64,000 nt of DNA from Mobula birostris (taxonomy: Eukaryota). Both the position numbers and the translations under genes were made by a program. Within the stretch, counting starts at the first letter, position 1. Each line of letters starts with the position of its first letter. Under the pieces are notes generated by a model. The model saw only the letters and a list, made by a program, of their open reading frames with translations. It searched no databases and had not been told where the DNA came from. Below, piece after piece: positions 1 to 64,000 of this stretch. The stretch spans positions 17,119,629 through 17,183,628 of the forward strand of contig NC_092384.1 of the NCBI RefSeq assembly GCF_030028105.1. The letters run 5' to 3'.

Positions 1-901
1 TGGGAATTGTGATATGAACTGATCTTTTCCAGCTTAAAGGCCATTGTTGGGTTTTCCAGGGAAAACTGCTGGGAAATTGCATGCAACACTTTTACACAAC
101 ATCACCTTTTAAAGTTTTAAACAATTCAACTGGAATCCTGTCACATCCTTCAGCCTTATTAACCTTTTATCACCCATTCGACTTCAGTTTGCAGAATGTC
201 TGTCTCTAGATCAATGAGGGAGTCGTTGTAAATGTCTTCACCGTTGGCATCTTTCCTGTCAAATTTTTCTATGTATTCCTGTCATTTCCTTATGTTTGAA
301 TGGCGGTGCAGACCTGGTCCTGGACCTGGACCTTAGCACCCGGAAGGCAACATCATCGAAAAATGTCTTTGTCGTCCGCAGAACATCCTTGCTGTTCTCC
401 TAAAGAATCCCCTATATCCACAGCTCCCCTCTCGAATAGTATCCAAAGTGCTATACCTGCTGTTGAGGGGAATGGCCACAATGTACTCTGCGCTGGCAGT
501 TAAGATCCTTCCCCTTCCTGACTATCACCCAAATATAAACTGCAAATAAACTTTCTGCCAGAACAAAAATATTATTTGATTCGTACTTTCAATGAGAACA
601 ACGCAATAAAAGACCCACCTTCAGCACTACACAAATATACAGGACATGTAGAGCCACAAGGCTGTGTTAGTGGCAAAAGACATGAATGACAAGTCCACTA
701 ACCATGTTCAGAAAAGCCTGAAATGAAAACTCGATGGATATCCTGGTTAAAATGCACAACTGAAAAAATGGAAGGAAGCAAAAGACATAGCATAACATCA
801 AAGCGCAGGTAACGTAGATTAATGAGCAATTTGGGTATTTAACTGAAATTCTCGTTTTTATGCGATAATGAGCATTATTATTTTAAAATAACACGATCTT
901 A

Positions 902-991
902 ACGTAATGCTTTAGAGTAAAAGATAACGTGTTTGCATCAAATATATGCACGTAATGCTTTAGAGTAAAAAATAACGTGTTTGCCTCAAAT
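902..991. repeat. Two-copy 48-bp tandem duplication
   Basis: ACGTAATGCTTTAGAGTAAAA(G/A)ATAACGTGTTTGC(A/C)TCAAAT occurs twice. Confidence 0.9.
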
Positions 992-1498
992 TACTAATCA
1001 ACTTCGTTGTTCCTCGGAATATTGACAAGCATCCTTGAACATGTGAAATAATAATTGAAATAAAAGGAAACTACTCGACTAATTCGGTGGGCCAGGCAGT
1101 GCGGGTGAAGGCATGCGGGTGTTTAATGTTTTGAGCTCGAGACTCGGGATTTAGAGTGTAGAGGGAAGATGTGCAATATATAAAATGAAAAGGAGGTGTG
1201 CGACCGGTGGTAGATGGAACCAAGCTCGTGGGATGGAGTGGTGGAGACTTTGCAAGCGGAACGAGAAAACATTAATCCAATTTGCTCATTACGGAATCCT
1301 GTAAAAATATATAATATCGGTCGAGTCAAACATGTTTTATTAAGGTGGATTAAAGGGTATATATTGGACAGTTAATAGGAGATATCATTACCATCCAAGA
1401 AAACGATACCATGTGATTAATGCTGCTCAGTCGGCAGTGTAAAGCGACCTTTATTTAAGATGTTTAGTGAAACGCATTTTTGAGTGTAATATATCTTC

Positions 1499-2781
1499 TG
1501 TCATAAGGAGGTGGCTGACACAGTGCAAGACACAGACACTGAAGGACGGGGGACAGGACTAGGATACCGGGTGAGAAAAAGGACATGGACAGGAAAACCG
1601 GGAACCCGGAACTGGACTGGACAAGAGAGCTAGGAGCCAGGGCTTGGACTCCGAGCCAGAGACTGGACAAGGACCCAGTACCTGGGTCTTGCCTCTGGCT
1701 CGGACCCAAGAACTAGGCAAGGACGAGGCTTGGCAGGCAGGCAGGACGAGGTTGGAGTCTTCAGGCTTGAGGTTAGAGGCGAGGTTTGGCAGGAGCCAGG
1801 ATGCTGGAGTCTTCAGGCTTGAGGCTAGAGGCAAAGCTTGGCAGGAGGCAGGAGGCTGGAGTCTTCAGACTTGAGGCTAGAGACTTGAGGCGAGGCTTGG
1901 CAGGAGGTAGGAGGCTGGAGTCCTGAGTCTAGAGGCTAGAGACGAGGCTTGGCAGGAGGTAGGAGACTGGAGTCCTCAGTCTTGAGGCTAGAGGCTAGAG
2001 ACGAGGCTTGGCAGGAGGTAGGAGACTGGAGTCTTAGGGATTGAGGGTAGAAGATAGAGACTTGAGGCAAGGCTTGGCAGCAGGCAGGACGCTGGAGTCT
2101 TCAGGCTTGAGGCTAGGCAGAAGGCTGGAGTCTTCAGACTTGAGGCTAGGCAGGAGGCTGGAGTCTTCGGGCTTGAGGCTAGGCAGGAGCCTGGAATCTT
2201 CAGGCTGGAGGCTAGGCAGGCGGCTGGAGTCTTCAGGCTTGAGGATAGGCAGGCTCCTCCTGGGCAGGGCGCAGATCACCACCCGACGGAGGCAAGGGAG
2301 AGGAAGGGACAGAACCAACCGCAGGTAACGGCAAGACGGCCTGGCTTATCCGACGGAGGCAAAGGACAGGAAGGGAGCTAGGTACGGGGTGGCTCCAGGA
2401 TAAGACAGCAAGACAAGGCAAGGCTTCAGGCAATGAAAGGCAAGAAAGAACTTCAGGCGAGGCGAGAGTTACCAGCAAGACGAGACAGGGCTTCTGGCAT
2501 TGCAAGGCGAAACGAGAACTTCAGGCGGGGTGAGAGTTACCAGCAAGGCTTCAGGCGAGGAAACAGAAGGAAGAGGAAGGGATAGAAGGAGTAAGGACTA
2601 GAACAATACAACAGCCATTCCCTGCTCTCTGAAGGTACTTATGCAGCCATCCCAACAAGCATCAGCTGCCTCAATTACAGCTCAACAAGAACAGAAACAG
2701 GGTAGATAGGAAAACCTGGAGCAAGGGTTGCTGGACCGGAGTGTGAACCCGAATACGGACTTCACGGACCAGACCATGACA
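1499..2781 (-). mobile_element. Solo LTR (family X) with internal ~33-bp minisatellite
   Basis: TGTCATAAGG...CCATGACA termini; 5-bp TSD TCTTC (1494-1498 / 2782-2786); GGCTGGAGTCTTCAGGCTTGAGGCTAGGCAGGA-type repeats at ~1720-2250. Confidence 0.85.
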
Positions 2782-4680
2782 TCTTCAGTGATCGCCGAAG
2801 CATTTTTAACCGAGATTTCATCCTCTAATCCTGAAATGAACGAAACTGAGAAGCCAAGGTTCAAATTTACGCCTGGTGTTCAGCGAATAAGATATCGTCT
2901 ATCGACAAACGAATAGCATATCACTTATTGGATTGTTTGTCAGTAGAGGAGTGTTTCCAAATAGATTGTAACAACTCTAAGTGGGGGGTGGGGGTGCGAT
3001 GTGGAGGTATCGTCGTAACAGCGTAGCAATTAGAGATGGCGCCATCTCTGGTCCATCGCAGTGACAGAACGCACTTGATTGGGATGATTGAGAGGAATTT
3101 ACAAGTTTACACATATTTAAAATCCCGGAAACCGTTATCATTTATATTACTATTGTATTTATTTTCTATCTTCATTCGACTGTACTGAATTTTTTTTCAG
3201 GTAAATATAGTACACAGTATTAGGGAGGACTTTTTTTTTTGCGCAGGGCATTCTGCAGTGCGGGCAAATGATACGTTTCAAACGACGTTGAGCTGAGCTG
3301 AATCTAACTACATCCTAAAAGGCACGTTGGAAAATATCACCAGCGCATCGCATTTGCTTGAGGAATTAGTCTACTCTTGTGATATTGCCCTTCAGAGAAA
3401 TAACAAACGGCTATTTGTGTTTTTTTTTTGATGAATAGACGAAGAAATGAATAAGGAAGGTAAGAGTACAAAGATCCCGTCAACTACGAACAACATATAA
3501 CTGTGCATTTTACTTGAAAGTAAATATCAAAACAACATTTAAAGGTGGAGAAATCGACGAGATTTGAGATGTGAAGTGGATCTGAGATTTGGCATGTGAA
3601 AGGAAATCTATCCCAGCCAGCATATCCAACAGAACAGGTCTGAGCGGCCCACTTTTGTTTCCAAGCGTGTACGCTTCTATTATTTTGCCAATTTCTCTGC
3701 ATTACAGAAACTCTTTCAGAGAATAGACTGTTGTTTGCATCATCAGACAGAGGATTTATTTCACTGCCGGTGTTCTGTGTACCTACTCCCCACCTTTTTT
3801 AGTCCCGCACCTTATCCACCAACCACGCTGTCCTGATGAGCAACAATAATGTATTATTATAACAGGATGCTCATCCTGTTGTGTCACACATACATCTACC
3901 CGAACCGGAATTAATATGTCAATTTACTGACTACTGCCCAAATAAATGCTGGGCATATTTCAGATTTATTTAGCTCTTTTGGGCAATTGGGCAGTTATTA
4001 ATCGCTGAGGAGCTCTGTCCAAAGCACCATATTTTTCGAAAGTGCACATCTAGACACGTGATTCCTATAAATCGTCTTTCCAACGTCTACAATTTTCAGG
4101 CAAATGTTAGGCTAAACCTGATTTCCTTTAATGTGACCATTTGCGCATCTCCTTTGTTTCAATGTGGGCTGGGTTGTACACAGGTTGCGATGCATTTCTC
4201 CAGCCTTTTGGGTGCCCTGGGATTTCTGTTACTGCCATGTGATAGTGCAGTTGTATTTTACAGCTAATTTTGAGCAAAAAGCCGTGAATGTATATGAGAC
4301 AGGAGAGTACTGATTTTTTTATCATACGACATTTGCTGATCAATATTCAAACACAGAGGTGTTATCGCGAGAAAATGTTGCATTTTTGCACATCTTCAAA
4401 TCTATATTTCCCTCGGTGGAACTTTGATATAAGTGAGCAAGAATAACTGTTCAGTTGACGTTTTTTTTTTTTTTTTTTTTTTGCCCTGCAAGCAAAGTTT
4501 CTCTCGCTGGTGGTGACGAATCTCTGATTTTTTTTTTCATCCTCTGAGGACTGTGGAGGGAATATCTTGGGGGTGAGGCGGTACTTTAGGCAAAGTAGGT
4601 TATTTCCTGGAATGATCGGGGACTGTCCAATGGAGATGATGACTGGGCAGGAGAGAGAGGCGGAATGGCTTATTCCCAAT

Positions 4681-4708
4681 TTTATTCTTAAGTTTCTTAC
4701 TTTTATTT
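4681..4708 (-). promoter_or_regulatory. Candidate polyadenylation signals (AATAAA on minus strand) for the receptor gene
   Basis: plus-strand TTTATT twice, about 180-210 bp past the exon 7 stop. Confidence 0.4.
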
Positions 4709-4888
4709 TTTTCCAGTGATAATCGCTTCCAATAAATCGAAGACGAAATTGATCCCTTATCTTCCTAACTTATACATGTAACATCGATTAACAATCTTTG
4801 TCTGGAGGAAAGAAATGAAACGAGGCAATGCCTCGGGCGTGCACTCATTGATAGTCTATAGCTCAAAATTGCAGTTGGATTCTCAGCT

Positions 4889-5020
4889 TCATAGTTTCTT
4901 TGATATATTTACATCTGCATACAATGCATGTTTGTTCTGATATGTGGATGCTGGCGTGTTCTTGGAATCAGGAAGCTGCAGAACAGCGTAAGTCAGTTTG
5001 TCAGCCCCATTTCCTTTAGT
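4889..5020 (-). CDS. Exon 7, terminal cytoplasmic exon with ITIM (TKGNGADKLTYAVLQL...ALYADVNISKKL*)
   Basis: acceptor atgttttcgcag|, phase 0; canonical ITIM LTYAVL, ITIM-like ALYADV, YxN motif TYQN; TGA at 4891-4889. Confidence 0.85.
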   Translation of the reverse strand, partial: TKGNGADKLTYAVLQLPDSKNTPASTYQNKHALYADVNISKKL

Positions 5021-8000
5021 CTGCGAAAACATTTCAGAATCAGAGGTTAATCGGGAATCTATTGAGTTGAACAAATTGAATCAAAAATTGTAAAATAAAT
5101 TAGTGGTACACTCATAAGCTATCAATTTTACAATTTCTGCCGTTTTACACAAAGTTTATGTCAACACTGTTTCACAATTTCCCTTTTTGATTTATATGGT
5201 CCCTGTATTTCAACTCCAAGTGACTGTACGGTCCCACTGAACAATGAGTGTTTCTTTCCTTACTGAAAATGAACTTTAACAAAATCGAGTTGGGAGAGTA
5301 GGTAACTCCTTGAAGCAGCAGGTATAGTAAAAAATATTTCACTAACTCAAAATACAAGAGCATTCTTGCGTTATATGTGTCTGATTGCCGCTAACTTTTT
5401 CGTCTGTAGTTCTTACCTTGTTTCCTCAGTCACACCTGCTAACAGAACTCCAAATGCACACAGACACTGTCATCAGTGGATACCGCACAACTGATAGAAT
5501 GAACGCTGGCACTTTGTTCATTCATGCCGTATGGTTACTGTTTTGTCATAGTTCGGTATTTCCATCAATGACACCAAAGTTCGATTGGTTCAGTATTGCT
5601 CGGTTATTATCAGATATTCGAGCTCATTGTCGAGCTGATAATGGGCGATGGAAAGGTTGGCTATTTCCAGTTTCATGATTTTTTAGTGTTTCCACATTAC
5701 GGATGAAATTAAATTCGTAAAAGCAAGGGTAAAAAATATTATCTCGATGGATTCTGCAGATACTGGAAATCTTGGGGAATGCAAAAGAAATGCTGATGTA
5801 ATTCATTAGGTAAGGCAACATGTGTGACGGTAAATGAACTGTTGATATTTCTGTCCGAAACGCTTTACCAGGACAGCTAAAGAAGGGGGTCAGAAGCTAG
5901 AATAGGAAGGTGAGGAAGGAATACAAGATGACAGGTGATATGAGAAACCCGGTGAGAAAGAATGTGTGTTCATGATGGGGATGGAATGACTTAGAAGCCG
6001 AGAGGTGATGAGTTGAAAAGGAAAAGGGTGCAAGAAGGAATCTGATAGGAGGAGACCGTGGACCCCGGAAGAAATTGAAGAAGGAGAGGACCCAGTGGAG
6101 GTGATGGGCAGATGAGAAGAGACGAGGTGAAAGGGAGCCAGAATTGGGAAAAGAGAAAAAAAAAAGAGAAGGAGTAAATGAAATAAGCATTAAAAATGGG
6201 AGAGATAATGTTCATGCCTTCAGGTTGGAGTCCATCCAGATGGAAGAAAAATGTGATTATATTTTGAGGGTGTTTAGTCGTAAATGATACAGTGACCAAG
6301 GTCTGCTCAGGTCTGTAAAATTAACATCCTTTGGGATATCGTTTATATTTATATTGGAATCGATTGTTAGGAATGAGATTACGGAATACCTGGAGGCACA
6401 TGACAATAGGCCAAAGCCAGCATGGTTTTCTGAAAGGAAAATCCTGCCTGTCTAACCTACCGCTATTTTTTTTTTTGGAGGAAATTGCAAGCAGTGTAGA
6501 CAAAGGAGATGCAGTAGATGTGGTGTACTTAGATTTTCAGAAGGTCTTTGACAAGGTACAGCACATGATGCTGCTTAGCAAGATAAGAGCCCATGGAATT
6601 GCAGAGGCGTTACTAACATGTGTGGAGCATTGCTGATTGGCGGAAGATAGAGAGTGGAATAAAGGGATCCTATTCTGGCTGATTGCCGGTTACCAGAGGA
6701 GTTCCACAGGGTTTGGTGTTGCGACCGCTGCTTTTTATAACGTATATCAATGATTTGGACTATGGAATGAATGGATTTTCGCTAAGTTTACCGATGATAC
6801 AAAGGCAGGTGGAGGAGCCGCTAGTGCTGAGCAAACAGAGCCTGCAGAAAGACTTAGATAGTTTCGGGGAATAGGCAAAAAAATGGCAAATGAAATACAA
6901 TTTTGGAAAGTGTATGGGCATGCACTGTTGTGGAAAAATATACGTGCGGCCTATTATTTAGATGGGAAAAGAATTCAAAATGCAGAGATGCATAGGCAAT
7001 TGTGAGTCCTTGTGCAGGATATCCGGAAGGTTAACCTCCAGGTTGAGTCGGTTGTGAAGAAGGCAAATGTAATGTTGGCGTTCATTTCTCGAGATATAGA
7101 ATATATGAACAAGGATGTGATGTTGAGGCTCTATAAGCAACTCGTGAGACAACACTTGGAGTACTGTTTGCAGTTTTGGGCTCCTTATTTTAGACAGGAT
7201 ATACTGACACTGGAGAGGGTTTAGAGAAGATTCACGAAAATGATTCCAGGGATGAAAGAGTTACCGTATGAGGAACGCCTGGCAGCTCTTGGACTGTATT
7301 CCCTGGGGATCAGGAGTATGGGTTGGGGGGGGGGGGTGGAATCTCATAGAAACATTCCGAATATTAAAAGGTCTGAACAGATTGGATGTGGCACAGTTAT
7401 TTCCCATGGCATGTGAGTCCAGGTCAAGAGGCACCACTTCAGGATGGAATGGTGTCCATTCAGAAAGGGATGCGGAGAAATTACTTTTGTCAGAGGGAAG
7501 TAAATATGTGGAATTTGTTGCAATGAGCGGCTTTGGGAGGCCAAGTCATTGGGTGCATTTAAGGCAGTCATGGAGAGATAGATACATTCTTGATTAGCCA
7601 ATACTGTACATCAAAGTGTATGGGGAGAAGGCAGGGGACTGGGGATGACTGGATGAATTGGATCAGCCCATGATTGAATGACGGATCAGACTGAATGGGC
7701 CGAATGCCCTACTTCGGCTTCTATATTTCATGGTCTTACATATATGTTTTGCGTGACTCGGTAGCGTAGCGGCAAGCATAACTCTATTACAGCAGCAGTG
7801 ATCCAGGTTTAATTCCGTAACCGACGAACTGGTGTGTTTCTACGTTTTTCCATGATCGTATAACTTTCTTTGGGAGCTCAGATTACCTCCCACGTTCGAT
7901 AGACGTACGGGTTAGTCAGCTAATTGGTCACGTGTGTGTAATTGGGTGGCACGAACTATTTGGGCCGGACGGCTCTGTTACAGTGCTAGAATGGCATGCA

Positions 8001-11000
8001 GAACTTTGGGCACCCCTGGTCAAGATTTCTATTACTGTGAATACTTAAGTGGGTAGAAGTTGAACTGATCTCCAAAAGTCATAAAGCTAAAGATGAAACA
8101 TTCTTTTCAACATTTTAAGCAAGATTAGTGTATTATTTTTGTTTTGTACAATTTTAGAGTAAAAAAAAAAGGAAAGGTGCACCATGCAAATGTTTAGGCA
8201 CCCCAAGAGATTTGTGCTCTCAGATAACATTCACCAAGGTCTCAAACCTTATTTAGCATGTTAGGACTATGGCATGCTAACAGTCATCATTAGGAAAGGC
8301 CAGGTGATGCAAATTTTAAAGCTTTATAAATACCCTGACTCCTCAAACATTGTCTCAACAATCAGCAGCCTAGGGCTCCTCTAAGCAGCTGCCTAGCACT
8401 CTGAAAATTAAAATAAATGATGCACACAAAGCAGGAGAAGGCTGTAGGAAGATAGCAAAGCGTTTTCCGGTAGCTGTTTCCTCAGTTGGTAATGTAATTA
8501 GGAAATGGCAGTTAACAGGAGCGGTGGAGATCAAGTTGAGGTCTGGAAGAACAAGAAAACTTTCCGAGAGAACTGCTCGTAAGGATTGCTAGAAAGGCAA
8601 TTCAAAATCCTCCTTTGACTGCAAAAGACCATCAGGAAGATTTAGCAGACTCTGGAGTGGTGGTGCGTTGTTCTACTGTGCAGCGACACCTGCACGAATA
8701 TGACCTTCATGGAAGAGTCATCAGAAGAAAACATTCCTGCATCCTCAGCACAAAATTCAGCGTCAGAAGTTTGCAAAGGAACATCTAAACAAGCCTGATG
8801 CATTATGGAAACAGGTGCTGTGGACTGATGAAATTAAAATAGAACTTTTTGGCCGCAATGAGCAAAGGTATGTTTGGAGAAAAAAAGGGTGCAGAATTTC
8901 ATGAAAAGAACACCTCTCCAACTGTTAAGCACGGGCGTGCATCGATCATACTTTGGGCTTATGTTGCAGCCAGTGGCACGGGAAACATTTCACTGTTAGA
9001 GGGAAGAATGAATGCAGTAAAATACCAGCAAATTCTGAAAGCAAGCATCACACTGTCTGTAAAAAAGCTGATGATGAAAAGAGGATGGCTTCTACAACAG
9101 GATAATGATCCTAAACACACCTCAAAATCCACAATGGACTGCCTCAAGAGGCGCAAGCTGAAGATTTTGCCATGGTCCTCAGAGTCTCCCGATTTAAATA
9201 TCGTCGACAATCTGTGGATAGACCTCAAAAGAGCAGTCCATGCAAGACGGCCCAAGAATCTCATAGAACTAGAAGCCTTTTGCAAGGAGGAATGGGCGAA
9301 AGTCCACCAAACAAGAATTGAAAGGCGCTTAGCTGGCTACAGAAAGCGTGTAGAAGGTATGATACTTGCCAAACGGGGTGTTAGTAAGTACAGACCATGA
9401 AGGGTGTCCAAACATTTGCTTCAGGACCTTACCCTTTTTTGTTACTTTGAAAGTGTAAAATATGGAAATAAAGTTTCCTTGCTTAAAATATTAAATAAAT
9501 GTGTCATCTTTAACTTTATGCCTTTTGGAAATCAGGTCGGCTTTTACTCGCTTAGCTATTCACAGTAACAGAAATTTTGACCAGGTGTGCCCAAACATTT
9601 GCATGCCACTGTATATCTCTAAAGCAAATTCATATGTTATTCATGGCAATCTCTCTGCTTTACCTGAGAATAGATAATGCATTCTTCTTGTTGTCGATCT
9701 TTGCGACATCTATTACTCTCCCAAAGATTTAGTGAAACATAGGGAGTGGTGTGCTCAACCGCAGCTTGGTCAGCCTGTTGGAAAAACACACTTGATACTG
9801 ATAACTGATACAAGGTCAGTGATCATGAACTGTTTGCTTTGGAAAATCTAATTAAAAAAATGATTTTAAAAAAATGGTTAGAATAACATTTTGTCCGCGT
9901 TTTATGATATTGTCCGTATATCATACCAGAGATGGGATACCAAACCCATTTCAGGTTGGAAGTCGCTACGTTTACTATAGATTTCCAAACAACCTCTTAA
10001 AACCATCCTATCAATCGGATGGGTTTTTTAGGTCTGGCCATCTATTTTTTTTATCTCTTCTGTCATATCTCCTACGCCCTTCTAAGTTTTGTGCACGGGC
10101 TTATCCAATGCGTTTCTCTTACGCACCCCGTCAAATTATTATAATTATTGGCATGACCAGATTTCGTCCCCACGCAGCATTTAGAACCTGTGACCCTTCA
10201 GACTCGCATTATCTAGGTTAGGAACATTGGAACAAATGGAAAGACCTGATGTAATGTTCCAGCTTGGCTTAACTGAGGTAGCAAATATGGGAGGGGCATC
10301 TTGTCAGCTGTTGAGTGATTGGTGGTGCTGGTGAATCAATTAAATCACAATCGAAATAAGTAGAGTAATTGGACATGCCCGTTACAGTAAATGGTTTAAA
10401 ATAGCATTTGATTTGGCTGAAGTAATGACAGAGCATTCCAGAGTAATAAAGCGGCACCCAATTGCCCAGCATTGAGAACATCTGCCATAAACGCTGCCTA
10501 GGCAGGGCGAAAAGCATTATCAGGTGTGCATCTCACCCTAACCATGAACTTTCTACTCTCCTCCCATCCTGTAGTCACTACAGGAGCCTCCGCTCTCGCA
10601 ACAGCAGACGCAGGAAGAGTCTCTTCCCTGCGGCTATGACACTGCTGAACCTCTCATCACAGCGCTAAGCAGTATTGCACCCCTATTGTACTGTCTCAGT
10701 ACTTTTATATTTGTGTGCTGTAGCACCTGTTCTATTCGCAGTTATTTTGTATATAACACTATTCTTTGCATTTCTGATGAGATGCTAAATGCATTTCATT
10801 GGCTTTGTATCTGAACTCGGCACAATGACAATAAAGTTGAATCTAATTTAATCTAATCTAAAAAAAAAAATCTTGAACGTTCCAGTTTGAACTTAGATAT
10901 TACTCTCAGAAGCCGTCCTTCATTTCGGGAAGTGCTACAAACGCTGATAGAAGTTTCAACGGAGTTCAACTATAATGAAGCCAGTGGTATATGGCAACCT

Positions 11001-14000
11001 TGTTCTGGTGATGTGAAAAGTTGCTGCAGTAAATATCGTTACGTAAAAGTAAAAATATGCGCTCAAATTGGGAAGGTAATTAACGAACACAAAAAAATGT
11101 TTCCAGTTGTATACAACCGATTAAAATTTAATATGTGCTAACAGGAGGATCCAGCAGGACAAATTTAACAACATTGAACTGCTGGAACTCTGAAGTGAAA
11201 CAAACAAATAAAACACATAGTAGATCAGTAAACACGAGAGCCAAGAGAAACGGTTAACGTTTACGTTGCTTTCTAGGGAGAGGTGTTCAATATGAAAGGA
11301 CAACGTTTTCTCTTTCCCAAGATGTCGTTGGAGATTTTTAATTTCTGGATTAAATCCAAAATGGGAGATGACAATACATTTATACGTTGTAGGCATTTCT
11401 TTCATAATTGAGGACAATAATCATTCAGCGTAGCCTCCTGGAGTAGAAGGCGCCTTGTGGAGTTTCGTTACATGTGGGTATCATTGTGCACCAGATACTA
11501 CATGGTTTATTAGAAGCATATTCGATTCCATTGCAGGTCATGCACTGCTCTGTGGATCTTTGTTGGGAATCGGAGTTAAAAACTACATATGACTTTCCAA
11601 AGCAAGAATTCGTTGCATTTTCAATTTTGATTGTTGTGCTTTCAAATCAGATGTAGCATATATTGCCGGATTTCTAACTTTTGGGATGCTGGGAGGATTG
11701 GGGGTAGTTTTGAATTATGGGGTTTATTGCGGGATTATTTTCTCCAATTTTATTCACTTCTTGTATTCTTTTCCCAGTATGGAGTTCCGGAGCATGCGTG
11801 TTTTCTATATGGTTACACTCATCATCGCCATCTTTGATTAGCCCGCGTTGGTATGCGTGTATTTGCGTGTTAAGAACAATATTTTATGGTAGTTAAACAG
11901 ATAAACGCTATTAGTTGGAACGTACGTGGCTGGAATCACCCTATCAAGCGAAAGAAGACCTTTCAAATTATTAATCGATTCCAGCCCGATGTAATTTTTT
12001 GCTGAAGAAAAGCATATCAGAACGGGCGATCAAAATAGATTTTTTAAAACGTGGAAAGACCTTCAATACCATGCTACCTGTCAAAATAAAACAAAGGGAG
12101 TATCTATTTTTATTAAATCTAGTATTTTATTTATCCAAGAAGACATCATCTCAGATATTAATGGTAGATTTTTAATTGTTGAAGGAACAATTTGTAATAG
12201 AAAAATGTCATGGTTCATCTGTATGGACCTATTGGAGATGATGCTTCTTTTTTAAAAAATGTATTTGGTTTATTACGAGACTTAAAGGAATATATGTTGC
12301 TGATTGGGGGTGACTTCCACTGTTGTTTAAATGCTTAATTGACAAGAGTTTAACCAATCAGCAGCTTCCAAGTTGTTCAGCATCACTTATTAAATCCTTT
12401 TCAATTGATTATGGTTTGATTGAAATCTGGAGAAATCTATCTCCTAATGATAGAGATTATTCTTTTTATACACATATTCATAAAATATTCGAGAATTGAT
12501 TATTTTATAGCTGATTTCCGATGTTTGTCCAAAGTCCAGAAATGTGAATATGACGCTATTGTTGTTTTGGATCATGCACCTTTAAGCTTAACTTTTGAAT
12601 TGAATGGTGTTGGTAATGTAAACTCGTCTTGGCGTTTTCCAGAAAATTCATTACAAGTTCGGACTTCGTGAAATTTTTTGAGACCCAGATAAAAGATTTT
12701 TTTTTCTTTTTATAAGATGAGACATGTGTCGAAATTGATTATATGAGATACATTTAAAGCATATTTGCGAGGTCAGATAATCTCCTATTTGGCGAAGCTT
12801 AAGAAACAGACAAAAGTAGCGTTCGATAGGATTTCAAAACAAATTAAAGACTTAGATATATGCAGTCAGTCCTAATATTGATTTATTTAAACAAGGGGTT
12901 GAACTTCAATCACAATATAATTTACTATAACATATCCTACTGAAATAAATTTGCGTAATTTAAAGTCAATTTTATGTGTTTGGAGATGAAAGTAATAAGC
13001 TATTAGCATCCCAACTAAAGGCAGCTGGAGGTAAAAGACAAATTTTAAAAATTCGTAAGGGATATGATAGTTTAGCTTGTAATTATGAAGACATTAATAA
13101 CATTTTTCAAGACTTTTACAGGGAACTCAATGAATCTCAGTTTCCAGCTGATCCTTCTAATATGAATGACTTTGTACAAAAGATTGACTTTCCTGGAATA
13201 TCTGTTGAGGATCAACAAACTCTTGATACTCCTGTTACTAAAAAAGAAATTCAGAAAACTATTCTTTTAACGCAATCTGGTAAAGCTCCTCGATTGGATG
13301 GTTTTCCTATAGGGTTTTATTAAAAAAAAATGAAGAATTGCTTACTCCTTATATGTTGGAAACGCATAAAGATTTTTTTTTTGTTAGGAGAGTTACCTTC
13401 CATATTTTATGAAGCTTTTATCTCTTTAATTCCTAAGAAAGATAAAGACCCTACTGATTGCGCTTCATATAGACCTATCTCATTATTAAATGTGGATGCG
13501 AAACTTCTTTCAAAAATAATGGCTAATGGACTGGAGAATATTCTAGCTAAAATGATTTCTCAGGACCAAACTGGTTTTATGAAAGGCCGTTATTCCTTAT
13601 ATAAATCTCGGAGACTGTTAAATGGTATATACTCATCCCTTTCTAAGACTCCCCAATGTGTTGTTTCTCTTGATGCTGTAGAGGCATTTGATGGAGTTGA
13701 ATGGAAATACTTATTTAACGTTTTAGAGAAATTCAACTTAGGTACTAATTTTAATGAGTGGAATAGAATGATATATAAACGCCCTATTGCCACTGTTATT
13801 ACTAATAATTGCAGATCCCCTTTTTTCTCCTTTCGCCGGGTACGAGACAAGCATGTCCGTTAAGTCCGTTGTTATTTAATTTGGTATTGGAACCTTTGGC
13901 TATTGCACTTCATGAAGCTAATGAACTTCAAGGAATTTACATTAATGGGACTATTCATAAGATCTCTCTTTATGCTGATGATCTCTTAGTTTATGTTTCG

Positions 14001-17000
14001 AATCCTGTAGAATCAATTCCTAGTTTATAGAAATTATTAAATGAATTTGGAAAGTTTTCAGGATATAAATTAAACCTGCATAAAAGTGAATTATTTCCTC
14101 TAAATGATTCCGTTTCTCTCTATGATGACATTCCTTTCAAAATTACGCACTCTTTAAAGTATTTAGGTATTATCATCACTAAAAATTGTGGAGACCTTTA
14201 TAGAGCTACTTTAGCTCCCTTAGTGGATTTTATGGAGCAATTATTTTCTAGATGGAATCTATTTACACTTTCGTTAACCGTTCGAATTCATGCATTTTAA
14301 ATGATGATTTTACCAACATTCTTTTATGTATTTCAAAGTATTCATTTTTTTTAACTAAGAAGTTTTTTGATCAGGTTAACTCTATTATTTAATCTTTTGT
14401 TTGGAATACTAAAAGACCAAGAGTTGGAAAATATCATTTACAAAAATTAAGAAAGGATGGAGGGGAAATAGTAGGGGACAGAGGGTCCAGTGAGATGGAG
14501 GAACTGAGCGAAATACATGTTAGTAGGGAAGTGGTGTTAGGTAAATTGAAGGGATTGAAGGCAGATAAATCCCCAGGGCCAGATGGTCTGGATCCCAGGG
14601 TGCTTAAGGAAGTAGTCCAAGAAATAGTGGATGCATTAGTGATAATTTTTCAAAACTCGTTAGATTCTGGACTAGTTCCTGAGGATTGGAGGGTGGCTAA
14701 TGTAACTCCACTTTTTAAAAAAGGAGGGAGAGAGAAACCGGGGAATTATAGACCGGTTAGCCTAACGTCGGTGGTGGGGAAACTGCTGGAGTCCGTTATC
14801 AAGGATGTGATAACAGCACATTTGGAAAGCGGTGAAATGATCGGACAAAGTCAGCATGGATTTGTGAAAGGAAAATCATGTCTGACGAATCTCATAGAAT
14901 TTTTTGAGGATGTAACTAGTAGAGTGGATAGGGGAGAACCAGTGGATGTGGTATATTTGGATTTTCAGAAGGCTTTTGACAAGGTCCCACACAGGAGATT
15001 AGTGTGCATCTCCAATTTAGCGGATGACACGAAGCTGGGTGGCAGTGTTAGCTGTGAGGAGGATGCTAAGAGGATGCAGGGTGACTTGGATAGGTTGGGT
15101 GAGTGGGCAAATTCATGGCAGATGCAATTTAATGTGGATAAATGTGAAGTTATCCACTTTGGTGGCAAAAATGGGAAAACAGATTATTATCTGAATGGTG
15201 GCCGATTAGGAAAAGGGGAGGTGCAACGAGACCTGGGTGTCATTATACACCAGTCATTGAAAGTGGGCATGCAGGTACAGCAGGCGGTGAAAAAGGCGAA
15301 TGGTATGCTGGCATTTATAGCGAGAGGATTCGAGTACAGGAGCAGGGAGGTACTACTGCAGTTGTACAAGGCCTTGGTGAGACCACACCTGGAGTATTGT
15401 ATGCAGTTTTGGTCCCCTAATCTGAGGAAAGACACCCTTGCCATAGAGGGAGTACAGAGAAGGTTCACCAGATTGATTCCTGGGATGGCAGGACTTACAT
15501 ATGAAGAAAGACTGGATGAACTGGGCTTGTACTCGTTGGAATTTAGAAGATTGAGGGGTGGATCTGATTGAAACGTATAAGATCCTAAAGGGATTGGACA
15601 GGCTAGATGCAGGAAGATTGTTCCCGATGTTGGGGAAGTCCAGAACGAGGAGTCACAGTTTGAGGATAGAGGGGAAGCCTTTTAGGACCGAGATTAGGAA
15701 AAACTTCTTCACACAGAGAGTGGTGAATCTGTGGAATTCTCTGCCACAGGAAACAGTTGAGGCCAGTTCATTGGCTATATTTAAGAGGGAGTTAGATATG
15801 GCCCTTGTGGCTACGGGGGTCAGGGGGTATGGAGGGAAGGTTGGGGCGGGGTTCTGAGTTGGATGATCAGCCATGATCATAATAAATGGCGGTGCAGGCT
15901 CGAAGGGCCGAATGGTCTACTCCTGCACCTATTTTCTATGTTTCTATGTTTCTATGTTTTGCTCTGCCTAATTTAAGAATGCATTATTGGGCGGTTAATA
16001 TACGTTATGCGTCTTCTTGGTTATATTGGACTAATAAAAGTAAACGAGCACCTTGGGTTGATTTGAAAATGAAAGCTGTAAAACAATTTTACCTAACCTG
16101 GTTATTAGGAGCCTCTTTACGTATACAACTAGCCAAAATCTCTATTCTAATTTTATATCCTATGATTAAGCAGTCATTACGAATTTGTACCAGTTTTGTA
16201 ATTTTTATAATCTTAAATAAATTAACCTTCTGTGTTTAATTTATCGAAACTACTTATTTAAACTTTCACTTAGTGATCCTTCCTTTTCTCTTTGGAGGAA
16301 TAAAGGAGTATATTCCTTCATGGATCTGTTCCAAGAAGGCCGATTTATGCCCTTTCAGAAATTAGTAACTAAATATTCTCTCTCGGACTCACACTTCTTG
16401 CGAAATCTTCAGGTCAGATATTTCTTACAAGAATATTTAAGTAATTTTCCATATATACAAGATTCTGACCTGTTAGACTCTATTTTAAAAATGAATCCTT
16501 TAGTGAAAGGTTTTATTGGGAAAATTTATAATTTACTATTACAACAGGATAATTATCCTTTACTTAAGATTAAGCAAGATTGGGAAAGAAAGCTTAATAT
16601 GACCTTGACAACAGAGAATTGATTGCGAATTTTGAAGTTGGTTAACTCTTTTTCGATTCGTGCTAGTCACTCTCTAATTCAACTTAAAAGTGTACATCGT
16701 TATTATTTGACAGAGGGGAGACTGTCTAAAATATTTCCTAAAGTTGATAGTCAGTGTAATAGATATAAAACTGAGACAGCTACATTGAGACATATGTTTT
16801 GATCGTGTTCTGTATTGAAACAGTTTTGGAAATCTATTTTATCTACAATTCCTAAAGCTGTAAAAATCAATTTACGACCCAATAAATTGACAGTTTTGTT
16901 CGGTATAATTCCTCAATATATTCACGGTATTTCTATATCAGACCAACGTGTCATTGCAGTTGTCACATTACTGGCCCGAAGGGCTATTTTATTAAAATGG

Positions 17001-20000
17001 AAAGATACCTCTGCTCCCACTTTGATGCCATGGTTCTCTCAGGTGATGTTATGTCTTAGTTTGGAGAAAATCAGAAGTCGAAATTCTGATCCTGGATTTG
17101 ACTTTGAGAAAATGTAGGGCTCTATTGCTCGCTACTATCATTTGATTTGAGTTAATTAAGATGGTCCCCTTCTACTTCTTGGGTAAATGGATTTGGTTGG
17201 CGGATTGATATCTTTCTTTTATGGAAGTGTGTATGGTGTATAGCTCCGGGTTTGTGCTCTCAATGTTTTTTTTTTGTTAGTAGGGTTTTTGTTGTTTTAG
17301 TTAGTAGGGGTTCTTTTTTCCTTTTTTCTTTTTTCCAAAAAAAATAGCTTTCACACTTTAAAGTTTCTGGTGAACGCAGCAGGCCAGGCAGCATCTCTAG
17401 GAAGAAGTACAGTCGACGTTTCTGGCCGAGACACTTCGTCAGGACTAACTACAGAAAGAGCTAGTACGAGATTTAAAAGTGGGAGGGGGAGGGGGAGATC
17501 CAAAATGATAGAAGAAGACGGGAGGGTGGGGGGGAATGGAGCCAAGACCTGGACAGGTGATCGGCAGAAGGGGTATGAGAGGATCATGGGACAGGAGAGC
17601 TGGGATTGGGCCTCCTTCGCCTTCTCCCTGGGCCTCCTGTTCCATGGTCCTCTCATACCCCTTCTGCCGATCACCTGTCCAGGTCTTGGTTCCATTCCTC
17701 CGCCCCCCCCCGTCTTCCCCTATCATTTTGGATCTCCCCCCCCCCCACTTTTAAATCTCGTACTAGCTCTTTCTTCAGTTAGTCCTGAAGAAGAGTCTCG
17801 GCCTGAAACGTCGACTGTACCTCTTCCTAGAGATGCTGCCTGGCCTGCTGCGTTCACCAGCAACTTTGATGTGTGTTGTTTGAATTTCCAGCATCTGCAG
17901 AATTCCTCGTGTTTGAACTTTTACATTTTGTTTTTTCTTATTATTATTGATATATTGTTTAGCTTGGTTGATAGCTTAACTCTGATTGCACAGATTGATA
18001 TGTTGACTTGGTCAATTTATGTTTTTTGTTGATTTATAAGAATAATTAATAAAAAAGATAAAAAAACATATATTGCGAAATGATTCATGCGTGTACTGTA
18101 TTTTCCCATTGACCACTACACCGCGATTCTCGTAAGCCGACATTTGACATTTAAAACATCTCAGTCTTTGATTTATATTTAATTATTCGTCACACGAAGC
18201 ATGTCTAACAGCCTAACTTCCGTTAATATATATTACCCTTCATCTTAATGCAACTGGTTATGAACTATTGTGGAATCCTGAAAGACAATAGGAAGCGGAT
18301 AAAACAGGAATATTCAAATCCATCCTGGATATATACTTCAAAATAAAAAGTTGTCCGATAATTTCATTCTTCCCTACTGCGTTCCAAATGTTTAAACGAA
18401 ATAAATTTATAATATCTCTGCTATCCGTATACGCCGCTCTGAAAGAAGACAGGTCACTTCACCTACCGGCTCTTCATTCTGACATCTGTCCAAAGAACGT
18501 GTGTTTTTCCCTTAAGAAAAATAAAAGAAATTATTTGCAATGTAAAAATTGGATATTATTTGTTTGATACCAATCGAATTCATCGCGTAAGAGGAACTGC
18601 TGAAGGTACGGATCTTTCAGAAAGCATTTTGTGGTAGCAGTTGTCTTAATGCTGTGCAACAACATCATGGTACTATGCTCAAGAGTCTTCGACTTTTAAC
18701 GAAGCTGTAAAGTGATAATAGTATATGAGTGGCTGTACTATATTTAAGTACTGTCTTTAAAATAGAAATTAAAATTAATGAGACATGCATGAATTCGTCA
18801 ATGTTCTTTAAACAGTGACAGTAAGCATAGACCAACGCCAGGTTGCTTACGCCTCAAACTATAGACCTGCCCTTGTATCGAAAACGACATTTGAAATATT
18901 CCAAAGGTATATAACGGCATTTATGGACAAGATACAGTATGTAAATACAGCGAGTAGACTGGTGAAATTAATGCATTTTAAGATCCAGCTTGTGTTGTGC
19001 CTGATGATTATCAATGTAATCAGGTTCGACCATGTCAATCCCTGTCTAATCATGCTGTAATGACATTTATTCTTTTTGAAGTTAAGTATCTTTAGCGCAT
19101 CAGTTTTTCAGGAATAGAGGTGATATTTCTCAGCAATCAGGGTTCTTACCGTGCGATCTCTTTAACTTGACTTTCACCAAAATTATTATCAGAACTAAAA
19201 TTGCCGATCCGCCCAGTGCACATGCCAGAATCAATTTAGTATCAGCGCCTTGTGGCTCTACAGGGGTAAAACAAGAAACTGTGAAGCACTTATACATCTA
19301 AAAAAATGCACTCATGAGAATCAATAATGCAAAATATCTAATAGGCTCCTTTCAAATCTCACTGCACAATATCGGAAAATATGTCATAAGACAGGAAATG
19401 CAGATTCCCACCTTTGTTATATCACGATGAGATGTAGAGTTTACGTTTTGCTTTTCTCAATTTTGTCAAACGTTCAGAAGTTTGCTACCTTACAAATACT
19501 GCACGAATTCAAATTCTTAATTCGTCCTACACGATTTAAGCGAACGGAATAACACGTAAGTTTTTGAACACATTTCCCGTTCAATACTCACTGTCAATTA
19601 TTAAACTTCAAAATTAGTCATTCTTCCGTGTTTGGGTAGCTGTTCAGTAACAGTTCTGAAGAAGGTCACATTGACCCAACCACTTTGACTTGTAAGCGCT
19701 TCCATCTTACTATGAGCGCAAAAGATTCTGAACATGCTGAAATTCAGAATAGCACTTAAAATCCTGGAAGAACTCAGCCGATCAGGCAGATCTAAAATGT
19801 CGACGTTTAAGGCCGAGATACGACATCAAGACACCATCTTACCTTGGTCCTGGATGTAACTGAAATTGGCAGGCACCGGGAGGGAGACATGCGACACCAG
19901 ACAAGTGTAAACATCTTTTCCCCGAGTAGACTGCGTGATATCCAATAAACTAAATGCTCCGTACAAGCCGTCCACGCTCCGGTTTGTCACACTTTCTATT

Positions 20001-23000
20001 CCAGTGCGAATTTGCTTGTTATTTCTTTGCCAAACGATTTCTAATTTCTCCGGGTAGAAGGCAGCCGTTTTACAAAGGAGCTTTCGAGGAGACGAAAACC
20101 CTCCAACAGGAACAATTTCCACTGGAGTTGGAGGAGCTTGGGTAAAAACAAAGTTATTCTGGGTATTTTCGATCCATTTCAGTACAGGTAGCTCCCTTTA
20201 TCTCCCCGCCAACTAGCATGACACTCAACTATCAAATTAGTTCCCCGCCGGTATTGACCAGTATTTAATAAATTCAATTTCACGTTCTGTTTATTGTTTT
20301 TCAACCGTACACACACTCCGAAGCGAACCTTTGTTCTTCTGGCGCTCAGTTGCAAAAACAGTATATATAGTCACATACAGCACATATAGTTACCATCCAG
20401 CACTGACAGTCACAAAATAAGCAAAATAAAATACAGTCAGTTTGGGAAAAGGATGAGAGGAAGAGTTCAGAGAATACACCTCGACGGCGAAGCTAAGAGG
20501 TCCGAAGTGTGGAGACATTCTCTTTTGAATGGTATTTGAGCTTTATTGCACATTTGGGCTTGTGGCAGGCGTTAGCTTTGAAAACCTGACTACAATTGGA
20601 TTTTTAATTTCCTATCAAGACTGAGCTACAAGACCTAAAATATCACAGATTTCTATAGTACGAATGCACATGGAGTTTAATGTTCTGGCAGCTCAGCTGC
20701 TTAGGGAGTGTTTCAAGTCTTGGGGTTGAACTTTATAGTCATAAGCATTCAGTAATAGAAATTACTCCGGAATGTGATCCATTCCTGGAACAGTTACCCC
20801 GTATTGAACGTGACAAATCATCTTCTCCGTGAAACATCCAGTCATCTAAATGCAAATTAGATTAAGTTGATTGATTCTACAGTTCTGTTCTTTCTAAAGC
20901 CTGAAGACCTGCAGCAAAACGGTCGACAGTGACTTGGCACTGCTATAGGATCATTTGTGGAAATGATGCCTTGTAGAGGGTCAATCAGGAATTGAACAAC
21001 TTCAATTTCACCATGCACAGTGTTTACTAAAACTTGAGCCCAATTTTAAGATTTTGTAAACGTGGACCACTTCCGCCACAGCTATGGTCGGTGTCTGACA
21101 GGGTAGATTCAATAGTTAGATTGTTCTATCTGTTTATCACAGGTTAGGGTTTCACACTGCCTACAATAGTCATCCTGAGCGTTGCCTGACTCCACTTCCC
21201 ACGCCAATACCGAAGTCAACGTTCTTGGCTTTCTCAAATTCTAGGTAAAGGACAATTCTAAGCTGAAAAAAAAATCGAAGGGCTTAGACAGATATAAGCA
21301 TAAAGGGATAGCGACAGACAAAATTGATCCATTTGAAGATCAGCGGGTTTAACAATTCATGGAGCCGAAAGAGCTTGGACCTTATATATTTCGATTTGTA
21401 TTTATTCTGGAGACGTACACAGAGACTAAGGCAAAACAGAAGGAGTATCATGGCCCATATACCGATTACAGTCTTGAGGCAAATTAGGGTGTAGAAGTCC
21501 CCAGAACATGGCAAGTTGTCCCATCGGACCTTTTCGGAAGCTAGTGCAGAAAGTGAAAGAGCCCCGATAGAGGATTCAAAATATCCTTACCCGTGGGTGA
21601 AGTGCCGGAGGACTAGAGTAAACTAATGTTTTAAGACCATATAACTATAGGATATAGGAGCCTAATTAGGCCCTTTGGCCCACCAAGTTTGCTCTGCCAT
21701 TTCACCATAGCTAATATTTTCTGTTCAGCCCCAATCTCCTGCCTTCTCCCCATTGCTCGTCATGCTCTAACCAATCAGGAATCTATCAGCCTCTGCTTGA
21801 AATATTCATAAAGGCTTGGTCTCCATAGCTGCCTGTGGCAAAAAAAAAAAAAAATTCTACAGGTTCTGCACTCTCTGGCCATAGGCTGTCCTCTTCATCT
21901 CCTCTGGTCTTAGACTCTCCCACCATAAGAAGCATCCTCTCCACATGCACACGATTAAGGGCTTTCACCTTTCTTAAGGGCTCAATGCCGTTGCCCCTAG
22001 TTTTTTTCTGAACTCTAGTGCAATGAGGCCTAGAGCCATAAAACGTTCTTCATATGACTAGCTATTGAATTTTGGAACCATTGCCATAAACGTCCTTTGA
22101 ATCTTCTCCAGTTTCAGCATATTCTTTCCAAGAAAAGGGGTGTAAAACTGCCCACAATAAGCCGTGCCTCCTCACCAGTGCCTTATAAAGTCTGAACCTT
22201 ACATCCTGGCTTATATATTCTATTCCTCTTGGAATGAATGCGACCGTTGCATTTACCTTCCTGACCACAGACGCAACCTGCAAATTAACCTGTATGAAAT
22301 ACTGCACAGGGACTCGCAAGTCCCTTTGCACCTCAGTGTTTTTTGTGTTTTCTCTCCAGTTGGAAAATATTCAAAACTTTCACACCCTCCACCAAACTGC
22401 GTGCCACACACTTCTCGACACTGTATTCCATCGGCCATTTCTTTGCCTGACCTCCTAATCTGTCTCAGTCCTTCTGTAGCTTCTCTATTTCCTAAAACTA
22501 CTTGGCTGTCGACCTCTCTTCATATCGTCCGCAAACTTTGCAACAAACCATCAATTCCATCATCCATATCATTGACATGTGACCTTAAACGAATTAGTTA
22601 CAACACAGACCCCTGTGGAACACCGTTAGTCTCGAGCAGCCAACCAGTAAATGCTCCCTTTATTCCCATACTATGTCTCTTACCAACCAGCCACTGCTTT
22701 ATCCACCCTAGAATCTTTACTGTAATACTTGGGACTAGTAGCTTGTTTAACAGCCTTGTGTGTGGTACTTTGTCAAAGACCTTCTGAAAATCCAAGTACA
22801 CAACAACCAATTGCCAATCTTTATCTATCCTGCTTTTTATTATTTCAAATATTTCAATCAGATTGTCTGGCGAGAGTTTCCTTTAAGGAAATCATGCTGA
22901 CAATGGCGTGTTTTATTATGTGTTTCTGAGTAACCTAAGACCTGATCCTTAATGATGGACTCCAACATCTTGTCAACCAGTGAGGTCAGAGTGATCGGCC

Positions 23001-25936
23001 TATAGTTTCCCTTTTCTGCCTCCTTGCCTTATTGAAGAGTGGAGTGATATTTGAAAATTTCCAGTATTCCAGAACCATTCCAGAATCTAGTAATTCTTGA
23101 AAGACCTTTACTGATGCCTCCAGAATCTCTCAGCAACTTCTATCAGAATCATGAGATGTACATAATCTGGTCTAGGTGAATTACCTACTTTCAGACCTTT
23201 CAGTTTCCCAAGAACTTGCTCTCCAATTATGTCTCTAGTTTTGCCGTTGTTCAAGGTAGACTGTCGGAATAAGCCGGAATATTATAGACTAGTTGGTATT
23301 ACAGTAAAGCGGGTGATTTATTGGAAGATATTCCAAAGATTAGGATATATAAATATATAGATAGACTGGGCTTGTTTGGGAATAAGCAATATTATTTTGT
23401 GCAATGTAGGCTCTGTCTGACCAATCTTAATGAGCTTTTCGAGTGGGTTACCATAGATCTTTGATAACAGTGGATATGGTCAACATGGATTTTAGCAAAG
23501 GAACGTCGACTCAGACCATGAGACGACTGCGTCGGGCATTTTCATGCTTTACAAAGCGCAGATTGGAAGTCTGTGTGGGGCGCCACTCCTCGCACAGACT
23601 AGAGCAATGAGTGATTAAGTGCCTTGCTCAAGGGCACACACACGCGGCCACAGCTGAGACGCGAAGTAGCGACGTTGAGATAACTAGACGAACGCCTTAA
23701 CCATTTGGCCACGTGCCCAACACTTTGGAAATGTTCCGCATGGGGGTAGTGGGCTAATCAAGTACGTTCGCTTGGCATTCAGGATGAAGGAGTGAATTGT
23801 GTCTGACGTTGGCTTCGCAGGAGAAGCCAGAGTATGGTAGTAGATGGTTGTTCTTTGAACGAAGGCCTTTGACTGGTGGTGTGCCGCATGGTGATCACAT
23901 ATTGCAGCGGGTTAAGGACCAGGTGTAAAAACGGGCTGAAAATAGCAGATAGGATTTAATGAAGGTAATTGTAAGCTGTTGTTCTTTGAGAAGACAAACC
24001 ATTCTCGGATATACACATTGAACGAAACTGGCATTGAGGAGTGCGGTAAAAAATGATCTTGGAATTATAGATCGATAATTCATTGAAAATGGAGTCAAAG
24101 GCGAATGGTATCGTAAAGATAACCTTTGTCATATTGGCCTTCATATATCAGAGTATTGAGTGTAGAAGTTGGGATGCTATGCTGAAGATGTATTAGACGT
24201 CAGTGAGAACAAATTTGGAGTGTTGTTCGCAGTTCTCGTTACTTATCTGCAGGAAAGTTATCAGTATGTTTGAATGAGTAGAAAGAAAACTTGCTTCATG
24301 TGGCATGAATTTGAGGACGTGAATTATGAGGAAAGTTTAACAGGTAAAGATTTTTTTTCCATCATTCGTAAGAGAACGAGCGAACATTTGATAGACGTAT
24401 ACGAAATTATGAGGGATGTAGATATGGTGCATGTAAGCCTGCATCATCCACTGAGGTTGGGTGAGAATGTAATTGGAAGTCATAGCTTCAGAGTGAAATG
24501 AGAAGTATTAAAGGCGAACCTGAGGGGAAACGTCTTCACTCTGACGGTGAAGCTATTGTGGAATGAGCTGACAGCGCAGGTGTTAGCGCTCGACTCTCTA
24601 CGCTTTACTATTCAACCCCATCAAAATTCACCTCAATCTTGAGAGGTCGATATTTCTGACCGTTTTGTATGGTGAAAGAAGTATAGATTTTGCTAATCCT
24701 GCATGATAAAAGTTGGAATGACAATTTGTAGTGCATGCGACAAATTATTACTTGATGTTAGAATTAACTCTTTTGGAGCTGGGTATTATTCCTGTCTACT
24801 TGTTGATGCGGAAATGGAGTATTGTGCTGCTGCATGCAGACCCTTTGATCGAGATTACTCTATTTAAGTATTAATATTTTGCGTCCTCTGTGATGAGGAA
24901 TCGAGTTATCCAACTCCAGCCATTCACATTAATATTAATATTATTTCAGCCTCTTGCTTGCAACACATTCCTAACCTTGCTTGAAAAGTAATTCGTTATA
25001 TTCAAAGTACCTTCGCGATAATGAGGGTAACGTCCTAAACTATCACTAACCTTGGACATTCGGTTTAATTGGGAGATAACTGATGAGCAGGGCTGGTCGA
25101 ACAGCAGTGGGAAAGAGCCGGGGAAGTACGATACGATTTACGGAATCAACTCCACTATGCGCCTAATAGTTGCTACATGAAATGTGATTAATTTTTCTAC
25201 TCTTTATAATTCTGAATTTAGAATCCCTGGACTGGGGTATATTTTAACACGGAAAACAAATGTATTCTCACCGTTTGTTTTATCAAGTAGAAACATTTCG
25301 TTTTATCCCCATCACTAAGTTTGATGTAAAATGCACAGAGCCGAAAATCTCCAAAGAGCCACACTCACCGAACACAGTGAACTTGGTGCCACCTCCAGTC
25401 CCTAAGTATTGTTCCTGAAACTTTACTGTACAGTAATACAGCCCAGAGTCGCTGAATTTGACATTCCAGAGTACAAGTGTTCCTCTTCCCCTTTCTATAG
25501 TAAATTGTCTTCTGCTGTCCCTTTCTAAAAACCCCTTCTCGCCTTTCCTCCACCAAACGACGTCAACGGTATCTTGTGATAGTGGAAATTTGCAGAACAT
25601 GGTAATATTCGCACCACTCGGGACGTTCAGGTCCCGTGGGAATTGAGATACTTCGTTCGCCGTTACTTTGACGACTGCCGGAAAAATAAGCAAGAGTATT
25701 AATAACAGTTAAACACAGTGAATTAACAAAACTTGATGACGTAATTCACTGGACATCTAACAGCGAAAGACGACCGAATAGATTAAAAAAAAACTGCAAC
25801 CGAATATGCTGCAGGCACCCTGGGTTAAATATTATTAAACGGAATATTCAATTCGGAAACGGCGTGTATAAATCAGCATACTTAGCCAAGTAATAGCCAG
25901 AAGTGCCATGTACGAAACCGTAAACTTCTCCGCCAT
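4889..25936 (-). CDS. Spliced 7-exon gene: type I membrane Ig-superfamily receptor, leader-V(J)-C1-TM-cytoplasmic ITIM-like tail (SIRP-like/NKp30-like V), 349 aa
   Basis: join(complement 25936-25882, 25674-25369, 20136-19843, 19257-19150, 18510-18467, 9774-9664, 5020-4889) = 55+306+294+108+44+111+132 = 1050 nt; all GT-AG; phases 1,1,1,1,0,0 are compatible; no internal stops. Family assignment is from motifs, not a database search. Confidence 0.88.
6305..7740 (+). mobile_element. Degenerate CR1 LINE 3' part (RT to 3' UTR), in intron 6
   Basis: SQHGFLKGKSCLSNL, VDVVYLDFQKVFDKV, GVPQGLVLRPLLF, VRQHLEYCLQFWAP in broken frames. Confidence 0.9.
7755..7988 (+). mobile_element. tRNA-derived SINE, 3' tail split by Tc1 (tail resumes 9612-9625)
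   Basis: A/B-box-like head (gtagcgtagcgg...gatccaggtttaattcc); tail ctgttacagtgcTA|Tc1|TAtatctctaaa. Confidence 0.65.
7989..9611 (+). mobile_element. Tc1/mariner DNA transposon, defective
   Basis: terminal inverted repeats (tggcatgca...tgggcacccctggtcaa...ttactgtgaata and its reverse complement), TA TSD; transposase remnants WTDEIK, QQDNDPKH, SPDLNIVDNLW (catalytic E appears as D); start ATG appears as TAG; frameshifts. Confidence 0.92.
9664..9774 (-). CDS. Exon 6, cytoplasmic tyrosine-motif exon (ADQAAVEHTTPYVSLNLWESNRCRKDRQQEECIIYSQ)
   Basis: acceptor gtgtgtttttccaacag|, donor CAG|gtaaag; phase 0-0, open; TPYVSL and IIYSQ motifs; reading through the donor gives IIYSQVKQRDCHE* (stop 9639-9637). 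Confidence 0.78.
10440..10862 (+). mobile_element. 3' end of Rex1/Babar-like non-LTR element with (AATCT)n tail
   Basis: PSIENICHKRCLGRAKSII...HPNHELSTLLPS...YRSLRSR C-terminal motif; aataaagttgaatctaatttaatctaatcta tail. Confidence 0.7.
14466..15956 (+). mobile_element. Young 5'-truncated CR1 inserted in L1 ORF2, with an internal RT deletion
   Basis: 358-aa ORF (KSPGPDG, YRPVSLTS, LDFQKAFDKVPH joined directly to NLADDTK); (TTTCTATG)n tail; L1 reads KDGG|insert|FALPN. Confidence 0.92.
17361..17912. mobile_element. Penelope-derived inverted terminal-repeat pair (foldback hairpin)
   Basis: ~230-bp arms (~17365-17590 versus ~17640-17875) are reverse complements. Confidence 0.85.
17781..17816 (+). 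ncRNA. Hammerhead motif in the Penelope hairpin arm (mirror copy on minus at 17411-17446)
   Basis: AGTC-CTGAAGA-AGA(GTCTCGG)CCT-GAAACGTC-GACT; stem II mismatch. Confidence 0.55.
18467..18510 (-). CDS. Exon 5, short juxtamembrane cytoplasmic exon (GKNTRSLDRCQNEEP)
   Basis: acceptor tttcttttatttttcttaag|, donor CCG|gtaggt; phase 1 to 0 bridges the TM exon and the tail exons. Confidence 0.8.
19150..19257 (-). CDS. Exon 4, connecting peptide and transmembrane segment
   Basis: acceptor tttcttgttttacccctgtag|, donor CACG|gtaaga; EPQGADTK-LILACALGGSAILVLIIILV-KVKLKRSH; uncharged TM followed by a basic stop-transfer; not in the ORF track. Confidence 0.9.
19843..20136 (-). CDS. Exon 3, C1-set Ig domain
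   Basis: acceptor tttgtttttacccaag|, donor CAAG|gtaaga; LLCKTAAFYPEKLEIVW, DGLY, YTCLVSHVSL (C1 signature YxCxVxH); sequons NRS and NFS. Confidence 0.95.
21460..24580. mobile_element. Cluster of old CR1 fragments in both orientations, plus a SINE at ~23500-23720 (V-C1 intron)
   Basis: VYLDFQKVFDKVPHTRL and GVPQGSVL (minus, 21640-23220); plus-strand CR1 3' remnants 23230-24580; AAGTGCCTTGCTCAAGGGCACA SINE core. Confidence 0.75.
25369..25674 (-). CDS. Exon 2, V-set Ig domain with J-like G strand
   Basis: acceptor ttgcttatttttccggcag|, donor TTCG|gtgagt; B-strand Cys (TMFC), C-strand Trp (VVWWR), DSGLYYC, GTGGGTKFTV; sequon NIT. Confidence 0.95.
25882..25936 (-). CDS. Exon 1, leader (MAEKFTVSYMALLAITWL)
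   Basis: taagATGG Kozak context; donor CTAA|gtatgc, phase 1; 207-bp intron; joins exon 2 to give signal peptide ...MALLAITWLIVKVTA/NEVSQ. Confidence 0.8.
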
Positions 25937-26070
25937 CTTACAGAAACCAAATGGACCAATTCTTGCAATGCAAGTGGTATTTTAAAGAATTTGCCGGAGG
26001 AAAAGGACTTCGCGAGGAAATGTATTAATCATGCAAACATGACGCAGGATGACGCCACCGCAAGGCAGAA
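25937..26070 (-). promoter_or_regulatory. Candidate proximal promoter of the receptor gene
   Basis: GAGGAAAT (ETS-like, ~26014), ATGCAAAC (octamer with 1 mismatch, 26031), two TGACG CRE half-sites (26040, 26050), ACCGCA RUNX site (26057) within 130 bp of the ATG. Confidence 0.35.
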
Positions 26071-28256
26071 TAATATGGTTCAGATTTAAACCCTGTCTCG
26101 GCTGGGAGGAAAATAAGAACTCTTACAATTCTAATTTTTACATGGCCTACCTAGTGCTTTCGTGATTATGTTGGAAATCTTGCCCTCTTGCTGAAGTCAG
26201 GAATTGTCCAAATCCTTATTGAGATATACATTCAAATCTGTACTCTGCGCATTCTGATGATAAAGATGGAAATCCGCTTAGGAGTTGAAAAATGTCTAAT
26301 AAGATAGGCGGACAAAAATAATAATATTTCTTCATTTCAATTTCCCTTTGCAGTTTTGCTCCTTTTCAATCATATACCTTCGGTCAAATGGCACCCTGCT
26401 GTTTTCTCTAGTAAAGCAGTTGCGCTCATGCGGCCAAAAGACATTCAGCCGCGACGGGTGTGGACGATGTTATGTCAATTAAAATTTTGCTTCTCTTGAT
26501 AACTTCCTTTAGGATTTCGTTTTAACGGTTCGACTAATGAACTACTGCTTCATGTCTGGATTCCAAAACAAAAAGGAAATGATTAACGAGCCGGGTTTGA
26601 ACAGCAGACATTCCTCCGGACGTCGTCATGCACATGTCTCCTGCACAATGTATGATTTTGGATTCTGAGCATTGATGACAAAGAGAAACGACATGTAATT
26701 TTAATGCTTAAGTTTCAAGAAACAAAAGCATATAATGTGAAACCTTCATAAACTCATTCTAGTGACAGATTTCAGTCTGTTTTCTCAAAGTAGGCCGCAT
26801 ATCACAGTATTTAGGTTCCTTACTCGCTGCTGTGACCAGCTCGCATTTGGAACTCAGCGAAAATGCTGTCTGTGATAGATATAGATTCCGGGTATAGGAT
26901 GTTAATCACATAAAGAGAGTGCTTAGAGTTCAAACAGCAAGTCATTCGGTTTAATAATAACAGAGATACAAGAGGTACTGCGATGAAATCTATAAAGGGC
27001 GCATCGAGAAAGCCTCAAATGATTAATTGCAGTTCCGAGGCTCCATTTTACATCCGATAAGCACGAGCAGTTACGTTGCGGGAAATGCTTCTATTTTAAA
27101 TATCTCCTACATTTCCACAAAGTAAACGGGAGACAATAGGATAGTCATCGAGCAAAAATTTTAACTTGATACAGTACAAAAAAAAAGGTTCTCACGCGTC
27201 CTTGGGTCTAACCTGGCAGGGCAATTTACCCATTTATAAAATGACAACACTAAATAGTCAAAAGCATCTTGGTTGGCAATGAAACAATACTGAGCTTCCA
27301 TGTGCTTCCTACAAACGGAGTTAAGATCCTGATTACCATGTCAAAAGCCTCGACATTTTTAGCAGCTATGTTTCCGAATTTCCACGCAGCGGTGGGGATG
27401 TTATGCCTTTTCAATAGAAGCTTTGTCACCATTATTAAATTGTATTTTCTGTCCTCTCAGATCTGAAATTATGTAGCTGCTTGCGGCGTAAAGTTGTTCA
27501 TAGGTAACACAAATTTTGTCTATTCGATCCCACGGGATGTAATTGAGGTCTGTTTGTTGAGGAGTTTATTCGGGAGAGGATATGGACGTTGTGAAACTTC
27601 TCCTGCTGTGGATCTGCATGAATAGTAAGAGACAATTCTAATGAGGGACAGCTTAGTTTTACGTTACAGGTAACTTGTGATGCCAAATACAAAAACATGT
27701 CTGCGGCAGAAAACACCATTTCCAGAAGGTAAGTTTTCTGTCGAGATTTCTGCCTTGATCTTCAGATATTCATTTTTCTCTACAGATAAATACCAAAGAT
27801 GAGAGTACTCTGATTAGTTCCCCATGAACCACTCTCTGTTCTCCATTAGTCCACTCTTCATGTGGCGTAAGAATAGAGCAGTAACTTGGACCAATTATTA
27901 AGGCCTTGAAAACAAGTTTGCTGATAAAAATTGGCCTCGTTTTAGCATGGTTGGGATTGTCATGCTAACTCTTAGGTGTCAAATTGAAGAACGTTGCCGA
28001 TTATTTTCAGATTTAAATGCTTTAGAGATAAAACCTACATCTCTATGTTTTCACCAGCATAAATTTGTTCAGCGTTAACTGGGGCGGAAAATGACAGGTA
28101 AGTAGAAGACATTTTGTTTTTTTCAATTTATTGATTTTTTGATTTCAAATGCTTGAAAACATGACAATCTCAGAAAAATCAAAATGTTTTTAAATGTCAA
28201 GCACAGCTCTGGTTAGGCCAAAAGATTGACTGTAAATCTAGATTTCTAATTTGCGA

Positions 28257-28471
28257 CGCAAACAACAGGAATTCTGCAGATGCTGGAAATTCAAGCAACA
28301 CACATCAAAGTTGCTGGTGAACGCAGCAGGCCTGGCAGCATTGTTAGGAAGAGGTACAGTCGACGTTTCAGGCCGAGACCCTTCGTCAGGGTCTCGCCCT
28401 GAAACGTCGACTGTACCTCTTTCTAGAGATGCTGCCTGGCCTGCTGCGTTCACCAGCAACTTTGATGTGTG
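28257..28471. mobile_element. 215-bp Penelope-derived palindromic mini-element
   Basis: inverted arms of ~95 bp; 14-bp TSD TTTCTAATTTGCGA (28243-28256 / 28472-28485). Confidence 0.88.
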
Positions 28472-30397
28472 TTTCTAATTTGCGAGAGTATTTGTCCACC
28501 GGACGAAATAATCCTTTATAATATTACACCTTTAAATGTCTCTGCCTTCATTACAAACATATTCCGAAATGTTTTCAACAAGGTTCTTCTAGGATAAATG
28601 TTTCAACTGAGTGTTGATTATTCTTAATAGATAATAGGGAGCTTAATTGAAGTTAGTTGACTGCAAAATTAAAGCTACTGTTTGTTACTACTGTGTGGAA
28701 CTCATAGGAAACAATCAGCAAGCCAAGCAGCGTCTGCTGAGAGAAACAGTGTAAATACTTCAAGTTGATAATTTTTCACTAGGTCATGAAGAAAAATGAT
28801 TTGTATTTTCCTCTTTCCGTAAAAGGTTCCCGAAAAAATTCTGCTTAATTTCGGATTGTAAACTTCTGCAATTCTGTTTTCCATCAATGACCTTGCTTTC
28901 CAATAAATGATGAAAATTGCTATGAGCCGAATACAAACCGACATGACCTTACTTCCCCTTTCATTCAAAAGTATCGTGGAAAACTTTAGATGAAGACGCA
29001 ACTCTCGACATTACCACTTCATGTAATGTTGTCTGACTGTGCCTTGTTCCCTTAACACTGCTTTTAACATAACAACCAACCAGTACAGAACAGGAGTACG
29101 ACCTTCGGCTAGGTTGTCCGTCGCGAACACGATGTCAAATTAAACTAAATATCTACTAGTTGCGGTCCTTAATTAACTAATCAGAAAGGGGAATGTTTTC
29201 CCTAATAAATCGGTTTACAATGTCTTTTAATCTTCAAAGTAATTGGTTCTCCATTCAATGCTCTCAGAGAATGACTCACACATAAATATCAAGTATTTAG
29301 CTGCTTTTAAGAATTATTTCGTATATTTATTTCCAGAATGAACATAGCACAGAAACAGGAAGTATAGACGTTGCAGCACAACTTGGGAAACATTTAGCTG
29401 ACAGGAGCAAAATATCAAATGTTGCTTAAATTAAACTTATTGATCTACTCTTAAACGTCAAGTGTGATAACACGAGCTGTCTGCTACATAGAGGTTTCAG
29501 AGAGGAGCAATCTTTGACCACAGATTTTCCATGATTTACCAGCAGGCTCACGAGTGCAATTCTATTCTCAGGTAGCGTATTAGGTCCCATAGACACAAAG
29601 TTCAAATGCATTCTTGGTAAACTGACAGATGAATTAAAATTCTATTCCGAACAGCTTTTTCATAGAAAACTTGCAGAAGCTCGCATGCAAATATTCGCAT
29701 TTGTGAATAATAAACAGGATGTGAAAATATATCTATTTTAAGAGGATATGAAACTTCGTCGAAATTGAACTAAAGCAGTTGGCCTTGCAAATGGGCAGAT
29801 AAAATAGGAAAGGAAGCACAAAAGTCTGCTTACTTCTTTCGAAGTTAATTGAAATACTCGGATTCATAATTCACGAATGTGTAGTAGTCTAGAAACACAA
29901 TGCTTAGAAAAGAAAATAAATTGAAGTGTTAATTCTGTTGATCTGCCTGCACATTCTAACCTGATCTGCTGAATATTCCGTGCATTCCATATTCAATAGT
30001 CCATCAAGTTGGACCATGGGCCTTTTTGTTATCTATTCTATTAGGCCACGTTATAGTCCTTGAATATGGAATTTTATTCAGTTTTGTATGCTACCATATT
30101 CCGTAAAAGTCCTGATTCCCACAGGTGTAACTGATCCGCGAGATGAGTATGCCATTTGGAACAATTTTCAACTGTTGAGGCAGCTGGCATGAAAGGAGGG
30201 TCATGGAGGTCAATCTAGGTATAGATTCCGGAAGGTGATGAGCAGAAAGGCAAAGGCTACCGATTCTGGAATGTAACAAATAAAGGAGAGGGATCATGGG
30301 GACCATTAGAGGAAAGCTGAAGGGCATATGGAGCCAAAACAAGATGGGGGAAGGGAAAGGCTTTGTGTGAAATGTGTGTGTTGTGGATGGATGCAAC

Positions 30398-32101
30398 CAC
30401 TGGGTAGCAAAGTTTTTTGGAAAGTGTTGCTTCTTCAGATGAGGATGTGATAGACTGCTTGAAGCTGAATAGAAACACAATTTCACATTAGTTGTATCAG
30501 GAAGAAAACTGGTGAAACAAGAAATAAACTTAGATTGATTATAAAGCGTTTAATTGTACAATGGTAATGGCGCCTGGCAATAATTCAACTAAGCTAAAAT
30601 ATTTTGTGAAGATTTCCGTTTGTATTCAATGCCGGAGGCTTCTTACATAACTGTACAACTATAATCCGCCAACAGAATGGATTGCAGCTGCCTTGATACT
30701 ATTGTTGCATGACCGCAATCTCCATGTGAATCATTTCACCATGCTCGTTACGAGCAGCATCAAGATCTGCATGGAGGAAGTCTAAATGGAAATGCAGAAA
30801 ATGATTTTTTTACTGACATGCTGCACTTCATGGTTTTATATGCTTGAAGTATGATGCAAGAAACTGCACGTAGTTTGATACTCTGTGGTTGCCAATACAT
30901 TTTTAAACGACATCATTGAATGCCTTCCATAGGATTTTCTCCGGTTCCTCTAGACGTTCTTCGAATGGTCTGCCATTGATGACCTGTTTGATATGCGGAC
31001 CAACAAAAAAAGCCTTCCTTAATTTTGGCATTAGTTATTCTGGGAAACATCTCTCTCAAATATCGAAATCATTCACGGAAATTCTTGCACCTGGAGACAG
31101 CAGATTTTATCCTTGTCGTTTTGAACCCAGTAATTCTGCTTTTGCCTTTGACAAACCCAAGTCTCTGACAAAGTCATTTAACTCAGACTGTGTATCAGAA
31201 AAGGCTCAATAGACATTAAGAGTTTAAATTCTGTATCGGCATCAATGTCGTTTTTCTATTCCTGCCTCTTACACATTGTCATCTTCCTCTGCCTCCTCTA
31301 GACTGTATGTCTCTGGTGGCTTCAGTACTGCAAGACTATCATCATGCGGCTGAAGTCTCGATGCTGAAAGGAGATCGCAGTGTTCAATCGATTTCTTGTT
31401 TATAACAGAGAAACCAGACACACTGGTCAGATAGAACTAGCTCTCGCCATATCATCAGTGCCACCAATGCTGTTGTCTTCCGAATATCTCTGAGGCAAAC
31501 TCTCAGATCAATAACGCCTGTTGAGCAACAGATGTGAAGAGCCCGGGCATTGAGTTGGTCGCCAATCTTACACTCAAATAGAACTCATAGGCTTTCTTAA
31601 AAAGAAGAGTCATGTTTCGTGGTTGAGATTTAAGTTTATGCTCGCCACAAGTATAACAGAAAATATGGCGGTTGATGCAACTTTGGCGAGACATCTTGCT
31701 TTCACAAATACGACTGAAAATAAAATTACTTGACTATAATGAATACACACAATATGCTATGCCCGCCGAGCATGCACATGACCATGATCACTGACCAATG
31801 TAAACTTAAACGCAACGCATAGAAATGAGTGTGCATGATGCTTTTATAATCTTTCTAAAACCTGTCTTGCCATGCAATATCCGCCCTGCCTAATGCTCGG
31901 ACAAGATGAAAACTTTTCAACTTACATCGTGGGCAAGCATTTAATTGTCTTGAATTATGAATTGAAATAACAAATATAGGCGATTTTTTTAAAAAATGGT
32001 ATGTGATAGGGAAACTTCATGGTGACTTTCATGATCAGCAGCACAAAATCCATAAGACAAACCGAAAAGTATTCAGGATGTAAATTCTTTGTTGTCCAGT
32101 G
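30398..32101 (-). mobile_element. Chapaev3-type (CMC) DNA transposon, internally deleted
   Basis: imperfect TIRs CACTGGgtagCAAAG / CACTGGacaaCAAAG; 3-bp TSD AAC; remnants SRQSCIN..FCYTCGE..LKSQPRNMTLLFKKAYE, TQSELNDFVRDLGLSKAKAELLGS and a degenerate C-terminal block. Confidence 0.82.
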
Positions 32102-33139
32102 AACTCGGAGGGGTGGTGGTGAACACATGTGCCTTGTAGCTGATGGGTGGAAGAAGATGCGGTGGGGCGAGACACAGTATACTAGGGTTTATTTACATCT
32201 GCCGAACATGGTACTATATCCAAGACCTTGGGTTATGGAATATGAAAGTGGAATACCCAGAGACAGGCCACAGAATGTTAACCTTTGATGCAAAGGACCT
32301 GGCAAGGGAAAGAAAGCCGTGCTGCACCAAGGCAAAATGACTCGGATCAGCCACAATTGTGAACCATTTCGATCTTTTTAAATGGTATGTGTTTCTTAGA
32401 GGAAGTACAGTGCAGTTTCTCTAAATTGGGTCAAACAACATCAATGGAAAGAAGTGAGCAGTCGAAGTTTCGTATTCAGGCTCTTCACCAGGACTGGAAG
32501 AACGGAAAGAAGGAGGACAGATACCAGTATTAAAAGGTCAGGAAAAGGTTAGAGCAAGAGTTGGAGAGTAATAACTGGATCCAGGTGAGGAAGTGATTAA
32601 CATCACTCTCCTAAATCACTTGATCCTCCCTTGCATTCCTCACAAACTACCTCGATGTCTAATCAGACTAAATTCCTCGCTCACGATCATGGCTGATCCA
32701 ATCAGCAACTGATTCGGCTTTCCTTTTCGTCTGCAACTCACACCGGAATCAGTCAGCTTTACTTTGTTGCTATTCGGTTGCTTTTTAAAATTCTCCAGCA
32801 AACTACTGATATGATTTACGCCATGTAATCTAAAAGGCTGGAACAACGAAGAAAACCATATTTCAAATCTCGTTCTGCCAGCGTGCGAGTTTGCGTTCAG
32901 CTAATGAACTAACGAATCGTATGAATAATGGTGCACTGTCGAGCACTGCACAAGATCCAGCAGATCATAGATGCCATCCATGATTTAATATGAGAAAGCT
33001 ATTATCCCTCTAATTTTCGTTTAGCCTAACCGAGAAACTCATCTGCTTCAGTAATAACAGTTCTCTATTATTAGTCTAGCACGTCGGCCAGTGTTTAAAC
33101 AGGAGTCCGGCGAAATATTATAAGAATCGCACAGACCGA

Positions 33140-33655
33140 TAGCTCACCGATACACAGGATGGACCGAACTATTGATTTGGAAAGGTAAAAGGTGGAGGTA
33201 TCTGTTTCAGGATAAACTGTACTTCTCCGATGTGGCAGTTTTCTCGTGATCTTGTTCGTCCGAACTTGAACATCTGGAGATCAAACGCCGGCCGTTCTAT
33301 TTACCAAAAGAGTTCTCCGTCATGATCCTGACTGCAGTTTAAATACCACCATCGTCCGACTGGGATACTGCATGATGCCATCTCCAGACAGGTAACAGTC
33401 CATCTCGACGCATTTCAAGTCATAGTCGGGGAATTCAATGAGGCTTGTTTGAAGAAATTCCTGCCCAATTACCCTCAGCATATAACCTGTAGCACCAGAA
33501 GACCTAGCACACTAGCCTACTGCTACTGTATAAAATAAAAGAAATGTCGAAACCTCCAAGCCCAAAAGGCACTTCTGATCGCTTGGCTGTCCTTCTCCTA
33601 CCTGCATAGAGCCAAAAGCAAACGAACAAGTGTCCGCAGATTAGGACAACGAAAA
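33140..33655 (+). mobile_element. Degenerate endonuclease-region fragment of a Rex1/L2-like non-LTR element
   Basis: gccgttctatttaccaaaagagttctcc...atactgcatgatgccatctccagaca...gtcggggaattcaat pattern; frames broken. Confidence 0.5.
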
Positions 33656-33768
33656 TGTGGTGGCGGGAGGCAGAGGAGCGGCCACGAGATCGAAACTTTA
33701 TAAATGTTTTAAATACTTTAAGAAGAAATATTTTGTCAATCTGGTTTGGACCAAAAATTGTCTCTCAA

Positions 33769-36700
33769 TATCAGGTTGTGGGGTGGGCGGGGGAGTGGGT
33801 GCCGCTGGAATCGATCCCGAATGCAAGACTGTCACAAAAAACTGTGGGTCAATTGTTTAAGAAAAATAACAAGATGGCTTGAGTCATAAAAATAGATTGA
33901 GGTGCTTTTATTTACCTCAAAACAAGATAAAAAATGGAAAAAAAAACTATATATATATAGAGCCACCCTCAAACAAAACACAGAAGAAAACTAAAACCCA
34001 AAGCCTTGGTAACCTGAGGATAATAAATGCTAAGTCCCTCCTCCTAGACCAACCAAAAGGTAATTAACTCAATTATCAAATTACAGATGGTATCCTCCAC
34101 CATCAGCACACCTGTGCGGGTTGCTGCTGCATCTATATGAGACAGCTCTATGCAGCAGCTCTGTTTCAGACACAGTCACTATTACTGCTGGGGAGGAGTG
34201 TCTTACCGAGTGCGCCATGTGCCGTCCATAGTCAGTGACGGGCCTTCGTTACATTACCACCCTTCTCCCCTGCAGCGCCAATGCTTGTCAGTCTTGACAG
34301 GTAGACCGCTGTGATGTTCTCCTTGCCTGATTTGTGCCGCATACAGATCCTGAAAGGTTGAAGTTCCAGGTACCACCTAGTCACCCTGGCATTCCGGTCC
34401 TTCATTGTCTGGATCCAGGTCAGGGCTCTGTGGTCCGTCTGGAGGTCAAACTCTCTCCCAAGAATGTAGTACCTGAGGCTGTCCAATGCCCACTTGATTG
34501 CCAGACACTCCTTCGCGATTGTGGAGTACCGGGTTTCACGGGGCAGAAGTTTCCTGCTGAGATATAACACAGGACGTTCCTCACCTGGCTTTCCCTGAGC
34601 TAGTACTGCCCCGATGCCTACACCTGAGGCATCCACCTGCACCAGGAAGCGGCGTTCAAAGTCAGAACTCTGCAACACAGGGGAAGAGCATAATTTTTCC
34701 TTCAGGCCCTGGAAAGCACTTTCACACTCCTCACTCCATTCCACAGGATTACGGGCCAACTTGCAGGTGAGGTTGGTCAATGGGGTTGCCAGGGTTCAGA
34801 AGTGAGGGATGAACCGTCGGTACCAGCCCACTAGGCTAAGAAAAGACCGGACCTGGGTCTTGGTTCGAGGGCTGGGGCTGTTCAGAATGACCTCAGCTTT
34901 TTCCACCTGAGCTCGGACTTCTCCTCTCCCTAACTGATACCACAGGTACCGGGTTTCCTCCCTGGCCCACTCACATTTCTGCAGGTTGAGTGTAAGTCCT
35001 GCCGCATTGATTGCACCTAGGACTAGACAAAGGTGCTCCAGATGTTCCTCGCAGGTCAGGCTAAAATGACCACATCATCCAAATAGGCGGCGCTGCAGTC
35101 CTCACAACCTTGCAGCACTCTGTCCATAAGCCTCTGGAATGTGACTAGGGCACCATGTAAGCCAAAGGGCATCACCGTGAACGGAAAGAGGCCCAGAGTG
35201 GTCCTGAATGCAGTGAGAGGCCGGGATTGGCTCTCCAGGGGGACCTGCCAATACCCCTTGCAGAGGTCCAAGGTGGTGATGTAGTTGGCTCTTCCAATCT
35301 CTCCAGCAGGTCCTCAATCCGGAGCATCGGGCAGGCATCGAAAAATAAGATGGCATTCAGTTTCCTAAAGTCAATACAAATGCGAAGAGTTCCATCCTTC
35401 ATCGGCACAATGACAATAGGGCTACTCCACTCACTTTCAGACGGTTCGATGACTCCCAGCTCCAACATCAAGTGGACCTCCTCCTTCAACGCCTTCACCA
35501 GACGTTCTGGTACTTGGTAGCATGCCTGCCGTACTGGACTCTGACCTGGTTTGATTCGGATGGCATGCTGCAACACATCTGTACGGCCTAGATTCTGTGT
35601 GAAAAACTGAGGGAATGTGTCGAATATGACTTGCAATTCAACTGGCTTCCTACCATGCAGGTGAGAGAGATCCACCTTGGCAGCTGCTTCCAGGCCTCCA
35701 CTATACCTTCAGAGTCATCTTCCTCAATCACCCGCCGTGCCAGTAGTGAGGTGATGGACGGGGGGCTGCATCTTTCCTCCCAGGGTTTCAAAAGGTTCAC
35801 ATGGTAAGTTTGCTTTTGTTTCCCCTTCTCCGGCTGCAGGATCTCATATGTTGTAGGCCTCATCCTCCTTATAACCTCAAAAGGTCCCTGCCACTTGGCC
35901 AGCAGCTTGCTGGCTAAGGAGGCCAGGAGCCCCAAGATCTTTTGACCTGGTTTGAGCTCACGTTGGCATGCCTGCAGGTCATACCACCGCTTTTGAGTCT
36001 TCTGAACCTCCAGGAGGTTGAGTCTGGTCTCCGCTCGGTACCCCTCCGAGCGGTCCCTCATTTGGAGGGCATATTGTACAACACTCTGCCCCTCTACAGT
36101 ATTAGCTGCCACCTGCTCCTCCCAGTTCTGCTTCAGCAGATCCAGGGGCCCCTGGACTGGCCAACCATAGAGCAGCTCGAAAGGAGAGAATCTCGTAGAC
36201 GCCTGAGACACTTCCCAGTAGGCAAAGAGCACAAAGGGTAACCACTTTTCCCAATCCTTCCCTGTATCAGATACAAACTTTCTGAGCATGCTTTTGAGGG
36301 TTTGGTTAAACCTTTCCACCAGGCCATCTGTCTCTGGGTGATAAAGAGATGTCCTGATAGCGGTTATGCCCAACTCCTTATGCAGCTGGCTCATCAGGCG
36401 AGATGTAAAGTTGGTTCCCTGGTCGGTCAGGATTTCCTCCCGGATGCCTGCACGAGAAAAGAGCTGGACAAGAGCACTGATCAGTCTTGGAGTGGTTACT
36501 AACCGGGGAGGAAAAGCTTCAGGGAATTGTGTGGCATAACCACATACAACAAGAATGTACTGATATCCTGCTGAGCTTTTTTCCAGGGGCCCCACAATGT
36601 CCATTGCAATCTGCTTAAATGGGGTGGTAATCACTGGCCTGGATTGGAGGGGTACTCGGTCTGATTTACGGACATCACTGGGTTTTTGCCACTCTGGGCA

Positions 36701-39700
36701 CGGTTTGCTATAAGTCTGCAAATCAGTGTACATTGGAGGCCAAAAGAACCAAAAGGCCAACCTGAGATATGTCTTATGGTGACCTAAGTGTCCTGTCCAG
36801 GGAATGGTATGTGCAAGGTGTAGTATAAGTGACCTGCAAGTACTTAACACCACTAACCTCCTGTTGCCTGGCTCCTGTCCTTGATAAAGGATGCCGTTCT
36901 GAAGGACATACACTGAACCACCTACCTGGGCGGTGTCATTAGCAGAGGTTAAGACCTTGGTTAACAGAGACGTTAACAAAGGATCAGACTGTTGTAACAT
37001 GATGATGTTTTCTGGCACTTCCCACTTAACATCTGTCACTGCATTTTCAGGCATTTCATAAGATAAAGGCGTACCAGTGTGTTTCTCTCACCGCCGTTGC
37101 CGACGTGTCTTTCTCGGCCCTTTGGTTCCAGCATTGCACAGACTACCACATAGGTCTGGCAAAGGTTGCATTCCAGACTGAGCTTGGGTTTTTGCCTGGA
37201 ACCGTGTCATGACAAAACAGGAGACATGTATTTTGGGTTCTACCACAGGTTCACGAGCATTACAGAGACGTTTACGCCTGCTTAGGAGGTCATACAGAAC
37301 AGGCAAATCCCACCCCAAAGACTTCTCCACTGGTAAATTCTCCACCACCCCCAATGTCATCAGATACTTTTATCCATCTACCTCCACTGTAAGTTCTATC
37401 TGGGGCTCTGGCTTACAGTCACCAAGTACACATAAAACCTCTGTTCGCTGGCTGTAGTCAACAGCACAGTGCACACAACATTTTCTTATGAATGACATGG
37501 AACTACCAGAATCAAGGAGAGCAGTAAAAGTTTACCATTAACTTTTACTGGAACAGATCTAGACTCTCCCTCCCTGTCCTGGCAGTCTTAGTAAATGACT
37601 GAGCAGTGTGTTCCTTGTCACTTGCCCCTCGATTACGATCAAAGTTCTTCGTAAAGCTATCCCTGGGGCGGTTGTAGTTCCTGGAATCCACCCGTGTTGG
37701 TCGTGACGGAGCCCAGTTTCTGGCGTTCAGGTACTGCATGGCCAACTTCGCTGCCGTCAGTCCATCCTCCGGTTCATGTTCTCTCACCCACGTCCTGATG
37801 TCTGGAGGAAGCACCTGCAGCAGCTGCTCCAGGATGACCGTCTCCCTTAGCTGATCCTTATTCCTCTGCCGTGGCTGCATCCAGCGACGATAGAGGCCCC
37901 TCAGCCGGTGATACGTCTCTGTCGGTGTCTCCCAAGATGGTGTTGAGGTGGCCCGGAACCGTTGACGGTAGGCCTCTGAAGAGATGTCAAATTTGGCCAA
38001 CAGCGCCTCCCTCAAGTCCGTACAACAGTTAGACTTGTCTTTATCCCTGGCCGTGTAGGCCTCCAGGGCTTTCCCGGTCAGCAGGGGAATTAGTCGACAG
38101 GACCACTCCTCCCAGGGCCACTGCCATGTTTTTGCCATGCGTGCAAAATGTAGAAGGTAATTTTCAATGTCTTCATCTTGTTGATACACTGGTATCAACC
38201 ACTGGTATCTTGGGCTCCTTACGCTGGACTACCGGAGGGTGAACAGAAGGGTTACCCAGTCTGCCAGTGGAAGACACCAACGATTGCCCAAAGTCGGAGG
38301 TGTCAGGTTGGCTTCCCCTTCTGGGTGCTGGAGTTGGAAGTTCCAGTCTAAGTCTCCCAGCTTCTGCTGTGGGGGACTGCCCTGCTAGGGATGGCTGTAG
38401 GACAGGCTGTCGGGAGGTCTCCAGTGAGCTCTTCTTGGAGAATATCATTTCTCTTCTGCTGGGCGGCTAAAAAGTACTTGAAGAGATTTACCACCTCTCG
38501 GGTTGAGGGACCCCCTTCCGGCCAAGGCCCAGGCTGCAGTTGTCGGGTTTGGATCATGCCCCTTGTGCCTTTTCCTCTGACGTCTCCGCTGTCTCCTACT
38601 CATCCTCATTCTTCATCTGAAGTTTCTGGTTTTGAGACCGTAGCCCAGTTCGTTTTTTAAAATGGCTTGGGGCCAAAAATACATTAAGCTGCGTTTATTT
38701 ACCTCAAAACAAGACAAAAACTGGAATATATATATATATATATATAGCCTCCCTCAGACTAAACATAAAAGGAAACTAAAACCCGAAACTGAGGCTTACA
38801 ACTTTATAACTGCTAAACCCCTCCCCCTAGATCAACCAAAAGCTAATTATCTCAATTATCCAATTAAAGATGGTATGCTCCACCATCAGCACACCTGTTC
38901 AGGTTGCTGTTGCCTCAATATGAGACAGCTCCATGCAGCAGCTCTGGTTCAGACCCAGTCACTATTACTGCAGGGGATGAGTGTTTTACCGAGTGCGCCA
39001 TGTGCCGTCTGTAGTCAGTGACAGGCCCTTGTCACAAAGACACAGACACTGCAGTACTAGGAACAGGACTGAGCGACACTAGGATTCAGGGCCGAGGCTA
39101 AGACTTGGGCTAGAAGGAAGGGAACCGGACGTGGACCTAGGAACAAGGAACCTAGACTAGGACTCCGAGCCAGAGACTGGACACGGACCCGAAACTGCGT
39201 CTTGACTCGGGCTCGGACCCCGGATCTAGGCGAGGAAAAGACGTGGCTACAGGATTGGACGTGGCTAGGCTACTGGACCGGGCGTGGCTACAGGACTGGA
39301 CGTGGAAAACCCTGCACAGGACCAGGCACATGGACAGGACGAGAACACAAAGCCTGGACTTAGACAGGACGAGGTTCTTGGACTAGGCTTGGACAAGAAG
39401 AGACTCCTGGACAGGAGGAAAGAACTCCAGCACAGGACCAGGGATCTCCAGCACAGGACGAGTGATCTCCAGCCCAGGACGAGGGATCTCCAGCACCTTG
39501 CTGGACGAGGTACACCTGGGCTGGGCCAGGTACTGGAACTAGATGAGGACCCGAAGCTCAGATTTGGACAGGGCGGGAACACGGCGGCTGGACTTGGTCT
39601 TGGAAGACAGGAACACAGAGCCTCGGACGTGGACTGGACGCTCAGAGCCTTGAGCATGGACTGGACGCTCAGAGCCTTGGACGTGGACTGGACGCGCAGA

Positions 39701-40715
39701 GCCTTGGACGGGGACTGGACGAGGTACTCCGGGGCAGGACGTGGCTGTTGGACTCGTCTTAATTGGGCACTTGGGTACGGGGCCTGGACTCCTCCGTGGA
39801 GCGCGGGGCCGGGACCCTTACTAGGGCGCAGGGCCGGGACACTTTCTTGGACGCAGGGCCAGGATGCTTTCTTGGACGCGGGGCCAGGATGACTGCCGAG
39901 GATACTTGCCGAAGTAAACTGCCGAGCATTCGGATGGGGACGATCCAGCACAGGACGAGGAATCTCCGGTACCTGGCTGGGCGACGTACTCCTGGGCTGG
40001 GCGAGGCACATGGACTGGAAGTGGATACGAACCTCAGACTTAGACAGGGCTGGAACACGGCTCCTGGACTTGGTCTTGGAACACAGGAACACAGAGCCTT
40101 GGACTTGAGCACAGGAACATAGAACACAGAGACAGGACCCCTCCTTGGGGACAGGGCATAGGGTCAAGACTCGTACACAGAACACAGAGCTAAGACTCCT
40201 CCTTGGGAACAGGACTTAGGGCCGTGGCTCTACCCAGAGTCAGGACCCCTCCTTTGGAACAGGACCTAGGGTCGGGACACTTCTTTGACATGGACACTAA
40301 ACACAAGGGCACAAAGAGACAGTTCTAAACTCAACGATAGATAGTTCTTTATCTTGGCTCGGCAAGGCTCCGGTCTCACTCCGGCGGTGGAGCTAGACGG
40401 CGATACAGGCGAGGACGCAGGCGAGGTTGCAGGCAAGGTAGCAGGGGAAGGTAACAGACGAAGATTACAGACGAAGGTTAGTGCCGAAGTAACTGTTGAG
40501 ATAAACCGCCAAAGTAACCGCCAGGGGAGGGGAAGGGAACAGTCCAGCAGGGGATCTTTGGTTTGAGAGGTATGTAAGTGCCAGCCCGCAACGAGAATCG
40601 GGTTCCTCAATTAAGGCACCCAACAGAACAAGGGAGAAAACAGGAACACCCGGAACAAGGATGGGTGGACCGGACCATGAACAGGAATGCGGACTTCACG
40701 GACCAGACCATGACA
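33769..40715 (-). mobile_element. Solo LTR (family X) split by Gypsy: 33769-33829 plus 39037-40715
   Basis: 5-bp TSD CTCAA (33764-33768 / 40716-40720); right end GGACCAGACCATGACA matches the 2781 end; internal 27-bp repeats at ~39620-39720 and a ~170-bp internal duplication. Confidence 0.78.
33830..39036 (-). mobile_element. Gmr1-like Gypsy LTR retrotransposon (SCAN-gag, PR, IN, RT, RH order)
   Basis: 5-bp TSD AAGAC (33825-33829 / 39037-39041); LTRs ~38630-39036 and 33830-34253; PPT GGGGAGAAGGGTGG; gag/SCAN 38198-37545 (ILEQLLQVLPPDIRTWVREHEP); integrase 37054-35588 (GHLG, MDIVGP, TDQGTNF, GLVERFN) precedes RT 35675-35056 (WSSPIV, YLDDV) and RNase H 34780-34232 (DAS..GIGAVL, ECLAIKWA, TDHRAL). 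Confidence 0.92.
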
Positions 40716-41881
40716 CTCAAGTTCCTTCTATGTTTTATATGTGCGGGTCATTTATACATCCCAACCGTCTAGATATCATCCTATGATGGAATGGTAAACT
40801 AATAATGTACATGGCCTCGTCCTGTAGAATTTCCCAAATATTTCCATGATCTGGAAGATGGAGAGCTGCTGCAGATAATATTGTTCTGATATCTTCCCAA
40901 GATTACTAATAAGTTCTGCTGGGTTACAACTCACCACATAATTAACACAAATTGAACAACAGAGAAGAAAAGTAAATATAGAAGGTTTTGGAAATACCCT
41001 ATTAGTTTGGCACCTTCTGTGGAGAAAAAGTAGGCTGGGGAGCATTCACCACGCAATAAACTCGAAAAATCTTAATCTGACATTTTTCACAGCTGCTTCC
41101 TGAGTTGGTGTGGACTCTAAATTTGCTTCCATCCACACTCAGCTCATGCACAGCAAATACTACCCAGCTTATTTGCTACCTTGTTTTTTCGTATTTGTCA
41201 TTTATAAATATCATGAAACTTCGTGATCCTAGAACAAACTCCAAATGGTCGCCAATTAGCCAATTAGTACAATATGAGTTTTTTTTTTTCCTGAATAGCA
41301 TTTCTCAAGACTTCACGCTCAAACCATTTCAACATTTAACTCAAAAATTATCTTCAATTCTCATTTTGTTCATCGACTCTGCTGTGGAACATTTCTGATA
41401 CGCTTTGACAATGCAGTATTAAATAAATGTACCATGATAAAATGTCAGTATTCACAATTTCAATATAACTTTTTTTTTAACTGAGATTGCGAAGATTTCT
41501 TCCGTATTTAAAGTTAAACATTTAAAAAAAAAATTTTATCCACGTTCCATATCTCTGCTCTTGTTAGTATACAGATGATAACACGGTAACACTTAATTCG
41601 CCATTTAGCATTCCGAGAATTTAAAAGGACAGAAAATATTAGGCATATATAAGCAATACTTCTCTAGCATTTTTTAGGATTTGTGCTTACATTCATACAA
41701 GCCAATTTGTCCTTCTCAATATCTTATCATAACCTTAAGTGATATCACTTAAATCTCGACGGGCAACTGCTTTAGCTGGAAATTATCGACAATATTTCCA
41801 GCTGGACGTTTTCACAATACATTTGTTCGGCGGATTATATGAGAGTTTTTCTCCTGGCATTGACTTTATTTTGTCTAGTTC

Positions 41882-41917
41882 AGTTCTGATGAAAGGTCTC
41901 GGTCTGAAACGTCGACT
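41882..41917 (+). ncRNA. Minimal hammerhead motif in a short Penelope-derived element
   Basis: AGTT-CTGATGA-AAG(GTCTCGG)TCT-GAAA-C-GTC-GACT; stem II imperfect. Confidence 0.6.
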
Positions 41918-42503
41918 GTTTATTCATTTCCATAGATGTTGCCTAAGGTGCTGAGTTGCTTCAGCGTTTGGTGTACTGCAGCTCTGCATTTTCAACAACT
42001 GCAGAAAAGCTTGTGTCTATAAATTTTATCCTGCCTAGGGTGACAAATCGCAATTATTCAATGTTCTTCGAAAAATATTCGAATATTTAAAACAGGTATT
42101 TAAGTGATATAAAAACGGTTGATATATATTTGTTGTTTTTGAATGACATATCCAGAGTACAGAAACACATACTTTTCAGAAATTGCATTACAAATAATTT
42201 ACTTAAGTTACCTTTCTTACTTTTCACTTAAGCGTTAAACGCAATAATGTGGGTATCTGCAACTTACTCGCCTGAGGCGGTGAAACTTCTGACCGCATAG
42301 AGTTTCCATGATGTCACCAGCCAACCGTGAGTGCAGTTACTTTGTTCTCTATGCTGTCTCGTTCAGCAAGGATATTTTGTACTGGGTTCATCTTGTTATT
42401 GCAAAAGTAGAAAAGTTCGCTCTTGAGGATTTATAATCGTGTTTTACATGCAGAATATGTGCCTCTTTCGGCAAATGATTTACATTTCCATCACCAAACA
42501 CAA

Positions 42504-42504
<1 letters not shown>

Positions 42505-42554
<50 letters not shown>
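42505..42554. repeat. (CA)n microsatellite
   Basis: ~25 CA units. Confidence 0.98.
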
Positions 42555-42555
<1 letters not shown>

Positions 42556-43520
42556 TGCACAATAGGTTCGATACATATAGCATGAACGTTTATTTAGATA
42601 TAGTTGTTAAATCGTTACTATATCTTAATGGAGCATAGCAAATATAATAATTTTAAATACTTTCTGATTCTGAGTACTTCAGATAATATGACTCATGAGT
42701 GAGCCGTTAAACACACAAAAAAGTTAGCTTACCAAAAGGAATACAAAAGACAAGAAAAACATTAAATTCCAGAACTGAGGTTTGGCATTGTTTGCCGTGG
42801 AAAAAAGACGATCATTTGGGGTTGGGGAATGGGGTACACCGTAAATCAGCCAAGGTATACTTTTAGCTCTGGGCCTGGAAAAGGGGATAGAGCCTTGAGG
42901 AGCAAAAGCAAAGAGAGACTTGAAATGATGGATAAAAAATATAAAATCCTTGTTGGGTTTCGATAAATGGCAGAGTGGGTCGGTTGTAGATAAACGGTTC
43001 TCAGGCACAAATCACGCAGTTACACAGTGATGTCGACCTACTCTTAGAATTAGTTATCCACATTGGCCCGCATATATAGTCCCACAGTAATGTCCTCTCG
43101 CCCAGGCGTGCACAAAGAAGCATAAAGTCAGACAATTCATCTGCATCTACTGGGACTGCAATACTCTGTTTGAAACTGTTCAATCCTATTGTTTTCCCAG
43201 CACCATAACCAGGAAAGTCGACCAATCATCACACATTCTCAATGACAGTGACCCGAAATTTTCTCAGTTATAAAGACACTTTAATTGCTGGGGCACAGCA
43301 TGTCCGCACATCTAGATTTCTTAACAGTACCATCTTCATACTGATGCACCCATTGTTGACTAGACAACTTTTCATTCATCTTGCATTAACTTACGTTCCT
43401 CCAAAACTATGTGGTGTCGTACGGGGCATGTTCTCGTGATCTATCGTCCAGGGCTCAGGACCTATCTTTGTTTAGGTGCCCCAGTGCTTGAAATTTACAA
43501 CCGCCAAGCTCAGACAAAGT

Positions 43521-43559
<39 letters not shown>

Positions 43560-43575
43560 ATTATTATTATTATTA
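43521..43575. repeat. Compound (GAT)n(TAT)n microsatellite at the 3' end of the R4/Dong element
   Basis: direct reading. Confidence 0.95.
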
Positions 43576-44600
43576 CTTCGAGCTGGTAAAGCCTGAAGTA
43601 CGAGCATTGGCAGGCGAGCTAATTTCCCAACTGCCAGCAAAATTTGGATTGGTATTTAGTATTATTGCTTTCTGGAGATTTCTATAAATACTGCTGCGTA
43701 GACCTAATTGTTTAATGCTTTTGTGCAATGACTTTGGGATGATATCAGTTGTGCATATCACTATTTGGACAAGATATACCCTGTTCATGTATCATAGTCT
43801 TTTAATTTCAGGTTATTTTTACTCATTGATTTCTGTATATTATGTGTGTTTGGACTGGCTATATCTATTAAGTTTTTGCTTGTTTATCCTGTAATATTTA
43901 TATGCGGACTGTTATTATAGATGGTCCCATCTGTAATAATGGATTAGTTGTAATATAGCTTGTGGGACTCTGACTGTAAAACTGAACCAGACTCGTATTT
44001 ATCGTAAGGTAAAGTTCCACTTCTGAGTTTGAAATTTAAAGCAAGATTTTGGTAAGGAACGTTTGTCGCTCGATTGCCCCTATGTAAGTAATCGGATTGA
44101 CTTCAACTGCTGCAAGATCCTGTAATGTGTTGGATTGTTTCTGGTTTCTCTTGGCATTTTCTGCATGAATCGTCTTACCTTTGTTGGTTTTCTTATTCTG
44201 TATTTTTGGTATTCTTTTGTGTTAACCACCTGGTCATGTATTGTCACGAGAAACCACTTTGTTCTGAGAAGAGGTCTCCAACTCTGAGCCAGGCGTTCGA
44301 CGCTTCCTTGATGACATCTAATCTGCTCAGATCCTGAAGATGTCTCCAAGGACGGTTATATTCTTCCATTGGTTAAGTTTCTTTCTTTTAGAGTGATAAT
44401 TTCTTCATTTTTCTGGGTTTTGCTTTAATTTCAGTTTAGAGCTGTGTTGTTCTTATCAGAATTGCACGTGTTCGCCTGGAATGCTGAATCATTTTTCCAT
44501 TGATGAAAGTATATCCTTAGAAGTTTTATCTGACTGTTGTACAAAGTTCATTTATTAATGTTATTCCTCTTCACCCTTCTGTCCCAGTTAGTGTTAATCT
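43576..44600 (-). mobile_element. 3' fragment of an R4/Dong-clade non-LTR element (CCHC knuckle plus REL endonuclease)
   Basis: GDLFSE..FLVTIHDQVVNT, CRKCQEKPETIQHITGSC, NNSPHI (PD-like), LIDIASPNTHN, LQKAIILNT; ends in (TAA)n on its coding strand. Confidence 0.78.
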
Positions 44601-44614
44601 AAGCGCGTTCGAAT

Positions 44615-45995
44615 CAGGGGCCTCAATGACTACAGACTGGTGGCATTGACCTCCCACATCATGAAGACCCTGGAGAGACTTGTTCTGGAGCTGTTCGGGC
44701 CTACGTTCAGGCCACACTTAGATCCCCTCCATTTCACCTACCAGCCCCGACTAGGATTGAGGATGCCATCGTCTTCCTGCTGAACCGTGTCTACACCCAC
44801 CTGGACAAGCCAGCGAGCACTGTGAGGGTCATGTTTTTTGACTTCTCCACTGCGTTCAACACCATCCTCCCTGCTCTGCTGGGGGAGAAGCTGACAGCGA
44901 TGCAGGTAGATGATTCCCTGGTATCATGGATTATTGGTTACCTGACTGGCAGACCACAGTACATGTGCTTGCAACGGTGTGTGTCCGACAAAGTGATCAG
45001 CAGCACTGGGGCTCCACAGGGGACTGTCTTGTCTCCCTTTATCTTCACCATTTACACCTCGGACGTCAACTACTGCACAGAGTCGAGTCATCTTCAGAAG
45101 TTTACAGATGACTCTGCCATAGTTGGATGCATCAGCAAAGGAGATGAGGCTGAGTACATGGCTACGGTAGGAAACTTTGTCACATGGTGTGAGCAGGATT
45201 ATCTGCAGTTTAATGTGAAAAAGACTAAGGAGCTGATGGTAGTCCTGAGGAGAGCTAAGGTACCAGTGACCGCTGTTTCCACCCAGGGGATCAGTGTAGA
45301 CATGGTTAAGGATTACAAATCTCGGGGATACGAATTGACAATAAACTGGAGTGATCAAAGAACACTGAGGCTGTCTACAAGAAGGGTCAGAGCCGTCTCT
45401 ATTTCCTGAGGAGACTGAGGTCATTTAACATCTGCCGGAAAATGCTTAGGATGTTCTACGAGTCTGTGGTGGCCAGTGCGATCATGTTTGCTGTTGTGTG
45501 CTGGGGCAGCAGGCTGAGGGTAGCAGACACCAACAGAATCAACAAACTCATTCGTAAGTCCAGTGATGTTGTGGGAATGGAACTGGACTCTCTTACGGTG
45601 GTGTCTGAAAAGAGGATGCTGTCTAAGTTGCATGCCATCTTGGTCAATGTCTCCCATCCACTACATAATGTACTGGGTGGGCACAGGAGTACATTCAGCT
45701 AGAGACTCATTCCACCGAGATGCAGCACTGAGCGTCATAGGAAGTCATTCCTGCCTGTGGCCATCAAACTGTACAACTCCTCCCTTGGAGGGTCAGACAT
45801 TATGAGCCAATAGGCTGGTCCTGGACTTACTTCATAATTTACTGGCATAATTTACATATTACTATTTAACTATTTATGTTTCTATTACTATTTATTATTC
45901 ATGGAGCAACTGTAACGAAAACCAATTTCCCCCGGGATTAATAAAGTATGACTATGACTATTACTATGACTATGACTATGACTATGACTATGACA
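44615..45995 (+). mobile_element. Rex1/Babar non-LTR element, 5'-truncated
   Basis: VRVMFFDFSTAFNTI, GAPQGTVLSPFIF, QKFTDDSAIVG, FYESVVASAI; (TATGAC)n tail at ~45950-45994. Confidence 0.88.
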
Positions 45996-46589
45996 TTGTG
46001 CTTTCTACAATTTATAATCTTAATTCTTACTTTTCCTTGTAAATTTTCCAGATGGGCTTCGACCCAAGATGTTATCCCGGTAGAATACGTTAATGGGTAT
46101 TTTTATCAATATTATTAGTATACCATTATTAGTATAACCATAGTTGCCACCTCATGAGAGTATCCAGATATCCCGCGCGGAGTGATCAGGGATAGTTCCT
46201 TCAAACAATTGTCTTTACCATTGCAGTACTCTGCAGCCTTTCTACCAACTGTTCAATTTTATTCCCCGTTAGCATCCGGCCTTTATGGAAAATTCATCTA
46301 ATTCGTTGCTTGAACATCGCTAGAAAGCTTACTGTTGGTGGTACTGCTTTTCCTAACCAGGTAAATTTTCACACCCATCTTCCATAAGTTAAGTACTCCC
46401 TTTCAAATAGTCTATTTGCACGATGATAGTTTGTCTGGATATTTTCACACTCCAGATGCATCTTTTAAGCAAACTGCCGTTCTTGAAGTGTTCCTCCTGT
46501 TTTGATCCGAGGAACAGCAATTTTTGTAGCCGCAATATTAAGTTAAAATTCACAGCGGTAAGAATAGTACTCAGACTCCTCCTACTGGC

Positions 46590-48900
46590 ATTGCATGGAG
46601 TAGACGTGTTTCTCGAACGGCTCTGTCCTTTTTAAATTACTGAGTCCAATCTGCTTTGAAAAACTTACTTTTGGAGTATTATGACGTCTCGTGCTACAAC
46701 TTCAAGAAAAGAAGAGAATCATTCTGTGACTATGGAAGCTATTGCGGAGTTATTTCGGAAAGCTCGGAGTGAAACGTCTGAACAATTTCCGGATGTATGT
46801 TTAAAAGTTATCACAGAGTTTAAACGAATGGAGATTCTGCTACAGACTTTGCAAAAAACTTTACAGAAACATACTACTCAGATTCAAGAACCTGAAGATG
46901 CTTTAACCAGACTGGATACTAAGACGGATGAATTCGAAAAGCTCGGAGATAAACAATCGAAAATCGTTGAATCTTATGTCAAAGGATTGTCGCCTTGGAG
47001 AATAGATCAAGAAGGAACAATATACCAATTCTGGGTCTTCCTGAGTTGGTCGAAGGCAGGCGACCTGCAAAATTTTTTTGCAAATCTGTTGGCTCGTTTG
47101 TTTTCTGATGTTTTGGATACTCCACCAAAACTAGACGGGGCACACCGAATTCCAGTGTTTAGACCCGCCTCCCAACAAAAACCTCGACCTACGGTAATTG
47201 CTTTTCATGACTTCCAAACTGAGGTTTCTATAATTCGCCAATCTTTTCGGTATGATTAACTTTGACGATTATAAGATTAGACTCGTCGAAGATTATTCAC
47301 CTGAGGTATTAAACGAACGTTTTAAGTATAAAAAGGTTATGGTGGAGTTATAGATCAAAGGTTATAAACCTTCACTAATTATCCCGCTCGCCTCAGGATC
47401 ATTTTGGAAAATGGATGTATCAAGTGATTTCGTTTGATTGAGGAAGTGCACGATTTTCTTCAGGCCAAATCAAATCAAGAAGACTAATTGTTTATTACTG
47501 TATCATAAAAATTCCGCTTCCTTAGCCTGACCGATTCTTTGTTGTTGGTTGCTTACAATCTAATGGTTTAGTACGTCTTTTTTTGAAAAATTCTCTCTTC
47601 TATTCTCGTATACTCTTATAATTAGTTTCTGTTCTTATCGGATTTTCTTTGCTGAGTTATTCTTTTCAACATGATGTTTTGAACTCTTCTTTAGCTCTTT
47701 GGAATAATATTTAGTCTATCAACTCCAGAAGTTTAAATGTTTATTTCTGCTTCATACAGTATAACCTTGTTCCCTCAGTTTGACTGATTAATTCGTTGCA
47801 ATTTTGCAGTTTATTTGTTTATTACTTTTCTCTTTGAATAATTTATTTTTTCGAATATTCACTTTCCCAGGTTAATCGAAAATGGTTAGATCAACCTTTT
47901 TCTTCTGAACAAATTGCACGGGTTGTCCATTCCCTGAGTTCGCGGAAGGCTCCCATTCCTAAAGGATTTTCTGGAGAATTCTACAAGACTTTTGCTGCTT
48001 TGCTTATTCCTCACCTACTTTCTGTTCGTTCTGACTCTTTTAAATTAGGTAGGTTGTCACATTCTTTTTATGATGCCTCTATTTCACTTATTCCCCAAAG
48101 GAATAAAGATCCAATTGATTGCTGTTCCTACAGACCTATTTCTTTACTTAATGTTGACGCTAACATTTTATCTAAACTTTTGGCTCATAGGATGTAAAAC
48201 ATTCTGCCTTTTATTATCTCTGATGACCAGACCGGATTTATTAAAAATCGTTATTCTCATTTTAACATTCGTCGTTTACTGAATGTCATTTATATAACGG
48301 GAGTAGGAGAAGATGACGTTGCGACGCAGCGCGCGCTGCTTCTCCGGTGATGAATATCTGTAATCTGTCAAGTAGGAGGCCGTGCACAATGCTGTTTTGA
48401 TGGAGGCAGACGTGAGAGCACGGAGGAACATCTGGTGACACTTCTGAAAAGCCTGCATGATACATTTTGGATAGAAGTATTTCAAACTTCCTCGGAGCTT
48501 TTTATAGTAAACTTTAAACGCAACCCTCTGACTGCCTTGTTTGGCATCGTTGGAGGAAATGATTTTACTCTTAAGTCGAATGATTTGCATATTTTGGCTT
48601 TTATTTCTCGGTTAGCCAGAAGAGTTTTGTTGCTTAAATGGAAAGATGCCGCTCCACCTACTCATGCCCACTGGTTGATTGATGTTATGTCATGTTTAAA
48701 TCTAAAGAAGATTAGGTGTTCTATTTCCATACCTAGACAAGATTTTTTTTCACATTATAGGGACCTTTTTGGAACTACTTTCACAATTTTCGATTTCGTC
48801 AGCCATTTCTATTGATTCTGTTGTATTTCTCTGTTCTACTGTGAAGGCCTGCAAGGAAATTAATCTCAAGGTTGTATATGGTGATATATACATACTTTGA
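46590..48900 (+). mobile_element. Internally deleted L1 (ORF1, part of RT, ORF2 C-terminus) with a Rex-like 5' fragment at ~48300-48445
   Basis: 192-aa ORF1 remnant (LDGAHRI, PRPTVIAFH), YRPISLLNVDANILSK, LARRVLLLKWKD. Confidence 0.8.
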
Positions 48901-49239
48901 AAATAACGTTAATTTCAACTTCGAATTTTTGAGCTTTAAACTTTTCAACCAGGCATAAAACAGGAAGATATCTTTGGGCTTGTAATGGGCTGTCCGGGCC
49001 TGTATGCGGAGTCGAAGACCATTGGGCTACAAGGTTTTTAGATGCACCTAAATTGGTTAATTATTGTTTAACGAGATTCGTTAATTGTTTATATTTCCTT
49101 GTTAGTTTTATTTGAAATATCTCTGGGATTCGTGTGACTTGTATTATTTGCGAGTACGGTCCACCAGCACTATCGCTAATTTGGATAAATTTGCAGCCGT
49201 GGTGTTGCCCGGCTGAGGCACTGATGATCTGTTGTTACT

Positions 49240-49960
49240 CCTATGTATAAATTCTGATCACCATATCTACAGGTGAGTCCACGTGACCCAATACTCCTTC
49301 GAGTCCCTTCATAATTTGCTTCATCCTCATGTGAAAAAGTTCGGGATCTGGTGAAATGCCAAAAGGGGGTATCTTCATGGCATAGCGTCCACATGGTGTG
49401 ATAAAGTTTGTGAGCTCCTGTGACTCAGCAGCTAAACGGATCTGCTAGAACCCTAAATTTGGATATACTTTAGTGAAAAATGTTATTCCGCCCAGCATAC
49501 CCAATGTGTGCTCAACAGAGGGAAGAATAAAGAAGAACCACCTCACTGCATTTTTGAATGTTGTTAGATCAACACAGACCCTCGCTATGCCATCTGGCTT
49601 GGAACAGGAACATTGCCTGCACACTAGCCGGTAAATATATTCACTCTTGTTATGATGTCAAGCGCCTCCATTCTCTCAAACTCAGCTTTGATGTTGTTCA
49701 TCCGTGGAGAGTATAAGCCTTGCAGTGGTCAGAGAGTAGGGTGTCACTCCTGGCCTCAGTTACATAAGGTAATCTACTTTCACTACCACCAGACCAAAGA
49801 ACAACACCCTATACGTTTCCTGCCACCGAGAATTGTTTCGCGAATCCAACCTTGCAATGCGGTTCAGGTTCTCGATGGCGTGTTCCAATAGTTTTGACAA
49901 GAGCTTCTGAACAGCATTGACATCCTCTTTTAACCGTTTCCATTTTTTAACGGATGGAAG
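49240..49960 (-). mobile_element. Degenerate Gypsy RT fragment (different family from the Gmr1 copy)
   Basis: GF*QIRLAAESQELTNFITPCGRY..PFGISPDPELF..MKQIMKGLEGV. Confidence 0.7.
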
Positions 49961-50598
49961 CAGTAAACATCTATTTCATCTATGAGGAACTGAGGTGTAT
50001 ACAGCAAATATGATCCCCTATGATCTCAAATTTTTAAAATGGAATTTGGAAACTGATTGTTTTTCAAACAAAGTCATACATTTCTCAATTCATCCCCCTC
50101 CCTCACCTCCGTCTTTTATAAGAAAACCAAGGGCATTCATGAGGAAGTCAAAAAAGGGAACTAAACGCCCCTGTAGTCCCTCTCCAAGACGCATCTTCCA
50201 ACATTTCACTTGGCGCCAGGCAGACCGAGGAATTGACGGACCTGAGAGTTATCTCGAGGTTATCATTTGCTCTCACACACTTTCAGGTACAGAGTTTCAT
50301 TCATGGCTCGCAATCAGAAGATGTAATCATTGACCAACACGTTTTTTTTATCTGAAAAAAAAAAGAAAAATCTCATACTAAAAGTTTATGTCATTATTCG
50401 AACCCCTGTGAAACTCTAGCTCTCGAATAAACTCAAAATTTGATGTATTGGACGAGATTGCAAAGATGTTTTACGAACGCCAGTATGTGACTGGCCAGCC
50501 TTAAGTATTCGTAGTCATTCTTCTGTAGTGAATAGAATCAATTAAATATTTAACGTTTTTGCGAGTTATTGAGTTTGATACAGAGAAACAATTTCTTT

Positions 50599-53500
50599 TA
50601 CCATAGAAACTACCATAGAAACTATAGCACAGAAACAGGCCTTTTGGCCCTTCTTGGCTGTGCCGAACCATTTTCTGCCTAGTCCCACTGACCTGCACAC
50701 CGACCATATCCCTCCATACACCTCCCATCCATGTATCTGTCCAATTTATTCTTAAATGTTAAAAAAGAACCCGCATTTACCACCTCATCTGGCAGCTCAT
50801 TCCATACTCCCACCACTCTCTGTGTGAAGAAGCCCCCACTAATGTTCCCTTTAAACTTTTTCCCCTCACCCTTAACCCATGTCGTCTGGTTTTTTTCTCC
50901 CCTTGCCTCAGTGGAAAAAGCCTGCTTGCATTCACTCTATCTATACCCATCATAATTTTATATACCTCTATCAAATCTCCCCTCATTCTTCTACACTCCA
51001 GGGAATAAAGTCCTAACCTATTCAACCATTCTCTGTAACTGAGTTTCTCAAGTCCCGGCAACATCCTTGTAAACCTTCTCTGCACTCTTTCAACCTTACT
51101 TATATCCTTCCTGTAATTTGGTGACCAAAATTGAACACAATACTCCAGATTCGGCCTCACCAATGCCTTATACAACCTCAACATAATATTCCAGCTCTTA
51201 TACTCAGTACTTTGATTCATAAAGGCCAATGTACCAAAAGCTCTCTTTACGACCCTATCTACTTGTGACGCCACTTTCAGGGAATTTTGTATCTGTATTC
51301 CCAGATCCCTCTGTTCTACTGCACTCCTCAGTGCCTTACCATTAACCCTGTATGTTCTACGTTGGTTTGTCCTTCCAACGTGCAATACCTCACACTTGTC
51401 TGTATTAAACTCTATCTGCCATTTTTCAGCCCATTTTTCCAGCTGGTCGAAGTCCCTCTGCAGGCTCTAAAAACCTTCCTCACTGTCTACTACACCTTCA
51501 ATCTTTCTATCATCAGCAAATTTGCTGATCAAATTTACCACATTATCATCCAGATCATTGATATAGATGACAAATAACAATGGACCCAGCACTGATCCCT
51601 GTGGCACACCACTCGTCACAGGCCTCCACTCAGAGAAGCAATTCTCTACCACCACTCTTTGGCTTCTTCCATTGAGCCAATGTCTAATCCAATTTACCAC
51701 CTCTCCATGTATACCTAGCGACTGAATTTTCCTAAATAACCTCCCATGCGGGACCTTGTCAAAGGCCTTACTGAAATCCATGTAGACAATATCCACTGCC
51801 TACCCTTCATCCACTTTCCTGGTAACCTCCTCGAAAAACTCCCATAGGTTGGTCAAACATGACCTACCACGCAAAAAGCCATGTTGACTCTCCCTAATAA
51901 GTCCCTGTCTATCCAAATGCTTGTAGATTCTGTCTCTTAGTACTCCCTCCAATAACTTACCAACTACCGACGTTAAACTCACCGGCCTATAATTTCCCGG
52001 ATTACTTTTCGATCGTTTTTCAAACAACGGAACAAATTGAGCCACTCTCCAATCCTCCGGCACCTCACCCGTAGACAGCGACATTTTAAATATTTCTGCC
52101 AGGGCCCCAGCAATTTCAACACTAGTCTCCTTTAAGGTCCGAGGGAACACTCTGTCAGGTCCCGGGGATTTATCCACTTTAATTTTCCTCAAGACAGCAA
52201 GCACCTCATCCTTTTCAATCTGTACAGTTTTCATGATCTCACTGCTTGATTCCCTCAATTCCATAGACTTCATGCCAGTGTCCTTAGTAAATACAGACGC
52301 AAAAAAACCTATTTAAGATCTCCCCCATTTCCTTTGGTTCCGCACATAGCCGACCACTCTGATCTTCAAGAGGACCAATTTTATCCCTTACAATTCTTTT
52401 GCTCTTAATATACCTGTATAAACTCTTTGGAATCTCCTTCACTTTCACTGCCATGGCAACTTCATCTCTTCTTTTAGCCCTCCTGATTACTTTCCGAAGT
52501 ATTTTCTTGCACTTCTTATACTCCTCAAGCACCTGATTTACTCCCTGTTTCCTATACATTTCATACAACTCCCTCTGCTTCTTTATCAGAGTTGCAATAT
52601 CCCTTGAGAACCAAGATTCCTTATTCCTATTCAATTTGCCTTTAATCCTGACAGGAACATACAAACTCTGCACTCTCAATATTTCCCCTTTGAAGGCTTC
52701 CCACCTACCAATCACATCTTTGCCAGAGAACAACCTGTCCCAATCCACGCTTTTTAGATACTTTCTCATTTCTTCAAATTTCGCCTTCTACCAGTTCAGA
52801 ACCTCAACCCTAGGACCAGATCTATCCTTGTCCACGATTAAATTGAAACTAATGGTGTTATGATCACTGGAACCAAAGTGCTCCCCTACACAGACTTCAG
52901 TCACTTGTCCTAACTCGTTTCCTAACTGGAGATCCAATACTGCATCCCCTCTAGTTGGTTCTCTATATATTGATTTAGAAAACTTTCCTGAACACATTTT
53001 ACAAACTCTAAACCATCTAGACCCCTAACAGTATGGGAGTCCCAATCAATTTATGGAAAATTAAAATCCCCTACCACCACAACTTTATGTTTCCTGCAGT
53101 TGCCTGCCATTTCTCTGCAGATTTGCTCTTCCAAGTCTCGTTGACTATTGGGTGGTCTGTAATACAATCCCAATAATGTGGCCATACCTTTCCTATTTCT
53201 CAGCTCCACCCATAAGGACTCAGTAGACAAGCCCTCTAATCTGCCCTGCCTGAGCACTGCTGTAATATTTTCCCTAACAAGCAATGCTACTCCCCCACCT
53301 TCATTCCTCTGCCTCGATCACATCTGAAACATCGGAACCCTGGAATATTAAGCTGCCAGTCCTGCCCCTCCTGTAGCAAAGTTTCACTAATTGCTATAAC
53401 GCCATAATAGCACGTGTCAATCCACGTCCTCAACTCATCCGCCTTCCCCGCAATACTCCTAGCATTGAAATATATACACCTCAGAAGATTTTTGCCGCCA

Positions 53501-54790
53501 CTCACAACATTTCTATCAGCGGATTTGCTTGAACTTTCAACATTTATTTTCACCCCAGCCACATTGTCAGCTCTGGCACTCTGGTTCCCATTCCCCTGCA
53601 AATCTAGTTTAAAGCTTCCCCAAAAGCACTAACAAACCTCCCTGAAAGGATATTGGTCCCCCTGTAATTCAACTGTAACCCGTCTCTCTTGTACAGGTCC
53701 CACCTGCCCTAGAAGAGGTCCCAATGATCCTGAAATCTGAATCCCTGCCCCCTACGCCAGTTCCTCAGCCACTTGTTCATCCTCCAGAGCATCCTATTCC
53801 TACCCTCACTGGCACCTAGCACAGGTAGCAATCCTGATATTACCACCTTTGAGGTCCTGCTTTTCATCTTCCTACCAAGCTCTCTATAATCACTCTCCAG
53901 GACCGCCTCACTCTTCCTTGTTATGTCATTGGTACCGATGTGCACCACAACATCTGGCTGGTCACCCTCCCACTTCAGAATGTCATGCAAGTGATCAGAG
54001 ACATCCTTGACCCTGGCACCCGGGAGGCAACAAACCATCCTGGATTCTCTGTCACGACCACAGAACCTCCTATCTGCACCTCTAACCATAGAAACCCCTA
54101 TCACTACCGCTCTCCTCTTTTTCCACCCTCCCTTCTGCACTGCAGAGCCAGACTCAGTGCCAGAGATCCGGCTACTGCAGCTTGTCCCAGGTAAGTCATC
54201 CCCGCCCCCCCAGCAGTATCCAATGCGGTATACTTGTTGAGGGGAATGGCCGGAGGGGAACCCTGCTCTGCCTGCCCTTTCCTCTTCCCTCGCCTGACAG
54301 TGACCCAATTTCCTGTCCTCTGCTCCTTTGGCGAACTACGTCCCTGTAGCTACTATCTATAATCTCCTCATTCTCCTGAATCATGCGCAGGTCATCCAGC
54401 TTCTGCTCCAGTTCCCTAACGCGGTTTGTCAGGAGCTGCAGCTGGATGCACTTCTTGCAGGTGTCGTTGTCAGGGACACTGGAGGTCTCCCTGACTTCCC
54501 ACATCCTGCAAGAGGAGCATTTCAACATCCTGCCTGGCATTCTCACTGCACTAAACAATCTGAACAAAAAACTTACCGGAACCTACCCTGGCCTCTGCTT
54601 GTTCTCGCCAAAGCCTGTCTGAGCCAAAGTCGTCCCACTCTGACTCAGTCCACTCCGACCATGGCGGCTAGAACGATGGCCGCTGTATATGGAGGTCTGC
54701 TTTTTAAACCTTGGCGCGCTACGTCACGCGCCTGCGCAGTGCAGACCCTTCTCCCCGAGCAGTGTCTAAAAAAAAACGACTTTTTCTACC
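50599..54790 (-). mobile_element. Near-full-length CR1 LINE (ORF1 Zn-finger/esterase; ORF2 endonuclease-RT), disrupted
   Basis: CSSCRMWE..CKKCIQLQLL (54567-54196); SGNH-type VIGVSMVR..PGARV..VHIGTND (54308-53709); YFNARSI, VGDFNFP, KSPGPD, MDFSKAFDKVPH, KFADD; (TTTCTATGG)-type tail. Confidence 0.92.
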
Positions 54791-55084
54791 TGATTTCTTC
54801 CACTCTTCTTCTCAGCTGCTTGCTTCGACCCTGTAAATGAATACGTTTAATAAAATTGCACGAGGAACCAGACGACAGCTGAAGATATGTTAAACTCTTC
54901 TGTATCATTTGTATTTGGGGATGGTATATTATCATCCTGATTCGAAAGGATACGAGATACTTGTGCGTGGATTGTTGAGTCATCTCGTGGCCGTTGTACA
55001 CTAGTCATCATACAGTCCTAAGAGTGTGTGATTTTGGTTTAATGGAAATCAGATGCGATCCAGTTAAATACAAATTTCTGCTCC

Positions 55085-56150
55085 GTATTTCTCTTCGTAC
55101 GAGGGTAACACTGCAGCTGCATAGGACCCTAGTCAGACACCACTTGGAGTACTGTGCTCAGTTCTGGTCGCCTAAGTACAAGAAGGATGTGGAAGCCATA
55201 GAAAGGGTGCAGAGGAGATTTACAAGGAATTTTCCTGGATTGGGGAGCATGCCTTATGAAAACAGGATAAGTGAACTCGGCCTTTCCTTCTGGGAGCGAC
55301 GGAGAATGGGAGGTGACTTGAGAGAGCTGTATAAGATGATGATTTGGTCCCCTAATCTGAGGAAAGACATCCTTGCCATAGAGGGAGTACAAAGAAGGTT
55401 CACCAGATTGATTCCTGGGATGGCAGGACTTTCATATGAAGAAAGACTGGATGAACTGGGCTTGTATTCGTTGGAATTTAGAAGATTGAGGGGGGATCTG
55501 ATTGAAACGTATAAGATCCTAAAGGGATTGGACAGACTAGATGCAGGAAGATTGTTCCCGATGTAGGGGAAGTCCAGAACGAGGGGCCACAATTTGAGGA
55601 TAGAGTGGAAGCCTTTTAGGACCGAGATTAGGAAAAACTTCTTCACACAGAGAGTGGTGAATCTGTGGAATTCTCTGCCACAGGAAACAGTTGAGGCCAG
55701 TTCATTGGCTATATTTAAGAGGGAGTTAGATATGGCCCTTGTGGCTACGGGGGTCAGGGGATATGGAGGGAAGGCTGAGGCGGGGTTCTGAGTTGGATGA
55801 TCAGCCATGATCATAATAAATGGCGGTGCAGGCTCGAAGGGCCGAATGGCTTACTCCTGCACCTATTTTCTATGTTTCTATGTTTCTATGAAAAGGATTG
55901 ATTGTGTGGATAGTCAGAGGCTATTCCCAGGGCTGAAATTGTTGCCACAAGGGGATACAGGTTTAAGGTTATAGGGAGTAGATGCAGAGGTGCTGTCAGG
56001 GGTAAGATTTTTAATGCATAGAGTGGTGAGTGTGTGGAATGGACTGCCGGCAACGGTGGTGGAAGCGGATGCGATCGGGTCTTTTAAGAGACTTTTGGAT
56101 CGGTACATGGGGCTCAGAAAAATAGAGGGCTATGGCGAAGTCTAATCCAT
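55085..56150 (+). mobile_element. CR1 3' fragment with a younger CR1 (55343-55890) nested inside
   Basis: host reads ...ctgtataagatgatga|insert|aaaggattgattgtgtgg; insert closely matches ~15408-15956 (about 16 differences in ~545 bp by eye). Confidence 0.85.
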
Positions 56151-56151
56151 A

Positions 56152-57151
56152 GTCACTATGGGTCCGGTCTGTGAATTCCGCATTCCGGTTCATGGTTGAT
56201 TCCTTATTCCGAGTTTTCCTGTTTTCCCTTGTTCCATTGGGTGCCTTAATTGAGGCAACTGATTCTCGTTTTGGGCTAGCATATATATATATATCTCTCA
56301 AACCAAGGATACCCTGCTGGACTGTTCCCTTCCCTTTTGCTTCCTTCTGAACTTCCGCCCGGAGCCTCGTCCAGTCCACATCCAAGGCTCTGAGCGTCCA
56401 CTCCACGTCCAAGGCTCAGTGTTCCTGTGTTCCAAGACCAAGTCCAGGCGCCATGTTCCAGCCCAGTTCAGAAGTACCACGCCCAGCCCAGGAGTACCTC
56501 GCCCAGTCCAGGAGTACCTGGCTCAGCCCGGTGCTGGAGATTCCTCGCCATCTGCTGGAGCGTCCCCATCCAATCCTCGGCAGTTTACCTCCGCAGTTTA
56601 CTTCGGCAGTTTATCTTGGCAGTTCCCTCGGCAGTTATCCTGGCCTTGTGTCCTAGAAAGGGTCCCGGCCCTGCATCCTAGAAAGCATCCCGGTCCTGCG
56701 TCCAAGAGACTAATTAAGCCGAGTCCAAGAGCCGAGCCAAACCTAGTCCAAGAGCCTCGTCCTGCCCTGGAGTACCTCGTCCAGTCCTATAGCCACGTCC
56801 TGTCCTTGCCAAGATCCTAATCCCGATTGCTTGCTAAAATCCTAGTCCAGAGTCCTAGCCTAGACTGGGGTTCCGATACCGACTCAAGACCCAGGTTCCC
56901 ATTCCTTGTGCAGAATCTGGTTCCGGAGTTCCGAGTTCCTAGTCTAGGCTTCTTGGTCCTAGTTGCACGTTCGGGTCCAGTGCTTCTAGCCCAACTCCTA
57001 GCCCAGGCCCTGAATTGTAGTCTCGTCCAGGGCCTGTGTCAATGTCCAGCGTCGTTTCCTCCCTTGCTTTCACGACAAACCTAGTCTTGTTTCTAGTACT
57101 TCAGTGTCTGATCTTGCATTTGGGTCCGCCATCATCGCCCCCCTTGTAACA
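56152..57151 (+). mobile_element. Solo LTR (family X)
   Basis: 5' GGTCCGGTCTGTGAATTCCGCATTCCGGTTCATGG and 3' TTTGGGTCCGCC...TTGTAACA shared with the other copies; TSD not resolved. Confidence 0.72.
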
Positions 57152-57226
57152 GGTTCTATGTTTTTAAGCCCTAGAAATTCATACATCCGTCAGAGCCCTA
57201 CGTTACCTCGCTGAGTACTTTAAAAC

Positions 57227-58456
57227 TGTCATGGTCCGGTCCGAGAAGTCAGCATTCTGGTTCACGGTCCGGTCCATCGATCCGTATTCCAGGTTTTCCA
57301 ATTTCCCTTGTTCTGTTGTATGCCTTAATTGAGGCACATGATTCTCATTGTGGGCTGGCTACATAAACAGCTGCTGGGTTGAGCTTCAGTTGCTGTACTG
57401 TTCCCTCCCCTTCCACTTCCTTCTGAAGGCTTGCCTGCTACCTTCACCTGAAGTCTCGCCTGCTACCTTCGCCTGAGGACTCGCCTGCTACCTTCGCCTG
57501 AGTCCCCGCCTGCTATCTTCGCCTGAGGCCTCACCTGCTACCTTCCCCTCTGGCCTCGCCTGTAACGCCGTCAGGTTCAAACGCCAGGGCAAGATCGGGG
57601 CCTTACTGTGTCTAGATAAGGAACTGTCTTTCGTTGTTTGGAACTGTCTCTTTGTGTCCTCGCCTTCGCTAGGTAGGTCCGGCCGTTTGCCGCTAACTTG
57701 AGTGCCGATTTGTCTCTCATTGTTCTGTGAATGAGTCCCGGCCCTACGTCCTGCTTCGTAGGAGAGGTCCTGTCTCTGTGTAGAGCTCCGGCCTCAGTCC
57801 TGCTCCCAAGCAGGGGTCCCGGCTCTGTGTTCCATGTTCCTGTTCTCTCACGACCAAGGCTCTGCGTTCATATTCTCTCACGACCAAGGCTCTGCGTTCC
57901 TGTCTCCCTCGATCAAGGCTCTGCGTTCCTGTCTCCCTCGACCAAGACTCTGCCTTCCTATCTCCCTCATAAAAGTCAAAGCTTCGTGTTCTCGTCCTGT
58001 CCATGTGCCTCGCCTAGCGCAGGTGTACCTCGCCCAGACCGGTGCTGGGCTTCCCTCGCCCTGTGCTGGGGCTCCCTCTTCCTGACCAGGAGTCTCACGT
58101 CCAGTCCTGTTGCCACCACTCGTCCTGTAGCGAAGTCTTGTCCTAACCTAGATCCGGGGTCCGAGCCCGAGTCCCTTCCGGGTCCCTGTCCAGTCTCTGG
58201 CTCTGAGTCCTTGTCCAGGTTCCAAGTTCCTAGTTCCTCGTCCAGGTTTCAAGTTCCTAGTTCCTCGTCCAGGTCCCACTTTCCGAGTCTGGTCCTAGCC
58301 CTGTCCCTGTATCCTAGCCTTGTCCAGGACCTGTGTCTTGTCCAGCGTCATTTCTTCCCCACTTTACTTGCTTGCTGGACACACCTAGTCCTGTTCCTAG
58401 TACCTCAGTGTCTGTGTCTTGTATATGGGTCCGCCTCCAACGCCTCCCTTATGACA
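57227..58456 (+). mobile_element. Solo LTR (family X) with 21-bp and 29-bp tandem repeats
   Basis: TGTCATGG...TTATGACA; 5-bp TSD AAAAC (57222-57226 / 58457-58461); (GCCTGCTACCTTCGCCTGAGG)n at ~57430-57560; (CGACCAAGGCTCTGCGTTC..)n at ~57845-57960. Confidence 0.88.
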
Positions 58457-59652
58457 AAAACAGTTTCACTCTGAGATTGAATCCAATCTAAGTTAACCTA
58501 ATTACTTACTTTTTCATTCCTCACTTCGACCACTCAGAACCCATATATTTAATAGTACCTCACTAGATCAGTTTTCTATTCTTTCTAATAGAATGAAAAA
58601 TCCTAGAATTCTCAACAAGACCGTCCACCTGCCTCACTCTAACACCGCCCCTTAACTCTTATGGCATGGGATACATTGTTGAATGTATTCTGTAATCATA
58701 TTTATAAGAATATTTAAAAGCTTCATTCCATATAGCGCCTTAAAATTCTGTGAAAATCAATCTTTTTCTGAGCTAAATGTATTGGATCTGCTGTTCACCT
58801 ACCCCTTTTTGAATGTAAATGATTTTTTCTTCCCTATTCATTTTCCTCCCTACATGCTGTCACAGTATTTATATTGATGCCTTGAGGACAATTTAAAAAA
58901 ACTCAAAATATTCTGTATTACAATAAGCATACAAAATGATTATCTAGCTCTCAGTTAAAGTCAGAATGTGATGCCTTTGATGTTAGTTGAACTTCTTTTC
59001 AAAAGTAAGATAGTCTGTTTGTGTATCCACCTGAAGGTATTCAAATATATCAGCTGCCATCCAGATGCTATGGAAATGTCATATCTTTCTTAATGAGGTT
59101 TAATTTTCTGTCGTCGAGCACCAGTAATCTAGATTTGCTCTTTTTTATACATAAGATTGTTTAAAAATGGAAACAATTGGTAAAATAGAGATCATTTTAC
59201 CATTTAGTCCCTTGGATATTCTTTCTTCAAAAATTATCAACTGGCCGAAAATTGCTGATCCACCCTGACTACACGCAAGTATTAGCAGAATCGTACGATG
59301 ATCTACAGGATCAAAGGATTAAATATGTAAATCACATGCACGTGTAATAATAATAATAATAATAATAATACGTAAATAAATAATAAATATCGAGACGTGA
59401 AACGAGGGAGCAATAGATGGTGGTGAATCGAAGTGCAGAGAAAGGTCTTGATTAACTTAGACTCGTAATAAGCAAGGCGACACATACAAAATCCAAAGGC
59501 CAAATCACAAGTGGTAGCACTAGAAATTGAATTCCTCCGATTGACACCTCAGTACTCAGCACGAGGGTTTTAAGTACAGGATTTTCATTAAAAATGTGGC
59601 AGGTAGGGGGTTCCGGTGACGTCATCGTTCAGAATGGCTGCTTAAATCAACA

Positions 59653-61064
59653 ACAGGAATTCTGCAGATGCTGGAAATTCAAGCAACACACATAAAAGTT
59701 GCTGGTAAACGCAGCAGGCCAGGCAGCATCTCTAGGAAGAGGTGCAGTCGTCGTTTCAGGCCGAGACCCTTCGTCAGGACTAACTGAAGGAATTTTGAGT
59801 AAGCGATTAGAAAGTTGGAGGGGGAGGGGGAGGTCCAAAATGATAGGAGAAGACAGGAGGGGGAGGGATGGAGCCAAGAGCTGGACAGGTGATAGGCAAA
59901 AGGGATACGAGAGGATCATGGGACAGGAGGTCCGGGAAGAAAGACAGGGAGGGTGGGGGGGACCCAGAGTATGGGCAAGGGGTATATTCAGAGGGACAGA
60001 GGGAGAAAAAGGAGAGTGAGAGAAAGAATGTGTGTATAAAAATAAGTAACAGATGGGGTACGACGGGGAGGTGGGGCCTTAGCGGAAGTTAGAGAAGCCG
60101 ATGTTCATACCATCAGGTTGGAGGCTACCCAGACGGAATATAAGATGTTGTTCCTCCAACCTGAGTGTGGCTTCATCTTTACAGTAGAGGAGGCCGTGGA
60201 TAGACATGTCAGAATGGGAATGGGATGTGGAATTAAAATGTGTGGCCACTGGGAGATCTTGCTTTCTCTGGCGGACAGAGCGTAGATGTTCAGCGAAGCG
60301 GTCTCCCAGTCTGCGTCGGGTCTCGCCAATATATAAAAGGCCACATCGGGAGCACCGGACGCAGTACATCAACCCAGCCGACTCACAGGTGAAGTGTTGC
60401 CTCACCTGGAAGGACTGTTTGGGGCCCTGAATGGTGGTAAGGGAGGAAGTGTAAGGGCATGTATAGCACTTGTTCCGCTTACACGGATAAGTGCCAGGAG
60501 GGAGATCAGTGGGGAGGGATGGGGGAGACGAATGGACAAGGGAGTTGCGTAGGGAGCGAACCCTGCGGAATGCACGGGGGGGAGGGGGGAGAGGGAAAGA
60601 TGTGCTTAGTGGTGGGATCCCGTTGGAGGTGGCGGAAGTTACGGAGAATAATATGTTGGACCCGGAGGCTGGTGGGGTGGTAGGTGAGGACCAGGGGAAC
60701 CCTATTGCCAGTGGAGTGGCGGGAGGATAGAGTCAGAGCAGATGTACGTGAAATGGGGGAGATGCGTTTAAGAGCAGAGTTGATAGTAGAGGAAGGGAAG
60801 CCCCTTTCTTTAAAAAAGGAAGACATCTCCCTCGTCCTAGAATGAAAAGCCTCATCCTGAGAGCAGATGCGGCAGAGACGGAGGAATTGCGAGAAGGGGA
60901 TGGTGTTTTTGCAAGAAACAGGGTGAGAAGAGGAATAGTCCAGATAGCTGTGAGAGTTCCTTCAGTTAGTCCTGACGAAGGGTTTCGGCCTGAAACGTCG
61001 ACTGCACCTCTTGCTAGAGATGCTGCCTGGCCTGCTGCGTTCACCAGCAACTTTTATGTGTGTA
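59653..61064 (-). mobile_element. Penelope-like element with inverted ends and a GIY-YIG endonuclease remnant
   Basis: 13-bp TSD GCTTAAATCAACA (59640-59652 / 61065-61077); YCVRCSRCGLLYIGET-RRLGDRFAEH (60405-60079); RT C-terminus at 60826-60506. Confidence 0.9.
60968..61003 (+). ncRNA. Minimal type I hammerhead ribozyme in a Penelope terminal repeat (intact core)
   Basis: AGTC-CTGACGA-AGG(GTTTCGG)CCT-GAAA-C-GTC-GACT: stem I AGTC/GACT, core CUGANGA, stem II, GAAA, palindromic ACGU stem III, GUC cleavage triplet. Confidence 0.8.
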
Positions 61065-62676
61065 GCTTAAATCAACAGTTCCTCCGGAAAAACGCATATT
61101 TAATCCATCAAGTATAAGATCTTTCGAAAATGTCTGAATTGATAAGGGGGGCAAAAATGGGGAGAAAGAATGGAGATAAAAAAGCACCACTGCAGAGGCT
61201 TTGGAAGAGAGCGGTGCAGCGCGCGGCTCTCCTACACGTGCGCGTGGCGGCGAGGCTGACGATGGGCCTCGTGCAGGTGAAGCGGCAAATATGATAAAGA
61301 TTCTGGAAGAGAGAAGGGATGTCCAAAAAAATATAAAGAGCTCGCCAACGTCAATCAGAAAATAGCGGCGGCAGAGACTCGTATTGAGTCGGAGGAAGAT
61401 CGCGTGCAAAACGTGCAACGGATAATAAGTAAGACGATAAAAATATTAAATCAACAGGAAAATAAATTGTTTGACCAGGAGGGAAGATCGCGACGGAAAA
61501 ATATCAGGATTTATAATGTTCCCAAAGGAGCGGAGCAATTTTCGATGATGGACTTTGTGGACAAGCTGCTGCGCGAAGCGCTGGAGGTTTCCTAGACTAT
61601 GGAGATTGATATTGAGAGGGCGCATCGTTCGCCCGTCCAGCGGCCTCCCGGAGACAAAGTAAGCCACGCTCAAATGTATTTAAATTCCTTCGATTCAAGA
61701 GCAAGGCGGAGATTCTGCGAAGGGCGTAGTGTAAGAAGAGGTTTTTTTTGGAACGGGAATTTAATATACCTTGATCATGATTACTCCCCGGCGGTCACAC
61801 AGAAACGGAAGGAATATTCCGAAGCGAAACGATTATTAAAGCAAGAAAAGATTAAATTCCAAACCCCGTACCCTGCTAAACTGAGGGTATTTTACCAAGA
61901 AGGGATATGACTGTCCCAGACGGTGGAGGAGGCGACTACAGACATGAACAACAGAGGACTGTCCATTAACGTGGTCAAACCAAGGGAAAGTCTGGCTGAG
62001 CAGTTGTCCGGAGCTGCTTGGGAAATAGAAAGTTAACATAGAAAGCAGGGGACGGGAGCAGGACGAGAGAAGGATATTAGGAAGAGACTGTCAGTTCCCC
62101 GACGGCAGCCCTCACCTCCTCCAGAAGAGACATAAGATTTGGCTAACTTTAAAAGTGCTGATAAACTAAACGTAAGCAAAAATAGACCGTGAACTCGAGA
62201 AATATGTGTAATAATGTGGATTTTATATTATGTACTCCTGTTTTAAAAATGCATTTATTCATTCATTTTTCTCCACCTAAATGAGAATACATACATGGGA
62301 GGGATACACAGCAGAACCATTTCTGTGTAATGGACATAGTTTTTTTTTACTTACTTTTCTAGGTACTGCAACGGGGGCTCTCAACCCACTGGTAGGAGGG
62401 GCTATCCCCCAAGGCTAGAATTTTCTTCTAGCCCAACCCAGGGTCATCTAGAGACCCCAGCCTTGGAATCACACCTTCGTTACCTTTTTATTATTATTCA
62501 CGTTTCTTGGCTCTTATTTGTTCAGCGAGTAGATCGATTAAGTAATATTCTGCAAATTCCAATGATATGCTAACATATAATACACATGGCTAAGGACAAT
62601 GTAAAATTCATTTCTTTTAACGTCAGTGGGTTGTTGAATCCAGTCAAGCGCGGTAAAATTCTACCCCAGATGATCT

Positions 62677-63364
62677 CTTGAATTGGAGAGGAGAAGATGA
62701 CGGCGCGACGCAGCTCGCAGTCACCACTCCGGTGATGAATATCTGTTATCTGTCAAGTAGGGTACCGTGCACAATCCTGATTTGATGGAGGCAGACGTGA
62801 GAGTACGGAGGAATATCTGGTGAAATTTCTGAAATGCCTGTTTCGCTGCTGCTGCTGCTGTATGACACAGAATCTCCAGAGGGGAGTGCCCCGAGTCCTC
62901 AACTTTGCTTGTTACTAGGCAGCCGGGGCCGGGTGAAAGCGCTTGGCAGCGATGGTGCTCGGTGCTCGGTGTCGGAGGGCTGATCGGAGGCTCGAAGTTT
63001 TCGGATGGACTCACAGACGGCTGCGGTCAGGTGCTGCCAGTGTACTGCATCGGCAAGTTTGCAGCGCTGGAAGTTCATTGGAGGGAGAGTTTTTCCCTTC
63101 TACCGTCTGCGTGAGATGATGGGCTATAGAGACTTCGAAACTTTTTTTTTTTACCGTTCCTATAGTCTGCTCTTTATCAAATTATGGTATTGCTTTGCAC
63201 TGTTGTAACTATATGTAATGATTATGTGGCTTGTGTCAGTTTTAGTCTTGGTCTGTCCTGTGTTGCTGTGATATCATACTGGAGGAACATTGTATCATTT
63301 CTAATACATGCATTTTAAATGACAATGAACGAGGACTGAGTGTCCTTATAATCTAATCTAATCT
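62677..63364 (+). mobile_element. Non-autonomous Rex-like element (CpG-rich 5' end plus (AATCT)n tail) in L1 ORF2
   Basis: AGAAGATGACGGCGCGACGCAG..CTCCGGTGATGAATATCTG head shared with ~48300; tail aatctaatctaatct shared with ~10850; L1 frame resumes at aaaaagaacaagcc. Confidence 0.7.
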
Positions 63365-64000
63365 AAAAAAGAACAAGCCCATGTGATATATTTACAGGAA
63401 ACTCAGTTAAGGGATAATGAGTATGGAAAATTAAAGAGAATGGACTTCACTAATTTGTTCTTCTCCTCATATAAATCAGGACACAGAAGAGGAGTTGCTA
63501 TTCTCATCTCAAGTTAGCTAAATTTTGAAAAGGAATTCGATATGGGAGATAAGGAGGGCAGATATATTCTGGTAAGGGGGAATATAGGTGGAAATGCAGT
63601 TACTTTATTGAATATATATGCACCCCGAGGAAGTGATATTAGTTTCTTCCAGAAAATTAGTAATATTATGCTAACAGAAACAGAAGGTCTCTTGATATGT
63701 GGGGGAGACATAAATTTACAATTACAACCAAAGTTAGACTCTTCCAACAGAAAAAAGTTATGAAACTAAGTCCTTACATAAGAAAGATAACAATCTTCTT
63801 GAAAATGTTGGTCTAATTGATATATGGAGGGGCCTTTTCCCCGACAGAAGAGATTGCACTCATTATCCTGCCGTCCCATTCCGTATATACAAGGATAGAC
63901 TATTTCATAACATTAGGAAAAGATAGAGACAAAATAAATACCTGTGGAATTGGGACAATAGATGTAAGGGACCATGCAGCTATATATTTATCTGTTGATT

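What the first reader, a model, noticed from the sequence alone, without database searches (positions are those of the whole stretch)
4889..25936. Complete non-rearranging VJ-C1 inhibitory receptor gene hidden among TEs
Seen: seven exons with canonical splice sites and matching phases give a 349-aa leader-V-C1-TM-tail protein; four of the exons (leader, TM, exons 5 and 6) are absent from the ORF track. Established: V with a J-like GxGT strand plus a C1-set domain is the antigen-receptor (TCR/IgL) architecture, and C1-set domains are otherwise largely confined to Ig, TCR, MHC, tapasin, SIRP and B7-H6-type proteins. Human SIRPalpha has V-C1-C1 with four cytoplasmic Tyr. Inference: this is a germline-encoded single-C1 SIRP-like/antigen-receptor-like inhibitory receptor of a cartilaginous fish, relevant to the question of what the pre-RAG VJ-C1 ancestor and its sister genes looked like.
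Basis: partly seen in the sequence, partly recalled or inferred. Interest (0 to 1): 0.85.

Follow-up and report, generated by a model that had tools for sequence, protein, structure and literature searches.

The report
Manta ray SIRP-like inhibitory receptor gene
This is a real, spliced gene of the giant manta ray for a cell-surface immune receptor with an antibody-like tip, one antibody-type constant domain and an inhibitory tail; it is already predicted in RefSeq under misleading names and is one copy of a large family found across sharks, rays and chimaeras.

Summary
Seven minus-strand exons (25936-4889) with GT/AG sites and matching phases give a 349-aa leader-VJ-C1-TM-tail protein. It is letter-for-letter RefSeq XP_072135226.1 of Mobula birostris ("NCR3 ligand 1-like isoform X1"). 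Isoforms X2/X3 of the same gene are named "SIRP-alpha-like". So the gene sits among TEs but is not hidden from annotation.

Pfam calls V-set and C1-set. All three C1 hallmarks and the J-like GxGT strand are present. RNA-library contigs confirm junctions 2-3 and 3-4 of this gene and hold the last exon. Junctions 4-5 and 5-6 are seen only in relatives or paralogs.

It belongs to a multigene family found in my searches only in cartilaginous fish, chimaera included, with at least four old subfamilies. Some members have long ITIM tails, some short tails, and a few a charged transmembrane segment. The V domain diverges faster than C1.

Best reading: an inhibitory, SIRP-like paired-type receptor that recruits SHP phosphatases (inferred). 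Orthology to SIRP, B7-H6 or UrIg could not be resolved.

This scan has already followed up sister genes on other DNA of this genome, with the same conclusion. I found no paper on the family in the held library. Verdict: new member of a known kind, moderate interest.

The parts
25882..25936 (-). Exon 1: start codon and most of the signal peptide (split leader), ends in phase 1
   Evidence: Sequence read; identical to residues 1-18 of XP_072135226.1; tblastn with P0157 gives 94%
25369..25674 (-). Exon 2: end of leader plus V-set domain with germline-joined J-like strand (GTGGGTKFTVF), donor G|GTGAGT in phase 1 as after a J segment
   Evidence: Pfam V-set E=1.3e-12; DSGLYYC and GxGT motifs; RNA contig in X1 joins its last 30 nt to exon 3
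19843..20136 (-). Exon 3: C1-set constant domain
   Evidence: Pfam C1-set E=1.3e-11; FYP, 13 residues Cys-to-Trp, C-L-V-S-H; AF2 model pLDDT 90; spliced to exon 4 in X2 contig with no mismatch
19150..19257 (-). Exon 4: short stalk, uncharged transmembrane helix (LILACALGGSAILVLIIILV) and basic stop-transfer KVKLKRSH
   Evidence: joint 19257|19843 (X2) and 18510|19150 (X4)
18467..18510 (-). Exon 5: 44-nt cytoplasmic exon (GKNTRSLDRCQNEEP), shifts phase 1 to 0
   Evidence: Among the sixteen 44-nt candidates, the one picked for its pyrimidine tract and GTAGGT donor; 80% identical to the same stretch of P0011; RNA depth at 18443-18505 and none beyond
18410..18466 (-). Open read-through of the exon-5 donor (VGEVTCLLSERRIRIAEIL-stop): possible alternative short, ITIM-less tail
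   Evidence: Same C-terminus ends annotated paralogs P0020 and P0161; no RNA depth here at 18380-18442 in the four runs laid, so unproven for this gene
9664..9774 (-). Exon 6: phase 0-0 cassette with Tyr281 (TPYVSL) and Tyr304 (IIYSQ); skipped in RefSeq isoform X2
   Evidence: P0159 (X2) equals the model minus these 37 residues; 76-78% identical to P0002/P0157
4889..5020 (-). Exon 7: Tyr317 in canonical ITIM LTYAVL, Tyr333 (YQN), Tyr340 (LYADV), stop TGA
   Evidence: 79% of sampled words of 4700-5020 held by RNA runs X1 and X2; conserved KLTYAAL ... YAxV block in the family alignment

Best explanation
The locus is an intact, transcribed gene of Mobula birostris. It encodes a type I membrane receptor of the immunoglobulin superfamily. 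The parts in order are: signal peptide; one V domain whose J-like G strand is encoded in the germline in the same exon, so no rearrangement is needed; one C1-set domain; a short stalk without cysteine; an uncharged transmembrane helix; and a 103-residue tail with five tyrosines.

Inferred mechanism: the variable V domain binds a still unknown ligand through its loops. Src-family kinases then phosphorylate the tail tyrosines (LTYAVL is a canonical ITIM; TPYVSL and LYADV are ITIM/ITSM-like, each pair 23 residues apart). SH2 phosphatases of the SHP-1/SHP-2 type dock there and damp activation of the cell.

Skipping of exon 6, and possibly read-through after exon 5, would tune or remove this signal. 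The gene is one member of a fast-turning-over, clustered, chondrichthyan-wide family that behaves like a paired-receptor family of the SIRP/KIR/LILR kind. Members with near-identical ectodomains carry either ITIM tails, short tails, or a charged transmembrane residue.

Shown: gene structure, domains, splicing of exons 2-3-4, transcription of exon 7, family membership. Inferred: inhibition, SHP recruitment, pairing, cell type.
For: - Exon model and exact identity to XP_072135226.1.
- V-set and C1-set by Pfam.
- C1 hallmarks FYP, C-13-W and CxVxH, as defined in PMC2785349.
- Confident two-domain AF2 model, pLDDT 90.3, pTM 0.78.
- V-C1 matches to SIRP-alpha, TAPBPR, B7-H6 and Ig light chains at E 1e-13 to 1e-11; highest TM 0.77 to rat and mouse SIRP-alpha.
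- Spliced RNA contigs with empty introns; exon 7 held in RNA runs.
- The tail block KLTYAAL...YAxV is conserved from Callorhinchus to Mobula.
- Of 54 family proteins with a detectable TM, 22 have ITIM/ITSM tails, 32 do not, and 5 have a charged TM core.
- The nearest paralog P0164 is 93-94% identical in V and C1 but has a different TM with an Arg and a short tail.
- V is less conserved than C1 in 160 of 171 paralog pairs (65% vs 78%).
- SIRP-alpha clusters are nearest by language-model features.
Against: - No protein-level, phosphorylation or ligand data exist.
- Only one of the five tyrosines sits in a strictly canonical ITIM. The C-terminal motif has Ala at -2, where relatives have Thr, Ser or Leu.
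- A YxN motif (Tyr333) could recruit Grb2-type adaptors, so signalling may not be purely inhibitory.
- Junctions 4-5 and 5-6 were seen only in another organism code or in a paralog-like contig.
- Tissue and cell type are unknown because run metadata are coded.
- Human B7-H6, which NCBI's name points to, is a ligand rather than a receptor and also has a V-C1-like ectodomain.
Confidence: 0.75

Rival explanations
1. It is the cartilaginous-fish orthologue lineage of SIRP proper: a myeloid 'self' checkpoint that binds a CD47 orthologue, with the second C1 domain either not yet gained or lost.
For: Language-model nearest clusters are SIRP-alpha (0.97, 0.96). The best global TM-score is to SIRP-alpha d1-d2 (0.77). 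It has a VJ-type V plus C1. The tail has two tyrosine pairs, and from memory SIRP-alpha has two ITIM pairs with similar spacing. Some family members are V-C1-C1 (P0174, P0194). NCBI names isoforms X2/X3 SIRP-alpha-like.
Against: No tree with SIRP references and no synteny could be made here. Identity to SIRP-alpha is only 18-21%, the same as to TAPBPR, B7-H6, PD-L1 and Ig light chains. The family profile found no SIRP among 6910 word-sharing candidates. The tandem C1 copies in P0174 and P0194 are near-identical recent duplicates, not the old d2/d3 pair. There are many fast-diverging V domains per genome, unlike a receptor for one conserved ligand.
Confidence: 0.2
2. It is a B7-H6 (NCR3LG1)-type ligand displayed to NKp30-like receptors, as NCBI's name for isoform X1 implies, and its tail motifs are secondary.
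For: Foldseek match to B7-H6 at E=5e-13, TM 0.69. RefSeq naming. The literature reports multi-copy B7H6/NKp30 co-evolution from sharks to mammals (recalled from memory; not readable here).
Against: The V domain carries the antigen-receptor-type G-x-G-T J strand, and the intron after it is placed as after a J segment. Pfam scores C1-set at 45 bits against the CD80-like C2-set at 13. Paired ITIM-like tyrosines conserved for the whole age of the family argue for a signalling receptor. The RefSeq names vary among six unrelated proteins, so they carry no weight.
Confidence: 0.07
3. It is a member or offshoot of the UrIg/UrIg2 lineage, or another direct relic of the non-rearranging antigen-receptor precursor. 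It would work as a disulfide-linked dimer like an antibody or TCR chain.
For: The family C1 profile hits single UrIg2 C domains (PDB 9dmx) at 41 and 39 bits, second only to an Ig lambda constant domain at 48 bits. It has a split leader and a VJ exon, as described for UrIg/UrIg2 (PMC12227049). The V part alone is nearest to clusters named 'antigen receptor' (0.94).
Against: There is one C domain, not 3 or 9-11. There is no stalk or interchain cysteine. The tail is ITIM-bearing, whereas UrIg is secreted and the cited text describes no ITIM for UrIg2. Linkage to the MHC or the antigen-receptor complex was not shown. The family has many copies per genome, whereas the cited text presents UrIg and UrIg2 as single paralogous genes.
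Confidence: 0.06
4. This copy is a transcribed but functionally decaying member of a birth-and-death cluster (a decoy or a gene on its way to a pseudogene).
For: The C-terminal motif is degenerate (Ala at -2). The J motif sequon NGT, common in the family, is lost. Neighbouring copies are truncated or scrambled according to unchecked scan notes. A degenerate TM-like exon lies at 59285-59196. Introns are swollen with TEs.
Against: All seven exons are open with consensus splice sites. All invariant family residues are kept. RNA contigs match it exactly.
Confidence: 0.05

Closest known systems
SIRP-alpha / SIRP family (SHPS-1, CD172a)
   Same: Non-rearranging V domain with a J-like strand followed by C1-set domain(s). 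Type I membrane protein with a tail carrying paired ITIM-type tyrosines. The family mixes inhibitory, short-tailed and charged-TM members (paired receptors). Highest whole-model TM-score (0.77) and nearest language-model clusters.
   Different: One C1 domain instead of two. Only about 20% identity. Many divergent V domains per genome. Orthology, synteny and CD47 binding are untested. Five tyrosines, only one in a strict ITIM.
UrIg and UrIg2 of elasmobranchs (PMC12227049; PDB 9dmx)
   Same: Cartilaginous-fish, non-rearranging, single-exon VJ with split leader followed by C1-type domains. The family C1 profile matches UrIg2 C domains at about 40 bits each.
   Different: UrIg has 3 C domains and is secreted. 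UrIg2 has 9-11 C domains. Both form disulfide-linked dimers and are presented as single paralogous genes linked to the MHC or the Ig/TCR complex. This gene has one C1, no stalk cysteine, an ITIM tail and many paralogs.
B7-H6 (NCR3LG1)
   Same: V plus C1-like ectodomain, membrane-bound, tail with tyrosine motifs. It is the RefSeq name of isoform X1. Foldseek E=5e-13.
   Different: B7-H6 is a ligand of NKp30. The J-type G-x-G-T strand seen here is, from memory, not a B7 feature. Identity is about 20%.
Ig light chains / TCR chains
   Same: VJ-C1 order, a phase-1 intron right after the J strand, and C1 hallmarks. The best single-domain profile hit of the C1 is an Ig lambda constant domain (48 bits).
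   Different: V and J are joined in the germline with no gene segments. It has its own TM and signalling tail. The predicted V-C1 arrangement is extended rather than elbowed (TM only 0.40-0.43 to light chains).
PRARP (Fu et al. 2019, J Immunol; cited in PMC10751288)
   Same: [quoted passage not shown]
   Different: From memory, PRARPs have V only or V-C2, not C1. The paper is not held in the library and no PRARP sequence could be compared.
Reptile and amphibian multi-VJ ITIM receptors (unnamed; e.g. turtle 'polymeric Ig receptor-like' proteins)
   Same: Among the hits I checked, the nearest V-domain relatives outside cartilaginous fish by exhaustive HMMER (25-36% identity in those whose taxa I looked up). 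They have J-like strands and VTYADL...VVYAEV tails.
   Different: They have tandem arrays of 2-6 V domains and no C1 domain.

Membership tests
IgSF C1-set domain | (F/Y)(F/Y/H)P at the start of the BC loop (Hatherley 2009, PMC2785349) | tested here: met
   FYP at residues 147-149 of the 349-aa product; F and Y-P are invariant or nearly so in the family
IgSF C1-set domain | Exactly 13 residues between the B-strand Cys and the C-strand Trp | tested here: met
   C-KTAAFYPEKLEIV-W = 13
IgSF C1-set domain | x-V-x-H after the F-strand Cys; Pfam PF07654 above gathering score | tested here: met
   C-L-V-S-H; PF07654 at 45.1 bits against a cut-off of 21
VJ-type V domain (antigen-receptor-like, non-rearranging) | V-set fold with D-x-G-x-Y-x-C and a G-x-G-T-x-(L/F)-x-V G strand, encoded with the V in one exon and followed by a phase-1 donor | tested here: met
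   DSGLYYC, GGGTKFTV, a single 306-nt exon, donor G|GTGAGT; PF07686 E=1.3e-12; the RNA contig carries the germline V-J end spliced to C1
ITIM-bearing inhibitory receptor | Uncharged TM and at least one cytoplasmic (S/I/V/L)-x-Y-x-x-(I/V/L) | tested here: met
   TM LILACALGGSAILVLIIILV; LTYAVL at Tyr317
ITIM-bearing inhibitory receptor | Tyrosine phosphorylation and recruitment of SHP-1/SHP-2 or SHIP | not testable with these tools
   Needs pervanadate treatment and co-immunoprecipitation
SIRP family | V-C1-C1 ectodomain | tested here: not met
   This gene has a single C1 exon. V-C1-C1 occurs in some relatives through recent C1 duplication (P0174, P0194)
SIRP family | Groups with SIRPs in V and C1 trees, and lies in conserved synteny with the SIRP locus | not tested
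   No SIRP reference sequence could be obtained. The window holds only TEs besides the gene. Neighbour look-ups showed only the queried gene itself, or in Callorhinchus one more C1-set gene
SIRP family | Binds CD47 through the V-domain loops | not testable with these tools
   Needs a binding assay
UrIg / UrIg2 | VJ followed by three or more C1-type domains; disulfide-linked homodimer | tested here: not met
   One C1; the cysteines are only the two intradomain pairs, one in the TM and three in the tail (PMC12227049)
Rearranging antigen receptor (Ig/TCR) | Separate V and J (and D) segments | tested here: not met
   V and J are continuous in one germline exon
B7 family / B7-H6 | Groups with B7/butyrophilin V and C domains; acts as a ligand of a CD28/NKp30-type receptor | tested here: inconclusive
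   Foldseek scores to B7-H6, PD-L1 and CD276 are no better than to SIRP, TAPBPR or Ig light chains; Pfam prefers C1-set over CD80-like C2-set

The most novel reading that the evidence does not exclude
The chondrichthyan VJ-C1-TM-ITIM family to which this gene belongs may be the basal-gnathostome representative of the SIRP lineage, or a sister of the Ig/TCR/UrIg stem. That would mean a membrane-bound, single-C1, inhibitory, germline-joined VJ-C1 receptor, already organised as paired inhibitory/activating genes, existed when antigen receptors arose. It would be an independent outgroup for rooting V and C1 trees of Ig, TCR, UrIg and SIRP.
Probability: 0.2. Interest if true: 0.65.

Novelty: new member of a known kind. 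Interest (0 to 1): 0.35.

Why it matters
Non-rearranging genes that join a VJ-type V domain to a C1 domain are the objects searched for in work on the origin of antibodies and T-cell receptors (PMC12227049, PMC10751288, PMC2785349). In the papers I could read, the discussion rests on UrIg, UrIg2, NKp30, PRARP and SIRP. Neither of the two elasmobranch papers mentions SIRP (no occurrence of 'SIRP' in PMC10751288; none in PMC12227049). No library search turned up a paper on this large, computer-annotated family.

If it were properly placed by trees and synteny, it would do one of two things. It could extend the SIRP lineage to the base of jawed vertebrates. Or it could add a further old VJ-C1 lineage with a clear inhibitory signalling design.

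For the single gene in this window the result is more modest. It is a correctly predicted, expressed family member, and its RefSeq names (B7-H6-like, SIRP-alpha-like) should not be taken as orthology.

Tried and rejected
1. Laying reads on 19990-25989 to see junctions 1-2 and 2-3 failed. Only one stretch (18380-20260) could then be laid, so junctions 1-2 and 6-7 were never seen directly.

2. Two family-profile searches of the 5.8-billion-protein index were meant to pull in the next-nearest families for a tree. They returned only cartilaginous-fish members, then three chance-level hits. So no SIRP, B7-H6, NKp30, UrIg or Ig/TCR reference sequences were available, and no rooted cross-family tree could be built.

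3. PDB profile searches are dominated by multi-domain proteins whose scores add up (titin, contactins, whole antibodies). Only per-domain scores in the printed alignments were usable.

4. Foldseek against Swiss-Prot models and the PDB confirms V-C1 but does not discriminate between families.

5. Synteny: the window holds nothing but TEs besides the gene. Neighbour look-ups returned no DNA for the manta assembly and only another C1-set gene in Callorhinchus.

6. The idea that exons 6 and 7 are duplicates of one another has equal tyrosine spacing, but the alignment score is not above shuffles.

7. A language-model search with the tail alone gave only weak, unrelated small adaptor proteins.

8. 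A second paralog in the window was considered. Only a degenerate TM-like stretch at 59285-59196 (E about 0.06) was found; the other weak hits are noise.

9. The papers on UrIg (PMC10530332) and on NKp30/B7H6 co-evolution (PMC4594805) are not held.

Full report
WHAT IS THERE

Reading the minus strand between 25936 and 4889 gives seven exons with canonical AG/GT borders and compatible phases.
- Exon 1 (25936-25882) holds the ATG and 18 codons of a hydrophobic leader, and ends in phase 1.
- Exon 2 (25674-25369, 306 nt) completes the leader and encodes a whole V domain, including DSGLYYC and the J-like strand GTGGGTKFTVF. It ends G|GTGAGT in phase 1, as the intron after a J segment does.
- Exon 3 (20136-19843, 294 nt) is a constant-type Ig domain.
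- Exon 4 (19257-19150) is a short stalk, an uncharged transmembrane helix and a basic stop-transfer.
- Exon 5 (18510-18467, 44 nt) moves the frame to phase 0.
- Exon 6 (9774-9664) and exon 7 (5020-4889) encode the rest of the tail.

The spliced CDS is 1050 nt and encodes 349 residues.

The introns hold reverse-transcriptase fragments. The rest of the 64-kb window holds an LTR retroelement and LINE remains, and no other host gene.

IT IS ALREADY PREDICTED

An exhaustive HMMER search with the V exon found single-domain relatives of 240-410 residues. Cluster look-ups showed they are RefSeq models from rays, sharks and a chimaera.

One of them, P0186 = XP_072135226.1 of Mobula birostris, is identical to my model letter for letter. 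Its gene spans 21,048 bp on an 86.2-Mb chromosome of assembly GCA_030028105.1, which is the exact length of 4889-25936. The window is therefore giant manta ray.

RefSeq calls this isoform 'natural cytotoxicity triggering receptor 3 ligand 1-like'. It calls isoforms X2 (exon 6 skipped, P0159) and X3 of the same gene 'tyrosine-protein phosphatase non-receptor type substrate 1-like'. Paralogs are named after Ig lambda, TCR beta, MHC class II alpha, PD-L1, CD276 and tapasin. Such names reflect best hits of single Ig domains and carry no orthology.

RNA EVIDENCE

One of the two read-laying runs was lost to a filter. The other, on 18380-20260 with four RNA-library runs, shows depth on exons 3, 4 and 5 and none in the introns. 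In detail:
- A contig of run X2 skips 19258-19842 exactly, with no mismatch. This confirms junction 3-4.
- A contig of X1 ends at the exon-3 acceptor and runs on into 159 letters. The first 30 are the reverse complement of this gene's own V-exon end, including the GGG codons that tell it apart from its nearest paralog. This confirms junction 2-3 and shows the germline VJ sequence in RNA.
- A contig of X4, a different organism code, joins 19150 to 18510.
- The contig that leaves exon 5 at 18467 continues into exon-6-like letters that differ at 3 of 30. They translate as AEQAAVEHTT, the sequence of paralog P0151. So this junction is shown for the family, not for this copy.
- There is no depth over the read-through ORF at 18380-18442.

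Exon 7 with its 3'UTR is held at 79% of sampled words by X1 and X2.

DOMAINS

Pfam gives V-set (E=1.3e-12) and C1-set (E=1.3e-11, 45 bits against a cut-off of 21; CD80-like C2-set only 13 bits).

Hatherley et al. (PMC2785349) give three sequence hallmarks of C1-set domains. All three are present: FYP, exactly 13 residues between the B-strand Cys and the C-strand Trp, and C-L-V-S-H.

An AlphaFold2 model of residues 20-219, built with a 21-sequence family alignment, is confident (pLDDT 90.3, pTM 0.78). It shows two beta-sandwich domains.

Foldseek against Swiss-Prot models finds these proteins at E between 1.4e-13 and 3e-11 and 16-23% identity: tapasin-related protein, Ig lambda, B7-H6, PD-L1, CD276, TCR beta and SIRP-alpha. 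The highest global TM-score (0.77) is to rat and mouse SIRP-alpha. Ig light chains and TCR beta score only 0.40-0.43, because the model is extended, not elbowed.

In a family C1 profile search of the PDB, the best single-domain scores printed are an Ig lambda constant domain (48 bits) and the C1 and C3 domains of UrIg2, PDB 9dmx (41 and 39 bits).

A protein-language-model search puts two SIRP-alpha clusters nearest to the whole protein (0.97, 0.96). For the V part alone the nearest cluster is one named 'antigen receptor'. These are leads, not tests.

THE FAMILY

Two word-indexed searches of 5.8 billion proteins, one with a close relative and one with a 22-sequence profile, returned 34 and 44 strong hits. 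All identifiable ones are from cartilaginous fish. The genera, adding those, are Mobula, Hypanus, Hemitrygon, Narcine, Pristis, Amblyraja, Leucoraja, Heterodontus, Heptranchias, Pristiophorus, Scyliorhinus, Chiloscyllium, Hemiscyllium, Stegostoma, Carcharodon, Mustelus and Callorhinchus.

Scores then drop from 151 to 34 bits. That gap is partly a property of the word index.

In the exhaustive V-domain search, the nearest non-chondrichthyan proteins I checked are turtle, snake, gecko and toad receptors made of several VJ domains with ITIM tails, at 25-36% identity in those whose taxa I looked up.

A quick ML tree of 54 ectodomains shows at least four well-supported old subfamilies shared by sharks and rays. 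It also shows a stingray-specific expansion of 19 sequences, with one-to-one pairs between M. birostris and M. hypostoma.

The window gene groups with P0164 (M. birostris) and P0168 (M. hypostoma). P0164 is 93% identical in V and 94% in C1, but it has a different transmembrane exon with an arginine and a short tail without ITIM.

Among the 19 stingray sequences the V domain is less conserved than C1 in 160 of 171 pairs (means 65% and 78%).

Of 54 family proteins with a recognisable TM, 22 have ITIM/ITSM tails, 32 do not, and 5 have a charged residue in the TM core. Some members have two near-identical C1 domains.

This is the pattern of a birth-and-death family of paired receptors.

THE TAIL

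The tail has five tyrosines: 281 (TPYVSL), 304 (IIYSQT), 317 (LTYAVL), 333 (STYQNK) and 340 (ALYADV).

Only Tyr317 fits the strict ITIM consensus. At the Tyr340 position relatives have TLYADV, SVYAQL or LVYAAV.

The block KLTYAAL-x(about 20)-YAxV is kept from Callorhinchus to Mobula, which argues for function. Tyr281-Tyr304 and Tyr317-Tyr340 are each 23 residues apart, a spacing that would suit tandem SH2 domains (inference). The similarity of exon 6 to exon 7 is not above shuffled controls (p about 0.14).

Exon 6 is a symmetric phase 0-0 cassette and is skipped in RefSeq isoform X2.

Reading through the exon-5 donor gives VGEVTCLLSERRIRIAEIL-stop. Nearly the same ending terminates annotated paralogs P0020 and P0161. 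So an ITIM-less short form by intronic termination is a plausible family feature, but it was not seen for this gene in the runs laid.

WHAT IT MOST LIKELY DOES

The gene most likely encodes an inhibitory leukocyte receptor. Its diversifying V domain would bind a ligand, and its phosphorylated tail would recruit SHP-type phosphatases. Splice variants and short-tailed or charged-TM paralogs would act as modulators or counterparts.

This rests on architecture and on conservation. No step of signalling has been observed.

COMPARISON WITH WHAT IS KNOWN

It works like SIRP-alpha and shares its VJ-plus-C1 design. It fails the V-C1-C1 criterion, and orthology is untested.

It is not a UrIg/UrIg2-type gene as described in PMC12227049. 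It has one C domain, no interchain cysteine, an ITIM tail and many copies.

It is not a rearranging receptor.

B7-H6 cannot be excluded by fold, but the J-type strand, the C1 score and the conserved tyrosine pairs speak for a receptor.

In the held library I found no paper describing this family. 'SIRP' does not occur in either of the two elasmobranch papers I searched.

EARLIER NOTES OF THIS SCAN

Notes of this scan (unchecked AI notes) report sister genes on other pieces of this genome. Follow-ups reached the same verdict: real, transcribed, computer-annotated, unstudied family. I reached mine independently, from the identity to RefSeq and from the searches above.

VERDICT

The gene is a new (unstudied) member of a known kind of receptor. 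The family as a whole, not this copy, is what deserves a proper phylogenetic and syntenic study.

Noticed in passing
window 59196-59285 (-): A degenerate transmembrane-exon-like stretch (LILACSQGGSAIFGQLIIFEERISKGLNGK; about 50% identical to the TM exon of the gene, tblastn E about 0.06). It lies upstream of the gene and has no V or C1 remnant nearby. It may be a relic of a lost paralog.
   Followed up: partly
window 34232-40185 (-): An LTR-retroelement body. ORFs match RNase H of reverse transcriptase (E=9e-37), an integrase zinc-binding/core/C-terminal domain (488-aa ORF) and a SCAN-type gag-like domain (E=8e-25). This is the G+C-rich block (50-55%) of the window.
   Followed up: partly
window 6331-7597 (+), 12976-15857 (+), 22062-22882 (-), 44822-45409 (+): Several LINE-type reverse-transcriptase fragments. 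Those at 6.3-7.6 kb, 13-15.9 kb and 22.1-22.9 kb lie inside introns 6, 5 and 2 of the receptor gene. Two stretches with strong positive GC skew (+0.31 at 6-8 kb and 14-16 kb) overlap two of them. A stretch at 50-54 kb has strong negative GC skew (-0.35 to -0.39) and may be the same kind of element on the other strand.
   Followed up: partly
window 8849-9400 (+): A 183-aa ORF that looks by eye like the C-terminal half of a Tc1/mariner-type transposase (QQDNDPKHTS ... motif), inside intron 6 of the gene. It was not run against Pfam.
   Followed up: no
window 53709-54308 (-): An ORF with OSK / GDSL-lipase-like domain matches (E about 1e-7 to 6e-8), as in the esterase ORF1 of some CR1-type LINEs.
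   Followed up: no
proteins P0039, P0119, P0122, P0178, P0212 (sharks; not in the window): In five shark members of the family the TM segment has a conserved basic residue (Arg in most) followed by ...LAFLVIL...IIV(D/E)H..., with a short tail. They are candidate activating counterparts of the ITIM-bearing members.
   Followed up: partly
proteins P0046, P0070, P0086, P0098, P0147 (turtles, viper, gecko; not in the window): Reptile receptors made of 2-6 tandem VJ-type V domains with VTYADL...VVYAEV tails. They are the nearest V-domain relatives outside cartilaginous fish and carry unrelated RefSeq names (pIgR-like, titin-like, obscurin-like).
   Followed up: partly
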